DNA from: Candidatus Zixiibacteriota bacterium
GTDB taxonomy: Bacteria > Zixibacteria > MSB-5A5 > SM23-73-2
Direction of reading: 5' to 3'
Assembly (NCBI GenBank): GCA_049642665.1
Contig: JBARPA010000329.1
Location: 1-34,577, forward strand
DNA length: 34,577 nucleotides
Positions 1 through 34,577 of the stretch are shown here, piece after piece (the stretch's first letter is position 1; the number at the start of each line of letters is the position of its first letter). The translations under genes were made by a program, and so were the position numbers. The notes beneath the pieces were generated by a model that saw only the letters and a list, made by a program, of their open reading frames with translations, was not told the origin of the DNA and made no database searches.

Positions 1-1320
1 GAGATAGGCAGAGAAATTATTGTGCCACTTTTAGAGAGAATGGGGTGTAGAGACGTCAAATTTTGTGGCGGTCCAAGGGAAAAAGGTGCAGACATACGTT
101 ATTCTTTCTCCAGTATACCAGATCAAGTAAAGAAGTTTACTGGTATTCAGATAAAAAAGGGTAATATAGACGCGAAGTCAAAAAACGAAGCTAATATCAC
201 AGAGCTGGTAACACAAGCAAGAAAAGCATTAGTTATTCCTTACTTCGATCCTCTAACGCAGAAGGAATACACGTTGTCAAGGTATATAATATGTGGCTTT
301 GGAGAAATAACTTCTGAGGCTCAAGAATATATCAAACAAAGGCTCAAAGAAGATAAGTTTGAAAAGGATATTGATTTTTGGCCAGGTATGATTATTGCAC
401 AATATATCCACGATTATTATTTAGAGAATTTCACAAAATATTTTAATATTCAAGCTGAGGAACTAGAAGAAACTTACGAAGCCTCTATTAAGCTATTATT
501 TAAAGATTTGTACTCGAGAATGCCACAGGAGGAGGAGATAATTGATATCTGGAATTTCGCCAGAAAGCGAGGGCTTAAACCTAAACAAATTAAGGGAATC
601 CTTACTGATACGGATCTTCAACAAAAGCTGAATGTAATATACAAAGAACTGCTTAAAAGAGAAGTTGATCCTGTTGGTCAGGTTGCTTGGGGATATCTTT
701 ATAGACTAAATCCAAATGAAGAACGCTTAATGTTAATCAGAGAAAGGATAATGCAAAGCCACGAATTCATAATGAAGCTACCTAAAATAAAGTTTTCCTT
801 CAATGATCAACCAATGATACAGGCAAGTTTTGATAGATTATTTCAATCTGTAAATGGATGGATAACATACCATGGAACTGATTGTAAAGGACAACTGAAT
901 ATTATTCACGATGAAGAGGTGAAGGCGTCTGTAGCTGAAATAATTCCATACGAGAACGGAAAATATTTTAGGATTCAGTACCCGATGTCAGTAACTGCTC
1001 ATCAGAGAAAAAAGGTACGATTAAATTTCAAAACAAAACACCATTTTGAATTCTTTGTGTTCTCTTTAGCAAAAGATGGAAAGAATTACTTTGTTAGATA
1101 CACCCCAACTAAAAGTGGGCAATCAAAATCACAGTATGGCGGGATCCAATACGCACTTCATTATATTGGTAAGAATTTCTTGGATAATAAATGGTACAAT
1201 ATAGATATAGATGTAGGTGAAGATTTGAAGTCAGTATTTAATGTTGATCTTTCGCATATATTATATTTCTGCTTTTCTGTAACGGGCCCATTTAAGGTTG
1301 GATATATAGAATTGTTTTAA
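1..1320 (+). CDS. 5'-truncated protein with an Mrr-type (PD-(D/E)xK) restriction-endonuclease-like N-terminal domain, a DUF4214-like segment and an uncharacterised C-terminus
   Basis: Frame 1 is open from base 1 with no stop before the GTG at 22, so the gene probably begins upstream of the window. EIGREIIVPLLERMGCRDV..GGPREKGADIRY..GIQIKKGNI follows the Mrr_cat pattern (lGy..v..gDgGiDi...vQcKr). LLKREVDPVGQVAWGYLYRLNPNEERLMLIRERIMQSHEF resembles DUF4214. Stop TAA at 1318-1320. Confidence 0.6.
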   Translation, partial: EIGREIIVPLLERMGCRDVKFCGGPREKGADIRYSFSSIPDQVKKFTGIQIKKGNIDAKSKNEANITELVTQARKALVIPYFDPLTQKEYTLSRYIICGFGEITSEAQEYIKQRLKEDKFEKDIDFWPGMIIAQYIHDYYLENFTKYFNIQAEELEETYEASIKLLFKDLYSRMPQEEEIIDIWNFARKRGLKPKQIKGILTDTDLQQKLNVIYKELLKREVDPVGQVAWGYLYRLNPNEERLMLIRERIMQSHEFIMKLPKIKFSFNDQPMIQASFDRLFQSVNGWITYHGTDCKGQLNIIHDEEVKASVAEIIPYENGKYFRIQYPMSVTAHQRKKVRLNFKTKHHFEFFVFSLAKDGKNYFVRYTPTKSGQSKSQYGGIQYALHYIGKNFLDNKWYNIDIDVGEDLKSVFNVDLSHILYFCFSVTGPFKVGYIELF

Positions 1321-1335
1321 CTCAATTGACATCAC

Positions 1336-1460
1336 CTTAGGTCTGGAGACCCAGGGCTACCCGGACTCAGTCTTTTAAACGCGGGAGTTAAGTCATAATT
1401 CAAAAGCAAAGAATAAAGAGAGGTATATGTGACATATTCGAATATAAACAAGTTAGGCGC
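1336..1460 (+). repeat. Structured repeat, type E3: P hairpin, second hairpin, A-rich linker, AT palindrome, ending in GTTAGGC
   Basis: P module GGTCTGGAGACCCAGGGCTACCC lies at 1340-1362. CTACCCGG...CGCGGG forms the second hairpin, ATATTCGAATAT is the palindrome, and the element ends ATAAACAAGTTAGGCG with GTTAGGC at 1452-1458. It is homologous to copies at 4729-4890, 6681-6772 and 11221-11340. Confidence 0.85.
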
Positions 1461-1484
1461 AATGCGTAATTTGGAGATTAAAAA

Positions 1485-1883
1485 ATGAGGATATACATAA
1501 CCCATTGTTCTGGAAAGAAAGACGATTCGTTAAAACATACTGGTAAGAAAGTAACTCCAGATAAGTTGTATACCGGAAGTACAACTCAACCTTTCATGAA
1601 TAGATGTAAAGAGAAGCAGGTTAAATGGGCAATTTTCTCAGATTTATATGGTGTTTGGTTTCCAAATGTAGAACATGAATGGTATGACAAACACCCCGAT
1701 ACAGTTACTGAGCAGGAATTCGAGAATCTCGTAGACGATTTTGACCAAAAACTTCGGGAATATGATGAAATTTGGTTTTATTACAAGCCTAGACGTTTTC
1801 ATCGTTTGTATGAGAAGTTATTACAGGGAACCAACCTAAAAGATAAAGTAAAACGATTTACTTGTATCGACGAGATTGTTTAG
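1485..1883 (+). CDS. DUF6884-like hypothetical protein
   Basis: A GGAG motif lies 8 nt upstream of the ATG. MRIYITHCSGKK...KLYTGSTTQPF...WAIFSDLYGVWFPN..EWYD follows my recollection of the DUF6884 pattern (ISCSxxK...ELYxGxxF...ILSAxxGLxxP...xPYD). This was not checked against a database. Confidence 0.5.
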   Translation: MRIYITHCSGKKDDSLKHTGKKVTPDKLYTGSTTQPFMNRCKEKQVKWAIFSDLYGVWFPNVEHEWYDKHPDTVTEQEFENLVDDFDQKLREYDEIWFYYKPRRFHRLYEKLLQGTNLKDKVKRFTCIDEIV

Positions 1884-1894
1884 GTGTAATAAGA

Positions 1895-2608
1895 ATGTCT
1901 GAACTATGTAAATGGCTAAATGAAGGATTGGAACAGCTACCCCTCATTAAATTCCCTTTCAAATTGGAACAATTACCTCAGAAAGGTATATATTTCTTCT
2001 ATGAAAAAGGTGAAATATGGGCCCATGGTCGGGATAACCCAAGAATAGTTAGAATTGGCACACATAAAAACAGAAATTTTAGAAGTCGTATCAAAGAACA
2101 TTTTCTTTTGGATGAATCAAAAATGGGCTTTGATAAGGATAAGCCTAAACCTTCTGATCGAAGCATTTTCAGGAAAAATATCGGCAGGGCATTGCTGAAC
2201 AGAGATAGAGATGACTACCTACAAGTTTGGAAGATAGATTTCATGACACGAGGAAAGAGGGAGTGTTTAGGACATAAACGAGATATAGACAAGGAAAAAA
2301 GAATAGAATCAACAATTACAAGAATCCTTAGAGAAAGATTTTCTTTTAGATTTATTGTGATAGAAAGTCAAACGGAGAGGATGGGAAGCAAAGGACTTGA
2401 AAGTTCTCTTATTGGAACAGTATCGCATTGCAAATTATGTACGCCATCTAATGGCTGGTTAGGACATTTTTCACCTCAGAAACGGATCAAGAATAGTGGC
2501 TTATGGTTAGTCCAACATATAGATTCTGAAGGAATAAATAACCAACATAAGAAAATCATTTCAGATACTATCACGAGAACAAAAGAATGGATTATGAACA
2601 GCAGATAA
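1895..2608 (+). CDS. GIY-YIG nuclease superfamily protein
   Basis: KGIYFFYEKGE..(x13)..IVRIGTH..RSRIKEHF matches GIY-(x10-15)-YIG plus the conserved Arg, and LESSLIG supplies a later conserved Glu. I prefer the ATG at 1895 (AGGTG 8 nt upstream) to the TTG at 1862 in the ORF track. The gene follows the previous stop by 11 nt, so the two are probably co-transcribed. Confidence 0.6.
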   Translation: MSELCKWLNEGLEQLPLIKFPFKLEQLPQKGIYFFYEKGEIWAHGRDNPRIVRIGTHKNRNFRSRIKEHFLLDESKMGFDKDKPKPSDRSIFRKNIGRALLNRDRDDYLQVWKIDFMTRGKRECLGHKRDIDKEKRIESTITRILRERFSFRFIVIESQTERMGSKGLESSLIGTVSHCKLCTPSNGWLGHFSPQKRIKNSGLWLVQHIDSEGINNQHKKIISDTITRTKEWIMNSR

Positions 2609-2784
2609 CACAGCATATACGCTTCTGGCTATGGCTCTTGCCCTTCGAGACGTTGCTCCCTTCAGTCGCAATGTGGTATGTGCTACTTCCGTTAAGTAAA
2701 ATGGAAGAGAAACGATGAATAGAAAAATGATAGAGGATGCAAAACAATCATATTCGCTTATAAACGAGTTTTACGCAATATGCG
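2603..2784 (+). repeat. Mosaic repeat cluster: attC-like element B1, a 5' fragment of module M1, and the 3' end of module M4
   Basis: B1 spans 2603-2697 (AGATAAC...GTTAAGT). AGCATATAC (2612-2620) pairs with GTATGTGCT (2676-2684). M1 (AAAATGGAAGAG..GATGCAAAACAATC, 2698-2749) is joined abruptly to ATATTCGCTTATAAACGAGTTTTACGCAATATGCG, which matches 1434-1466. Confidence 0.8.
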
Positions 2785-2829
2785 TTTGTAGTTGGCAATC
2801 TCAATATGAAATCAGGAGCATATTAGGAT

Positions 2830-4536
2830 ATGGGAATACCTTTACTAAGTGACATTGTCATCGTACTTGGGCTGTCCATTGTAGTACTCTTCGTATGCAG
2901 TCACCTTCGAATACCCACAATTGTGGGATTTTTCCTGACCGGGATGCTGGCAGGGCCTCACGGACTGGGATTGATAAAAGCGGTTCACGAAGTTGAAATC
3001 TTAGCTGAAATCGGGATTGTGTTGTTGCTTTTTACTATTGGAATGGAGTTCTCACTTAAAAACCTGTTGCGCATCAAGAAATCGATCTTGATGGGCGGAT
3101 CGCTTCAGGTGTGGCTAACTTTTTTAGCTGTTTTTGTCATAGCTATGAAACTCGGTCAGTCCTTTAGTGAATCGATATTTTTAGGATTTCTTATATCGCT
3201 CAGCAGCACGGCAATTGTGCTCAAAGTCATCCAGCAAAGAGCAGAGGTTGATAGTCCTTATGGAAGTACTACTCTTGGCATCTTGATTTACCAGGATGTC
3301 ATTATTGTTCCCATGATGCTCTTTACGCCTCTTTTGGTTGGGGCGACAGCCAATTATGGCGTATCCCCTCTTATTCTTCTGATCAAAGGAGTAGGAATCA
3401 TCGCTTTTGTGATTGTCAGTTCTAAATGGATTGTGCCACAGGTATTGTATCAAATTGCAAGAACGCGCAACCGTGAACTATTTCTACTGAGTGTTGTCAT
3501 AATATGCTTTGGCTTTGCCTGGCTGTTCTCCAGTGCAGGATTGTCCCTGGCATTGGGTGCATTTTTAGCAGGATTGATCATATCTGAATCTGAATACGCT
3601 CATCAGGCACTTGGCAATATTTTACCCCTCCGCGATATCTCTATGAGTTTCTTTTTCATCTCCATTGGAATGCTTCTGGACGTCGGTTTTCTATTCCAGC
3701 ACCCGGGTCTCATTGTGCTGATTGCTTTAGGAGTCCTGGCATTAAAGACCTTCATCGCTGGCTTCGCAGCTACTTTATTAGGATTTCCATTTCGTACTGT
3801 AGTTTTGGTTGGTCTGGCACTCAGTCAGGTCGGTGAATTTTCTTTCATTCTCTCTAAGACCGGTATTGAATTTGGTTTACTTGCTGGGGATACTTATCAG
3901 ATGTTTCTGGCTGTCTCTGTGCTGACCATGGCATTAACACCAGTGATCATAGCTTTTGCGCCCCGGACCGCTGATTTTGTCTTGCAGTTACCAATGCCGG
4001 CAAGGTTAAGAACGGGTTTCTCTCCTGTGCAAGAGGTGAAGTTGCCGCGCAAAAAAGATCACCTGGTCATCATTGGATTTGGATTTAACGGAAGGAATCT
4101 GGCGCGGGCTGCCAAGGTAAGGGGTATTCCCTACTCTATTATTGAAATGAATCCTGAGACGGTGAGGGAAGAAAAAATAAAAGGTGAACCAATCCATTAT
4201 GGCGACGCAACCCATAAAGCGGTACTTGGGCGCGCAGACATCAAAGATGCGAGGGTTGCGGTTGTGGCCATCTCTGACCCCGCGGCAACTCGCAGGATTG
4301 TTGAGCTGGTTCGGAAAGTCAACCCCGGGATTTATGTTATAGTGCGAACTCGTTTTATCCAGGAAGTTAAAAGCCTGCGCAGGTTAGGGGCAGATGAAGT
4401 TATTCCCGAGGAATTCGAGACCTCGGTAGAGATCTTTGCACGGGTTCTGGAGAAGTATCTTGTCCCAAGAGATGAGATCGACAAATATATCGATGAAATA
4501 AGATCAGAGGACTACGATATGCTTGGGCCCAGATAA
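2830..4536 (+). CDS. Monovalent cation:proton antiporter, CPA2 family (KefB/YbaL-like), with a C-terminal TrkA-N/RCK domain
   Basis: About 11-12 hydrophobic helices with a Na_H_Exchanger-like N-terminus (MGIPLLSDIVIVLGLS..GFFLTGMLAGPHGLGLI). A Rossmann-type HLVIIGFGFNGRNLARAA..IIEMNP motif sits in the C-terminal third. Confidence 0.85.
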   Translation: MGIPLLSDIVIVLGLSIVVLFVCSHLRIPTIVGFFLTGMLAGPHGLGLIKAVHEVEILAEIGIVLLLFTIGMEFSLKNLLRIKKSILMGGSLQVWLTFLAVFVIAMKLGQSFSESIFLGFLISLSSTAIVLKVIQQRAEVDSPYGSTTLGILIYQDVIIVPMMLFTPLLVGATANYGVSPLILLIKGVGIIAFVIVSSKWIVPQVLYQIARTRNRELFLLSVVIICFGFAWLFSSAGLSLALGAFLAGLIISESEYAHQALGNILPLRDISMSFFFISIGMLLDVGFLFQHPGLIVLIALGVLALKTFIAGFAATLLGFPFRTVVLVGLALSQVGEFSFILSKTGIEFGLLAGDTYQMFLAVSVLTMALTPVIIAFAPRTADFVLQLPMPARLRTGFSPVQEVKLPRKKDHLVIIGFGFNGRNLARAAKVRGIPYSIIEMNPETVREEKIKGEPIHYGDATHKAVLGRADIKDARVAVVAISDPAATRRIVELVRKVNPGIYVIVRTRFIQEVKSLRRLGADEVIPEEFETSVEIFARVLEKYLVPRDEIDKYIDEIRSEDYDMLGPR

Positions 4537-4545
4537 ATTGCCAAA

Positions 4546-4893
4546 GTTGCGAGGATGCAAAACAATCGATAGCAACACGTCTCCTGAGTGAAAAATCAGG
4601 CTTCGGGGTCAGGAGACCAGGGGCTACCCATATATGTACCAGATATATAGAGAGTTCTGAAAAAATGAAAGGACCGGTCGGGCAAGGTGCCCGGCCTACG
4701 AAAAATGAATGATTTTGTGCATTCTGCCCCCTGGGTCAGGAGACCCAGGGCTACCCGGATTTAATCTCTTAGACGCGGGAGGTAAGTCATAATTCGACAC
4801 CAAAGAATAAACAGACGTATATGCGATATGGTCGCATATCTTCCCAATTTGGCAGTACATCCCACACGTTTGGATATAAACAAGTTAGGCGAA
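4546..4893 (+). repeat. Mosaic repeat cluster: M1 3' fragment, then E2 (P plus GC hairpin), then E3
   Basis: GTTGCGA at 4546-4552 is followed by GGATGCAAAACAATCGATAGC..TCTCCTGAGTGAAAAATCAGGC (M1). One P copy lies at 4605-4629. An AT palindrome follows, then hairpin GGTCGGGCA-AGG-TGCCCGGCC (4676-4696) followed by TACG. A second P copy has a perfect 9-bp stem, CCCTGGGTC-AGGA-GACCCAGGG (4729-4750), followed by CTACCC. Then come M3/M4, with ATATGCGA..TCGCATAT, ending in GTTAGGC at 4884-4890. Confidence 0.85.
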
Positions 4894-4944
4894 ATTTATG
4901 AATCGCATCTAGAAGAGCTTATACAAAGAAAGTGAAAGGTAAAT

Positions 4945-6396
4945 ATGAAAGCCCTAATAATTGCTGCAGGACAAGGAAGCAGGCTAAATGATTCAACCAA
5001 AGGTAACCCCAAATCACTAATTAAACTTTTAGGTTTATCCTTGATTGAAAGAGTAATCCTAACTGCAAAACAAGCTGATGTTGACGAATTTGTAATAGTC
5101 GTCGGCTATCTCGGAGAAAAAATAAAAGAGAAATTAGGCGGTGGAAATAAGTATGGGGTAAAGATAGCTTACATTGAAAATAGAGAATGGCAAAGAGGAA
5201 ATGGGGTTTCTGTGTTGAAAGCTAAAGAATTGTTAAATGAAAATTTTGTTCTGTTGATGTCAGACCATATTTTTGATTATCGCATTCTTAGAAAACTCAT
5301 CGATTATGACACAAAGAGTTCAGTGGTTTTAGCTGTTGACAGGAGAAAATCCCTACCGGGGGACACGAAAGTTCTAGAAAAAGAGGGGAATATTGTTGAT
5401 ATTGGCAAGAATATAGAAAAATCAAACTGTATAGATATTGGTATCTTCTTGTTTTCACCAAAAATATTTTCGTATATTGGAGAATCTGTAAAAGAAGGCA
5501 AGACTGAACTTGCAGATGCTATTCATAAAGCTGCTCAGAACAGAGATGCCCAAATATTCGACATCACGAAAATTAACAGCTATATCCCGAGTATGCGCAA
5601 GGAGATTAAAGCTTTCTGGATGGATATTGATACAAAGCAGGATCTAATCGAAGCAAAGAAGATTTTGATTGAGAATTCTTGTAAAGGAAGAAATGACTTA
5701 CTTGCAACCTATGTCAACAAGCCAATAGAAAATTTCATTGTAAGCAGATTGGTAAACACGCGGATTACACCAAACCGGGTTACCATACTAATAAACATAG
5801 TTGCTTATACATCCACATTTTGTTTCCTCAAAGGGCATCTATTATTTGCTTCCCTCCTCACCTTTGTCGTTTCATTTATGGACGGTGTGGACGGAAAACT
5901 CTCAAGAGTGAAATTATCTTTTTCAAATATTGGAAAAATGGAGCACGCATTTGATTACCTATTTGAACACTCGTGGTATATAGCATTGGCAATCTGTTTA
6001 TCAAATACATTTGGAACAATACCGGTTTTACTTAGCACATTCATACTTCTCTTCGATGGGTTTTCTATGAAATGTGGAAGTGCATTTGGAAAAGGGATCA
6101 AAAATCGTCCACTTCAAGATTATGGACGAATTGAACAACTATTTAGAAAATTTGATGGTAGAAAGAACAGTTATATAATCCTTATCTTAATAGGTGTTTT
6201 GCTAAATGTGCCTTTCTGGTCATTAGTTGCCATATTTGTATGGTCATTAGTCAGTGCTATATTTTATTCTTCGAGAACTATAAAACATCTCCATTATATG
6301 GATCGTAAGAAACATGAACAAAAATTTGGGGATTCAAAAACTCTTCGCAACTCTTCGAGTTACTCGGTACTACCGCGCTCGCCTGACAGCGGATAA
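4945..6396 (+). CDS. Bifunctional sugar-phosphate nucleotidyltransferase / CDP-alcohol phosphatidyltransferase (IPCT/DIPPS-like architecture)
   Basis: The N-terminus MKALIIAAGQGSRL is an NTP_transferase G-loop. The C-terminal half is membrane-embedded and carries DGVDGKLSR(x8)G, the first half of the CDP-alcohol transferase signature. The last ~5 codons run into repeat element B2, which starts at 6381. Confidence 0.7.
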   Translation: MKALIIAAGQGSRLNDSTKGNPKSLIKLLGLSLIERVILTAKQADVDEFVIVVGYLGEKIKEKLGGGNKYGVKIAYIENREWQRGNGVSVLKAKELLNENFVLLMSDHIFDYRILRKLIDYDTKSSVVLAVDRRKSLPGDTKVLEKEGNIVDIGKNIEKSNCIDIGIFLFSPKIFSYIGESVKEGKTELADAIHKAAQNRDAQIFDITKINSYIPSMRKEIKAFWMDIDTKQDLIEAKKILIENSCKGRNDLLATYVNKPIENFIVSRLVNTRITPNRVTILINIVAYTSTFCFLKGHLLFASLLTFVVSFMDGVDGKLSRVKLSFSNIGKMEHAFDYLFEHSWYIALAICLSNTFGTIPVLLSTFILLFDGFSMKCGSAFGKGIKNRPLQDYGRIEQLFRKFDGRKNSYIILILIGVLLNVPFWSLVAIFVWSLVSAIFYSSRTIKHLHYMDRKKHEQKFGDSKTLRNSSSYSVLPRSPDSG

Positions 6397-6772
6397 AAGG
6401 CTGCGGTGCTACGCACCTTTGCCCAAATCCAACGTTACGGCTGGACTTCGGATACGCTTGCAAGGTCAAGTAAAATGGAAGAAAAAGGAGGAATAGAAAA
6501 ATGATAGAGGATGCAAGAGAATGGATACTAAGATGTCTCCTGAGTGAAAAAGTAGGCTAATGGGTCTGGAAACCCAGGGCTACCCGTATATGCACCAGAT
6601 ATAAAGGGAGTTCTGAAAAAATGAAAGGACCGGTCGAGCAAGGTGCCCAACCTACGAAGAGTCAATGATTTACATTACTAATGGGTACCGCGATTTAATC
6701 TTTTAGACGCAGGAAGTAGTCGTAATTCAAAAGCAAAGAATAAAGAGAGGTATAGACGAAATTTTGTTTGGC
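6381..6772 (+). repeat. Mosaic repeat cluster: attC-like B2, full M1, E2, then an E3 whose P module is internally deleted
   Basis: B2 spans 6381-6471 (GCCTGAC...GTCAAGT). M1 spans 6472-6560, and P lies at 6561-6585. The GC hairpin at 6632-6652 has two mismatches. Then CTAATGGGTACCGCGATTTAATC (6679-6700) is a P copy lacking 16 nt. M3 follows, and the cluster ends in GTTTGGC at 6766-6772. Confidence 0.8.
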
Positions 6773-6803
6773 AACTCCAAAACCTGAAAAAAGGAGGCAA
6801 AAA

Positions 6804-8501
6804 ATGAGAAGCATTGAGAGAAAACTTGTAACGGTAACCTGGATAGTGCTGCTGGTGGCAGGTTTTCTCGGTTCAGCCACTGCGCAGGTAGCAACGGAAC
6901 CTGTAGGGGTAGTAGTAAATATGGAAAAGGCTTCAGAAAAAAGGTTTTCTGTTACCGTCGACCCACGAATTGAACTGTTGGCTGTGGTTCAACATTTTAC
7001 CTCCTGGGCCCCGGGATGGCATATAAAGAGCATGACTGCATATAAGGAAGATATAGACAATTATTTTGGTAAATTCAAGGAGCATCCGGTGATAACCCTT
7101 GCCGAAAGTTTATTTTATGCTGATTTTACCTGCGATGCGCCGGTTTCGTTCATGCTCTACCTTGGGGATCCTCCGGAGCTTGTTCAAAAAACTCAGTACT
7201 CGGGCTACCTGATTAAAAGAGCCAAAGGCGTGAAACATTTGGAAGAATTCGCTGATGCGCTCAGGGATTTTGCCAAAAAGACAGACTTTGTGAAATTCTA
7301 CCGGGCTCATAAGGCTTTATATGACACTCTGGTGGCAGAGGTGGATTCGTTGTTTGAAGGGAAAGACTACGTTGGGGTGATTGAGGATTTTTATGGTGAA
7401 TCGAGAAACAGCTATAACCTTATCCTCTCTCCTTTGTTTGGAACAGGAGGTGGCTATTCCCATACAATAAAGACCAATGAAGGATATGATCTTTTCGCTG
7501 TACTTGGCCCTTGTTCGCTCAAAGGCAAGCGAACGACTTTTGCCTGTCCCAATTTTGAAAGTATAATGCTGCACGAATGGAGCCATCATTTTGTCAATCC
7601 TCTGGTAGACCAAAACTTTGATATCTTTACGAAATCTACTGGCCTGTTTGAACCCATCAAAGAAATGATGCAAAGACAGCAGTATCCCGATTGGAAAGTT
7701 GCCCTTTACGAGCACATTGTGCGTGCCTGTGCTGAGATTCATCTTCTGGCCAAATTTCACAGAGATTTCAAAAAGGAGGAAGCCCTGGAATACCACGAGG
7801 GAAAGGGGTTCTGGTACATCAGCTATATTGACAGTTTGCTGGGCGTGTATGATACCCACAGAAAGGAATATCCAACTTTCGGTAAATTTGTGCCGGTGAT
7901 TGCCACAGGACTCAGCCAGATCTCCGTTGAAGATCTACCGGAAAGATTAACTGCCTTTGCAGGACCTCTAAGTGCTATCTTCTCCCGCACCGATAGCATC
8001 CATCTCATATATCCTACTGACATTGATGAGGAGTTGGCAAACAAGGTTAAAAAAGACCTGGAAAACTTTGCCGCATTTCTCTCTTCGGCAAGAATAGAGC
8101 CTGTGCTTATAAGCGATAAAGAGGCTATAAAGATAGATTGGCAGGATAAAGTTGGTTTCATTTACGGCAATCCAGGGGACAACCTGTTTTTAAGAGAACT
8201 TAAAATCGCAATTCCATTGAGGTTTCGTGAAAACGCCTTAGAATTTGGAGGAAAAAGATATGAAGGTGAGGGAATGATTTTGATCTCCTGCATGCCCAAT
8301 CCATTTAATAAAAAGCTACCTTTTGCTATCATGACTGCAAACAGGCCAGAAGATCTTATCGGAGCCGGTTCGAAAATCAGCAGTCCAGGCGAGTGGAACG
8401 CAGATTACGTAATCTTTCGTGGTGAGGAGAAATTGGATGGCGGATTGTACCACAAAGAAAAAGGCAAATGGTCTCTGATTGCGGGTGAGAAGCAAAATTG
8501 A
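6804..8501 (+). CDS. Secreted putative zinc metallopeptidase (HEXXH motif; DUF4932-like)
   Basis: I prefer the ATG at 6804, with AGGAGG 6 nt upstream, to the TTG at 6768. The signal peptide is MRSIERKLVTVTWIVLLVAGFLGSATAQ. The motif IMLHEWSHHF is HEXXH. The DUF4932 assignment is from memory only. Confidence 0.6.
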   Translation: MRSIERKLVTVTWIVLLVAGFLGSATAQVATEPVGVVVNMEKASEKRFSVTVDPRIELLAVVQHFTSWAPGWHIKSMTAYKEDIDNYFGKFKEHPVITLAESLFYADFTCDAPVSFMLYLGDPPELVQKTQYSGYLIKRAKGVKHLEEFADALRDFAKKTDFVKFYRAHKALYDTLVAEVDSLFEGKDYVGVIEDFYGESRNSYNLILSPLFGTGGGYSHTIKTNEGYDLFAVLGPCSLKGKRTTFACPNFESIMLHEWSHHFVNPLVDQNFDIFTKSTGLFEPIKEMMQRQQYPDWKVALYEHIVRACAEIHLLAKFHRDFKKEEALEYHEGKGFWYISYIDSLLGVYDTHRKEYPTFGKFVPVIATGLSQISVEDLPERLTAFAGPLSAIFSRTDSIHLIYPTDIDEELANKVKKDLENFAAFLSSARIEPVLISDKEAIKIDWQDKVGFIYGNPGDNLFLRELKIAIPLRFRENALEFGGKRYEGEGMILISCMPNPFNKKLPFAIMTANRPEDLIGAGSKISSPGEWNADYVIFRGEEKLDGGLYHKEKGKWSLIAGEKQN

Positions 8502-8507
8502 GAGAGA

Positions 8508-8666
8508 GTTAAGCAGGCCCTGGGTCGGTAGACCCGGGGTTACCCATATATAGACAAGATATCTATAGAGCTCTCAACGGATGTAAAATTATGGTCGGGC
8601 AAGGTGCCCGACCTACGAAGAATAGATGATTTATATTACCGTAGGCAGGGCTCCCCAGCCCTGCTA
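8508..8666 (+). repeat. Repeat cluster: GTTAAGC, P, the E2 GC hairpin, and one inverted REP-like hairpin
   Basis: GTTAAGC lies at 8508-8514. P is CCCTGGGTC-GGTA-GACCCGGGG followed by TTACCC (8518-8545). The perfect hairpin GGTCGGGCA-AGG-TGCCCGACC (8593-8613) is followed by TACG. Then comes GTAG (8641-8644) followed by GCAGGGCT-CCCC-AGCCCTGC, which has the opposite polarity. Confidence 0.8.
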
Positions 8667-8759
8667 AACGAGATTTGGATGGTGATCAGGGAAATAACCG
8701 AATCATGCGACATTTTGAAGTCAAATATTATCTATCTTATGTGTGAGGTATGAAAAACT

Positions 8760-9491
8760 ATGGATTTTTCTAATGTTTATGAGGATGGTAAGCGTGCGGA
8801 GTCATACGCCAAACTTGAATTTCCGGGGACTTATTACTTAGCATACAGGGATATACCTGAAATTGTTCTTAAACACGTTAAAGGAAGAAAAACAATAGAC
8901 TTCGGATGCGGAACAGGAAGATCAACAAGATTTCTTAAAAAATGCGGATTTGATGCGGTCGGTATCGATATCTCAAAGGATATGATAAAAAAGGCAAAAG
9001 AACTTGACCCTGATGGTGATTACCGATTGAATGTAGATGATGATTTTAAACAATTTGAAAAGCATCACTATGATTTGATTTTATCGGTATTTACTTTTGA
9101 CAATATTCCAGATGTTGAAAAAAGAATAAAACTGCTTAAAGGACTTAGCAATTTGCTAAATAAAGAAGGCAGGATAATTCTTATTAATTCAACTCCCGAA
9201 ATCTATATAAATGAATGGTCATCCTTTTCCACTAAGGACTTTCCGGAGAATAGAAAGGCAAAAAGCGGGGAAAAAGTGAAAATCGTAATGACAGACGTGG
9301 AAGACAAAAGACCAGTAGAAGATATTGTATGGTTTAATGAAGATTATTCAGAATTATTTGCCAGGACTGGATTAGAATTAATCGAATCACATAAACCTTT
9401 AGCCAAGGACGATGAACCATACGAATGGATTAATGAAACAAAAATCGCACCCTGGATTATTTATGTATTAAAAAAGGGGATCGCCCAATAA
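8760..9491 (+). CDS. Class I SAM-dependent methyltransferase
   Basis: Motif I is IDFGCGTGRSTRFL, and the post-I acidic residue is in VGIDIS. The length of 243 aa is typical of the Methyltransf_11/25 families. Confidence 0.8.
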   Translation: MDFSNVYEDGKRAESYAKLEFPGTYYLAYRDIPEIVLKHVKGRKTIDFGCGTGRSTRFLKKCGFDAVGIDISKDMIKKAKELDPDGDYRLNVDDDFKQFEKHHYDLILSVFTFDNIPDVEKRIKLLKGLSNLLNKEGRIILINSTPEIYINEWSSFSTKDFPENRKAKSGEKVKIVMTDVEDKRPVEDIVWFNEDYSELFARTGLELIESHKPLAKDDEPYEWINETKIAPWIIYVLKKGIAQ

Positions 9492-9497
9492 TGTCCA

Positions 9498-9583
9498 AAA
9501 CAGCGTATATGCGATATAGACGAATGTTTACAAACTTTTCACAATATTCGACATACTCTAATATGAACGAGTCAGACAAAATG
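9498..9583 (+). repeat. M4-type repeat fragment (3' part of E3 only)
   Basis: AACAGCGTATATGCGATATAG matches 4810-4830 (AACAGACGTATATGCGATATGG). The end ATATGAACGAGTCAGACAAAAT matches ATATAAACAAGTTAGGCGAAAT. GTCAGAC lies at 9571-9577. Confidence 0.6.
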
Positions 9584-9646
9584 CTCACTACGGACAAAGG
9601 TTATCTAAAATAACAAAAAGTGTTTTTATTGCAAAAGAGGTTCAAA

Positions 9647-10645
9647 ATGAAGACTTTATGGCTCATTCTGATCGTACTGGTTGCCATAGCTGTTTTGATT
9701 TTGGCGCTGACCTACCCGGGCTATCAAAGTGAAATGCAGGCAGCGCGTGACGGGTTGTTATTGAATAGCGAAATAATGCATACAGACCTTGGTGATATTG
9801 AATATTCGATGAAGGGGGAAGGTTCACCGATCCTTTTGCTCCACGGTGCCGGGGGCGGTTATGACCAGGGGCTCTGGCTTGGCAAGGTAAGCCTTGGGGA
9901 TGGTTATAAATTCATCTCGGTTTCTCGGTTTGGTTATCTTCGCTCGCCAGTTCCTGAGAATGCTTCGATCAAAAAACAGGTTGCGCTATACCTTGCTCTT
10001 CTTGACAATCTGAACATAGAGAGAGTTCTTGTCGTCGCGGGCTCAGCTGGAGGCCCCTCAGCCTTGCAGTTTGTTCATGAATATCCTGACCGATGTTCGG
10101 CATTGATACTATTTTCCGCCCGAAGTATGTTTCAGGCACCAGGTGATAAAGAGATGTTTTACGTTAACATCATTCATCTCATCCAGCAATCTGATTTTGC
10201 ATACTGGCTCTTCGCCAAGTTTTTCCAATCTGTAATTCTGGAGCTTATGGGAATTCCTACTGAAGTATACAAGAGTTTTACTCCGGAACAGAAAGAACTG
10301 GCTCAGGAGATGCTGGATATGATGCATCCCATGAGTCAAAGGTACAAGGGGACGATACACGATGGGGAAATGGTCCTGCTTGATAGTGTGTCTATGAGCG
10401 AGATATCTGCGCCTATACTGATAATACACAGCAAAGACGATGCACTGGTGAGCTACGAGCACGCTGAGTACGTTCATAAAAACATTAAACAATCGAAACT
10501 GATACTTTTCGACACAGGCGGACATGTAATGCTATCTCAAATGAATGAAGTCAGGCAATACGTAAAAACATTCTTGCGCGATATCTTAAAATCAAATACA
10601 TCAATACTGTTTTATTCTGAAACAAAAATAGTACCCCTTTACTGA
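9647..10645 (+). CDS. Alpha/beta-fold hydrolase with an N-terminal membrane anchor
   Basis: LLLHGAGGG forms the oxyanion region. VVAGSAGGPSA is a GxSxG-type nucleophile elbow. HSKDD and GGH are the Asp and His regions. The ATG at 9647 (AGAGG 7 nt upstream) is preferred to the GTG at 9620. Confidence 0.8.
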   Translation: MKTLWLILIVLVAIAVLILALTYPGYQSEMQAARDGLLLNSEIMHTDLGDIEYSMKGEGSPILLLHGAGGGYDQGLWLGKVSLGDGYKFISVSRFGYLRSPVPENASIKKQVALYLALLDNLNIERVLVVAGSAGGPSALQFVHEYPDRCSALILFSARSMFQAPGDKEMFYVNIIHLIQQSDFAYWLFAKFFQSVILELMGIPTEVYKSFTPEQKELAQEMLDMMHPMSQRYKGTIHDGEMVLLDSVSMSEISAPILIIHSKDDALVSYEHAEYVHKNIKQSKLILFDTGGHVMLSQMNEVRQYVKTFLRDILKSNTSILFYSETKIVPLY

Positions 10646-10705
10646 AGCATCGACGTAAATTTGACACAGAGCGCAAAGTAATTGAAAGGAGATAAGTAGA
10701 TTCAG

Positions 10706-11200
10706 ATGGTAATCAGGGAAATGAGTGAGGGGGACATAGGAGCCTGTGTTGACCTTTCTAATCGAGTGAGAAGGGAATCCTGGGAGAAGTTTGAAAAGGA
10801 GCTTTATCCCCAGTATCTTTTTGAGGAGGAGCTGAAACAATATTCTGATGAGACTCTGTCTCGCTTTATCAAAAGTGATAATTCCTTTGCCTTTGTGAGC
10901 GTGGATAAATCTGAGGTGATGGGTCTGGCTATGGGTAGGGTGAACGAAGGCGGACTTGTGGATTTGTCCTGGATATGCGTTGATCCTTTAGCTCGAGGCA
11001 AGGGAATCGGAAAGAAGTTGATAAACAAAGTCGTAGAATATTCAAAAAGCAAAGGCTGCCATAAGATTTTTGCCTATACTTTTCCCGCTATTGCTCCCAC
11101 GGTCAGTTTTTATCTGAGATGTGGATTTGTGCCTGAAGCATATTTTAGAAAGCACTGGTATGGACTGGATTTTGTGATGATGAGCAAATGGCTGGAATAA
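10706..11200 (+). CDS. GNAT family N-acetyltransferase
   Basis: Acetyl-CoA motif A is ICVDPLARGKGIGKKLI. The size (164 aa) and C-terminal GF..E are typical. No repeat separates it from the hydrolase gene, so the two form one unit. Confidence 0.8.
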   Translation: MVIREMSEGDIGACVDLSNRVRRESWEKFEKELYPQYLFEEELKQYSDETLSRFIKSDNSFAFVSVDKSEVMGLAMGRVNEGGLVDLSWICVDPLARGKGIGKKLINKVVEYSKSKGCHKIFAYTFPAIAPTVSFYLRCGFVPEAYFRKHWYGLDFVMMSKWLE

Positions 11201-11220
11201 AAAATTAGATTTTATGATTG

Positions 11221-11340
11221 CCCTGGGTCTGGAGACCCAGAACTACCCAGATATAATTCTTTAAACACTGGGTGTAGTCATAATTCAAAAACAGAGAATA
11301 AAGAGACCTATATTAGAGATATCCGGATATAAGCAGGTGA
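11221..11340 (+). repeat. Structured repeat, type E3 (diverged copy)
   Basis: P is CCCTGGGTC-TGGA-GACCCAG followed by AACTACCC (11221-11248). The second hairpin, CTACCCAG..CTGGGTGTAG, carries a compensated G:C to A:T change relative to other copies. It also has the AATAAAGAGA linker and the ATATCCGGATAT palindrome. Confidence 0.8.
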
Positions 11341-11346
11341 TGTTCA

Positions 11347-11802
11347 ATGCAATTTTTCAAGTTGTCAGATTATTCAAAGGAGACAAAAGCTCACGGTCTG
11401 GCGTGGATATCACTGAGTGTGGCTATTGGCATCCACGTATTTGATGAAGCCATTACCGACTTTCTCTCTTTCTACAATCGTTTTGTGGATTCGATACGGC
11501 AGCACGCTCCATTCCTGCCACTGCCAACATTTACCTATGGAGTATGGCTGGCTGGTTTAATCGTTGGAATCATCATCTTACTTTGCCTAAGCCCTCTTGT
11601 CTTTCGTAGCAACCGATGGATGTTTCTGGTATCTTATCTGTTAGGGACGATTATGATCGTAAATGCAGTAGCTCATATGGCAGGATCTGTCATCATGGGA
11701 GGACCTATGCCAGGAGTCTATTCGTCATTTCTATTGCTTGCCACAGCCGTTTTTTTGATAATTAATGCTCGGAAACATCAATTAAAATCGAGGCTCTGTT
11801 AA
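11347..11802 (+). CDS. Integral membrane protein of unknown function (about 4 TM helices; HxxEE-like HVFDE motif)
   Basis: Four hydrophobic segments. The motif IHVFDEAITDF resembles the HXXEE-domain family, which I recall from memory with low certainty. Confidence 0.55.
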   Translation: MQFFKLSDYSKETKAHGLAWISLSVAIGIHVFDEAITDFLSFYNRFVDSIRQHAPFLPLPTFTYGVWLAGLIVGIIILLCLSPLVFRSNRWMFLVSYLLGTIMIVNAVAHMAGSVIMGGPMPGVYSSFLLLATAVFLIINARKHQLKSRLC

Positions 11803-11849
11803 GAATCCTTCTAACACATAAATGGAGATTAATATTCCGGAGATTTTAA

Positions 11850-11969
11850 ATGAAGACTAATAAAAGTAGGAGTAATAAGTACATAATTCGTAATCTGGCG
11901 ATTCTGGGTATGACCCTTTCTCTGGCCGAGGCTATTGGAGTTAAGATTTGGTTTTCGCCCGGCATTTGA
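11850..11969 (+). CDS. Possible 39-aa small membrane peptide (absent from the ORF track)
   Basis: ATG at 11850 with GGAGA 6 nt upstream. The peptide is MKTNKSRSNKYIIRNLAILGMTLSLAEAIGVKIWFSPGI, with a basic N-terminus and one hydrophobic stretch. Stop TGA at 11967-11969. There is no other support. Confidence 0.25.
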   Translation: MKTNKSRSNKYIIRNLAILGMTLSLAEAIGVKIWFSPGI

Positions 11970-11977
11970 CACCGAAT

Positions 11978-12030
11978 CCTGGGTCGGGAGACCCAGGGCT
12001 ACCCGGATTTAAGCTTTTAAATGCAGGGAG
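11978..12030 (+). repeat. Truncated E3 repeat (P plus the start of M3)
   Basis: CCTGGGTC-GGGA-GACCCAGG followed by GCTACCC (11978-12004), then GGATTTAAGCTTTTAAATGCAGGG containing the stem ATTTAA/TTAAAT. It is fused directly to the ribosome-binding region of the next gene. Confidence 0.8.
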
Positions 12031-12038
12031 ACGAGGAA

Positions 12039-12509
12039 ATGAAAGACAAAAAAGATTTAATTGCCTACTGCGGGCTTTATTGTGGTACCTGTAGTTTCAA
12101 GGTTGCATATGAGGAAAAAGATCATAAACACCTGCAGGATATGCCCTCAAAATATGATAAATATAAGGATGCTGAATTGCAATTCTGTCCTGGCTGCAGA
12201 TTAGATGCTCAATCCGGTGGATGCAAAATACGAGAATGTGCTATGAGTAAGGATATCCCTCATTGCGGTGAATGTGATGAATTCCCCTGCGAATCATTAA
12301 TCGAATTCAATAATGATGGCATGCCGCATCATTCGGATTCAATTAACAATTTAAGAAAGTTGAGGAATAAAGGAGAAGAATCCTGGCTGGCCTATCAGGC
12401 AAAGAGATGGGAATGTGAATGTGGTGCTAAACTATCCTGGTATTTAAAAAAATGCACAAAATGCTTGAAGCCAGTTAAAATAAGCTTTACAATAAATGAA
12501 AAAAAGTAA
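12039..12509 (+). CDS. DUF3795 domain protein (Cys-rich, putative Zn/Fe-S binding)
   Basis: MKDKKDLIAYCGLYCGTC...CPGC...CKIRECA...CGECDEFPC matches the DUF3795 Cys pattern. I prefer the ATG at 12039, because the track start at 12021 lies inside the repeat and the paralog begins at the homologous MKDK. Confidence 0.75.
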   Translation: MKDKKDLIAYCGLYCGTCSFKVAYEEKDHKHLQDMPSKYDKYKDAELQFCPGCRLDAQSGGCKIRECAMSKDIPHCGECDEFPCESLIEFNNDGMPHHSDSINNLRKLRNKGEESWLAYQAKRWECECGAKLSWYLKKCTKCLKPVKISFTINEKK

Positions 12510-12559
12510 CCTTGTAAAGACATTTTATGTTAAATAAAAATAGACAAGGAAACAAGAAG

Positions 12560-13012
12560 ATGAAAGATAAACAGGAATTACTTGCATATTGCGGGCTTTA
12601 TTGCGGCGATTGTTTAGGTTACACCGGTTTACTCGCCAAGAGGGCAAAAAGCTTAATGACGGTGCTGGAGAAACATCAGTTTGATCGAACTGCAAAAACT
12701 GTGTTTCCCAAGGAGCTTAAAGAGTATGATAGATTTCATCAGATGCTGGGATTTATGACCGGTTTGAAATGCCCTAAAATCTGCAGGGAAAGGAAAGACA
12801 ATGAAACATCCTGCGAGATCAGGAAATGCTGCATAGATAAGGACATTTATGCCTGTTATGAGTGCGAAGATTTTGAGACCTGTGACAAGCTCAAGTCATT
12901 TATGAAGGGGCTTCATTTTGATTCCTGCGTGAGGAATCTGAAAGCTATTAAGGAAATGGGGCTGGATGCCTGGATAAAAAAGGGCAAAAAAGTCTGGTAC
13001 TGGAATGAGTAA
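12560..13012 (+). CDS. DUF3795 domain protein (tandem paralog)
   Basis: MKDKQELLAYCGLYCGDC...CPKIC...CEIRKCC...CYECEDFETC. The start at 12560 was chosen by homology with the upstream paralog. The track start is 12527. Confidence 0.7.
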   Translation: MKDKQELLAYCGLYCGDCLGYTGLLAKRAKSLMTVLEKHQFDRTAKTVFPKELKEYDRFHQMLGFMTGLKCPKICRERKDNETSCEIRKCCIDKDIYACYECEDFETCDKLKSFMKGLHFDSCVRNLKAIKEMGLDAWIKKGKKVWYWNE

Positions 13013-13226
13013 ATGATTGCTCATATTTCAACGGGAACCGAAAATCTGCCTTCGATTCGCTTTTTGCCGTGGCCTTAGCTCGGTCACACCAGAGTGGATA
13101 AAGGAGAAATCCAAGATTTCTCCAAATTGTCTTCTGTGATTTGCTTTATGCTGGAAACGTCAGACGCAACCTGCCTACGGGTCGCCTTTGGGGAAGTTCA
13201 ATAAATACATTTGAAAGACTGATCTT

Positions 13227-13994
13227 ATGGGTGTGAGAATGAAACAGATTGATGTTAAGAAAAGAATTAGGAAACTTCTTTTGAGAGCCAGAGAAATCTC
13301 CAGAGAGAAAGGAATTTACTCCGTTGTTCGTTCTGGAGTTAAAATAACTGTCAATTGGTTAGTAAACTATCTTTGCTATTGTTACTATCGAAAAATCAAA
13401 TGGGCAGAGATCTTTACATTCCAAGGGAAAACCTATCGTTATTTCTATCATAGATATAATCATACCTGGAAAAACGAAAGAGCAGTCGAAATCCCCATTA
13501 TTTGGGCATATTTGAAAAAATATCATGCAAGGAGAACTCTTGAAGTAGGTAACGTTCTCTCACATTATTTCCGTGTTAATCACGATATTATAGACAAATA
13601 TGAGAAGGCGGATGGTGTAATTAATAAAGATATTGTTGATTTCAAGCCTCTTAAGAAATATGATTTAATCGTTAGCATTTCAACCTTAGAACACGTTGGC
13701 TGGGATGAAAATCCACGAGAACCCGTTAAAATTCTTCATGCTATTGAGAACTTTAAAAATCTTCTTTCTCCTGGTGGCACAGCAATTGCCACAGTACCAT
13801 TAGGTTATAACTCTGAAATGGATGAGCTCTTAAAAGAGAGGAAGACAAAATTCACCAAACAATACTACCTGAAACGAATCACCAAAAACAATAAATGGAT
13901 AGAAGCAGGTTGGGATGATGTTTGTGATGCGAAATATGGAGAGCCTTTTCCCAACGCAAGCGCATTGGTTATCGGTATCATTGTAAGAAAATGA
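13227..13994 (+). CDS. SAM-methyltransferase-like protein (degenerate motif I)
   Basis: LEVGNV.. (a weak motif I), DIVDF, YDLIVSISTLEHVG and LLSPGGTAIATVP follow the class I methyltransferase order. The start is uncertain (13227 or 13239). Confidence 0.5.
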   Translation: MGVRMKQIDVKKRIRKLLLRAREISREKGIYSVVRSGVKITVNWLVNYLCYCYYRKIKWAEIFTFQGKTYRYFYHRYNHTWKNERAVEIPIIWAYLKKYHARRTLEVGNVLSHYFRVNHDIIDKYEKADGVINKDIVDFKPLKKYDLIVSISTLEHVGWDENPREPVKILHAIENFKNLLSPGGTAIATVPLGYNSEMDELLKERKTKFTKQYYLKRITKNNKWIEAGWDDVCDAKYGEPFPNASALVIGIIVRK

Positions 13995-14269
13995 TTTGGC
14001 GACCCTTTCGGCAGACTTTTCGGAGTACCTGGCAGTCCTCGACTCCATCGGGAGCGTACAACACGGGCTATAACTCCACTTCGTTCGCACCAATGGGCCT
14101 ACGCCAACTTGGTACAGCCTGAAAACGTTAGGTAAAATGGAAGAAGAAAAAGGAATAGAAAGATGATAGAAGATGCAGAACAATGGATAGCAATGGGTCT
14201 TCTGAGGGAAAAAGCAGCCTAACGGGTCTGGAGAACCAGGGCTGCCCGGATTTAAAGCTTAAGTTATGC
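13995..14269 (+). repeat. Mosaic repeat cluster: B3, full M1, P, and a truncated M3
   Basis: B3 ends GGTACAGCCTGAAAACGTTAGGT, with GTTAGGT at 14127-14133. M1 spans 14134-14223 and ends in a perfect inverse-core-like GCCTAAC (14217-14223). P lies at 14224-14247. GGATTTAAAGCTTAA is followed by GTTATGC (14263-14269), which overlaps the ATG of the next gene. Confidence 0.8.
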
Positions 14270-14889
14270 TGGAAAACCTGTATTTAAAAGGCAAAGGAGT
14301 GATAATACGAGATCTGAAAAGGGGGGATATTGACGAAAGATTAAAATGGAAACCATATCCTGATCCATTGTATTATCATTATAATCGACCTCCTTTGTCT
14401 AAGGTTGAAAAGGAACTGTGGTATATGAGAAAAAGAGAGGACCCGAATTTGGTATATCTTTCTGTTGATAATTTGAAAGGTGATCTGATCGGCTTTTTGT
14501 TGCTTTACAAAATCGACAAAAAGGCTAGAGCCTCCTGGATGGGCATTTATCTGGGATATGAATACATTGACCAGGGATATGGTACCGATGCCCTTCAAAC
14601 TATGATGAAGTATTACTTTGAGGAATTGGATTATGAGAAACTGTTTCTGGATGTTGCAACTTTGAACAAAAGAGCCATCCGATGCTATGAGAAATGTGGA
14701 TTCAAACATTTAAGAACCAAATTCAATCTTCACGATCCCCGAACCCAAATTGATGTATTCTCAAATGATAGATTTAAAAATGTGAGAAAGTATTTCAGGA
14801 AAAAAGGAAAAGACATTTTAGTACAATTTGAGGAGATGGTGATAACCAGGGAGATGTGGCTGAACAGGAAAGGGTGTCCCAACGGATGA
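14266..14889 (+). CDS. GNAT family N-acetyltransferase (RimJ/RimL-like)
   Basis: An Acetyltransf_3-like layout: IIRDLKRGDID, MGIYLGYEYIDQGYGTDAL and NKRAIRCYEKCGFKH. Confidence 0.8.
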   Translation: MLENLYLKGKGVIIRDLKRGDIDERLKWKPYPDPLYYHYNRPPLSKVEKELWYMRKREDPNLVYLSVDNLKGDLIGFLLLYKIDKKARASWMGIYLGYEYIDQGYGTDALQTMMKYYFEELDYEKLFLDVATLNKRAIRCYEKCGFKHLRTKFNLHDPRTQIDVFSNDRFKNVRKYFRKKGKDILVQFEEMVITREMWLNRKGCPNG

Positions 14890-14944
14890 AACGGAATTTT
14901 CAATTTCATTATTGTTGTTTCTGCTTTTAGGAGTTGTATATTAA

Positions 14945-14973
14945 AAGACGCAGGCTGAAAGAACCTGCGTCTT
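14945..14973. terminator. Bidirectional stem-loop between convergent genes
   Basis: AAGACGCAGG-ctgaaagaa-CCTGCGTCTT is a perfect 10-bp stem. A/T-rich flanks lie on both sides, though the U-tracts are short. It sits between the GNAT stop (14889) and the stop of the small minus-strand ORF (14997). Confidence 0.6.
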
Positions 14974-14996
14974 TAGAAAAGATTAGAAGCTTTGCC

Positions 14997-15173
14997 TTAT
15001 TTGCAGCAGGATTTGCCGCTGAGGGTCTTACAGGCAGAGAAAAGCTTTTTTAAAGCCTCTGCCTTCTCCGGATCCTTGGCGGTTATATTTATCTGGATAC
15101 CGTCCTTAGTCTCCTCACTTTTGCACTCGACGTCATCAGCAAAGCTTCCCGGGCCACAGCAAGTGAAACACAT
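14997..15173 (-). CDS. Unannotated 58-aa cysteine-rich protein downstream of arsR (putative metal-binding)
   Basis: Minus-strand translation gives MCFTCCGPGSFADDVECKSEETKDGIQINITAKDPEKAEALKKLFSACKTLSGKSCCK, with 7 Cys including CxxCC and a terminal CC. A strong SD, AAAGGAGGTG, lies 8 nt upstream of the ATG. The ORF is too short for the track, and the overlapping plus-strand ORF 14992-15207 is antisense noise. Confidence 0.65.
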   Translation of the reverse strand: MCFTCCGPGSFADDVECKSEETKDGIQINITAKDPEKAEALKKLFSACKTLSGKSCCK

Positions 15174-15203
15174 ACTATATCACCTCCTTTCTCATGTGCG
15201 TTC

Positions 15204-15235
15204 ATAGACACATTTATAGATTTATATATGTCTAT
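15204..15235. promoter_or_regulatory. Inverted repeat ATAGACA(n18)TGTCTAT between arsR and the Cys-rich ORF; putative ArsR operator
   Basis: ATAGACA lies at 15204-15210 and TGTCTAT at 15229-15235. The left half, CATAGACAC, recurs upstream of arsR at 15564-15574. Confidence 0.4.
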
Positions 15236-15252
15236 TTGTCTTTTAAAAAAAA

Positions 15253-15549
15253 TTATTCGTTCGCTTCAGCCTTTATGTTTATACCCATATTCTTGAAAAA
15301 ATCTTTACAATCCACCTCTATGCAACAACAACAGTTGTTGGCGTAGTACACTTCTTTCCCCTTTTTCTCATATTTGACCAGCCCTGATCTTTTCAGAATA
15401 TCCAGGTGATGAGAGACAGAGGGTTGGGTCATATTGAAATGCTTGCAGATCTCACTTACACACATTTCTTTTTTTCGCAGAAGTCTGAGGATCTTCTGGC
15501 GGGTCGGGTCAGAAAGAGCCTGGAAAATTAAAATACACTTAGTTTTCAT
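15253..15549 (-). CDS. ArsR/SmtB family metalloregulator
   Basis: FQALSDPTRQKILRLL..EMCVSEICKHFNMTQPSVSHHLDILKRSGLV is a canonical ArsR winged HTH. It has an unusual C-terminal NNCCCCIEVDC cluster. The SD AGGTGA lies 5 nt upstream. Confidence 0.85.
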   Translation of the reverse strand: MKTKCILIFQALSDPTRQKILRLLRKKEMCVSEICKHFNMTQPSVSHHLDILKRSGLVKYEKKGKEVYYANNCCCCIEVDCKDFFKNMGINIKAEANE

Positions 15550-15565
15550 AATCTCACCTGTTTCA

Positions 15566-15583
15566 TATAGACACTTATCTATA
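15566..15583. promoter_or_regulatory. Putative ArsR operator (6-6-6 palindrome) upstream of arsR
   Basis: TATAGA-CACTTA-TCTATA lies 17 nt upstream of the arsR start codon. It shares ATAGACAC with the 15204 site. Confidence 0.45.
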
Positions 15584-15657
15584 CGTTTATAAGTTAGAGG
15601 ATGTTGTAAGATTTGTCAAGTTTTTTTTGTGATATCTTTAAAAAGGTATGGTTTCTT

Positions 15658-15734
15658 GTCATTACGAGCCCGGAGGGTGTTAATCTCCTGAGATTGCTTC
15701 GTCGTCCTTCATTAAATGGACTCCTCGCAATGAC
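15658..15734. repeat. 77-nt imperfect palindromic element
   Basis: GTCATTACGAG (15658-15668) pairs 10/11 with CTCGCAATGAC (15724-15734). The interior contains GGAG..CTCC and AGATTGCTTCGTCG. Confidence 0.5.
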
Positions 15735-15827
15735 ACCACCTTTGATAACATGTGTTTTTCAGAACTTTCTTGTTATGTTATTTTAAACAATCATAAAGAT
15801 ATAAGGGGAAAAATAATTTGAAAATCG

Positions 15828-15857
15828 TTGACGATTACTATTGTTTCTCGTTATAAT
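15828..15857 (+). promoter_or_regulatory. Sigma70-like promoter
   Basis: TTGACG (15828-15833), an 18-nt spacer, and TATAAT (15852-15857), about 55 nt upstream of the ATG at 15911. Confidence 0.5.
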
Positions 15858-15910
15858 TTCGTTTAAATTAAAACATGAAAGATTAAACCTTTAAAACCAG
15901 GAGGTATTTG

Positions 15911-16888
15911 ATGCATTACTCCAGGAATCATCTCTTAATCATCCTCTCTTTTGTTGTTCTCTTTTTCTTCTCTTTTTCCGTTTCCTATGCTGATCTGGTA
16001 TATATATCGAAAGCCAGCACCTCGGGAATTATGGGAATGGGTAAAATGGATATGGAAACCACAACTATGTTGAAAGGTGATAAACAGAGGCAGGATACCA
16101 AAACAAAATTTGTTGGAGCTATGGTCCAGTATATGCCCGGAGGTGGCGAGCAAAATCAGATTACCATCACCAGGTTGGATAAGGAATTGATCTGGAACAT
16201 AAATATAACTGACAAGACTTACACCGAGATGACCTTCGACCAGGTAAAAAAGATGATGGAGAGAATGAAATCACAGATAAGGAAGAAACCGGAGGAGGAA
16301 GAGGCGAAATTTCAATTTGACGTAAAAAAGACCGGTCAGAAGAAAAAAATCGGGGGGTACGAATGTGAGGAGCATTTCATAAAGATGATAGCTGAAGGAA
16401 GGGATCCCCAGACAGGTAAAGTTCAGGAATTTGAGGTCCAAACTCACCTCTGGGTTTCCTCCAAGGTCAAAGGATACGACCAGCTTCAGGATTATCAGAA
16501 AAAGATGGCCCAGAAGATGGGATGGGAAGGCGGTCAATATGCGAATTTTGCGCAGGGTTTGGGTCAATTCGGTCTGGATACGGAAGGGCTGGCAAAGAAG
16601 ATGAACGAGATCAAGGGATTTCCCATGCTCACCGTGGTTAAGATGAAATCTTTTGGTGAGGAAATGGCAGAAGCTGAAGAGGAAAGAGCTGAACAGGAAA
16701 AGGCGATGAGGGAAGCTATGGAGCTTTTGGGCAAGAAGGTAGAAAAGGAAGAAAAACCCAAAGAAAAAGGGCTTATATTTGAGATGGCTACTGAGGTGAC
16801 CGAGGTCCAGGTAAAGGGAGTTGCCGATTCGGAGTTTGAGCTGCCCCAGGGAATGAAAAAGCAGGATATGCTGTTACCCACTCGATAG
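15911..16888 (+). CDS. Secreted protein of unknown function (DUF4412-like N-terminal half, Glu/Lys-rich C-terminal half)
   Basis: ATG at 15911 with AGGAGG 6 nt upstream. The signal peptide is LLIILSFVVLFFFSFSVSYA. TTTMLKGDKQRQD resembles DUF4412 proteins, which I recall from memory with low certainty. Confidence 0.5.
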   Translation: MHYSRNHLLIILSFVVLFFFSFSVSYADLVYISKASTSGIMGMGKMDMETTTMLKGDKQRQDTKTKFVGAMVQYMPGGGEQNQITITRLDKELIWNINITDKTYTEMTFDQVKKMMERMKSQIRKKPEEEEAKFQFDVKKTGQKKKIGGYECEEHFIKMIAEGRDPQTGKVQEFEVQTHLWVSSKVKGYDQLQDYQKKMAQKMGWEGGQYANFAQGLGQFGLDTEGLAKKMNEIKGFPMLTVVKMKSFGEEMAEAEEERAEQEKAMREAMELLGKKVEKEEKPKEKGLIFEMATEVTEVQVKGVADSEFELPQGMKKQDMLLPTR

Positions 16889-17050
16889 TCTTAAAATCAA
16901 TATACTGATAAGACTGTGAATGTAACGGATATCAGTTTTATAAAAAAGAGAAATTGATTCAGGAGGTTAATTAAAAATAACCGTTATTCTGATTCATTAT
17001 CAGGAAAAGAAATTTTAATAAAAGGATTTTACGTGATTTGAGGGGGTAAG

Positions 17051-18142
17051 ATGCGGAATGTAGCTTTGGTTTTATCCGGGGGTGGTTCAAAGGGGGCATT
17101 TCAGGCTGGTGCCGTAAAATACCTTCTGGATCAGGGTATGAAGTTCAGTGTGGTGGCTGGAACATCGGTCGGGGCATTAAACGGATTGATTGTTTCCCAG
17201 GAAAAGCCTGAGAACATGGGAGCTGAGCTGGAGAAATGGTGGTTTAATGTACGGAATAAGGACGTATATAAGCCCCATAATTTCATTAAAAGAATGAGAA
17301 GGACATTCAGAAGTCTTTTCAGTTTTAAAGAGAGCCTTCCTGACATCATCCTGCCCGAATCAGCTTATGACAATTCTCCTTTAAGAGAACTAATAGACTG
17401 TTATATAGAATTACCCAGGGTTAAATCAAACGTGGAGCATTTTTTAGTTTATTTCATCTCCCTCCAGACCGGAAAGCTTTATTGCAAGGATATAACTACG
17501 ATAATGACCAAGGAGGAGGCAGTAAATTATATCCTGACCTCGACTATCATTCCCATGGCGTTTCCGCCATTTGCTCATTATGTCTATGACAAGGAGATCG
17601 AGGACATTTTTGAAGGTAAAAATCATCTCAAAAGCCAGCAGTATGTGGATGGCGGGGTAATGAACAAATCCCCGCTTAAGATCGTTTTCCAGTACGACGT
17701 GGGAACAGTTTATATCATCAATAACTTCCCCCGGTATCCCAACGTTAACAGAAAAAGCCTCTCCAAAAAGTTTAAAAATCTTTTCTCCGTGGGATTGAGA
17801 AGCATTCTGGATTTAGGACCCAATGGCTATTTTGAGCGGGATATTAAGGATGCTGAGGATGTAAACAGTGACATCAAGGTGATGAGCAAGCTGGAGGAGG
17901 ACATCTTTTCCCGGATTAAGGATAACGATCTCAAAGCGGAGATCCAGACCATATTCGAAGATAAAAAGCAGCATTTCACCTTTCTGTACAGCCAGAAATC
18001 CCGGAGGGAGAAAAAGGAGATCCAGATAGTTGGGATCTACCCGGAAAACGAGATCGAGATATTCGACACCGAATTCAAACCGGAGGATTCAAAAAAGCTT
18101 TTTGACTTGGGCTACCAGACGGCAGAGAAAACGGTGATATAG
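17051..18142 (+). CDS. Patatin-like phospholipase
   Basis: LVLSGGGSKGAFQAG forms the oxyanion hole (GGGxK/RG). AGTSVGALNG is the GxSxG nucleophile. YVDGGVMN carries the catalytic Asp (DGG). Confidence 0.85.
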   Translation: MRNVALVLSGGGSKGAFQAGAVKYLLDQGMKFSVVAGTSVGALNGLIVSQEKPENMGAELEKWWFNVRNKDVYKPHNFIKRMRRTFRSLFSFKESLPDIILPESAYDNSPLRELIDCYIELPRVKSNVEHFLVYFISLQTGKLYCKDITTIMTKEEAVNYILTSTIIPMAFPPFAHYVYDKEIEDIFEGKNHLKSQQYVDGGVMNKSPLKIVFQYDVGTVYIINNFPRYPNVNRKSLSKKFKNLFSVGLRSILDLGPNGYFERDIKDAEDVNSDIKVMSKLEEDIFSRIKDNDLKAEIQTIFEDKKQHFTFLYSQKSRREKKEIQIVGIYPENEIEIFDTEFKPEDSKKLFDLGYQTAEKTVI

Positions 18143-18331
18143 TTATGAAAATCTAATAATATTTTCATGATGTATCGGTTTTAGGGAATGCCGATGGCAA
18201 TTAGCTTCGGGTATTCCCATTCTCGAAGCATCAAAAATAATCCTCTCATTTTTTGCTTGCCCTCTTAATACCTCATTTCATATATTGAAAGGAAAACAAG
18301 GTTCTTAGAAAAATTAAAACGAGGTAAAGAT

Positions 18332-18805
18332 ATGCAGGATATCGAAGTTATTGGGAATACCAAGGTTGCCCGGGTGACCCTTCATTCTGTGGATGATCGG
18401 CCCGGGATTTCAGCCGAGCTTTTCGGACAATTGGGCAGCCAGGGATTCAACGTGGAGCTAGTCTCCTCCAACATCGTGGCTAAAGGTAAAGCGGATATTT
18501 CCTTTGTGGTGGCTGAGGAGGAACTTCCCGCGATTCTGGTGCTGATGGACTCACTGAAAGAATCGACACATGCCCAGAATGTGACCCACGATTCCAATGT
18601 GGCCTTGATCTCCATCTCCGGACACGGGCTTATTCAACAACCCGGAATTGCAGCAAAGATGTTTAAGGCCTTGTCTGACTCCGGTATAAACATCCAGATG
18701 ATCTCTACCGCTCTTTCCTCCATCACCTGTATGATCTCAGATCAGGCCATTTCCGATGCGGTTAAATGCCTGGAAAAGAAATTCGAGGTAAAACCATATA
18801 AATAA
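18332..18805 (+). CDS. ACT-domain protein (two ACT repeats, aspartokinase regulatory-domain-like)
   Basis: VARVTLHSVDDRPGISAELFGQLGSQGFNV and ISISGHGLIQQPGIAAKMFKALSDSGINI are two ACT beta-alpha-beta-beta-alpha-beta N-terminal signatures. Confidence 0.75.
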   Translation: MQDIEVIGNTKVARVTLHSVDDRPGISAELFGQLGSQGFNVELVSSNIVAKGKADISFVVAEEELPAILVLMDSLKESTHAQNVTHDSNVALISISGHGLIQQPGIAAKMFKALSDSGINIQMISTALSSITCMISDQAISDAVKCLEKKFEVKPYK

Positions 18806-18846
18806 GACTCTCTCAGGGTCTCTTAACATAACCATCTGAAAATCCT

Positions 18847-19401
18847 ATGACCCACCCTCATCTTTTATCTAAAGAAAAAACTATTCTTGTTCTGGTAGAT
18901 ATCCAGGAGAAACTTTTGAACGTTATGTGGAAAAGGGAAGATCTAATCTCAAATGTTAGCAAATTAATAAGGGCTTTTAAGATTATGGAGCTACCCATTC
19001 TCCTGACCGAGCAATATCCCCAGGGGATGGGCAAAACGGACAAAAGCATCTCTGAGCTTTTAAATGGGATCCAGCCCTTGGAGAAAATCTGTTTCAGTTG
19101 TATGGGAAAAGATGAATTTAATGAGAGAATGAAATCCTCCGGAAAAAATCAGGTGGTTCTTTGTGGTATTGAGGCTCATATCTGCGTTCTTCAGACAGCT
19201 TTAGATTTACTTCATCAGGATTATTTTGTCTACGTTCCCTATAATGGAACAAGCTCCAGAAAGGAATCCGATTATAGAAATGCTCTGGATAGGATGCAAA
19301 AGGAGGGGGTGGTAATTGGATCCGTCGAATCTGCTATCTTCGAACTTCTAAAAGCTGCCGATTCCCCAGCTTTCAGGAAGATACTTAGGATAATAAAATA
19401 A
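18847..19401 (+). CDS. Isochorismatase-family cysteine hydrolase
   Basis: ILVLVDIQEKL carries the catalytic Asp. VVLCGIEAHICVLQTALDL carries the nucleophile Cys in the typical context. Confidence 0.8.
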   Translation: MTHPHLLSKEKTILVLVDIQEKLLNVMWKREDLISNVSKLIRAFKIMELPILLTEQYPQGMGKTDKSISELLNGIQPLEKICFSCMGKDEFNERMKSSGKNQVVLCGIEAHICVLQTALDLLHQDYFVYVPYNGTSSRKESDYRNALDRMQKEGVVIGSVESAIFELLKAADSPAFRKILRIIK

Positions 19402-19454
19402 TTAAATCCTTTCTTTTTTTACTCTCCCCTTAAATTAATTTTAAATTTTGCATT

Positions 19455-20183
19455 TTAATCTTTGAATTTATTCAAAGGTTTTTTGATTAAGCCATCCAGT
19501 ACCAGATCCCGGTCATATTGATAAAGCTTAAGAGAGGAAAAAGAGAAGGAATCCCTAATCTTTCTTATTTCCCGATCATTTACACTGCTCAGACCTTTGC
19601 CCATTATAAGGGGTGCAATGACAATTATCATCCGGTCAGCCAGCTTCTCCTTTAAAAATGAGGTTATAGTTTTTGCACCTCCCTCAACTAACACCGAATT
19701 TATATTCTTTTCTCCCAGTTTATTGAGCAGGTTTTTTAAATCAACCTGGTGGGCTTTATTAGTCTTGACGGACAAAATCTCAACCCCATTTTTTTCAAAC
19801 TTCTCAACCTTTTTATTATCAGCTCTTTTAGTGGTAGCCAGAATGGTTTCGATACCTTTTTGGGGTTTGAATACTTTAGCTTTTAGTGGACTTCTCAGCC
19901 TGGAGTCTACTACTATTCTGAGAGGATTTTTACCTTGTACCAACCGTACTGTGAGTTGAGGATCGTCTCTGATGATCGTATCCACTCCCACCAGAACCCC
20001 CTGGTGAGTGCTGCGCAGAAGATGGGCCAGACGACGGGAAGGGGGGCTGCTGATCCATTTAGAATCCCCGGTTTTTGTGGCAATTTTTCCGTCCAGGGTT
20101 TGAGCATATTTTAATGTTACATAAGGGAGACGGGTTCTTTTGAACTTCAAATGTATTTGTTTTTTTAAATGCTCAATGTTCAT
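19455..20183 (-). CDS. RibD C-terminal-domain reductase (diaminohydroxyphosphoribosylaminopyrimidine reductase-like; no deaminase domain)
   Basis: YVTLKYAQTLDGKIATKTGDSKWISS...DTIIRDDPQLTVR...VLVEGGAKTITSFL is the RibD_C/DHFR-like signature. Confidence 0.8.
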   Translation of the reverse strand: MNIEHLKKQIHLKFKRTRLPYVTLKYAQTLDGKIATKTGDSKWISSPPSRRLAHLLRSTHQGVLVGVDTIIRDDPQLTVRLVQGKNPLRIVVDSRLRSPLKAKVFKPQKGIETILATTKRADNKKVEKFEKNGVEILSVKTNKAHQVDLKNLLNKLGEKNINSVLVEGGAKTITSFLKEKLADRMIIVIAPLIMGKGLSSVNDREIRKIRDSFSFSSLKLYQYDRDLVLDGLIKKPLNKFKD

Positions 20184-20386
20184 AAAATCATTACAGTCAA
20201 TTTGAAGACATTATGAATCCTTTTAATTATAAAAAATCTGAAGGGAGATAGCAAAGATTTTGTATGAGGTTTTTTAATTATCGGGGAAAAGGCAGGGCTT
20301 TGCTCCTATATTTAACCAACTATTTATTGGGTTTATTGTCTTAAAATGCTTTGCTTGTGATTTAACTCTTAATCTCTATATTTAAC

Positions 20387-20415
20387 TTGATTCCTTTTTT
20401 CGTAGATATTATAAT
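20387..20415 (+). promoter_or_regulatory. Sigma70-like promoter upstream of the tldD-like gene
   Basis: TTGATT (20387-20392), a 17-nt spacer, and TATAAT (20410-20415), 78 nt upstream of the ATG at 20493. Confidence 0.5.
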
Positions 20416-20492
20416 TTAGCTGATTCTTTAAGATAAAATAAGGAACAGAAGTGATTTGAATCAAATTCTTAAATATTAAACCCGGAGGAATT

Positions 20493-22196
20493 ATGTTATC
20501 CCAATTATTAAAATCAAGATGGAGTTTTGTCACAATTCTGTTTTTGTTTACGGTATTTACCATTCCTTCGGCTTTAGCCTCTCAGGAAAGTATGGTCTTA
20601 AAAGCTATGGAAAAGGAGCTGAACCGCTGTTTTGATAAATTAAGCACGGTTCAACCTCACCCCCTTTACTTTCTGGGATATGAGATCAAGGAGATCGACG
20701 AAACCAGGATCTCGTCCAGCCTGGGAACAATCACCGAGGACAAAAGGACAAATTCCAGATATCTGGATGTGGATGTACGGGTGGGTGACAATCAACTAGA
20801 TAATACCCACGAGATAAGAGGTGAATTCGATTATTCGCTATATATGCCCAGGGAAGTTGAGGTGAGCGTTGAGGATAATGAGACTGCTATTCGCCAGAGA
20901 ATTTGGCTGCAAACAGAAAAAAGATTTAAACAGGCTCAGGACAGATATACTAAAGTTTTGACCAATAAGGCGGTGAAGGTTGAGGAGGAGGATCTTTCAG
21001 ATGATTTTTCCATAGAAGAGCCTCAAACCTATATTGAGGATGTAGTAAAGATCAAATTCGATCCCATCCCCTGGAAAGCAAAGCTGAAGAAATTCAGCCA
21101 GGTTTTCAAAGAATATCCGGAAGTCCTTAACTCACAAGTCTTTTTAAATGTGGAATCTGTGAACAGGTATATAGTAAGCTCCGAGGGAACAAAAATACAA
21201 ACAGGTGATAGTTACGTTCGCCTCCACCTATCTTGTGAAGGGAAAGCTGATGACGGTATGGATCTGAGAAGATATGAGAGTTTTGATGCTTCCAGTATTA
21301 ATGGACTTCCAGAAGATGAAGAGATACTGGATGCAATTCACAGAATGGTGGACGAGCTTTTGGCCTTAAGAGAAGCCCCCCTGGTGGAGCCCTATGCTGG
21401 TCCGGCCATATTGGTAAACAGAGCCAGCGGGGTTTTCTTTCACGAGATCTTTGGCCACCGAATTGAAGGGCATCGCCAGAAAAGCGAGATGGAGGGGCAG
21501 ACCTTTGCTAAGAAAATAGGGGAGAGGATTCTTCCTGAGTTCATCTCGGTTTACGACGATGCCACGCAGAGGGAGCATAACGGAACCTTTCTCAGAGGAT
21601 ATTACAAGTATGACGATGAGGGAGTTAAAGCTCAGAAGGTAGTGGTGGTTGAGGATGGCGTGCTCAAAAATTTCCTGATGTCCCGCTCACCGGTGGAGGG
21701 TTTTCCCAAATCGAATGGCCATGGTAGAAGGGAATACGGAAGACAGGTGGTTGCCCGCCAGGGAAATCTGATGGTGGAATCCCAGAAAACTTTTTCCTAT
21801 GAAAAACTTAAGGAGATGCTGATTGAAGAATGCAAAAAGCAGGACAAGCCCTATGGATTAATCTTTAAGGATATTGCAGGAGGATTCACCACCACCCAGA
21901 GGTACGGACCTCAAACCTTTAAGGTGATTCCCCTTCTGGTATATCGGATTTACAGCGATGGCAGGCCGGATGAGGTGGTAAGAGGAGTGGATATCGTGGG
22001 AACGCCTCTAGCTAGCTTTGCTAAGATCATTGCTACCGGCGATGATTACGGTATCTTTAACGGTACCTGTGGTGCCGAGTCCGGATGGGTGCCCGTTTCG
22101 GCTGTTTCGCCCAGTATTCTGGTCTCGGAGATCGAGGTGGAAAAGAAAATGAAGGGACAGGAAAAACCACCCATTCTGCCACCTCCCTATAAATAG
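20493..22196 (+). CDS. tldD: Secreted TldD-family metallopeptidase
   Basis: The signal peptide ends SALASQ. HEIFGHRIEGH is the TldD HExxxH motif, and the GNGRREY/GNLMVE region is typical. The SD GGAGG lies upstream. Confidence 0.8.
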   Translation: MLSQLLKSRWSFVTILFLFTVFTIPSALASQESMVLKAMEKELNRCFDKLSTVQPHPLYFLGYEIKEIDETRISSSLGTITEDKRTNSRYLDVDVRVGDNQLDNTHEIRGEFDYSLYMPREVEVSVEDNETAIRQRIWLQTEKRFKQAQDRYTKVLTNKAVKVEEEDLSDDFSIEEPQTYIEDVVKIKFDPIPWKAKLKKFSQVFKEYPEVLNSQVFLNVESVNRYIVSSEGTKIQTGDSYVRLHLSCEGKADDGMDLRRYESFDASSINGLPEDEEILDAIHRMVDELLALREAPLVEPYAGPAILVNRASGVFFHEIFGHRIEGHRQKSEMEGQTFAKKIGERILPEFISVYDDATQREHNGTFLRGYYKYDDEGVKAQKVVVVEDGVLKNFLMSRSPVEGFPKSNGHGRREYGRQVVARQGNLMVESQKTFSYEKLKEMLIEECKKQDKPYGLIFKDIAGGFTTTQRYGPQTFKVIPLLVYRIYSDGRPDEVVRGVDIVGTPLASFAKIIATGDDYGIFNGTCGAESGWVPVSAVSPSILVSEIEVEKKMKGQEKPPILPPPYK

Positions 22197-22254
22197 TTCT
22201 TGGTATATTGGCGGATTGTGTTTGGAACGAAACAAACATTAAAAGGAGTTAAAA

Positions 22255-24015
22255 ATGAAACAGTTCACAGTTAAAAGCCATCTGATTCTTTTTTCTGTTT
22301 TATTTCTTTTGATTTCTTGTCTTTTTTGTGATCGGTTTTGTTTGGCTCAGCCCCTGGAGGATGATATCGTATTTAAAGCCATGCAGGATGAACTGGCTCG
22401 GACCATGAACCAACTTCAGATGGAAGATCTGCAAAGACCCTATTATGTGAGCTATACGGTAAGTGAATTTAGGGCAATGCAAATTAAAGCTGGTTTTGGT
22501 GCGCTGACCCAATCGGAAAGACTAAACAGAAGATACTTAAATGTGGATTTACGGGTGGGTGACTATGCTTTTGACAACACAAATTTTTTAGCTGATTACT
22601 GGAGTGTTTCCCCTTCCTATGCTGCGATTACCCTGGAGGACGATTATGATGCCATAAGACATAAAATCTGGCTTTCAACTGATGAGGCCTATAAGAGGGC
22701 TCTGGAGACCCTTTCCAAGAAAAGAGCCTATGTGCAGAACAAAACCATAACCGACCTGCCTGAGGATTTCTCAAAGGAGACACCCTATACCTACAGTGAA
22801 CCCAGAGCCTCTCTGGATGTGGACAGCGCCTATTGGGTGGAAACAGTTAAGGATTTGTCCAGCATTTTCACCGAGTACCCTTCCCTTAACAACTGGAAAA
22901 TCCAGTTCGAAAAAAGGGCGTCTAACCAGTATTTTGTTAACAGCGAGGGTTCAAAAAATCGTCAAGGCGAGTCATTAATCACCCTGGAGGTGTTAATTTC
23001 CACCCAGGCAGAGGATGGGCAGCAAATCTTCGATTTCAAAACCTACTATTTCAAGGATGAAAAAGATCTACCCCAAAGAGATAAGTTAAAGGCGGAGATA
23101 AAAGAACTGGCTCAAAGGACCTTGGATATTACCCAGTCCGAAAAGCTGACAGAATATGTGGGTCCGGTGATCTTCACTCAGCAGGCAGCCGCTGAGCTAT
23201 TCAGACAGCTTTTTGCTGCTAACATTACTGAACCCAGAACACCGCTTTTTGGAGATGAAAGATTCTCATTTTTGATCAAGAAACCCAAATTAGCGGATAA
23301 GGTTAACCGCAGGATTATGCCTGAAATGTTGAGCGTTAAAGACGATCCCACTATCTCCCAATGGCAAAAAGCGCCCCTGATTGGAGGATACAAAGTGGAT
23401 GATGACGGCGTTATGGCCCAACCGGTTTCTCTGGTGGAAAAGGGTAAACTGGTCGATCTTTTGATGAGCAGAACTCCTACCGAGAAGATTAAAAATTCCA
23501 ACGGGCATGCCCGGGGAACTGTGCAATCCACTCCCAAGGGAAGATTTTCCAACCTTATTGTGACCTCAGAACAGACCATCAGTTATGACGAGCTAAAAAA
23601 CCAGCTTATCCAGTATTGTAAAGATTCAGACTTAGAATACGGAATCATCGTTAAAAGGCTTAAGGACAAGAACCTGGAAATAGAAAGATCCTTTGATTTA
23701 TCCTATTTCATGAGCGGCCAACGTAAGGAAAAGGAACTCACTACTCCTCTGGAGGTCTATAAGGTATGGGTGGAAGATGGAAGAGAGGAACCGATCAGAG
23801 GAGCGGAATTCGAGGCGGTAACTGTCAAAACCTTAAAAGATATCACCGAGACTGCTGACGATTACTATGTGCACAATTTCCTCTTAGGGCAAGATAATGA
23901 ACTTCCCTCTACCATTGTTGTTCCCTCGATTCTGATCGAGGAGATGGAACTTACGGAAACCGAAGCCAAAGCCTTCAAACCGCCTTATCTGAAAAGCCCG
24001 CTTTCCGAGCCGTGA
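22255..24015 (+). CDS. Secreted PmbA/TldE-like partner of TldD (no HExxxH)
   Basis: It is a paralog of the upstream gene (LNVDLRVGDYAFDN versus LDVDVRVGDNQLDN, and NGHARG versus NGHGRR) but lacks the zinc motif. It has a signal peptide and an AGGAG SD. Confidence 0.7.
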   Translation: MKQFTVKSHLILFSVLFLLISCLFCDRFCLAQPLEDDIVFKAMQDELARTMNQLQMEDLQRPYYVSYTVSEFRAMQIKAGFGALTQSERLNRRYLNVDLRVGDYAFDNTNFLADYWSVSPSYAAITLEDDYDAIRHKIWLSTDEAYKRALETLSKKRAYVQNKTITDLPEDFSKETPYTYSEPRASLDVDSAYWVETVKDLSSIFTEYPSLNNWKIQFEKRASNQYFVNSEGSKNRQGESLITLEVLISTQAEDGQQIFDFKTYYFKDEKDLPQRDKLKAEIKELAQRTLDITQSEKLTEYVGPVIFTQQAAAELFRQLFAANITEPRTPLFGDERFSFLIKKPKLADKVNRRIMPEMLSVKDDPTISQWQKAPLIGGYKVDDDGVMAQPVSLVEKGKLVDLLMSRTPTEKIKNSNGHARGTVQSTPKGRFSNLIVTSEQTISYDELKNQLIQYCKDSDLEYGIIVKRLKDKNLEIERSFDLSYFMSGQRKEKELTTPLEVYKVWVEDGREEPIRGAEFEAVTVKTLKDITETADDYYVHNFLLGQDNELPSTIVVPSILIEEMELTETEAKAFKPPYLKSPLSEP

Positions 24016-24083
24016 TGTTTTTTAGTGAATGTGAAATAAACAATTGAGTTAGTTATATAGAGAGAATTAGACGGGGAGGACGG

Positions 24084-24659
24084 ATGAACTGTGCTAATTG
24101 TGAGGATAAGGAATGTTATCAGGGCAAGGACTGCTTTGGGATAACTGATTCCCTAAAGGAACAAAAGTGGGATGAGACTACCCATAAGATTTTAAAGTTA
24201 GCCTCTGAGATCGAGGCAAAATATTATATGAAGTTTACCAGATTAGAAGAATTGATATTGTTTTCTAAAAAAATGGACTATAAGAAATTAGGTATCGCCT
24301 TCTGTATCGGTCTCTCAGATGAAGCAAAAATTCTGGAGAAACTTCTGGAAAAACAGCTCAGCGTGGTTTCCGTTTGCTGTAAAGTGGGAGGAGTGGACAA
24401 AGAGTTTTACGATATGCATAAGATAAAATGTGATAGATACGAGGCTATGTGCAATCCCTTGGCTCAGGCTATGATTTTAAATAAAGAAAAGACCGACTTG
24501 AATATCATATTAGGTCTTTGTATGGGGCACGATATTTTATTTTCTAAGTATTCAGAGGCGCCTGTGACCACCCTGGTAGTCAAGGATAGGGTTCTGGCTC
24601 ATAATACCGTAGGAGCTTTGTATTCAAGGTATTATCAGAATAAATTGAGTCAGATATAG
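24084..24659 (+). CDS. DUF1847 domain protein (N-terminal Cys cluster)
   Basis: MNCANCEDKECYQGKDC, KKLGIAFCIGL, VSVCCKVGG, CNPLAQA, GLCMGHD and VVKDRVLAHN match DUF1847 proteins as I recall them. Confidence 0.7.
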   Translation: MNCANCEDKECYQGKDCFGITDSLKEQKWDETTHKILKLASEIEAKYYMKFTRLEELILFSKKMDYKKLGIAFCIGLSDEAKILEKLLEKQLSVVSVCCKVGGVDKEFYDMHKIKCDRYEAMCNPLAQAMILNKEKTDLNIILGLCMGHDILFSKYSEAPVTTLVVKDRVLAHNTVGALYSRYYQNKLSQI

Positions 24660-24682
24660 GTTATAATGGAGGAATGTAGTTG

Positions 24683-24758
24683 CTCGATTTATCGAGTATA
24701 TTTGTAGTTTGCCAATTTATCGTCATAAAACCAGCCCAATGAATTGGGCAACTACAAC
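24683..24758. repeat. About 75-bp hairpin-forming element, copy A (direct repeat with 26570-26644)
   Basis: CTCGATTTATCGAGTATATTTGTAGTTTGCCAATTTATCG..CCCAATGAATTGGGCAACTACAA. Internal arms GTAGTTTGCCAATT and AATTGGGCAACTAC form an inverted repeat. By eye it is about 85% identical to copy B. Confidence 0.75.
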
Positions 24759-24845
24759 CAATGAAGGATGAAACGGATATTGGAGTGTGAACATTTATGT
24801 TCACCTCTGGGTTAAGCTAAAGCTTCACACTCCAAAAATCATACG

Positions 24846-24973
24846 GTAGCACAGGTTGTCTCAACCTGTATTTTTCTCACACCTATTTGAAAGAAAGGGT
24901 AGGGCAAGGTCTCCTGACCTTGTCGTAGGTACCCCTCGAATCCAGTTGGTTGGGCAATTGGATTTGCCCAACC
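24846..24973 (+). repeat. Cluster of REP-like hairpins, each preceded by GTAG; diverged homologs of the array's P and E2 hairpins in the opposite orientation
   Basis: GTAG (24846-24849), C, then ACAGGTTG-tct-CAACCTGT followed by ATTTTT. GTAG (24899-24902) followed by GGCAAGGTC-tcct-GACCTTGTC. GTAG (24925-24928) followed by GGTTGGGCAA-ttggat-TTGCCCAACC (24948-24973). On the minus strand, CAAGGTCAGGAGACCTTGCCCTACCC aligns with P (CTGGGTCAGGAGACCCAGGGCTACCC) with two compensated pair changes. Confidence 0.7.
24851..24875 (+). terminator. Possible intrinsic terminator for the DUF1847 gene (the first REP-like hairpin)
   Basis: The 8-bp stem ACAGGTTG/CAACCTGT has a 3-nt loop and is followed by ATTTTT. 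It lies 190 nt past the stop codon. Confidence 0.4.
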
Positions 24974-25114
24974 TGAAGACCTGATGGCTGAAATCCCCGA
25001 AACGGGTCTTGACGACAATTCCACCACCAACTGAAATTTGACCCACCTTGAGGGCAAGGCGATTCTATTAGATTTAAGTAAAGAATCTAAATTGATATGT
25101 TTAATCTCAAAATT

Positions 25115-26446
25115 TTATCTGTTATCCATTTTCTTCTGGATATATTTTATGGTGGTATAATCATTGTTTACTACAAAACCCACTTCGGGGATGCGTATTA
25201 ACCCACCTGCACTTTCACCAGTAACATAGACCATACCAGAATCATCCAGGGTTATAGCATAGGCAATATCGACATTATTTGCTGGTCCATTATATTCCTC
25301 AATCCATAGTTCATTACCAGATGAACTGTACTTAACGGTGGTATAGTCAGTTATTGTTGTGTTGCTAACAATACCGCCGGTTACATAAACATTACCCAGT
25401 TGGTCAATGGCCATTGCAAGAGCATTAGCATCATATTTTGCTGACCCGCGATAGCGTTTGGCCCAGAGTTCATTTCCAGCACCGTCATACTTTACTGTAG
25501 CATACTCACTTCGTCCATCTTTTCCCTTACTTCCACCTGTCACATATATACACCCCGAGCCATCAAGTACTATAGCACGAGCATTATCATCACTATTTCC
25601 AGATCCATTATATCTCCTAATCCACATCTCATTGCCCGAAGAATCATACTTTATAGTCGCATAATCATTGAATGTTTCACTACTATAGCTGTATCCGGTT
25701 ACATATACATACTCATAAGAATTTATTGTCATAGCATAAGCCCAATCATCGTCATTTCCTGGTCCATTATAACGCTTTACCCATTTTTCGTTGCCAGGTG
25801 AATTATACTTTATTGTTACGTAGTCAAGTCCTGAATCCTTTCCTCGACTGCTACCTATAACATAGATGTTCCCATAATAATCTACGGTTATATCAGAAGA
25901 CAAATCCCAGTCGTTTCCTGGCCCGTTATATCGCATCACCCAAAGTTCGTTTCCACTACTGTCATACTTTATGGTAGTACAATCATAGAGTGTTTCTTCC
26001 CCAACACTCTTTCCGGTGATACAGATATTGCCAATGCTATCTAAGGCTAAGGCAGTAATTTCATCCCAGCCATTTCCTGAGCCGTTGTACTTCCTCACCC
26101 AGGCAGTATCTCCATTAGGAAAATACTTCACTGTCACATAATCAGAACTTGTATCATCAACAGAAATCTTACCTCCCACATATACATTTTCTTCAGCATC
26201 TATAGCAAGGTCTACGCCACCCCATAAACCGATCCATAAAAGGTTTCCATCTTCGTCATATTTTATGGTTCCACTTGAACCTGTAATGTAGACATTATTG
26301 GAATTATCTATGGCTATAGCCTTAGCTCTGTCAAGTGAGTTTCCTGGTCCATCATACCGTCTCACCCAAGCCGTGTCAACAGATTGAGCAAAGGCGGGAA
26401 TAGTGATAAAAAGTAGAATCGCTAAGATGAAAAGCTTTTTGGTCAT
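25115..26446 (-). CDS. Secreted SBBP (beta-propeller) repeat protein
   Basis: About eight repeats of the pattern YNGPGNxxDxAxAIxxDxxGNVYVTGxSxG..DYxTIKYDSSGNELW. The signal peptide is MTKKLFILAILLFITIPAFAQS. The ATG at 26446 (GAGG 5 nt upstream) is preferred to the TTG at 26473. Confidence 0.8.
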   Translation of the reverse strand: MTKKLFILAILLFITIPAFAQSVDTAWVRRYDGPGNSLDRAKAIAIDNSNNVYITGSSGTIKYDEDGNLLWIGLWGGVDLAIDAEENVYVGGKISVDDTSSDYVTVKYFPNGDTAWVRKYNGSGNGWDEITALALDSIGNICITGKSVGEETLYDCTTIKYDSSGNELWVMRYNGPGNDWDLSSDITVDYYGNIYVIGSSRGKDSGLDYVTIKYNSPGNEKWVKRYNGPGNDDDWAYAMTINSYEYVYVTGYSYSSETFNDYATIKYDSSGNEMWIRRYNGSGNSDDNARAIVLDGSGCIYVTGGSKGKDGRSEYATVKYDGAGNELWAKRYRGSAKYDANALAMAIDQLGNVYVTGGIVSNTTITDYTTVKYSSSGNELWIEEYNGPANNVDIAYAITLDDSGMVYVTGESAGGLIRIPEVGFVVNNDYTTIKYIQKKMDNR

Positions 26447-26569
26447 GTCTACCTCGTTTTTAAGCCTGACCAAATCTGTTGCCTTCTATTTCCTTGATTC
26501 AAGGAATATTATATTTATAAAAATGGAAAAAGTCAAGGGAAATTCGAAGCCAGTACAAATATTCATTTA

Positions 26570-26644
26570 CTCGATTTATCGACTATATTTGTAGTTTGCC
26601 GATTTATTGGCGCAAATCAAGCCTAATGAATTGGGCGACTACAA
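26570..26644. repeat. About 75-bp hairpin-forming element, copy B
   Basis: CTCGATTTATCGACTATATTTGTAGTTTGCCGATTTATTGG..CCTAATGAATTGGGCGACTACAA is a direct repeat of 24683-24758, on the other side of the SBBP gene. Confidence 0.75.
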
Positions 26645-26820
26645 TTTTCTCTTCTATCATTATGTGAGGAATTCTCAACTAAGGAGATTATTTTTTTCGG
26701 TAACACAAGTTGTCTTCCCGCTAAGAGCGGGATTATCACAGGTTGGGACAACCTGCGATACCTTATAAACCCTGACCTTGATTCATTCCACCATTAACAA
26801 AAACACCAAATTCTATTAAC

Positions 26821-26852
26821 CAAAAGGGCGGACCAGGGAAGTCCGCCCCTAC
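26821..26852 (-). terminator. REP-like hairpin and distal tandem terminator downstream of the fumarase genes
   Basis: On the minus strand: GTAG, GGGCGGAC-ttccctg-GTCCGCCC, then TTTTG. On the plus strand: GGGCGGAC at 26826-26833, GTCCGCCC at 26841-26848, CTAC at 26849-26852. Confidence 0.55.
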
Positions 26853-26887
26853 ATTTTCATGTCAACTAACGACAAATTACTAATTCC

Positions 26888-26924
26888 TAAAAACAAAAAG
26901 GGCGGAGACAAGCTCCGCCCCTAC
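26888..26924 (-). terminator. REP-like hairpin and intrinsic terminator downstream of the fumarase beta-subunit gene
   Basis: On the minus strand: GTAG, GGGCGGAG-cttgt-CTCCGCCC, then TTTTTGTTTTTAG. It begins 38 nt after the stop codon at 26962. Confidence 0.7.
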
Positions 26925-26961
26925 GCAACCTTTTAAGATTTGGATATTTACTGAATCTGCA

Positions 26962-27519
26962 TCAAATCTTCTGGTATTTCTTTACACCTTCCACAAAGAG
27001 GTTTCCACCATGGCAATCCTGAGCGACTATGGCCGGGAAATCCTTTACGGTGAACTTTTTAATTGCCTCTGCTCCTAACTCCTCCCAGGCAACCAGCTCC
27101 GCTTTGGTGATGGATTTGGAGATTAAAGCTGCCGCCCCGCCTACTACGATGAAATATGCTCCTTTGTACTTCTTGAGCGCATCGGGCACGCCAACCGCCA
27201 TCACGCCTTTGCCGATCATACCTTTTGAGCCAGCTTCAAGAATTCGAGGAGCGTATTTGTTCATTCTTCCGGAGGTAGTTGGGCCGGCCGAACCGAGGAT
27301 TTGACCTGGCCTGGTGGGGCTGGGCCCCACATAATAGATGAGCTGACCTTTAATATCAAAGGGGAGTTTCTCTCCCTTATCTAACATCTCGACCATTCTT
27401 TTATGCGCAGTGTCACGGCCTGTGAAGATCTCACCTGTGATCAAAACCTTATCTCCGATTTTCAGACCCTCAATGTCTTTATCTGTTAAAGGTGTGTTCA
27501 ATTTTATTGCTTCAGCCAT
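26962..27519 (-). CDS. Class I (Fe-S) fumarate hydratase / tartrate dehydratase, beta subunit
   Basis: GEIFTGRDTAHKR...YYVGPSPTRPGQILGSAGPTTSGRM...GKG is the Fumerase_C signature. The second ATG (27519) is preceded by GGAGGGA. The track start is 27531. Confidence 0.85.
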   Translation of the reverse strand: MAEAIKLNTPLTDKDIEGLKIGDKVLITGEIFTGRDTAHKRMVEMLDKGEKLPFDIKGQLIYYVGPSPTRPGQILGSAGPTTSGRMNKYAPRILEAGSKGMIGKGVMAVGVPDALKKYKGAYFIVVGGAAALISKSITKAELVAWEELGAEAIKKFTVKDFPAIVAQDCHGGNLFVEGVKKYQKI

Positions 27520-27569
27520 TTTTCCCTCCATGTTTTAGCGATCAGGCTAAAAATCTATCTTTAATTTGA

Positions 27570-28409
27570 CTAAATAATTGCTTCCTTATGCCGGTCGGAA
27601 TGGCAACAAATGTTCACGCTTGACGGAAAACTGGCAATGTGACAGGGCATTACCTCTATATGAACGTCTAATGCTGTTACCGTTCCGCCCAGGCCCTGGG
27701 GTCCCACTCCCAGCATATTGACTTTCTCTAAAAGCTCGGTCTCCACGTCTGCATAGAACTTATCCGGATTTCTTGATCCGATAGGTCTCAAAAGTGATCT
27801 TTTTGCCAGTTGAGCACACTTCTCAAAGCTGGGTCCTCCGACGCCAACTCCCACAACAATTGGTGGACAGGGGTTGGATCCTGCCTGCCTGACCGACTCG
27901 ATGACAAAACTCTTTACTCCCTCGATTCCGTCAGCGGGTTTCATCATCTTTACGAAGCTCATATTCTCTGATCCGCCGCCTTTGGGAGCTACCGCGATCT
28001 TAAGCTTGTCACCGGATACAATATCCATATGAATAACTGCCGGGGTGTTATCTCCGGTATTTTTTCTTGAAATGGGATCACAGATCGATTTTCTTAGGTA
28101 ACCGTCCTTGTAACCCTGGCGAACGCCTTCATTGATCGCCTCGAACAGGTTGCCTTTGACGAAAACGTCAGCTCCCATCTCCACGAATACGATTGCAGAT
28201 CCGGTGTCCTGGCAAGCCGGAAAAACGCCCTCATCTGCGATACGGTCGTTTTCCAGAATCTGGGATATGATATCTTTTCCCACTGGCGATTCCTCTTTCT
28301 TGAGGCCTTCCTCCAGGGCTTTGATAACATCTTTGCCCAGATGATAATTGGCGTCGATGCACAGCTGTTTTACAGTTTTGATGATCTCCTCGGGTTGTAT
28401 CTCCCGCAT
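27570..28409 (-). CDS. Class I (Fe-S) fumarate hydratase, alpha subunit
   Basis: PACQDTGSAIVFVEMG, AVAPKGGGSENMS and GVGVGG are signatures of the Fumerase N-terminal domain. The SD GGAGG lies 4 nt upstream. Confidence 0.85.
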   Translation of the reverse strand: MREIQPEEIIKTVKQLCIDANYHLGKDVIKALEEGLKKEESPVGKDIISQILENDRIADEGVFPACQDTGSAIVFVEMGADVFVKGNLFEAINEGVRQGYKDGYLRKSICDPISRKNTGDNTPAVIHMDIVSGDKLKIAVAPKGGGSENMSFVKMMKPADGIEGVKSFVIESVRQAGSNPCPPIVVGVGVGGPSFEKCAQLAKRSLLRPIGSRNPDKFYADVETELLEKVNMLGVGPQGLGGTVTALDVHIEVMPCHIASFPSSVNICCHSDRHKEAII

Positions 28410-28423
28410 AGCTCCTCCGTGGT

Positions 28424-29092
28424 TTATTTGGTTAACTCTATTGTCCCTGAGACCATGTTCTTAATCCCCAGGGCGAAATCCTTAATTCTGTTTTTACCTA
28501 AATAGCCGGTGGTGGTAATTATCCTGTGTTCCTCATCGATCACTGCTTCTGTGGGCTTGGCTATTACATGATTAATGCCTAAGTTTTCGAGCTTTTGAAT
28601 CACCCTGGCATCGTTTCCTGTGGTCAAGGTAAGGGGGGATTCAAGTATGTCGTTTAAAGACCTGGCGATCACCAAAGAAGCAAGACCGCAGCCTCCGATC
28701 GGCTTTTTTCTTCGGAACATCTCTCTGATTATTTTTTTGGTCTGGGATTCCACTTTAAAGAGGTTGCTTTCTTGGTCCAGCTCTGTAAGATGTTTTACTA
28801 TCCCTTCTCCACCGGGCAAGATCAAGGCCAGGATTTTATCACCTTTTATTTCATTTAATTCTGTGATTTCTCCGTTTAGTCTTGCAGATTCGTTTAAAAC
28901 CTCTCTTGATTGAGAAAGAACCTTCTGGGTTTTGTGATCCATTACCTCTTTTTGAGTTCCACTGGGAGCTGCGAATACTGCCCTATAGCCTTTTTCCTCT
29001 AAAAAGTAGGAGATAAGAACAGCTTCCCTTACGTCCGATCCATCCATAAAACCACATCCGGCTAAAACAATACAAATCTCTTTCATTTTCAA
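28424..29092 (-). CDS. elbB: ElbB-like DJ-1/PfpI-family protein (glyoxalase III / isoprenoid biosynthesis protein ElbB)
   Basis: KEICIVLAGCGFMDGSDVREAVLISYFLEEKGY closely parallels the ElbB N-terminus (VILSGCGVYDGSEIHEAVL). Confidence 0.7.
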   Translation of the reverse strand: MKMKEICIVLAGCGFMDGSDVREAVLISYFLEEKGYRAVFAAPSGTQKEVMDHKTQKVLSQSREVLNESARLNGEITELNEIKGDKILALILPGGEGIVKHLTELDQESNLFKVESQTKKIIREMFRRKKPIGGCGLASLVIARSLNDILESPLTLTTGNDARVIQKLENLGINHVIAKPTEAVIDEEHRIITTTGYLGKNRIKDFALGIKNMVSGTIELTK

Positions 29093-29208
29093 AAGAACAG
29101 AATTATTCCTAATTTATTAAAAAATTACAGATGTCAGGTTTTTAGATGGGGTCATTGAGGTTCTACTTTGTGAAAAAATTAACAAGTGTTGAGAAAAAAA
29201 AGATGCCC

Positions 29209-29460
29209 TTATACGTACACCGAAACTATCTTTTTATCTTTGCCTTTACGCTCGTATTTCACCACACCGGTGATCTTGGAAAAAAGGGTATTATCCCTTC
29301 CCAAACCTACATTATAACCTGGATATATATTGGTTCCTCTTTGGCGAACCAGAATACTGCCGGCTAAAACCGCTTGTCCTGAGAAGCACTTCACGCCCAT
29401 TCTTTGTCCATGGGAATCCCTTCCGTTGCGGGAGCTACCTACGCCTTTTTTGTGTGCCAT
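29209..29460 (-). CDS. rpmA: 50S ribosomal protein L27
   Basis: [60 protein letters not shown] is an unmistakable L27 sequence. Confidence 0.95.
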
Positions 29461-29474
29461 TTTATCTTTTCCCT

Positions 29475-31943
29475 CTACTGTTTAAAAGACTTCTGAATAT
29501 CCTTTCTATCCTCTGGAGTAACAACTATCTTAAATGAGAGGTTCTCCTCTTCTTCCTTTTTATCTATTACTACGTGGCAATCGCCTGCGAATTGGCCTTT
29601 TAGTATCTCCTCAGCCAACGGATCCTCCAAAAACTTCTGGATGACCCGTTTCAAGGGACGTGCACCAAAAACAGGATCGTAACCTTTTTCCGCCAGGAAT
29701 TTTTTGGCTTTCGGGGAAAGCTCAAAGGAGATTCCCCTATCAGCTAATCTTTTAGCTACATCAGTTAAAAGTATATCTACGATCTCCATAATCTGAGGCA
29801 TACCCAAGGGTTTGAAGACTATAATCTCATCGATTCTATTCAAAAGCTCAGGGTTAAAGGTTTTTTTCACCTGATCGATGATCCTCTGTTTCATCTGTTC
29901 ATAGGATGATTCTATATCATCCTTTTTAAATCCTAAGCCTTTACCGGATTTTACCTCCCTGGTTCCCATATTGGAGGTCATGATTACCACAGTATTCTTG
30001 AAATCCACTTTCCTGCCAAAACTATCGGTTAAGGTGCCGTCATCCAGCATCTGTAAAAGTATGTTGAAGACCTCTGGATGGGCTTTCTCGATCTCATCCA
30101 AAAGAACCACCGAATAAGGTTTTCTTCTCACCTTTTCGGTTAACTGACCTCCTTCCTCGTAGCCCACGTATCCTGGAGGGGCACCGATGAGCCTGGAGAC
30201 GGAGAACTTCTCCATATATTCGGACATATCTATCCGCACCAGAGATTCCTCATCCTCAAACAGAAAGGCAGCTAGAGCTCGACCCAGCTCGGTTTTTCCC
30301 ACGCCGGTGGGTCCCAGAAAGATAAAGGATCCGATGGGACGTCGAGGATCGCCTAATCCTGCTCTGGATCTGCGGATAGCTTTGGTTATGGCTGAGATGG
30401 CTTCCACCTGACCCACAATCCTCTTTGTGAGTTCCTGCTCCATTCTCAAGAGCTTTTTAGATTCCTTCTCCTCCAATCTGAAAACAGGTATGCCGGTCAT
30501 CTTGGAGACCACCATGGCTACATCCTCCGCTGTAAGTTTCACCGTTTGTTTTTTCCGTTCCTCCTCCCATTTTTTCCTCATCTGCTCCAGTTCCTCTTTT
30601 TTGAATTTGAGATCATCTCTGAGCTGGGCAGCTTTTTCGAACTCCTGATTTTTTACGGCCTCCTCCTTCTTTTTCTGGATCTCCTGGATAGTCTGCTCCA
30701 GTTCGTCGAATTCCGGAGGTTTGGTGTAGGAGCTTAGATGGACTCTTGAGCCAGCTTCGTCTATCACGTCAATAGCTTTATCCGGCTGGAACTTACCGGA
30801 GATATATCTGTCGGACAGCCCCACTGCAGCTCCAATGGCCTCATCTTTTATCTTTATCTTGTGGTGTTCCTCATATCTGAGCCTCAATCCCTTGAGTATC
30901 TTAACCGTATCCTCGGTGTTGGGAGGATCAACCATTACGGTCTGAAACCTGCGTTCTAAAGCTCCATCCTTTTCAATATATTTCCTGTATTCATTCAGGG
31001 TAGTGGCTCCGATGCATTGGATCTCCCCTCTGGAAAGGGCGGGCTTGAAGATATTGGATGCATCTAAGGACCCTTCAGCTCCACCTGCACCTACTATGGT
31101 ATGAAGCTCATCGATGAATATGATAACATCTTTGGAGTTCATAATCTCGTTCATTACCGCTTTCATTCGCTCCTCGAATTGCCCTCTATATTTTGTTCCG
31201 GCAACCAGAGAGGCCATATCCAGGGTAACGATTCTTCTGTTCTCCAGTGTTTGTGGAACTTTTCCTTTTACCACCCTCTGGGCTAGTCCCTCAATGATAG
31301 CTGTCTTTCCCACACCGGGTTCGCCTAACAGTACCGGATTGTTCTTTTTCCTTCTGGAGAGAATCTGGGAGACCCTTTCTATCTCGTCGTCCCGTCCGAT
31401 AATGGGATCCAGTTTATCCCTTCTGGCCAGCTCGGTTAAATCCCTTCCAAAATGGTCCAGAGCCGGGGTTTTGCTTTTCTTGCGTTTTTTTCCGAAAGAG
31501 GAGGGTCTTCCGGCCTTGATGTTCTTAAGCTCCTCATAAACCTCCTTGTAGTCAATATCATATTGAGAGAGGACCTGAGAGGCCACTCCTTCCTCGTCTC
31601 TCAAAAGGGCTAAAAGGAGATGCTCGGTATCTATTTCTTTGGCTCTTAAAGCCCTGGCCTCCTGAGCTGAAAGCTCCAGGGTCTTTTTCGCTCGAGGGGT
31701 TAGGGGAAGCTGACCCATGGTCAGGGTTCCGCCTGAAGGCTGAACCACATCCTCCACTGCCTGTTTGAGTTCGTTTAAATCAATCCCGATATTCTGAAGA
31801 CATTCAATGGCATATCCTTCTCCCAATCTGACCAGGCCCAAAAGGAGATGCTCGGTTCCTATATAGTCATGTCTGAGTCGGGCCGCCTCATCCCGGGAGT
31901 ACTCGATTGCTCTTCGCGCTCTTTCGGAAAACATTTCGTTCAT
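29475..31943 (-). CDS. clpC: ATP-dependent Clp protease ATP-binding subunit ClpC
   Basis: It has an N-terminal double Clp_N repeat, Walker A motifs GEPGVGKTA and GPTGVGKTE, a UVR-like [10 protein letters not shown] linker between AAA modules, and a C-terminal ClpB_D2-small region. Confidence 0.95.
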
Positions 31944-32034
31944 CGAACCTTCCTCGCTTTTAAAAGCTCCTCCTTCATCATTAATTTACGAAGAAATCGA
32001 AAAAAGTCAAAGGTTATTTGTGAAAAAGTAAATG

Positions 32035-33081
32035 CTAACCTTTCAATTTTGTTCTAACCAGTTCAGCCCGAACCGCATCCCGCTCATTGGTGGTCATTTC
32101 CCGAGCATACATTTTCTGGAGATGAGCAGGTTGGGACAAAAGCAGAAGCTCATTTATAAGGCCTAAAGGAATATCATTTAAGGTTTTCATCCCTATCCCT
32201 AACCTTATGGCGGATAGCAAATTCATAACCTCAGAGGAGGTCAGGACCCGGGCATGGGTTAATATTCCATATGATCTCCAGATTTTATCCTCAATTTGTT
32301 CTTTGGCATCATTGTACAGGGTGGTTCTGGCATTGTGTTCATATTCAATGATCTGTTGGGTTACCCTTTCCAGATCTCCGATTATGTCCTCCTCGGATCT
32401 TCCTAAGGTCCTCTGGTTGGAAATCTGAAAAAGGTTGCCCAGAACATCCGTTCCCTCCCCATAAAAACCTCTAACGGTCAACCCCACTCTGGAAATTCTA
32501 CTGATAACTTTCTCAATTTCACGTGTCAGGACCAGCCCCGGAAGATGCACCAAAACCGAAGCTCTCATTCCCGTGCCCACATTGGTGGGGCAGGAGGTTA
32601 AATAACCAAAACTGGAATCATAATCAAACTGCAGTGAATGAGCCAGCTCATCATCCGCTATGTCTGCTGCTTCCCAGCTGGATTTTATGTCCAGCCCGGA
32701 TTTGATAGCCTGAATTCTGAGATGATCCTCCTCATTTACCATAATGCTTACGCTTTCATCCCGGTCAATAAAAATGCCCCTGGCGCTTTGGGCCTTTGAA
32801 AACTCGGGACTGATCAGATGCCTTTCCATTAAAAAGCTCATATCCAGGGCTGAAAGCTCACCGGAGCTGCAAAAATAACCTTGCTTTAGTTTTTCCGTTT
32901 TATCGATGGCTGTTTTCACGTAGGCCAGAACCTTTTCCCTGGTATCGGTATCTGCCACCGGAGGAAAGGGAAAGGTGGTGATGTTACGAGCCAATCTCAC
33001 CCTGCTGGATAAAACTATCTCAGCACTTTTTCCTTCTCCGGAAAGCCAGGAGGCGGATTTTTTTACCAGATTGTCAAACAT
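32035..33081 (-). CDS. mcsB: Protein arginine kinase McsB
   Basis: The ATP:guanido phosphotransferase core (SSRVRLARN, NEEDHLRIQ, CPTNVGTGMRASV, ISNQRTLG) sits between mcsA and clpC. Confidence 0.9.
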   Translation of the reverse strand: MFDNLVKKSASWLSGEGKSAEIVLSSRVRLARNITTFPFPPVADTDTREKVLAYVKTAIDKTEKLKQGYFCSSGELSALDMSFLMERHLISPEFSKAQSARGIFIDRDESVSIMVNEEDHLRIQAIKSGLDIKSSWEAADIADDELAHSLQFDYDSSFGYLTSCPTNVGTGMRASVLVHLPGLVLTREIEKVISRISRVGLTVRGFYGEGTDVLGNLFQISNQRTLGRSEEDIIGDLERVTQQIIEYEHNARTTLYNDAKEQIEDKIWRSYGILTHARVLTSSEVMNLLSAIRLGIGMKTLNDIPLGLINELLLLSQPAHLQKMYAREMTTNERDAVRAELVRTKLKG

Positions 33082-33087
33082 AGGTAT

Positions 33088-33591
33088 TTAATCCTTACTT
33101 CTGGATATAGCTTTGATCTTATCCCTGATCTGAGCGGCCATTTCGAAATTCTCGGATTCGATGGCCTTTTGGAGCTCCTCCTCCAATTTCTTTTCCTCCC
33201 TTATGGGCTTCATTACATCCCCGTAAGCCGGAGGGATCTTTCCCCGGTGCAGATCCGATCCGTGAATTTTCCTCAAAAGGATTCTCAGCTGATCCCGGAA
33301 GACCTTATAGCAATTGCCACAACCTAATCTTCCAGCCTTGCCGAAATCTGAGAAGGCTATTCCGCACTTGGAACACCGCTGGCTTTTAAGTGTTTTAGAA
33401 TCCTTTAGAACTCCTTTATCCATAATGCTGGACAGGATTTCAGCAAGAGGAAAAGCAGCTCCTCCCAGAGGGGAGTGAAACCCTCTCTTCTCCGCACACT
33501 CATCGCACAGATTCAGAGTTATTTTTTCGTTGTTGATTATCTGGGTCAGATGAACCGTTGCCTCTCTTTTTCCACAATCCTGACAGAGCAT
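33088..33591 (-). CDS. mcsA: McsA-like protein (zinc fingers plus UVR motif)
   Basis: It has four CxxC pairs (CQDCGK, CDEC, CSKCG, CGNC) and a C-terminal UVR motif, ENFEMAAQIRDKIKAI. Confidence 0.85.
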   Translation of the reverse strand: MLCQDCGKREATVHLTQIINNEKITLNLCDECAEKRGFHSPLGGAAFPLAEILSSIMDKGVLKDSKTLKSQRCSKCGIAFSDFGKAGRLGCGNCYKVFRDQLRILLRKIHGSDLHRGKIPPAYGDVMKPIREEKKLEEELQKAIESENFEMAAQIRDKIKAISRSKD

Positions 33592-33605
33592 AAATTTTCC
33601 TTTGT

Positions 33606-34319
33606 TTAAATTAACTCGGCCTTTCCATCCTTAAGTCTATAGATTCTTTTGGCTCTTTGAGCCAACTCCTGATTGTGGGTGGCTAAGACTATGGTCTGAT
33701 CCCTTTTCTGGTTCAACTGGGTGAAGAGCTGGTGCAGGTTCTCCTTGTTATCCTTGTCCAGATTTCCAGAGGGTTCATCCGCAACCAGGATCTGAGGACT
33801 GTTTATTAAAGCTCTGGCCACCGCTACCCTCTGCTGTTCACCACCGGACAGCTCACCCGGTCGGTGATCCTCTCTTTCCATTAATCCCACCTCAGCCAGA
33901 ATCTCCTTTCCCTTTTTTCTAACTTTCTCTATTTCCTCGCCGCCGATCAGCTTGGGCATAAGCACGTTTTCCAGAGCAGTAAATTCGGGCAGAAGATGAT
34001 GAAACTGAAAAACAAAGCCGATGGTTCTGTTTCTGAAATGCGCCAGCTCCCTCTCATCCATGGAGAATATGTCGGTTGAGTTCAAGCTCACCTTTCCTTT
34101 ATTAGGTCGGTCTAAAGCTCCCAGGATATGAAGTAAGGTACTTTTTCCTACACCCGAAGCTCCGACCACAGCTACCATTTCCCCCCTATATATACGGAGA
34201 TTTACACCTCTTAATACATCCAGCCTTTCCGATCCGGTTTGAAAGCTTTTGTGTATGTCGATTCCTTCTAAAATTACCTCATTTTGTTCCACGCTTTTAC
34301 TATAGTTATTTTCGCCCAA
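33606..34319 (-). CDS. lolD: LolD-like ABC transporter ATP-binding protein
   Basis: Walker A is GASGVGKST, the signature is LSGGEQQRV, and Walker B is ILVADEP. It follows a LolC/E-type permease. The start codon is uncertain (TTG at 34319, or the in-frame GTG 8 codons in), and neither has a clear SD. Confidence 0.8.
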   Translation of the reverse strand: MGENNYSKSVEQNEVILEGIDIHKSFQTGSERLDVLRGVNLRIYRGEMVAVVGASGVGKSTLLHILGALDRPNKGKVSLNSTDIFSMDERELAHFRNRTIGFVFQFHHLLPEFTALENVLMPKLIGGEEIEKVRKKGKEILAEVGLMEREDHRPGELSGGEQQRVAVARALINSPQILVADEPSGNLDKDNKENLHQLFTQLNQKRDQTIVLATHNQELAQRAKRIYRLKDGKAELI

Positions 34320-34380
34320 TTTGGCAATATTTTTAATTTAAATAGTTTTTTGGTTGCAAATTCACTGTTCTAATTTTGCT

Positions 34381-34577
34381 CTATTCATATCTTATGGCAT
34401 CCACCGGAGCCAACTCCGATGCCCTTTTGGCAGGGTATATGGTTGCCAGAAAAGTAATTCCCAAAGCAGCTACTGCCACCAGGATAAAATCAGAAGCTCT
34501 CATATCGATGGGCAGGGAACTGATAAAGTATATCTCAGCGGGCAGGGATATAACCTGGAAGGTCTTTTGAACCCAGC
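34381..34577 (-). CDS. C-terminal fragment of a LolC/E (FtsX-family) permease, extending beyond the window
   Basis: Minus-strand translation gives ...DFILVAVAALGITFLATIYPAKRASELAPVDAIRYE*, the typical FtsX/LolE C-terminus. The plus-strand track ORF 34376-34570 is antisense noise. Confidence 0.8.
   Translation of the reverse strand, partial: WVQKTFQVISLPAEIYFISSLPIDMRASDFILVAVAALGITFLATIYPAKRASELAPVDAIRYE

Follow-up and report, generated by a model that had tools for sequence, protein, structure and literature searches.

The window, the whole 34,577-nt stretch that was analysed, is an entire contig from a MAG of Candidatus Zixiibacteriota. The first 15 kb form an accessory-gene region between core genes, with enolase–DivIC–RecO–GlyRS on one side and DUF4412-like–patatin on the other. 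The spacers of this region are packed with REP/BIME-type repeats. An earlier note on this DNA counted 15 plus-strand genes in about 11 units, and this was borne out; every large ORF in 1-14,889 is on the plus strand. Pfam matches in the array were to a Na/H antiporter, an NTP-transferase/CDP-OH transferase, DUF4932, two methyltransferases, an alpha/beta hydrolase, two GNATs, HXXEE, and two DUF3795 proteins. The genes lie as follows, those from 2830 onward being called by Pfam.

1..2608, plus strand: ORF1, DUF6884, and a GIY-YIG protein, in that order; variable slot adjoining GlyRS
2830-4536, plus strand: antiporter; backbone gene
4945-6396, plus strand: NTP-transferase; found in the window only
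6768-8501, plus strand: DUF4932; backbone gene
8760-9491, plus strand: methyltransferase MT; backbone gene
9620..10645, plus strand: alpha/beta hydrolase; variable unit in slot MT–GNAT1
10706..11200, plus strand: GNAT1; backbone gene
11347..11802, plus strand: HXXEE protein; variable unit in slot GNAT1–DUF3795a
12021..13012, plus strand: DUF3795a and DUF3795b; backbone genes
13227..13994, plus strand: methyltransferase-like MT2; unit found in the window only
14266..14889, plus strand: GNAT2; backbone gene at the right end of the region

The gene families named earlier were confirmed by Pfam, except that "nuclease" is unproven for ORF1, which has no family match in Pfam or PADLOC. ORF1 encodes 455 aa and starts 47 nt before base 1. 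The GIY-YIG call for 1862-2608 rests on a precomputed match to PF26468 and on PADLOC; our own Pfam scan of this gene gave nothing. The protein matches the candidate defence protein PDC-M57B. The DUF4932 protein contains HEWSH.

The same repeat modules had been reported at nine of the ten junctions between units, and they are there; junction 13013-13226 has weak similarity. A single orientation had also been claimed. It holds for the 23-nt core GGTCNGGAGACCCAGGGCTACCC, with all eight copies on the plus strand (0 expected), but the REP at 8641-8664 is inverted, as is module B, a decayed copy. The repeats in the array are:

1335..1362, plus strand: REP type C, starting 15 nt past the ORF1 stop codon
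1363..1465, plus strand: modules F and G after REP C, upstream of DUF6884; GTTAGGC at 1452 is part of the repeat
2691..2779, plus strand: modules A and G without a REP hairpin, upstream of the antiporter gene
4602..4629, plus strand: REP type C, slightly decayed, preceded by module B (4565-4587)
4676..4699, plus strand: REP type E (GGTCGGGCAAGGTGCCCGGC followed by CTAC), the same tag on another stem
4729..4895, plus strand: composite C-F-G (REP C followed by modules F and G), upstream of the NTP-transferase gene
6558..6585, plus strand: REP type C, within junction 6397-6767
6632..6655, plus strand: REP type E
8518..8545, plus strand: REP type C, starting 16 nt past the DUF4932 stop codon
8593..8664, both orientations: inverted REP doublet, BIME/REPIN-like; same pair in L126
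9505..9582, plus strand: two copies of module G without a REP hairpin, upstream of the hydrolase gene
11221..11348, plus strand: composite C-F-G, upstream of HXXEE; left copy of a direct REP pair
11977..12004, plus strand: REP type C; right copy of the direct pair around the HXXEE unit
14127..14247, plus strand: modules A and B followed by REP type C (14220-14247), upstream of GNAT2

Module B at 4565-4587 makes a REPIN-like doublet with the REP at 4602..4629. Junction 6397-6767 holds modules A, B, C, D, E, and F. The doublet at 8593..8664 consists of a type E hairpin with CTAC (8593-8616), then GTAG with the hairpin GCAGGGCTCCCCAGCCCTGC (8641-8664). Modules A, B, D, F, and G are BIME-like linker sequences. 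F-G is always upstream of and co-oriented with a gene, and it precedes six different genes. The C-F-G composite is about 135 nt long and has so far been seen only at this locus.

REP type C has a 9-bp stem and a 4-nt loop, followed by unpaired CTACCC. Its opposite strand reads GGGTAG and then the hairpin, which is the hallmark of a GTAG-tagged REP. Among 36 perfect hairpins in the window with a stem of at least 7 bp, nine carry the CTAC/GTAG tag; all nine are GC rich and intergenic, and they have six stem types. The core module belongs to a hairpin family with a common tag but differing stem sequences. The five outer stem pairs covary across 50 family members, in which the tag is invariant by selection. 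There were 105 double-change cells versus 39.5 ± 5.2 in shuffles, and none of 500 shuffles attained the observed count. Rfam gave no matches. Published hallmarks of REPs are the GTAG tag, BIME clusters, location downstream of ORFs, and flanking of RAYT genes (PMC3733652). The repeats between the co-oriented genes are REPs and match these hallmarks in tag, clusters, position, and RAYT flanking. REPs are short hairpin repeats scattered by a dedicated transposase, here in a Zixibacteria genome. We found no mention of REPs in Zixibacteria in the literature searched.

At three junctions, the REPs start 15-19 nt past stop codons. The array REPs form a private subfamily with the 3' arm C[AG]GGG, found in 15 of 20 array copies and 0 of 121 elsewhere, when the single L009 copy is treated as array. 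Most of them are single and point the same way, in contrast to the alternating orientation of classical BIMEs. Neither this private subfamily nor the locus-only C-F-G is predicted by simple genome-wide transposition.

The repeat pattern had been said to stop at about 14.9 kb. It does not; REPs with the same tag form two further clusters, which include one inverted copy of the same hairpin family.

24680..25040, mixed orientation: BIME-like cluster 1, with an X1 repeat (24680-24757), two minus-strand REPs (24846-24869 and 24896-24924, the second of them related to type C), and module X2
26567..26924, mixed orientation: BIME-like cluster 2, with a direct X1 copy (26567-26644), module X3, and two REPs, GGGCGGA...TCCGCCC+CTAC, at 26826-26852 and 26900-26924

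These clusters bracket a variable SBBP gene (25115-26473, minus strand). Relatives have exactly one X1 copy there. The SBBP locus shows, outside the array, the same bracketing signature as HXXEE.

In related genomes, the REP family is scattered between genes, and inverted doublets are frequent. A sister MAG contained 14 exact matches, which fall in 13 stretches spread over 12 contigs. The repeats adjoin core-looking ORFs there (TyrRS, MscL, MurJ, and IlvC, called by N-terminal sequence). They occur in both orientations, and this genome-wide dispersal in relatives speaks against the integron model. Further matches were retrieved from Zixibacteria RBG-1 and another Zixiibacteriota MAG. The repeat was present in 78 metagenome loci, many with doublets at a 40-nt offset. 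The family also flanks genes for REP-associated tyrosine (HUH/Y1) transposases. ORFs in L113 and L118 matched NF047646 (NCBIfam, "REP-associated tyrosine transposase") with 122 and 102 bits, above the cutoff of 80. Each is flanked by inverted REPs of the same hairpin architecture, as in REPtrons. These transposase genes were seen only on metagenomic contigs of unassigned taxonomy, and no RAYT gene of the window's own genome was seen.

Seven backbone genes (DUF4932, antiporter, MT, GNAT1, DUF3795a, DUF3795b, and GNAT2) are syntenic in relatives. They share 82-92% amino-acid identity with the closest relatives (L126 and L028), and the flanking core genes share 82-94%. The order in relatives is DUF4932-antiporter-MT, unlike the window, where the antiporter is first. 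Relatives whose DNA is about 80% identical keep REPs at orthologous junctions, and the stems show compensatory changes. The REP at 11977..12004 is orthologous to the lone REP between GNAT1 and DUF3795a in relatives, and B and C of 14127..14247 are orthologous to the corresponding junction. The module G pair at 9505..9582 is 97% identical to its L036 orthologue.

Gene content differs among relatives in three slots: MT–GNAT1, GNAT1–DUF3795a, and DUF3795b–GNAT2. The hydrolase of slot MT–GNAT1 is present in L036 and absent from L039, L122, and L126; L028 has DsrE-ABC-ABC2 instead. HXXEE occupies slot GNAT1–DUF3795a in the window and L122 and slot DUF3795b–GNAT2 in L121, together with its 3' flank. 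An MFS gene takes its place in L126, and it is absent elsewhere. Direct REPs bracket the HXXEE unit, where relatives have a single REP. The slot adjoining GlyRS holds three unrelated gene sets, with ApeA or 249aa-PRT-FMN_red in other relatives. Whether an event was a gain or a loss was judged solely by parsimony. Some insertions are not bounded by REPs. These are the hydrolase, MT2 (no REP on the 5' side), and the MFS gene on its 3' side; HXXEE in L122, like the MFS gene, has a REP 5' only. REPs are therefore not the sole recombination substrate. The cassette-like units proposed earlier, which were to be sought as presence or absence in relatives, stand in part. Slot contents vary, HXXEE is found in two slots, and the array has its own repeat subfamily, but the breakpoints fall at no single consistent site and the backbone is syntenic. 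Contigs from five samples of the strain all agree with the gene order of the window. Those of three samples aligned to it at 100% identity, and ongoing shuffling was not visible.

An integron array was considered and rejected, given no attC-like sites, no integrase, a stable backbone, and dispersed tagged REPs. The heptamers listed earlier as core-site-like do occur, for example at 1452 and 4884. Their claimed position 27-70 nt before the next start codon holds for these two, but those at 2691, 8508, and 14127 lie 139, 252, and 139 nt upstream. GTTRRRY is not enriched (49 matches versus 61 ± 8.6 expected). The R''/R' inverse-core pair RYYYAAC...GTTRRRY was at none of the junctions; the whole window has one, inside a gene, versus about 4 expected. 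No imperfect palindrome spanning a junction was found. No integrase was found in the 34.6-kb contig, the 8.5 kb upstream (43 kb of genome in all), or the locus of any relative. The intI/attI predicted upstream of base 1 is replaced by enolase, DivIC, RecO, and GlyRS in those 8.5 kb. Co-orientation is not specific to the array, as the core genes before base 1 share it over at least 7 kb.

A true cassette system with noncanonical sites is highly improbable. The tagged hairpins or C-F-G would be site-specific recombination sites. Gene units would be inserted, excised, and reordered at them by an enzyme not yet seen, which could be an integrase encoded elsewhere in the genome or a RAYT-like HUH enzyme that works on folded single strands. 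The three slots with alternative contents, the change of slot by HXXEE with its 3' flank, the direct REPs around HXXEE, and the co-oriented REP copies would all fit, and the restriction of the REP subfamily and C-F-G to the array parallels that of attC types to a chromosomal integron. Against this are the missing integrase and R''/R' pairs, the inconsistent breakpoints, a backbone stable at core-gene divergence, REPs conserved at orthologous junctions without turnover, and no structural variants among the five samples. Loss only is also improbable. Here, the ancestor would have had all variable genes, and every present difference would reflect a deletion, through recombination or slippage involving direct REPs, with no insertions. 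Deletion between direct repeats is mechanistically simplest, and the direct REPs around HXXEE and direct X1 around SBBP, with exactly one copy in relatives, agree with it. However, the ancestor would need at least three alternative contents per slot (HXXEE, MFS, or empty in GNAT1–DUF3795a; hydrolase, DsrE-ABC-ABC2, or empty in MT–GNAT1), HXXEE in two slots simultaneously, and three unrelated gene sets beside GlyRS. The G+C content also swings from 34% to 46% along the array.

It is possible, but doubtful, that the modules are kept mainly for expression and that gene turnover is unrelated to them. The REP hairpin would be a 3'-end RNA stabiliser or attenuator, and F-G, with its ATATTCGAATAT-type palindrome 20-70 nt before start codons, would be a shared promoter or operator leader. 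The positions just past stop codons, the retention of REPs with compensatory stem changes, and the placement of F-G before six genes are consistent with this, and REPs are mostly downstream of ORFs and plausibly transcribed (PMC3733652). But sigma-70-like promoters (38 versus 41.8 expected) and intrinsic terminators (17 versus 11.5 expected) are not enriched, Rfam has no matches, and in the sister MAG this REP can point either way with respect to its neighbouring genes. The duplicated REPs around HXXEE and duplicated X1 around SBBP are left unexplained. An expression role and the main REP/recombination explanation are not mutually exclusive.

Single genes are gained, lost, and shuffled in this region between relatives, and the sites and enzyme of an integron are absent. 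We regard it as very probable that this is an accessory region punctuated by REP/BIME elements and remodelled via recombination, and not an integron. The known biology of the family suggests that REP-associated transposases recognise the tagged hairpin when the DNA is single-stranded and that they probably spread REPs. The hairpins just past stop codons in this co-directional region would be transcribed as 3'-end stem-loops. Slot-by-slot gene turnover probably comes from recombination in the repeat-bearing spacers, without integrase-mediated cassette capture. Likely routes are segment exchange among related genomes, with backbone genes and REPs as anchors; deletion of DNA flanked by direct REPs; and reinsertion.

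The array resembles sedentary chromosomal integrons and CALINs (e.g., Vibrio VCR arrays) in its co-oriented small accessory genes with a homogeneous array-specific repeat between them, its gene types (GNATs, methyltransferases, and DUFs), its unit-level differences between relatives, and repeats acting as folded hairpins. It differs in having no R''-L''/L'-R' organisation, no pairing of a GTTRRRY crossover core with an inverse core, and no IntI or attI. Its hairpins are 22 nt, whereas those of chromosomal integrons are imperfect palindromes of 55-140 nt. Its backbone is conserved and vertically inherited, its repeat family is dispersed genome-wide, and its breakpoints are inconsistent.

Mosaic repeat modules between conserved genes are also a feature of neisserial intergenic mosaic elements and minimal mobile elements. 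These systems have alternative gene contents at one chromosomal slot in different strains, and exchange is probably by homologous recombination after DNA uptake. The mosaic intergenic modules and alternative contents per slot are alike here, and exchange by homologous recombination may be as well. The sequences and phylum are unrelated, the repeats here are GTAG REPs, and there is no sign of transformation or uptake sequences.

The GTAG REPs, BIMEs, and REPINs with their RAYTs (REPtrons) of E. coli, Pseudomonas, and Stenotrophomonas differ in host phylum, here Zixibacteria. Copies at this locus are mostly single and co-oriented, a locus-private stem subfamily is fused to the locus-private C-F-G, and the RAYT is known from metagenomic contigs rather than the genome of the window. 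In both, the repeat is a GC-rich palindrome of 20-40 nt that has GTAG unpaired on one side, and several stem families share one tag. Both are extragenic, mostly just downstream of ORFs, and occur as singles, inverted doublets, and mosaic clusters with linker motifs. In both, RAYT genes are flanked by inverted copies, and assemblies break at the repeats.

The window is an entire NCBI contig of a Candidatus Zixiibacteriota MAG (34,577 bases). Another assembly of this organism, ENA scaffold_65 (L001), is 100% identical to positions 1 to 6723 and extends 8.5 kb leftwards beyond base 1. Every large ORF from base 1 to 14,889 is on the + strand, as the earlier note had observed. Its reading of the gene content was also borne out by Pfam, with matches for an antiporter, methyltransferases, GNATs, and two DUF3795 proteins. 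The matches in the array (the first ~15 kb) are DUF6884 (below the cut-off), Na/H antiporter-TrkA_N, NTP-transferase/CDP-alcohol transferase, DUF4932, methyltransferase, alpha/beta hydrolase, GNAT, HXXEE, two DUF3795, a weak methyltransferase, and a second GNAT. GIY_YIG_3 (1862-2608) was taken from the precomputed annotation. The true start of ORF1 is 47 nt before base 1, and no family match was found for it in Pfam or PADLOC. The G+C content is 34-36% at 1-2000 and 5000-6000 (ORF1, DUF6884/GIY-YIG, NTP-transferase) and 44-46% at 3000-5000 and 7000-8000 (antiporter, DUF4932). Such swings would fit a later acquisition of the low-GC units.

The repeats at the junctions were confirmed, and they belong to a RAYT-associated family of GTAG-tagged REP/BIME elements in Zixibacteria. 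The 23-nt core (type C) was found eight times, always on the + strand, with 0 expected, and larger modules are present at nine of the ten junctions. The core contains CCCTGGGTC-NGGA-GACCCAGGG followed by CTACCC. It forms a 9-bp stem with a 4-nt loop and an unpaired tail; the opposite strand reads GGGTAG, then the hairpin. The signature of the main REP superfamily is a 20-40-nt palindrome with an unpaired GTAG at one end (PMC3733652). CTAC lies 0-2 nt past the 3' arm in every type C copy and in five further stem types. Hairpins with unrelated stems share the core's tail.

Tagged hairpins in the window
Three copies: GGTCGGGCAAGGTGCCCGRCC-TAC
8641-8664, inverted: GCAGGGCTGGGGAGCCCTGC-CTAC
~26.8-26.9 kb, two copies: GGGCGGA...TCCGCCC-CTAC
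~24.85-24.92 kb, - strand: ACAGGTTGAGACAACCTGTG-CTAC and a core-hairpin relative

Counting only perfect hairpins with a stem of 7 bp or longer, the window has 36, of which nine carry the tag; these nine are all GC-rich and intergenic. This census replaced a generic count of hairpins followed by CTAC (13 versus 8.9 in mononucleotide shuffles), which was uninformative because loose 7-bp stems arise often by chance. The family alignment contained 50 distinct members. All 50 share the tag and the four inner pairs by construction, because these served as the search anchor. The five outer pairs, which were unanchored, covary (GACAA/TTGTC, TTCTG/CAGAA, GTCAA/TTGAC, CCCTG/CAGGG, and others). Overall, 91.8% of the cells are paired, and compensatory changes were found at 5/5 variable pairs. 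Double-change cells numbered 105 versus 39.5 +/- 5.2 after shuffling, and none of 500 shuffles reached 105. The covariation collapses in slid controls. A putative second hairpin follows the tag (CCCRG...CYGGG). It has compensatory variants by eye, was not predicted by RNAalifold, and shifts in alignment register.

Further hallmarks of REPs given in PMC3733652 are mosaic clusters (BIMEs), placement downstream of ORFs, and an association with RAYT transposase genes, which the REPs flank. In the 43 kb of this genome that was covered, at least 17 tagged hairpins are spread over seven spacers, some within the array and some beyond it. An inverted REP pair is at 8593-8664, and three core copies are preceded by module B, itself a decayed REP in inverted orientation. 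Mosaic REP clusters are at 24.7-25.0 kb and 26.6-26.9 kb. We infer that the hairpin may have a role in transcript 3' ends.

Other identities for the repeats were considered. The Rfam scan gave no match at gathering or at E <= 1, and the promoter and terminator scan showed no enrichment and no consistent site within the modules. Within modules A-B, at 6501-6560 and 14163-14222, a strong Shine-Dalgarno precedes an ORF of 19 codons. It is probably not a conserved peptide and was rejected as coding. Its copies at 6501 and 14163 have 2 synonymous and 8 non-synonymous differences, and the frame is lost at 4551 and 2727. A MITE, which would need terminal inverted repeats (15-30 bp) and target-site duplications flanking the unit, was also rejected; no inverted repeat frames the composite of the core with modules F and G (C-F-G) or any junction module, and the copies start and stop at differing module boundaries.

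The exact-pattern scan of species-representative genomes retrieved 16 stretches. Thirteen were in GCA_964447175.1, on 12 contigs, and the rest include Zixibacteria RBG-1 and another Zixiibacteriota MAG. GCA_964447175.1 (the sister MAG) is labelled Ignavibacteria, yet it has the same locus, with a GlyRS 94% identical. Its hairpins are in spacers adjoining core-looking ORFs, in either orientation relative to the genes; the ORF names (TyrRS, MscL, MurJ, signal peptidase, IlvC) were read from N-terminal sequence. The metagenome scan retrieved 78 loci with the repeat, many with two inverted copies 40 nt apart, a REPIN-like arrangement. Doublets with this 40-nt offset were found at 15 metagenome loci and 4 sister-MAG loci. 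The modules X1, X2, and X3 (window 24.7-25.0 and 26.6-26.8 kb) recur in many of the repeat-bearing loci found by the scans. On confinement to the array the evidence is mixed: the family is on 12 sister-MAG contigs and at 78 metagenome loci, but the C[AG]GGG stem subfamily and C-F-G were seen at this locus alone.

Three of the metagenome loci encode Y1/HUH transposase-like proteins. The RAYT model was NCBIfam equivalog NF047646 ("REP-associated tyrosine transposase"), with a cut-off of 80 bits. The metagenomic contig L113 encodes an ORF (1015-1539) that scored 122 bits. It lies between REP doublets (948-1013 and 1563-1618) with the same architecture as in the window. The metagenomic contig L118 encodes an ORF (1895-2551) that scored 102 bits. 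It has one REP per side, inverted (2004-2029, 2573-2598), and a third copy (2226-2251) in frame inside the gene, directly past the HUH motif. Both arrangements of gene and REPs are REPtrons. The in-frame REP of L118 adds ~11 residues (AGSDRSPDLSS), like the REP-derived peptide at the N-terminus. L110 (240-370) contains a third Y1-transposase-like gene (71.5 bits, below the cut-off of 80) beside tandem X1-type REPs (GTAGTTGCCCAATTTATTGGGC). This hints that the window's X1 family has its own transposase. No RAYT was found in the sister-MAG repeat loci.

The earlier note had proposed an integron-like cassette array with intI and attI upstream of base 1. They are absent from the 8.5 kb there, which encodes MFS, polyprenyl synthase, a 725-aa protein, enolase, DivIC, RecO, and GlyRS. 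Core genes identical in kind precede the locus in two relatives (L126 and L127). No match to a Phage_integrase-type domain was found among the scanned window ORFs, and no integrase was seen in the locus of any relative examined. An adjoining IntI is not required of a CALIN. An attC site was taken to be an imperfect palindrome (L''/L') bounded by R'' (RYYYAAC) and R' (GTTRRRY) at a spacing of 45-180 nt. The custom scan for attC pairs, with complementarity at 6/7 positions or more, retrieved one RYYYAAC...GTTRRRY pair window-wide (18632-18767, inside a gene) versus ~4 expected. The attC-like sites proposed for the junctions were not found at any of them, and no junction-spanning imperfect palindrome was found. 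The core-site-like heptamers were confirmed in position, but GTTRRRY is not enriched (49 versus 61 +/- 8.6 expected). They had been placed 27-70 nt before start codons; only 2/5 perfect ones are within 70 nt, and each just belongs to one of the repeat modules. With no attC-like pairs at the junctions and no integrase within 43 kb or in relatives' loci, the integron reading fails. The 15-kb region is not an integron. It is an accessory zone prone to recombination, with variable slots between the genes of a conserved backbone, and is set into a long co-directional gene block.

Seven independent relatives were reached via GNAT2, HXXEE, and GlyRS homologues. The backbone is DUF4932, the antiporter, the methyltransferase (MT), GNAT1, DUF3795a/b, and GNAT2, and the slots are the spaces between these genes.

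Gene order in the window and at loci of relatives
Window: GlyRS / ORF1, DUF6884, GIY-YIG / antiporter / NTP-transferase / DUF4932 / MT / hydrolase / GNAT1 / HXXEE / DUF3795a,b / MT2 / GNAT2 / (58 aa, ArsR) / DUF4412-like, patatin
L126: GlyRS / 249 aa, PRT, FMN_red / DUF4932 / antiporter / MT / GNAT1 / MFS / DUF3795a,b
Sister MAG (L127 and L028): GlyRS / ApeA, 269 aa / MT / DsrE, ABC, ABC2 / GNAT1 / DUF3795a,b / GNAT2 / DUF4412-like
L039: Trypsin_2 / DUF4932 / antiporter / MT / GNAT1 / DUF3795a,b / GNAT2
L036: MT / hydrolase / GNAT1 / DUF3795a,b / GNAT2
L122: DUF4932 / MT / GNAT1 / HXXEE / DUF3795a,b / GNAT2 / (58 aa, ArsR)
L121: GNAT1 / DUF3795a,b / HXXEE / GNAT2

Between relatives the slots do hold alternative genes, and the seven-gene backbone is syntenic. 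In the two closest relatives (L126 and L028), protein identity to the window is 82-92% for the backbone and 82-94% for the flanking core. The backbone is therefore vertically inherited. HXXEE was found with ~170 nt of its 3' flank in two different slots. Variation of units within the strain was not seen; contigs from five samples encode identical proteins, all in the window's arrangement. The GIY-YIG protein (1862-2608), whose gene overlaps the DUF6884 gene (region 1485-2608), matches the PADLOC candidate defence protein PDC-M57B (E = 1e-56). The same post-GlyRS slot of the sister MAG encodes an ApeA/HEPN protein (L127 11431-12825; PDC-S58, E = 6.5e-118). From these matches, the GlyRS-side slot therefore looks like a defence-gene hot spot. 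The ArsR regulator (window 15253-15549, - strand) has 99% protein identity to L122 5828-6193, and its neighbours have 80-85%. L028, L036, L039, and L031 lack both this gene and the 58-aa ORF beside it. Judged by sequence identity, the ArsR gene may have been exchanged recently between lineages.

The GNAT1|DUF3795a junctions of all relatives contain one core REP, then a short tail and a ribosome-binding site. The window has REP, F-G, HXXEE, flank, and REP at this point. The REP on the left is a continuation of the GNAT1 side, and the one on the right of the DUF3795a side. This bracketing signature recurs outside the array, on the other strand. An SBBP beta-propeller gene (25115-26473, - strand) lies inside a BIME cluster with X1 on both sides (24680-24757 and 26567-26644). 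The two X1 copies are 78-nt direct repeats, REP-bearing and 86% identical. In L031, DUF1847 and fumarase are separated by a single mosaic cluster and by no gene, SBBP or other. Breakpoints had been predicted to fall at a recombination site. A REP does coincide with some events, but not with those of MT2 (no REP on its 5' side), the hydrolase (junctions with module G only), or the L126 MFS and L122 HXXEE units (REP on the upstream side only). Since these four differ, there is no single consistent crossover site. We infer that the REP-bearing spacers could act as recombination substrates. The REP 3' arm and tag (GGAGACCCAGGGCTACCCAAAT, period ~22 nt) are repeated in tandem, up to ~5 times, at L121 540-840 and also at L028 82-126, L039 3190-3240, and L122 1716-1770. 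Such tandems point to slippage, or to recurrent cutting and rejoining at the hairpin.

The repeats also coincide with assembly breaks. Logan contigs start at window 1398 and ENA scaffold_65 ends at 6723, both in repeat modules, and the sister MAG is broken within the MT gene, beside a REP (L028 start, L127 end). Loci of this kind may be hidden in MAGs by fragmentation at the repeats.

These results document GTAG REPs and REPIN-like doublets for the Zixibacteria lineage, and REPtrons on metagenomic contigs. Our literature search found no paper mentioning REPs in Zixibacteria. The repeat-rich spacers coincide with slot-wise gene turnover, including the GlyRS-side defence-gene slot. A false integron lead is removed: where REP/BIME clusters separate co-directional accessory genes, the result can look like a cassette array, and the GTAG tag is a quick discriminator between the two. 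The Vibrio VCRs were once mistaken for REPs, which is the converse confusion.

The array core REPs form a private stem subfamily. The 3' arm C[AG]GGG is present in 15/20 array copies versus 0/121 elsewhere, counts that include orthologous copies and so are not independent; the latter is 0 because the sole nominal exception, L009, belongs to the array. C-F-G (~135 nt) precedes six genes (DUF6884, NTP-transferase, DUF4932, HXXEE, MFS, and antiporter) and was detected at this locus only in scans of relative and metagenome loci. The array REPs are mostly single and co-oriented. The private subfamily, C-F-G, and the single co-oriented copies point to spread within the locus, through recombination or concerted evolution, more than to genome-wide transposition. 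With the gene moved between slots, the private subfamily bears on whether REPs mark or help create plasticity zones. It is very improbable that the locus is instead a cassette array with REP-type tagged hairpins as junction sites. Units would then be captured, excised, and moved via the private subfamily, and a RAYT/HUH enzyme could act on the folded single strands. This mechanism is given a small probability because of the private subfamily, C-F-G, and the co-orientation. If it were true, the locus would be an integrase-free functional analogue of an integron.

Follow-up and report, generated by a model that had tools for sequence, protein, structure and literature searches.

A PDC-M57-type gene pair on an integron-type cassette and an adjoining, probably independent Mrr-like gene in a Candidatus Zixiibacteriota bacterium

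Background

Three adjacent genes at the start of a contig from a Candidatus Zixiibacteriota bacterium (GCA_049642665.1, JBARPA010000329.1) raise the question whether they encode anti-phage modules, whether such modules are already known, and how they reached this genome. The DNA analysed, here called the window, is the entire contig C329 with a length of 34,577 nucleotides, and the first gene, g1, is therefore cut at its 5' end by the end of the contig. A preliminary description, made from the sequence alone, had proposed that g1 on the one hand and the pair g2-g3 on the other hand are nuclease-containing defence cassettes of an accessory array. All three genes are real open reading frames on the plus strand, at the coordinates proposed there, since homologues exclude a chance origin: there are 3179 homologues of g3 and 420 of g2, and a HMMER search returned 162 matches for the domains of g1. 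On balance, we lean towards reading positions 1-2697 as two independent accessory nuclease modules, a g2-g3 cassette that is a divergent member of the defence candidate PDC-M57 and an unrelated, rare g1.

Results

Identity of g2 and g3

The gene g3 (1895..2608, plus strand) encodes a protein of 237 amino acids. Its start is the ATG at 1895 and not the TTG at 1862 of the longest open reading frame, as the homologues begin with MSELCKW. A PADLOC search corrects the statement that neither module is a named system: the model PDC-M57B (PDLC04713) matches g3 with an E-value of 1e-56 and 189.9 bits over profile positions 1-207 of 211. PDC-M57 (cassette CAS_00183, FAM_03160>>FAM_00294) belongs to a PADLOC set of 145 phage defence candidates, and its definition goes back to genes that lie within BREX, DISARM or type I RM loci (Payne et al., bioRxiv 10.1101/2024.01.29.577857). 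The pair g2-g3 belongs to this catalogued candidate system and adjoins the unrelated rare nuclease gene g1. Our literature search found no study of PDC-M57, of a pair of YaaA and GIY-YIG proteins, of PF26468 or of GIY_YIG_3, and NCBIfam gave no match for the proteins of g1, g2 or g3.

Pfam naming, sequence motifs and predicted topology suggest that g3 is a GIY-YIG protein. PF26468 (GIY_YIG_3) is the precomputed annotation on g3 and on 120 of 120 homologues among the matches listed. The residues GIY are found at positions 31-33, the "YIG" at 53-55 reads RIG, with arginine in place of its tyrosine, and the invariant residues of the family include Y33, R53, G55, R65, H69 and E169. The AF2 model of g3 (pLDDT 83.5) predicts the order beta-beta-alpha...beta-alpha. 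With GIY-YIG nucleases like the N-domain of UvrC, T4 EndoII, I-TevI and the GIY-YIG restriction enzymes, g3 shares the GIY strand, the Arg/His helix (NFRSRIKEH) and an invariant glutamate later in the sequence, but it differs from them in the RIG, in an inserted helical segment of about 75 residues and in a C-terminal extension of 60 residues with a CxxC motif. Pfam reports no match of g3 to PF01541, and Foldseek searches of PDB and BFVD with the g3 model returned nothing at E ≤ 0.001, T4 EndoII being sixth with an E-value of 5. When the g3 family was compared by hhalign with 30 canonical GIY-YIG domains of related genomes, the expected motifs lined up at a non-significant level (E = 0.047, probability 1%), and a search of PDB sequences with the g3-family profile produced a chance match only.

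The gene g2 (1485..1883, plus strand), preceded by GGAG 8 nt upstream of its ATG, encodes a minimal protein of the DUF6884/YaaA/DpdC superfamily with 132 amino acids, about half of the Pfam YaaA model (236 positions). DUF6884 (PF21818) matches g2 with an E-value of 1.4e-4 and 22.4 bits, below the cut-off of 30, and 22 of the 27 members of the g2 family match this model, the best with an E-value of 5e-10. The motifs CxxxK and LSAxxG that define the DUF6884/YaaA superfamily (PMC11701544) recur in the g2 family as an invariant C8-x3-K12 (CSGKK) and as a conserved FSDLYG of the LSAxxG type. Both superfamily and motifs are common to g2, to the alternative partners of g3 described below, to DpdC and E. 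coli YaaA (PF03883) and to B. subtilis YfjM (DUF6884, PF21818). However, g2 has only about half the size of the latter three, occurs without DpdA and DpdB and is paired with a putative nuclease instead of a transglycosylase system.

Within PDC-M57, g2 takes the position of the A protein. Like PDC-M57, g2-g3 is a two-gene unit on one strand in which g3 matches the B model over its full length and the partner is of the DUF6884/YaaA kind. In contrast to the catalogued system, g2 belongs to a subfamily of 132-aa proteins that the A model mostly misses, and the present copy bears an attC site. The PDC-M57A model (PDLC04712) does not match g2 at E ≤ 1, as g2 is too divergent, and it matches only three of the 27 g2-family members (best E-value 2.2e-6). 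The true PDC-M57A matches at the loci L030 and L032 belong to the same Pfam family, DUF6884, as g2. Here, PADLOC would probably report only an orphan B gene, and since the A model misses this subfamily, the PDC-M57 system is probably under-counted.

Pairing of g2 and g3

The preliminary description of g2 and g3 as a tight module is exactly right: the two genes are separated by 11 nt, and an AGGTG Shine-Dalgarno sequence of g3 overlaps the stop codon of g2. In the closest loci the gap amounts to 10-17 nt. Conserved co-occurrence, proposed at the same time as a check, is found as well. Among 60 related loci, a partner is present in about 52; it lies directly upstream of the g3 homologue in 41 of them, is fused to it in frame in five and lies directly downstream in another five, while seven loci lack it. 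Where no close g2 homologue precedes g3, the partner is a YaaA (PF03883), DUF6884, PDC-M57A or DpdC-like protein; in an hhalign comparison of the g2 family with the YaaA-type partners, the alignment was restricted to the LSAxxG-like block (E = 1.5e-4, probability 51%). In 26 loci, the identity of g2 to its homologues correlates with that of g3 to its own (r = 0.80). Translation of the two genes is coupled, they share their evolution and their movements, and some genomes encode them as one fused protein.

An integron-type cassette

The g2-g3 unit occupies a cassette of 1.24 kb (positions 1453-2692). Its left boundary is marked by GTTAGGC (1452..1458, plus strand), an R'-type core box of the form GTTRRRY. 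DNA homology begins at 1452 for the locus L003 from Dehalococcoidia and at 1437 for L005, and the leader that follows the box is conserved in L003, L005 and L060. On the right, an attC-type recombination site of 95 nt (2603..2697, plus strand; R'' AGATAAC ... R' GTTAAGT) overlaps the stop codon of g3. It is the sole match to a strict attC pattern in the 34.6-kb window, at a background rate of 0.14%. Homologous attC-like sites are present downstream of g3 in L003, L004, L005 and L060. The bottom strand of those in L003 and L060 folds as a hairpin, and the fold of the window copy is weak (-7.5 kcal/mol) compared to that of L003 (-20.1 kcal/mol). The consensus fold contains seven pairs with compensatory changes and a conserved L''/L' stem.

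These features resemble integron cassettes and CALINs (attC clusters without integrase), which likewise lack a recognisable promoter of their own and carry GTTRRRY on the left and the imperfect palindrome R''-L''...L'-R' over the stop codon on the right. A promoter scan of positions 1250-2900 found fewer sigma-70-like sites than in shuffled sequence, and no inverted terminal repeats flank the unit. Different from typical integron cassettes, no IntI is in view: the genes upstream code for enolase, DivIC, RecO and a tRNA synthetase, and in the metagenome-assembled genome (95% complete, fragmented) no integron integrase was found, the best match to TIGR02249 reaching 80 bits at a cut-off of 265. 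The remaining repeats of the array belong to different types, and in most copies of the pair elsewhere an attC site is lacking.

The distribution of the pair is patchy. Only one of 34 genomes of the order contains g3, and copies in unrelated bacterial phyla and in archaea share 50-80% amino acid identity and 73-77% DNA identity. Its own attC site would offer the pair a route for spread between phyla and into archaea. Since such a site is present at only about five of 57 loci, integrons appear to be one vehicle and not the sole one. In its occurrence in several phyla, the g2-g3 cassette resembles the cross-domain cassettes reported earlier (Ghaly et al., 10.1101/2022.02.06.479319). Defence cassettes have also been described from chromosomal integrons (Darracq et al., 10.1101/2024.07.02.601686), in a preprint that does not mention the pair. 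A phage origin was considered and rejected, as only two of 2.9 million viral contigs contain relatives of g3.

The gene g1

The part of g1 in the window (1..1320, plus strand) is 5'-partial. The complete gene (L095:8059-9426) is present on L095, a longer scaffold from this organism with 100% identity over 6.7 kb, and shows that the full protein has 455 amino acids, 16 codons of which are missing from the window. Two relatives, P0242 and P0243, are 73-74% identical to it, and the AF2 model of P0243 has a pLDDT of 84.8.

The N-terminal part (1..447, plus strand) is a PD-(D/E)xK domain of the Mrr_cat type. In g1 itself Mrr_cat is found with an E-value of 0.029 and 14.9 bits, under the Pfam cut-off of 21, and relatives with identical architecture reach 38-55 bits. 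The motif residues D31, Q51 and K53 of the partial protein correspond to nucleotides 91-93, 151-153 and 157-159. In our alignment of the family, the catalytic aspartate (D47) does not vary, and at least 90% of the sequences keep Q66 and K68. The middle part (454..777, plus strand) is probably helical and DUF4214-like: residues 168-275 of P0243 are all-helical in the model, and g1 bears the motif LNxxYxxLLxRxVDPVG, similar to the LLxRxxDPxG of DUF4214. A Pfam search with DUF4214 (PF13946) gave no match in g1 or P0243 and a sub-threshold one in the relative P0247 (17.6 bits, cut-off 23.2). The C-terminal part (787..1317, plus strand), about 200 amino acids that had been left unassigned, proved to be a jelly-roll beta-sandwich. 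Foldseek searches against PDB relate it to CFAP20 (E = 9e-12), D-glucuronyl C5-epimerase (E = 1e-8) and CBM11 (E = 2e-5), and phmmer connects it to repeated Glce_b_sandwich domains in secreted proteins. The domain assignments proposed earlier (Mrr-like and DUF4214-like for g1, DUF6884-like for g2, GIY-YIG-like for g3) stand, with Mrr_cat and DUF6884 remaining below threshold in g1 and g2 and DUF4214 being seen, likewise below threshold, in P0247 only.

In its D...QxK nuclease core and its occurrence as a patchy accessory gene, g1 resembles the type IV restriction endonucleases of the Mrr type (Mrr_cat, PF04471). Unlike in Mrr, the nuclease domain is N-terminal, followed by the DUF4214-like helices and the jelly-roll, and no winged-helix reader precedes it. 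Genes similar to g1 occur in four of the 34 genomes of the order, and with only about ten proteins of this architecture seen the family is rare. The region between a class II aminoacyl-tRNA synthetase gene and tilS, in which the gene lies, is variable. With its catalytic motif intact, g1 is probably a rare single-gene module encoding an Mrr-like restriction nuclease that works on its own and is triggered by modified DNA, with target recognition that the jelly-roll would provide. Against this reading count the sub-threshold Mrr and DUF4214 matches in g1 itself and the C-terminal domain, which is otherwise known from secreted proteins.

The suggestion that both modules are cassettes could be upheld for g2-g3, with its attC-type end and its homology starting at the GTTRRRY box, but not for g1. 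At the locus L094 a GNAT gene follows the g1 relative after 25 nt with no repeat in between; in the window the GNAT gene is located at 10706. A cooperation of g1 with g2-g3 was likewise rejected, because none of 55 loci of the g3 family contains a g1 relative and the g1 relative of L094 occurs without the pair.

Discussion

DNA binding is known from members of the DUF6884/YaaA/DpdC superfamily, and two of them provide biochemical precedents: DpdC alters a base within DNA, and for YfjM lesion binding with flipping of a base has been proposed (PMC11701544). The most likely role of the pair is that of a putative defence system made up of a base sensor and a nuclease. In such a sensor-effector pair, g2 would scan DNA and recognise a modified or abnormal base, and it would then position or activate g3, which would cut that DNA. 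Foreign DNA would thereby be restricted in a type IV-like manner. The derivation of PDC-M57 from restriction and BREX loci, the cassette and the patchy distribution are consistent with a defence role. The surroundings of the pair at L060, where a DNA methylase gene lies on one side and a GHKL-ATPase gene on the other, also favour this role. Against it counts that among 145 neighbour proteins of 34 loci no recurrent defence family was present and that many of these neighbours are housekeeping proteins; the lack of a PDC-M57A match in g2 and the seven loci with g3 alone are further points against the reading.

These mostly housekeeping neighbourhoods, which are not defence islands, would fit a DNA-repair module in which g2 recognises a lesion (an abasic site, a ribonucleotide or an oxidised base) and g3 incises beside it, similar to the GIY-YIG domain of UvrC, so that the pair would serve adaptive repair and not immunity. 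The DUF6884 protein YfjM was recovered on lesions of the abasic and RNA-base type, and YaaA binds DNA and acts in oxidative stress (PMC11701544). The proteins are also strongly conserved, with 60-80% identity across domains of life, and the pair is retained in very small genomes, for instance in an Aenigmatarchaeota chromosome of 0.87 Mb. However, a repair function is difficult to reconcile with an occurrence in one of 34 genomes of the order, with the attC cassette and with the definition of PDC-M57 from genes within restriction and BREX loci, and we consider it unlikely. The order of a small upstream gene and a larger nuclease gene, tightly coupled, is also what one would expect of an addiction module with a toxic nuclease g3 and an antidote g2. 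Like many integron cassettes, such a module would lend stability to the array or mobile element in which it resides. The attC context and the scattered, unrelated locations, one of them a plasmid- or virus-like archaeal block, would suit such a module. Yet five in-frame fusions and five reversed gene orders are unusual for toxin and antitoxin, seven loci keep g3 without a partner in the DNA that was retrieved, and g2, with its conserved putative active site, falls into an enzyme-like superfamily of DNA-binding proteins and not into a known antitoxin family. This makes an addiction module quite unlikely.

The relationship of g2 to DpdC leads to a restriction-modification-like scheme in which g2 would alter a base in the host DNA and g3 would cut unmarked DNA. 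DpdC turns preQ0 into ADG inside DNA (PMC10164549) as part of the Dpd restriction-modification system, the partners at other loci give weak matches to DpdC, and the Cys, Lys and Ser residues of the motifs are conserved in g2. Nevertheless, DpdC needs a base that was inserted beforehand by DpdA and DpdB, and no tgt- or dpdA-like gene lies beside the pair; moreover, g2 reaches about half the length of the YaaA model, and fusions of a modifying enzyme with a nuclease are uncommon. We regard this scheme as very improbable. GIY-YIG enzymes also include homing endonucleases, and a selfish element, in which g3 cuts empty sites and the unit copies itself in, might account for its presence in many unrelated sites with high DNA identity across phyla. 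Such an origin is extremely doubtful, since the unit is not associated with an intron, an intein or a phage, the insertion sites share no common target gene, and the obligate DUF6884/YaaA partner would be left unexplained.

A more far-reaching version of the defence reading is that a YaaA-fold protein and a GIY_YIG_3 nuclease constitute a new mechanistic class of restriction. A DpdC-like, base-flipping reader would detect hypermodified phage bases and license the nuclease, and the system, travelling as an integron cassette, would spread between Bacteria and Archaea. For g1, this version implies a type IV enzyme that would use its carbohydrate-module-like jelly-roll to read glycosylated DNA. 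We treat this as a speculative option with a rather small chance of being correct.

Conclusions

Under the preferred reading, a base sensor coupled to a nuclease, the present copy of PDC-M57 and its relatives offer three testable handles on one of the 145 catalogued defence candidates. The superfamily of the A subunit includes one known enzyme acting on a base inside DNA, which suggests a concrete mechanism of sensing. The natural A-B fusions and the swapped gene orders favour a single functional unit. The attC-bearing pair, approximately 75% identical in DNA between phyla and also in archaea, is a concrete case of a candidate defence system that moves via integron-type cassettes. Next to it, g1 adds a rare architecture of a putative nuclease, in which an Mrr core is joined to a domain similar to a sugar module.

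Results

Gene layout

The MAG that holds the window consists of 498 contigs and is 95% complete, and the window is one entire contig. Positions 1-2608 are filled by three open reading frames on the + strand, which confirms the three genes of the preliminary description. The first gene, g1 (1-1320), has lost its 5' end at the contig end. L095, a longer scaffold of this organism, matches window 1-6723 with 100% identity and reveals that the full g1 comprises 455 codons, 16 of which are absent from the window. On this scaffold an enolase gene, divIC and recO precede a class II aminoacyl-tRNA synthetase gene; 29 nt further on, g1 begins. The second gene, g2 (1485-1883), possesses a GGAG 8 nt before its ATG, and the third, g3, extends from an ATG at 1895, a start position in agreement with the homologues, to 2608. 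The gap between g2 and g3 amounts to 11 nt, and an AGGTG overlaps the g2 stop codon.

The g2-g3 pair and its protein families

The PADLOC model for PDC-M57B, the B protein of a phage defence candidate composed of an A and a B protein, matches the whole length of g3 (E 1e-56). According to precomputed Pfam annotation, g3 and all 120 of the 120 homologues listed carry PF26468 (GIY_YIG_3). In the family alignment the motifs follow the order expected for GIY-YIG, with a GIYFFY strand, an IVRIG strand in which the second Tyr of the motif is replaced by Arg, an NFRSRIKEH helix, and the invariant Glu169 after the third strand. The AF2 model (pLDDT 83.5) displays a beta-beta-alpha arrangement, a helical insertion of approximately 75 residues, a beta-alpha unit and, at the C-terminus, an extension of 60 residues containing a CxxC. 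Foldseek searches with this fold against PDB and BFVD gave no significant match, and a sequence-profile search of the PDB with the g3 family found nothing. An hhalign comparison of the family with 30 canonical GIY-YIG domains lined up the same motifs, with a match below significance. Since independent fold confirmation failed, we take "GIY-YIG" as Pfam's classification, which the motifs support short of proof. Among the control genomes, that of the genetically tractable archaeon Haloferax volcanii also has a match to the PDC-M57B model.

The g2 protein matches DUF6884 below the cut-off, but 22 of the 27 members of its family match this model. The CxxxK and LSAxxG-type motifs described in the literature are retained in g2. 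The protein falls short of the PDC-M57A model, which three of its 27 relatives reach. On a WOR-3 contig (L016), positions 8165-8270 are 68% identical to window 1465-1570, the g2 start, and lie 2.4 kb downstream of the pair; they may represent a second DUF6884 gene or a remnant.

We searched 60 loci (55 with a g3 relative from species-representative genomes, two viral and three metagenomic) with HMMs of g3, the g2 family and alternative partners. A partner is located directly upstream of g3 on the same strand in 41 loci, directly downstream in five and nearby on the opposite strand in one; it is absent from seven, and one locus (L052) is degraded. In the remaining five loci a DUF6884/YaaA-type part and a GIY_YIG_3 part are joined in a single open frame uninterrupted by a stop (L025 2913-4169, L044 4044-5738, L053 4530-5933, L057 4317-5684 and L059 4401-5900), and these frames are natural single-protein forms of the pair. 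The identities of g2 and of g3 to their respective homologues are correlated (r = 0.80). Where a close g2 homologue is missing, the partner of g3 is a YaaA (PF03883), DUF6884, PDC-M57A or DpdC-like protein, and the partnership therefore extends across a deep division of the A family. Conserved co-occurrence was the test for a functional pair proposed in the preliminary description, and the presence of a partner in most of the 60 loci, together with the correlated identities, answers it positively.

Cassette boundaries

An attC-type site (AGATAAC...GTTAAGT, 2603-2697) is positioned at the stop codon of g3. In four further loci (L003, L004, L005 and L060) a homologous element comes after g3, and its L'' (ACAGCATAAAAG) and L' (CTTTTATGCTG) boxes are the same as here. 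For L003 and L060 the bottom strand folds into the expected hairpin (-20 and -16 kcal/mol, respectively). In the consensus fold the L stem is preserved, and the variable stems show compensatory changes. A strict attC pattern (background rate across the loci, 0.14% of random positions) matches once in the entire 34.6-kb window, namely at 2603-2697, and is met by none of the other repeats of the array. The attC candidate proposed earlier for this position is thus borne out. On the left side, DNA homology to L003 begins at the G of GTTAGGC (1452), which is followed by a conserved 30-nt leader. Taken together, site, boundary and leader show the g2-g3 unit to be built like an integron cassette.

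No integron integrase was detected upstream on L095 or anywhere in the 95% complete MAG. The best TIGR02249 matches in this genome, on contigs C245 and C118, look like XerC/D-type recombinases; their scores of 80 and 70 bits lie below the cut-off of 265. The attC-type site is missing from most copies of the pair elsewhere.

A 41-nt repeat family (D4) occurs at window 1423-1463, 2739-2779, 4855-4895, 9505-9582 and 11308-11348, with copies 20-90 nt ahead of the starts of several unrelated genes. GTTAGGC-type boxes end two of these copies, and the first copy contains the boundary at which the g2-g3 cassette begins on its left side.

Distribution

Within the order, g3 is present in one of 34 genomes. 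Copies exist in Dehalococcoidia, Omnitrophota, WOR-3, Planctomycetia and Acidobacteriota as well as in the archaeal Nitrososphaeria, Bathyarchaeia, Thermoplasmata, Methanocellales and DPANN lineages, with amino-acid identities of 50-80% and DNA identities of 73-77%. From viral contigs g3 relatives are nearly absent (two matches). In L062 and L063 (1922-7991), the pair stands at the end of a run of small genes that also includes genes for AAA and HerA/DUF87 ATPases; this block resembles an integrated archaeal plasmid or virus.

On the contig of a relative (L094, compared at 1553-1576), whose g1 is 73% identical, the gene that comes next, 25 nt behind g1, is the GNAT gene of window 10706-11200. 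The interval 1321-10705 is therefore extra in our organism; these approximately 9.4 kb carry g2-g3, a Na+/H+ exchanger gene, an NTP-transferase gene and others. Another genome (G015) has a 375-aa g1 relative (34% identical) in the equivalent neighbourhood, with the synthetase gene on one side and the GNAT and tilS genes on the other. The interval from the tRNA synthetase gene to tilS is a spot that varies between genera of the order.

The Mrr-like gene g1

Only two close relatives of g1 were found, and a third protein has the N-terminal domain in common. A full HMMER search resolved three modules: an Mrr-like N-terminal domain common to many proteins of approximately 300 and 900 aa, a middle part, and a C-terminal domain of approximately 150 residues of a type that occurs repeated in large secreted proteins. 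The whole architecture is present in about ten proteins of 375-457 aa, which match Mrr_cat with 38-55 bits and conserve the nuclease motif D, Q, K. The Mrr assignment of the preliminary description thus holds. For its DUF4214-like segment, one of these proteins matches DUF4214, below the cut-off, and the C-terminal region that it could not assign is a jelly-roll. In the AF2 model (pLDDT 84.8) an alpha/beta N-domain and a helical part (168-275) precede this jelly-roll (279-455), for which Foldseek found CFAP20 (E 9e-12), the beta-sandwich of D-glucuronyl C5-epimerase (E 1e-8) and CBM11 (E 2e-5).

Genes like g1 occur in four of the order's 34 genomes, the same-genus genome not being one of them; in none of the 55 loci with the g3 family does a g1 relative stand beside the pair. 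Among nucleases of the Mrr kind, g1 is a rare variant. We infer that it would work independently of the pair as an Mrr-type nuclease, with target recognition possibly falling to the jelly-roll. One protein with the g1 architecture (P0245; L097 636-1280) adjoins a protein with a weak ArdC-N (antirestriction) match, which hints at a conjugative-element context.

Discussion

The best-supported reading of the pair is that g2 would read a base in DNA and g3 would cut the DNA, with a type IV-like restriction of foreign DNA as the outcome. We favour it because of the natural fusions and two precedents: DpdC, a YaaA-family protein, turns preQ0 into ADG within DNA (PMC10164549), and for the DUF6884 protein YfjM lesion binding and base flipping have been proposed (PMC11701544). 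PDC-M57 corresponds to cassette CAS_00183, one of 145 candidates that were drawn from genes lying inside BREX, DISARM and type I RM loci (Payne et al., bioRxiv 10.1101/2024.01.29.577857).

The neighbourhoods lend no added support to a defence role, since no recurrent defence family was found among 145 neighbour proteins of g3 loci, many of which are encoded by housekeeping genes. One locus (L060 5417-12101) looks like a small defence islet, with genes for an N6/N4 DNA methylase and an unknown 398-aa protein on one side of the pair and for an 808-aa HATPase_c protein (GHKL-ATPase) and an unknown 290-aa protein on the other. Less probable alternatives to the base-reader and cutter reading are roles of g2-g3 in DNA repair, as a toxin-antitoxin module or in modification-restriction.

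Cross-domain cassette transfer (Ghaly et al., 10.1101/2022.02.06.479319) and chromosomal integrons carrying defence cassettes (Darracq et al., 10.1101/2024.07.02.601686) have been documented, in work that does not mention the g2-g3 pair. The initial interpretation of the region as candidate defence cassettes, not recognised there as a named system, is partly supported: the pair stands as a conserved unit, but it is already catalogued as PDC-M57. The pair is a divergent member of this candidate system, here in the form of an integron cassette.

Follow-up and report, generated by a model that had tools for sequence, protein, structure and literature searches.

The window, the 34,577-nt stretch of DNA from an uncultured Candidatus Zixiibacteriota bacterium analysed here, contains an island of accessory genes in which short, lineage-specific modules make up the intergenic spaces. 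At the core of these modules are GC-rich hairpins with an unpaired tag, CTAC(CC) on the sense strand and thus GTAG on the other. Given the tag, the covariation of the main hairpin (P) and the absence of attC features, the elements qualify structurally as GTAG-tagged REP-like palindromes, but they are not a classical REP family. Judged from sequence, they seem related to the REPs of Proteobacteria, as a small and locally clustered version, rather than to integron attC sites. The best explanation, in which our confidence is evenly balanced, is that these are GTAG-tagged REP-like modules, which would have an intercistronic role in RNA and provide homology for rearrangement of the island. The REP/BIME interpretation of an earlier note is therefore supported in part.

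The P hairpin and its CTAC tag

P has the form CCCTGGGTC-NGGA-GACCCAGGG-CTACCC and has eight plus-strand copies between 1335 and 14249, against a chance expectation of zero. A search for GGGTCNGGAGACCCAGGGCTACCC with up to three mismatches gave eight matches, every one on the plus strand, and none in 100 shuffled controls. A covariance model found nine copies in 34.6 kb, eight of them within one 13-kb array, with 32-50 bits on the sense strand versus at most 14 bits on the antisense strand. Copy 1 with its CTACCC tail (1335..1364; pattern match at 1339, 40.8 bits) begins 15 nt past the stop of a 455-aa ORF. Copy 2 (4602..4631; 4606, 37.7 bits) has a 1-nt deletion in its 3' arm and is directly preceded by a truncated K module, while copy 3 (4729..4758; 4733, 49.9 bits) has a perfect 9-bp stem. 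In copy 4 (6558..6587; 6562, 36.4 bits), the initial three nucleotides double as the TAA stop codon that closes the 19-codon ORF of a K module. Copy 5 (8518..8547; 8522, 38.4 bits), with the tail TTACCC, begins 16 nt past the DUF4932 stop. Copies 6 (11221..11250; 11225, 44.4 bits) and 7 (11977..12006; 11981, 48.1 bits) form the left and right flanks of the HXXEE cassette, beginning 20 nt past the GNAT164 stop and 7 nt past the stop of a 39-codon ORF, respectively. Copy 8 (14220..14249; 14224, 32.4 bits) is decayed, with the tail CTGCCC; it overlaps the stop of a small K ORF, and the terminal GNAT lies just downstream. In addition, a collapsed P (AATGGGT joined directly to ACCGCGATTTAATC; 6676..6692, plus strand), a 66% member of repeat family D1, has neither loop nor 3' arm.

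The ninth member, P2 (24895..24924, minus strand; 38.8 bits), lies outside the array and reads GACAAGGTC-agga-GACCTTGCC-CTACCC, so that the loop and tail of P are kept and the stem is fully changed. It is kept at the orthologous site of two relatives, L008 and L011. When 185,579 species genomes and 241 million metagenome records were scanned with exact patterns, P turned up solely at the orthologous locus of relatives; 8.4 kb of upstream core genes held no copy, and Rfam gave no match. No P copy has the form of an intrinsic terminator on the plus strand. Several copies are decaying (P at 14220, those preceding the terminal GNAT in L005, L011 and L014, and hairpin 2 at 6632), and therefore not all copies are maintained.

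Conservation of structure was assessed with 23 P copies, drawn from the window and from six relatives. The five basal pairs of the stem covary, whereas hardly any variation is seen in the apical GGTC/GACC pairs, the NGGA loop and the CTACCC tail. Paired cells amount to 88.9%, both sides have changed in five of the nine pairs, and the covariation score is 0.276, compared with 0.129 after shuffling (0 of 500 shuffles as high) and at most 0.141 in slid registers. The 3' arm matches in each of the stems CCCTGGGTC, GGCAAGGTC (P2) and GGATGGGTC (L007 and L009). The NGGA loop is found in 21 of the 23 copies, the exceptions being GGTA and AAAA, and mismatches of the G.T type (13) versus the A.C type (10) favour neither strand. 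P is under selection as a hairpin, with covarying basal pairs and fixed apical pairs, loop and tail; the constancy of loop and tail suggests a specific binding factor.

Two further hairpin types described in the earlier note proved equally real. Pattern searches located hairpin 2 (GGTCGGGCAAGGTGCCCGACCTACG) on the plus strand in three copies, where chance predicts none: 4676..4700 (GGTCGGGCA-agg-TGCCCGGCC-TACG), 6632..6656 (decayed, with two stem mismatches) and 8593..8617 (a perfect 9-bp stem, also found at L011 2-22). Hairpin 3 is a single plus-strand copy of inverted polarity, GTAG followed by GCAGGGCT-cccc-AGCCCTGC (8641..8664), and the distant relative L017 has a relative of it, CTAG followed by GCAGGGCT-ccc-AGCCCTGC. 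With this inversion, the description of the family as strictly co-oriented with genes does not quite hold. Nor are the elements confined to the array: tagged hairpins also occur in two further intergenic regions, and the range 1336-14269 given for them was too narrow. One of these, GCCCAAT-ga-ATTGGGC-aa-CTAC (24734..24755, plus strand), lies within a 78-nt direct repeat (24680-24757 and 26567-26644) that brackets an SBBP gene missing from L008. Hairpin searches added ACAGGTTG-aga-CAACCTGT-gCTACC (24851..24875, minus strand), GGGCGGAC-cagggaa-GTCCGCCC-CTAC (26826..26852, plus strand) and GGGCGGAG-acaag-CTCCGCCC-CTAC (26900..26924, plus strand). Read on the minus strand, the last two become GTAG-hairpin-TTTT, an intrinsic terminator form downstream of fumarase genes, and GTAG-hairpin-TTTTTGTTTT.

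The tag itself is strongly enriched, as had been claimed. CTAC adjoins nine of the 18 GC-rich perfect hairpins in the window, with about 0.6 expected per tetramer, and ranks first of 256 hairpin-adjacent tetramers both in the array (6 of 7 hairpins) and outside it (5 of 21); CTAC and GTAG are under-represented overall. The tag is common to several unrelated stems, both in the island and outside. Relatives likewise carry tagged hairpins with other stems (L006, L017 and L008), which in the patatin-ACT spacer of L008 form an outward-facing pair.

A variable island built from composite modules

The island (1321-14270) is hypervariable, with co-oriented accessory genes, and is flanked by core genes: the tRNA synthetase side on the left, with enolase, DivIC and RecO also upstream, and GNAT, a small Cys protein and ArsR on the right. 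At the same locus in a 2.7-Mb relative, the interval from tRNA synthetase to ArsR holds a hemerythrin and two GNATs only, and gene order and content vary among L005, L007, L009, L011 and L014. The source label of one relative reads 'Ignavibacteria'. Most hairpins are positioned 0-20 nt past stop codons. The P copies of the array run head-to-tail in the direction of the upstream gene, and P2, on the minus strand, also keeps the sense orientation relative to its upstream gene.

Insertions are bracketed by direct repeats of varying modules and lengths. The HXXEE gene, whose cassette is shared by the window and L007 but missing from L005, L009, L011 and L014, has P and E3 on both flanks; an NTP-transferase is flanked by a direct repeat of about 230 nt (4489-4722 and 6445-6678); and a three-gene insert in L005 is bracketed by P, about 55 nt and ATGGTAATC. 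No RAYT, Y1 transposase, integrase or other transposase was found in the window, the 8.5 kb upstream or the related loci; for an integrase, the stretch covered was 8.5 kb on the upstream and 20 kb on the downstream side.

The hairpins recur within composite blocks of 145 nt (three copies), 165 nt (two, 84% identity), 111 nt (two, 83%) and 75 nt (four). The E3 module (4751..4788, plus strand) is formed by pairing of the P tail, CTACCCGG, with CGCGGGAGGTAAG, an AT-rich loop lying between them; a repeat search found further copies at 1357-1394, 6684-6721, 11243-11279 and 11999-12023. When six E3 copies were aligned with MAFFT, RNAalifold gave no helix common to the alignment. The compensatory change reported for E3 (CCCGG..CGGG versus CCCAG..CTGGG at 11243/11268) is visible but depends on how the GGG runs are aligned. 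On the CGCGGGAGGTAAG side, a G-rich, SD-like stretch directly precedes the DUF3795 start codon in L011, L014 and the window (11999). The M module (AGTCATAATTC, a variable AT palindrome and ATATAAACAAGTTAGGC; repeat families D3 and D4) lies at 1391..1465 on the plus strand, with further copies at 4785-4890, 6718-6760 and 11276-11345. Its M4 palindromes, said always to form a hairpin, do exist at 1425, 4819 and 11319, but only that at 4819 is solid; the other two have 4-5 A-T pairs, and that at 11319 is missing from the predicted fold. The K module (GTYARGTAAAATGGAAG onwards, with a 19-codon ORF; families D2, D7 and D11) is found at 6465..6557 on the plus strand and again at 2691-2748, 4551-4601 (truncated) and 14127-14219.

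Known systems and rival explanations

Classical REP families comprise tens to hundreds of dispersed copies together with a cognate RAYT. Counting against a REP reading are the nine copies of P in 34.6 kb, eight of them in one array, the restriction of P to one orthologous locus in public collections and the lack of a Y1 transposase in related loci. On the other hand, the GTAG super-family of REPs is defined by the GTAG/CTAC tag, and its members are found behind ORFs, where the neighbouring genes run in one direction or converge (Di Nocera, De Gregorio & Rocco 2013, PMC3733652). The elements described here share with them a GC-rich stem of 6-13 bp topped by a short loop, an unpaired GTAG at one end, complementary stem changes across sub-families, several families per genome, an intergenic location mostly close behind the upstream ORF, and the grouping of some members along with flanking DNA segments (PMC3733652). 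They differ in that P is few-copy and locally clustered, its tag extended to CTACCC and its NGGA loop invariant, no RAYT was seen in the loci examined, and the array copies are head-to-tail and gene-co-oriented, an arrangement reported as rare for REPs (PMC3733652). Zixibacteria are not among the phyla reported in the abstract of that survey, and a literature search found no paper connecting them with REPs. RAYT-associated REPs are treated by Nunvar et al. 2010 (PMC2817692), whose abstract has the REPs of E. coli BIMEs alternating in opposite orientations. Like BIMEs, the present elements combine palindromic units with linker motifs in a modular mosaic, in which composite blocks recur; this portion of the BIME claim stood, whereas module order and orientation are constant and the units are head-to-tail, not alternating inverted pairs of BIME or REPIN type. 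Among the closest known systems are the GTAG-23 elements of Thermomicrobium roseum, which also occur in blocks, although the published account gives no sign that these punctuate an accessory-gene array (PMC3733652).

Accessory genes that share an orientation but are unrelated (GNATs, methyltransferases, DUFs), with similar structured repeats between them and a content that varies among relatives, also recall a degenerate integron cassette array (CALIN) with attC sites, and GTTRRRY-like boxes do occur at module ends (GTTAGGC at 1451 and 4881, GTTAAGT at 2691, GTTAGGT at 14127). We regard this as very improbable. By a home-made consensus check, not the covariance model of IntegronFinder, no R''/R' box pair (RYYYAAC...GTTRRRY) lies within 50-160 nt on either strand of 1-15000, and the relaxed NNNNAAC...GTTNNNN search with paired R and L boxes gave two hits versus 4.8 by chance, both being a single site inside an ORF, counted once on each strand. 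The spacers have no long imperfect hairpins (z-scores of -1.0 to +0.6 for candidate stretches), P as a 22-nt perfect hairpin is far below any attC length, and the 55-140-nt imperfect hairpin, the fixed G|TT breakpoint and an upstream or downstream integrase are all lacking. The attC interpretation, which the earlier note had left in competition, fails these basic tests of boxes and folding and is largely refuted. P could instead be the recombination site of an integrase-less cassette system, making the island an integron-array analogue in which a single-strand, hairpin-specific enzyme encoded elsewhere (an HUH/Y1 enzyme, for instance RAYT or the TnpA of IS200/IS605, or one of another kind) would read the hairpin plus CTAC and excise and insert the segment between two co-oriented P sites. 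In the IS200/IS605 family (PMC6006769), a Y1 HUH transposase recognises the element ends, which are co-oriented sub-terminal hairpins with a short cleavage motif beside them. The hairpins here resemble these ends and those of non-autonomous derivatives, but there is no tnpA or tnpB, ordinary and varied cellular genes lie between them, and no defined left or right ends can be recognised. Such a cassette system is unlikely, even though co-oriented hairpins border single genes or small sets whose content and order differ in close relatives, the variably present HXXEE cassette has P at both ends in the window, sequence classes part directly after CTACCC, 'half-P' units beginning within the loop recur behind different genes, and an invariant loop and tail with a variable basal stem are what a reader of structure plus tag would leave. 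No candidate enzyme was found in 45 kb of genome or any related locus; breakpoints have no fixed position, with direct repeats of 30 to about 230 nt made of different modules; one L007 deletion has no P on its right edge, the junction of the NaH cassette lies within an M module, and P2 and other tagged hairpins sit where no cassette exchange is evident.

A slightly better, yet still rather unlikely, alternative is that the hairpins are factor-bound RNA regulatory or processing elements, spread by local duplication only, whose likeness to the REP tag is coincidental. A CsrA-like protein reading GGA in hairpin loops is a candidate factor: most P loops are NGGA (21 of 23) and that of hairpin 2 is AGG, the sense orientation relative to the upstream gene is constant, P2 included, and the P tail pairs with the downstream G-rich, SD-like stretch of E3. 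However, the 4-nt P loop closed by C-G is shorter than the usual CsrA hairpin, and CTAC is common to hairpins with unrelated loops, two terminators among them, which points beyond one RNA-binding site to something more general.

Possible roles of the REP-like modules

Under the favoured reading of GTAG-tagged REP-like modules, the original spread could have been driven by a RAYT-like HUH enzyme reading hairpin and tag, or by gene conversion or recombination. Purely by inference, the hairpins may act at the RNA level: they would be transcribed as 3'-UTR or intercistronic structures and, having no U-tract, would therefore not act as terminators. A role of the kind suggested for REPs would be to buffer or uncouple the expression of adjacent cassettes, for instance through a block to 3'-exonucleases or an effect on the ribosome as it terminates. 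In addition, the dispersed direct repeats of 30-230 nt would offer homology for the insertion, deletion and re-ordering of genes in the island.

Structure and covariation of the hairpin P

We found eight copies of the GC-rich hairpin P, which has an NGGA loop and a CTACCC tail, in the array of accessory genes at 1321-14270. All are on the + strand, where 0 would be expected by chance, and lie at the positions listed in the earlier note (1340, 4605, 4729, 6561, 8518, 11221, 11978 and 14224). The other repeats described there were also recovered, including three array copies of hairpin 2, the inverted hairpin 3 at 8641-8664 and a collapsed P copy near 6676, and the proposed range of 1336-14269 proved too narrow, as the phenomenon extends beyond it. 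P has a stem of 9 bp and a loop of 4 nt, hairpin 2 a stem of 9 bp and a loop of 3 nt, and hairpin 3 a stem of 8 bp and a loop of 4 nt, and all three are within the palindrome size of REP elements (20-40 nt and GC-rich, with stems of 6-13 bp).

In an alignment of 23 P copies from the window and six related loci, little or no variation is seen in the four apical pairs (GGTC/GACC), in the NGGA loop or in the CTACCC tail, and the five basal pairs vary in concert. The common basal stem is CCCTG/CAGGG; a second form, GGCAA/TTGCC, belongs to the ninth copy, P2, in the window and in the related loci L008 and L011, and a third, GGATG/CATC(C/G), is found in L007 and L009. Paired cells make up 88.9% of the alignment, with two-sided change in five of the nine pairs, counts that overstate the independent events because the P copies are related. 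The covariation score of 0.276, compared with 0.129 for shuffled alignments (0 of 500 reach 0.276) and at most 0.141 for slid registers, has the support of roughly three independent stem versions. With these compensatory stem changes, the hairpin P is a selected structure. For the spacer module E3, compensatory change can be seen by eye, as had been suggested, and RNAalifold on a MAFFT alignment gave no consensus helix because the helix shifts register between copies.

A covariance model built from the P alignment scored sense copies at 32-50 bits and antisense at no more than 14 bits. This model detected no copies beyond those already known in the window, its close relatives and three more distant relatives; the latter (L017, L019 and L020, with GNAT proteins 54-60% identical) had no P-family matches. 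The GAGACC at the junction of loop and 3' arm is invariant in every P copy (e.g. 4741-4746 in the window). Its reverse complement, GGTCTC, is the type IIS recognition sequence of BsaI/Eco31I, and this match is probably a coincidence.

The CTAC/GTAG tag and likeness to REP elements

The sense-strand tag CTAC (GTAG on the opposite strand) is found in 20 of the 23 aligned P copies, and the rest carry TTAC, CTGC or CTAA. We also found tagged hairpins outside the array, in two further spacers of the window. P2 (24895-24924, - strand), identified by the covariance model and a fuzzy search, combines a wholly different basal stem with the same loop and tail as P; L008 and L011 have both retained it at the orthologous site. 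It shares a convergent spacer with neighbouring tagged hairpins, and a listing of perfect hairpins gave CTAC-tagged GC-rich members at 24734-24755 and 24851-24875 (the latter on the - strand). In addition, the tandem intrinsic terminators after the fumarase genes (26826-26852 and 26900-26924), which terminate on the - strand, are each directly preceded by GTAG, so that on this strand they read GTAG, hairpin, T run; the orthologous site in L008 has one terminator only, also preceded by GTAG. A 10-bp hairpin at 24948-24973, GGTTGGGCAA-ttggat-TTGCCCAACC, has no adjacent CTAC and resembles hairpin 2 (GGTCGGGCA..TGCCCGACC) with a C:G to T:A exchange; one of its halves occurs again at the L006 end.

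Of the 18 perfect GC-rich hairpins in the window, nine have CTAC next to them, against an expectation of about 0.6 per tetramer, and CTAC ranks first of 256 tetramers beside hairpins both inside the array (6/7) and outside it (5/21). CTAC and GTAG are under-represented in the window overall, and therefore the enrichment beside hairpins is not compositional. Among the related loci, the patatin-ACT spacer of L008 has an outward-facing pair of other tagged hairpins, the end of L006 has one, and L017 has several GTAG-associated hairpins and one relative of hairpin 3. The tag is general and not limited to the array, and this lineage has several families of tagged hairpins, of which P is one.

Knowledge of REP repeats comes almost wholly from Proteobacteria, whose REPs have high copy numbers and are linked to RAYT transposases. 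Members of the GTAG REP super-family, which has been reported in eight phyla, have stems of 6-13 bp, short loops and, in most cases, an unpaired GTAG tag; they form sub-families with complementary stem changes, several families may occur in one genome, and they lie mainly directly downstream of ORFs, between unidirectional or convergent genes (PMC3733652). P carries such a tag (GT[AG]G, unpaired, at one end) and has sub-families with complementary stem changes. For most P copies, the distance from a stop codon to the start of the hairpin is 0-20 nt, and this intergenic siting behind ORFs, where the neighbouring genes are unidirectional or convergent, is that of the super-family. The REP signature named in the earlier note is therefore supported by structure and position alike. 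The arrangement is different, in that P is low-copy and clustered, as is one family noted in T. roseum, and all its array copies run head-to-tail, an order that has been called rare (PMC3733652). The BIME part of the proposal was not borne out: BIMEs alternate in orientation, whereas the eight P and three hairpin 2 copies of the array are co-directional and only hairpin 3 is inverted there, so the inverted alternation of REPINs and BIMEs was not found. We regard these elements as a family of REP-like hairpins with a GTAG tag, in a host lineage new for such repeats and in an unusual arrangement.

An accessory island with variable gene content

The first 14.9 kb of the window consist of unrelated, co-oriented + strand genes, and the spacers between the array genes are made of recurring modules. 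The array opens with a 455-aa ORF without family, DUF6884, GIY-YIG_3, a Na+/H+ exchanger and an NTP-transferase/CDP-alcohol transferase, continues with DUF4932, a methyltransferase, an alpha/beta hydrolase and a GNAT, and ends with HXXEE, two DUF3795, a second methyltransferase-like gene and a second GNAT. On an ENA contig with the same genes, the upstream region encodes polyprenyl synthase, enolase, DivIC, RecO and a class II tRNA synthetase, followed by the 455-aa ORF and then the first P. The array is followed by a terminator and a small Cys-rich ORF, after which come ArsR, patatin, an ACT protein and isochorismatase, then RibD_C, two TldD/PmbA proteins and DUF1847, and farther on an SBBP beta-propeller protein, fumarase, ElbB, ClpC, McsB and McsA. 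There was no transposase, integrase or Y1 protein downstream of the array in the window, and no integrase upstream. In a closed 2.7-Mb relative (ENA ERZ25039515 contig_53747, locus at 283,850-304,506), only hemerythrin and the two GNATs separate the tRNA synthetase from ArsR, and the array is therefore an accessory island that has expanded at a conserved site of the chromosome.

Several smaller features of the island deserve mention. The 455-aa ORF at its left edge (22-1320 in the window; full length at 8469-9836 of L001, from the same organism) had no match in Pfam, NCBIfam or PADLOC, and by eye the D...(Q)xK pattern of its N-terminus (GADIRY...IQIKK) recalls PD-(D/E)xK nucleases. The first cassette (1485-2608) encodes a DUF6884-like protein (a weak Pfam match, under the cut-off) and a GIY-YIG_3 protein that matches the PADLOC candidate defence protein PDC-M57B (E=1e-56), and by this match may be a candidate anti-phage system. 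The K spacer module contains a 19-codon ORF (MIEDA(R/E)(E/Q)WI...) with a good Shine-Dalgarno sequence and a TAA stop that overlaps the first bases of P, found at 6501-6560, 14163-14222 and from 2725 onward, and truncated at 4551. Its copies differ mostly non-synonymously by eye, and therefore it probably does not encode a conserved peptide. A 39-codon ORF (MKTNKSRSNKYIIRNLAILGMTLSLAEAIGVKIWFSPGI) at 11850-11969, which ends 7 nt before the seventh P copy, is probably a small membrane peptide; a deletion in L007 has removed its 3' part along with P and E3. The motif GYGGATAAA, preceded by a 3-4-bp hairpin, occurs at 6378-6386 and 13092-13100 in the window and at about 2130 on the - strand of L005, behind three different genes and in GC-rich stretches that are otherwise unique.

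Relatives differ in the genes that the island holds and in the order of these genes. L014 has DUF4932, Na/H exchanger, methyltransferase, GNAT, two DUF3795 and GNAT; L007 has DUF4932, methyltransferase, GNAT, HXXEE, two DUF3795 and GNAT; L009 has DUF4932, GNAT, two DUF3795 and GNAT; and L011 has methyltransferase, small ORF, hydrolase and GNAT. In L005, a three-gene insert (DsrE-like by eye, ABC ATPase and permease) lies between the methyltransferase and GNAT. Direct repeats bracket the insertions and differ in their modules and lengths: the HXXEE cassette has P..E3 on either side, the NTP-transferase is flanked by K-P-x-H2-y repeats of about 230 nt that are 84% identical, and the L005 insert by P, about 55 nt and the first 9 nt of the GNAT gene. 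The SBBP gene (25115-26473, - strand) is flanked by 78-nt direct repeats (24680-24757 and 26567-26644, 86% identity) that contain GTAG-tagged hairpins, and its absence from the same spacer of L008 marks it as a second and independent case of insertion between repeats, this one outside the array.

We also found remnants of the 5' end of the GNAT164 gene (ATGGTrATCAGGGAAAT) in front of other cassettes, in the window (8671-8695), L011 (about 70-100), L014 (about 5300-5330) and L005 (about 4400-4385, - strand), which indicates that this gene start has been a repeated insertion point. In the window, L011 and L014, the cassette behind the remnant (AGATTnnGATGGTrATCAGGGAAAT) is the methyltransferase. 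The near-identical L005 and L006 differ by a 29-nt deletion in the spacer between P and the DUF3795 start, a difference that shows very recent indel turnover in the modules. A nucleotidyltransferase/HEPN pair lies between patatin and ACT in L011 (6970-7433) and is absent from the window (18143-18331).

Possible roles of the hairpins

The recurring spacers could in principle be integron attC sites, and GTTAGGC, GTTAAGT and GTTAGGT boxes do occur at module ends, although each lacks a partner. Our own R-box/L-box consensus searches, strict and relaxed, gave no RYYYAAC...GTTRRRY pair 50-160 nt apart on either strand of 1-15000 and two relaxed hits, which represent one site inside an ORF, where 4.8 were expected and none was intergenic. 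Folding of the spacer DNA on both strands produced no long imperfect hairpin (z from -1.0 to +0.6 for candidate stretches); the only hairpins to form were the short ones of P, E3 and the AT palindromes. The genes upstream and downstream of the array include no IntI tyrosine recombinase, a neighbour that is not required for a CALIN. With box search, folding and integrase search all negative, we rejected attC sites. A role of the modules as intrinsic terminators or sigma-70 promoters was likewise rejected for want of enrichment: none of the P copies was called as a + strand terminator and none has a T-run, and canonical terminators exist elsewhere in the window. Mismatches (13 G.T against 10 A.C) were uninformative as to the functional strand or molecule. 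The whole window had no Rfam match at E<=1, and no tRNA or tmRNA.

A genome-wide REP family would be expected to place P at many loci, and the earlier note had held that confinement to the array would count against the REP reading. Such confinement was half borne out for P itself and did not hold for the tag. By the covariance model there are nine P copies in 34.6 kb, eight of them in one array, and the 8.4 kb upstream contain none. The exact pattern GGTCNGGARACCCAGGGCTACCC matched one stretch in 185,579 species genomes and two metagenome contigs, and all three matches are the orthologous island of relatives. This pattern fits only four of the eight array copies (1339, 4733, 6562 and 11981), and therefore diverged copies elsewhere would be missed by the exact-pattern scans, which gave orthologous loci only and no genome-wide family. 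A phage origin was rejected, as the 18-nt P core was not found in 2.9 million viral contigs. Y1_Tnp had no match in the ORFs of the window or the called genes of the related loci, and the RAYT part of the earlier proposal was likewise not borne out in these sequences.

The hairpin has been shown to be structure-constrained, strand-asymmetric, tagged, placed behind stop codons and linked with variable gene content. It would be co-transcribed with the upstream gene and, by analogy with proposals for REPs, may act as non-terminating 3' or intercistronic punctuation, and the repeats may supply homology for the gain, loss and reordering of cassettes. The variable breakpoints favour exchange via repeat homology over a fixed crossover. 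On the other hand, 'half-P' units begin inside the loop and recur behind different genes, and sequences diverge sharply directly after CTACCC, which leaves room for an enzyme acting at P. We consider it improbable that an enzyme which reads hairpins in single-stranded DNA (HUH/Y1-like or other) cuts and joins at the tagged hairpins and mobilises ordinary genes as cassettes. If one did, the island would represent integron-like gene capture on REP-type sites instead of attC and IntI, and the half-P units and P-flanked insertions would be footprints of a cassette-exchange enzyme.

Independent assemblies of the same organism break in the modules (L001 ends at about 6720 of the window, and L002-L004 start 87 nt upstream of 1485, all inside repeats), which indicates that the island is systematically fragmented in short-read metagenome assemblies, and such islands are therefore probably under-sampled in MAGs. 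Overall, the REP signature of a covarying hairpin with a GTAG/CTAC tag occurs here in a candidate phylum and in a different arrangement, as low-copy, co-oriented repeats behind stop codons that punctuate an island reshuffled among close relatives. If the hairpins provide only transcribed punctuation and recombination homology, the locus would illustrate how small repeats structure a hotspot of accessory genes with no integrase involved; if they are the substrate of an enzyme, REP biology would be tied to gene-cassette capture.
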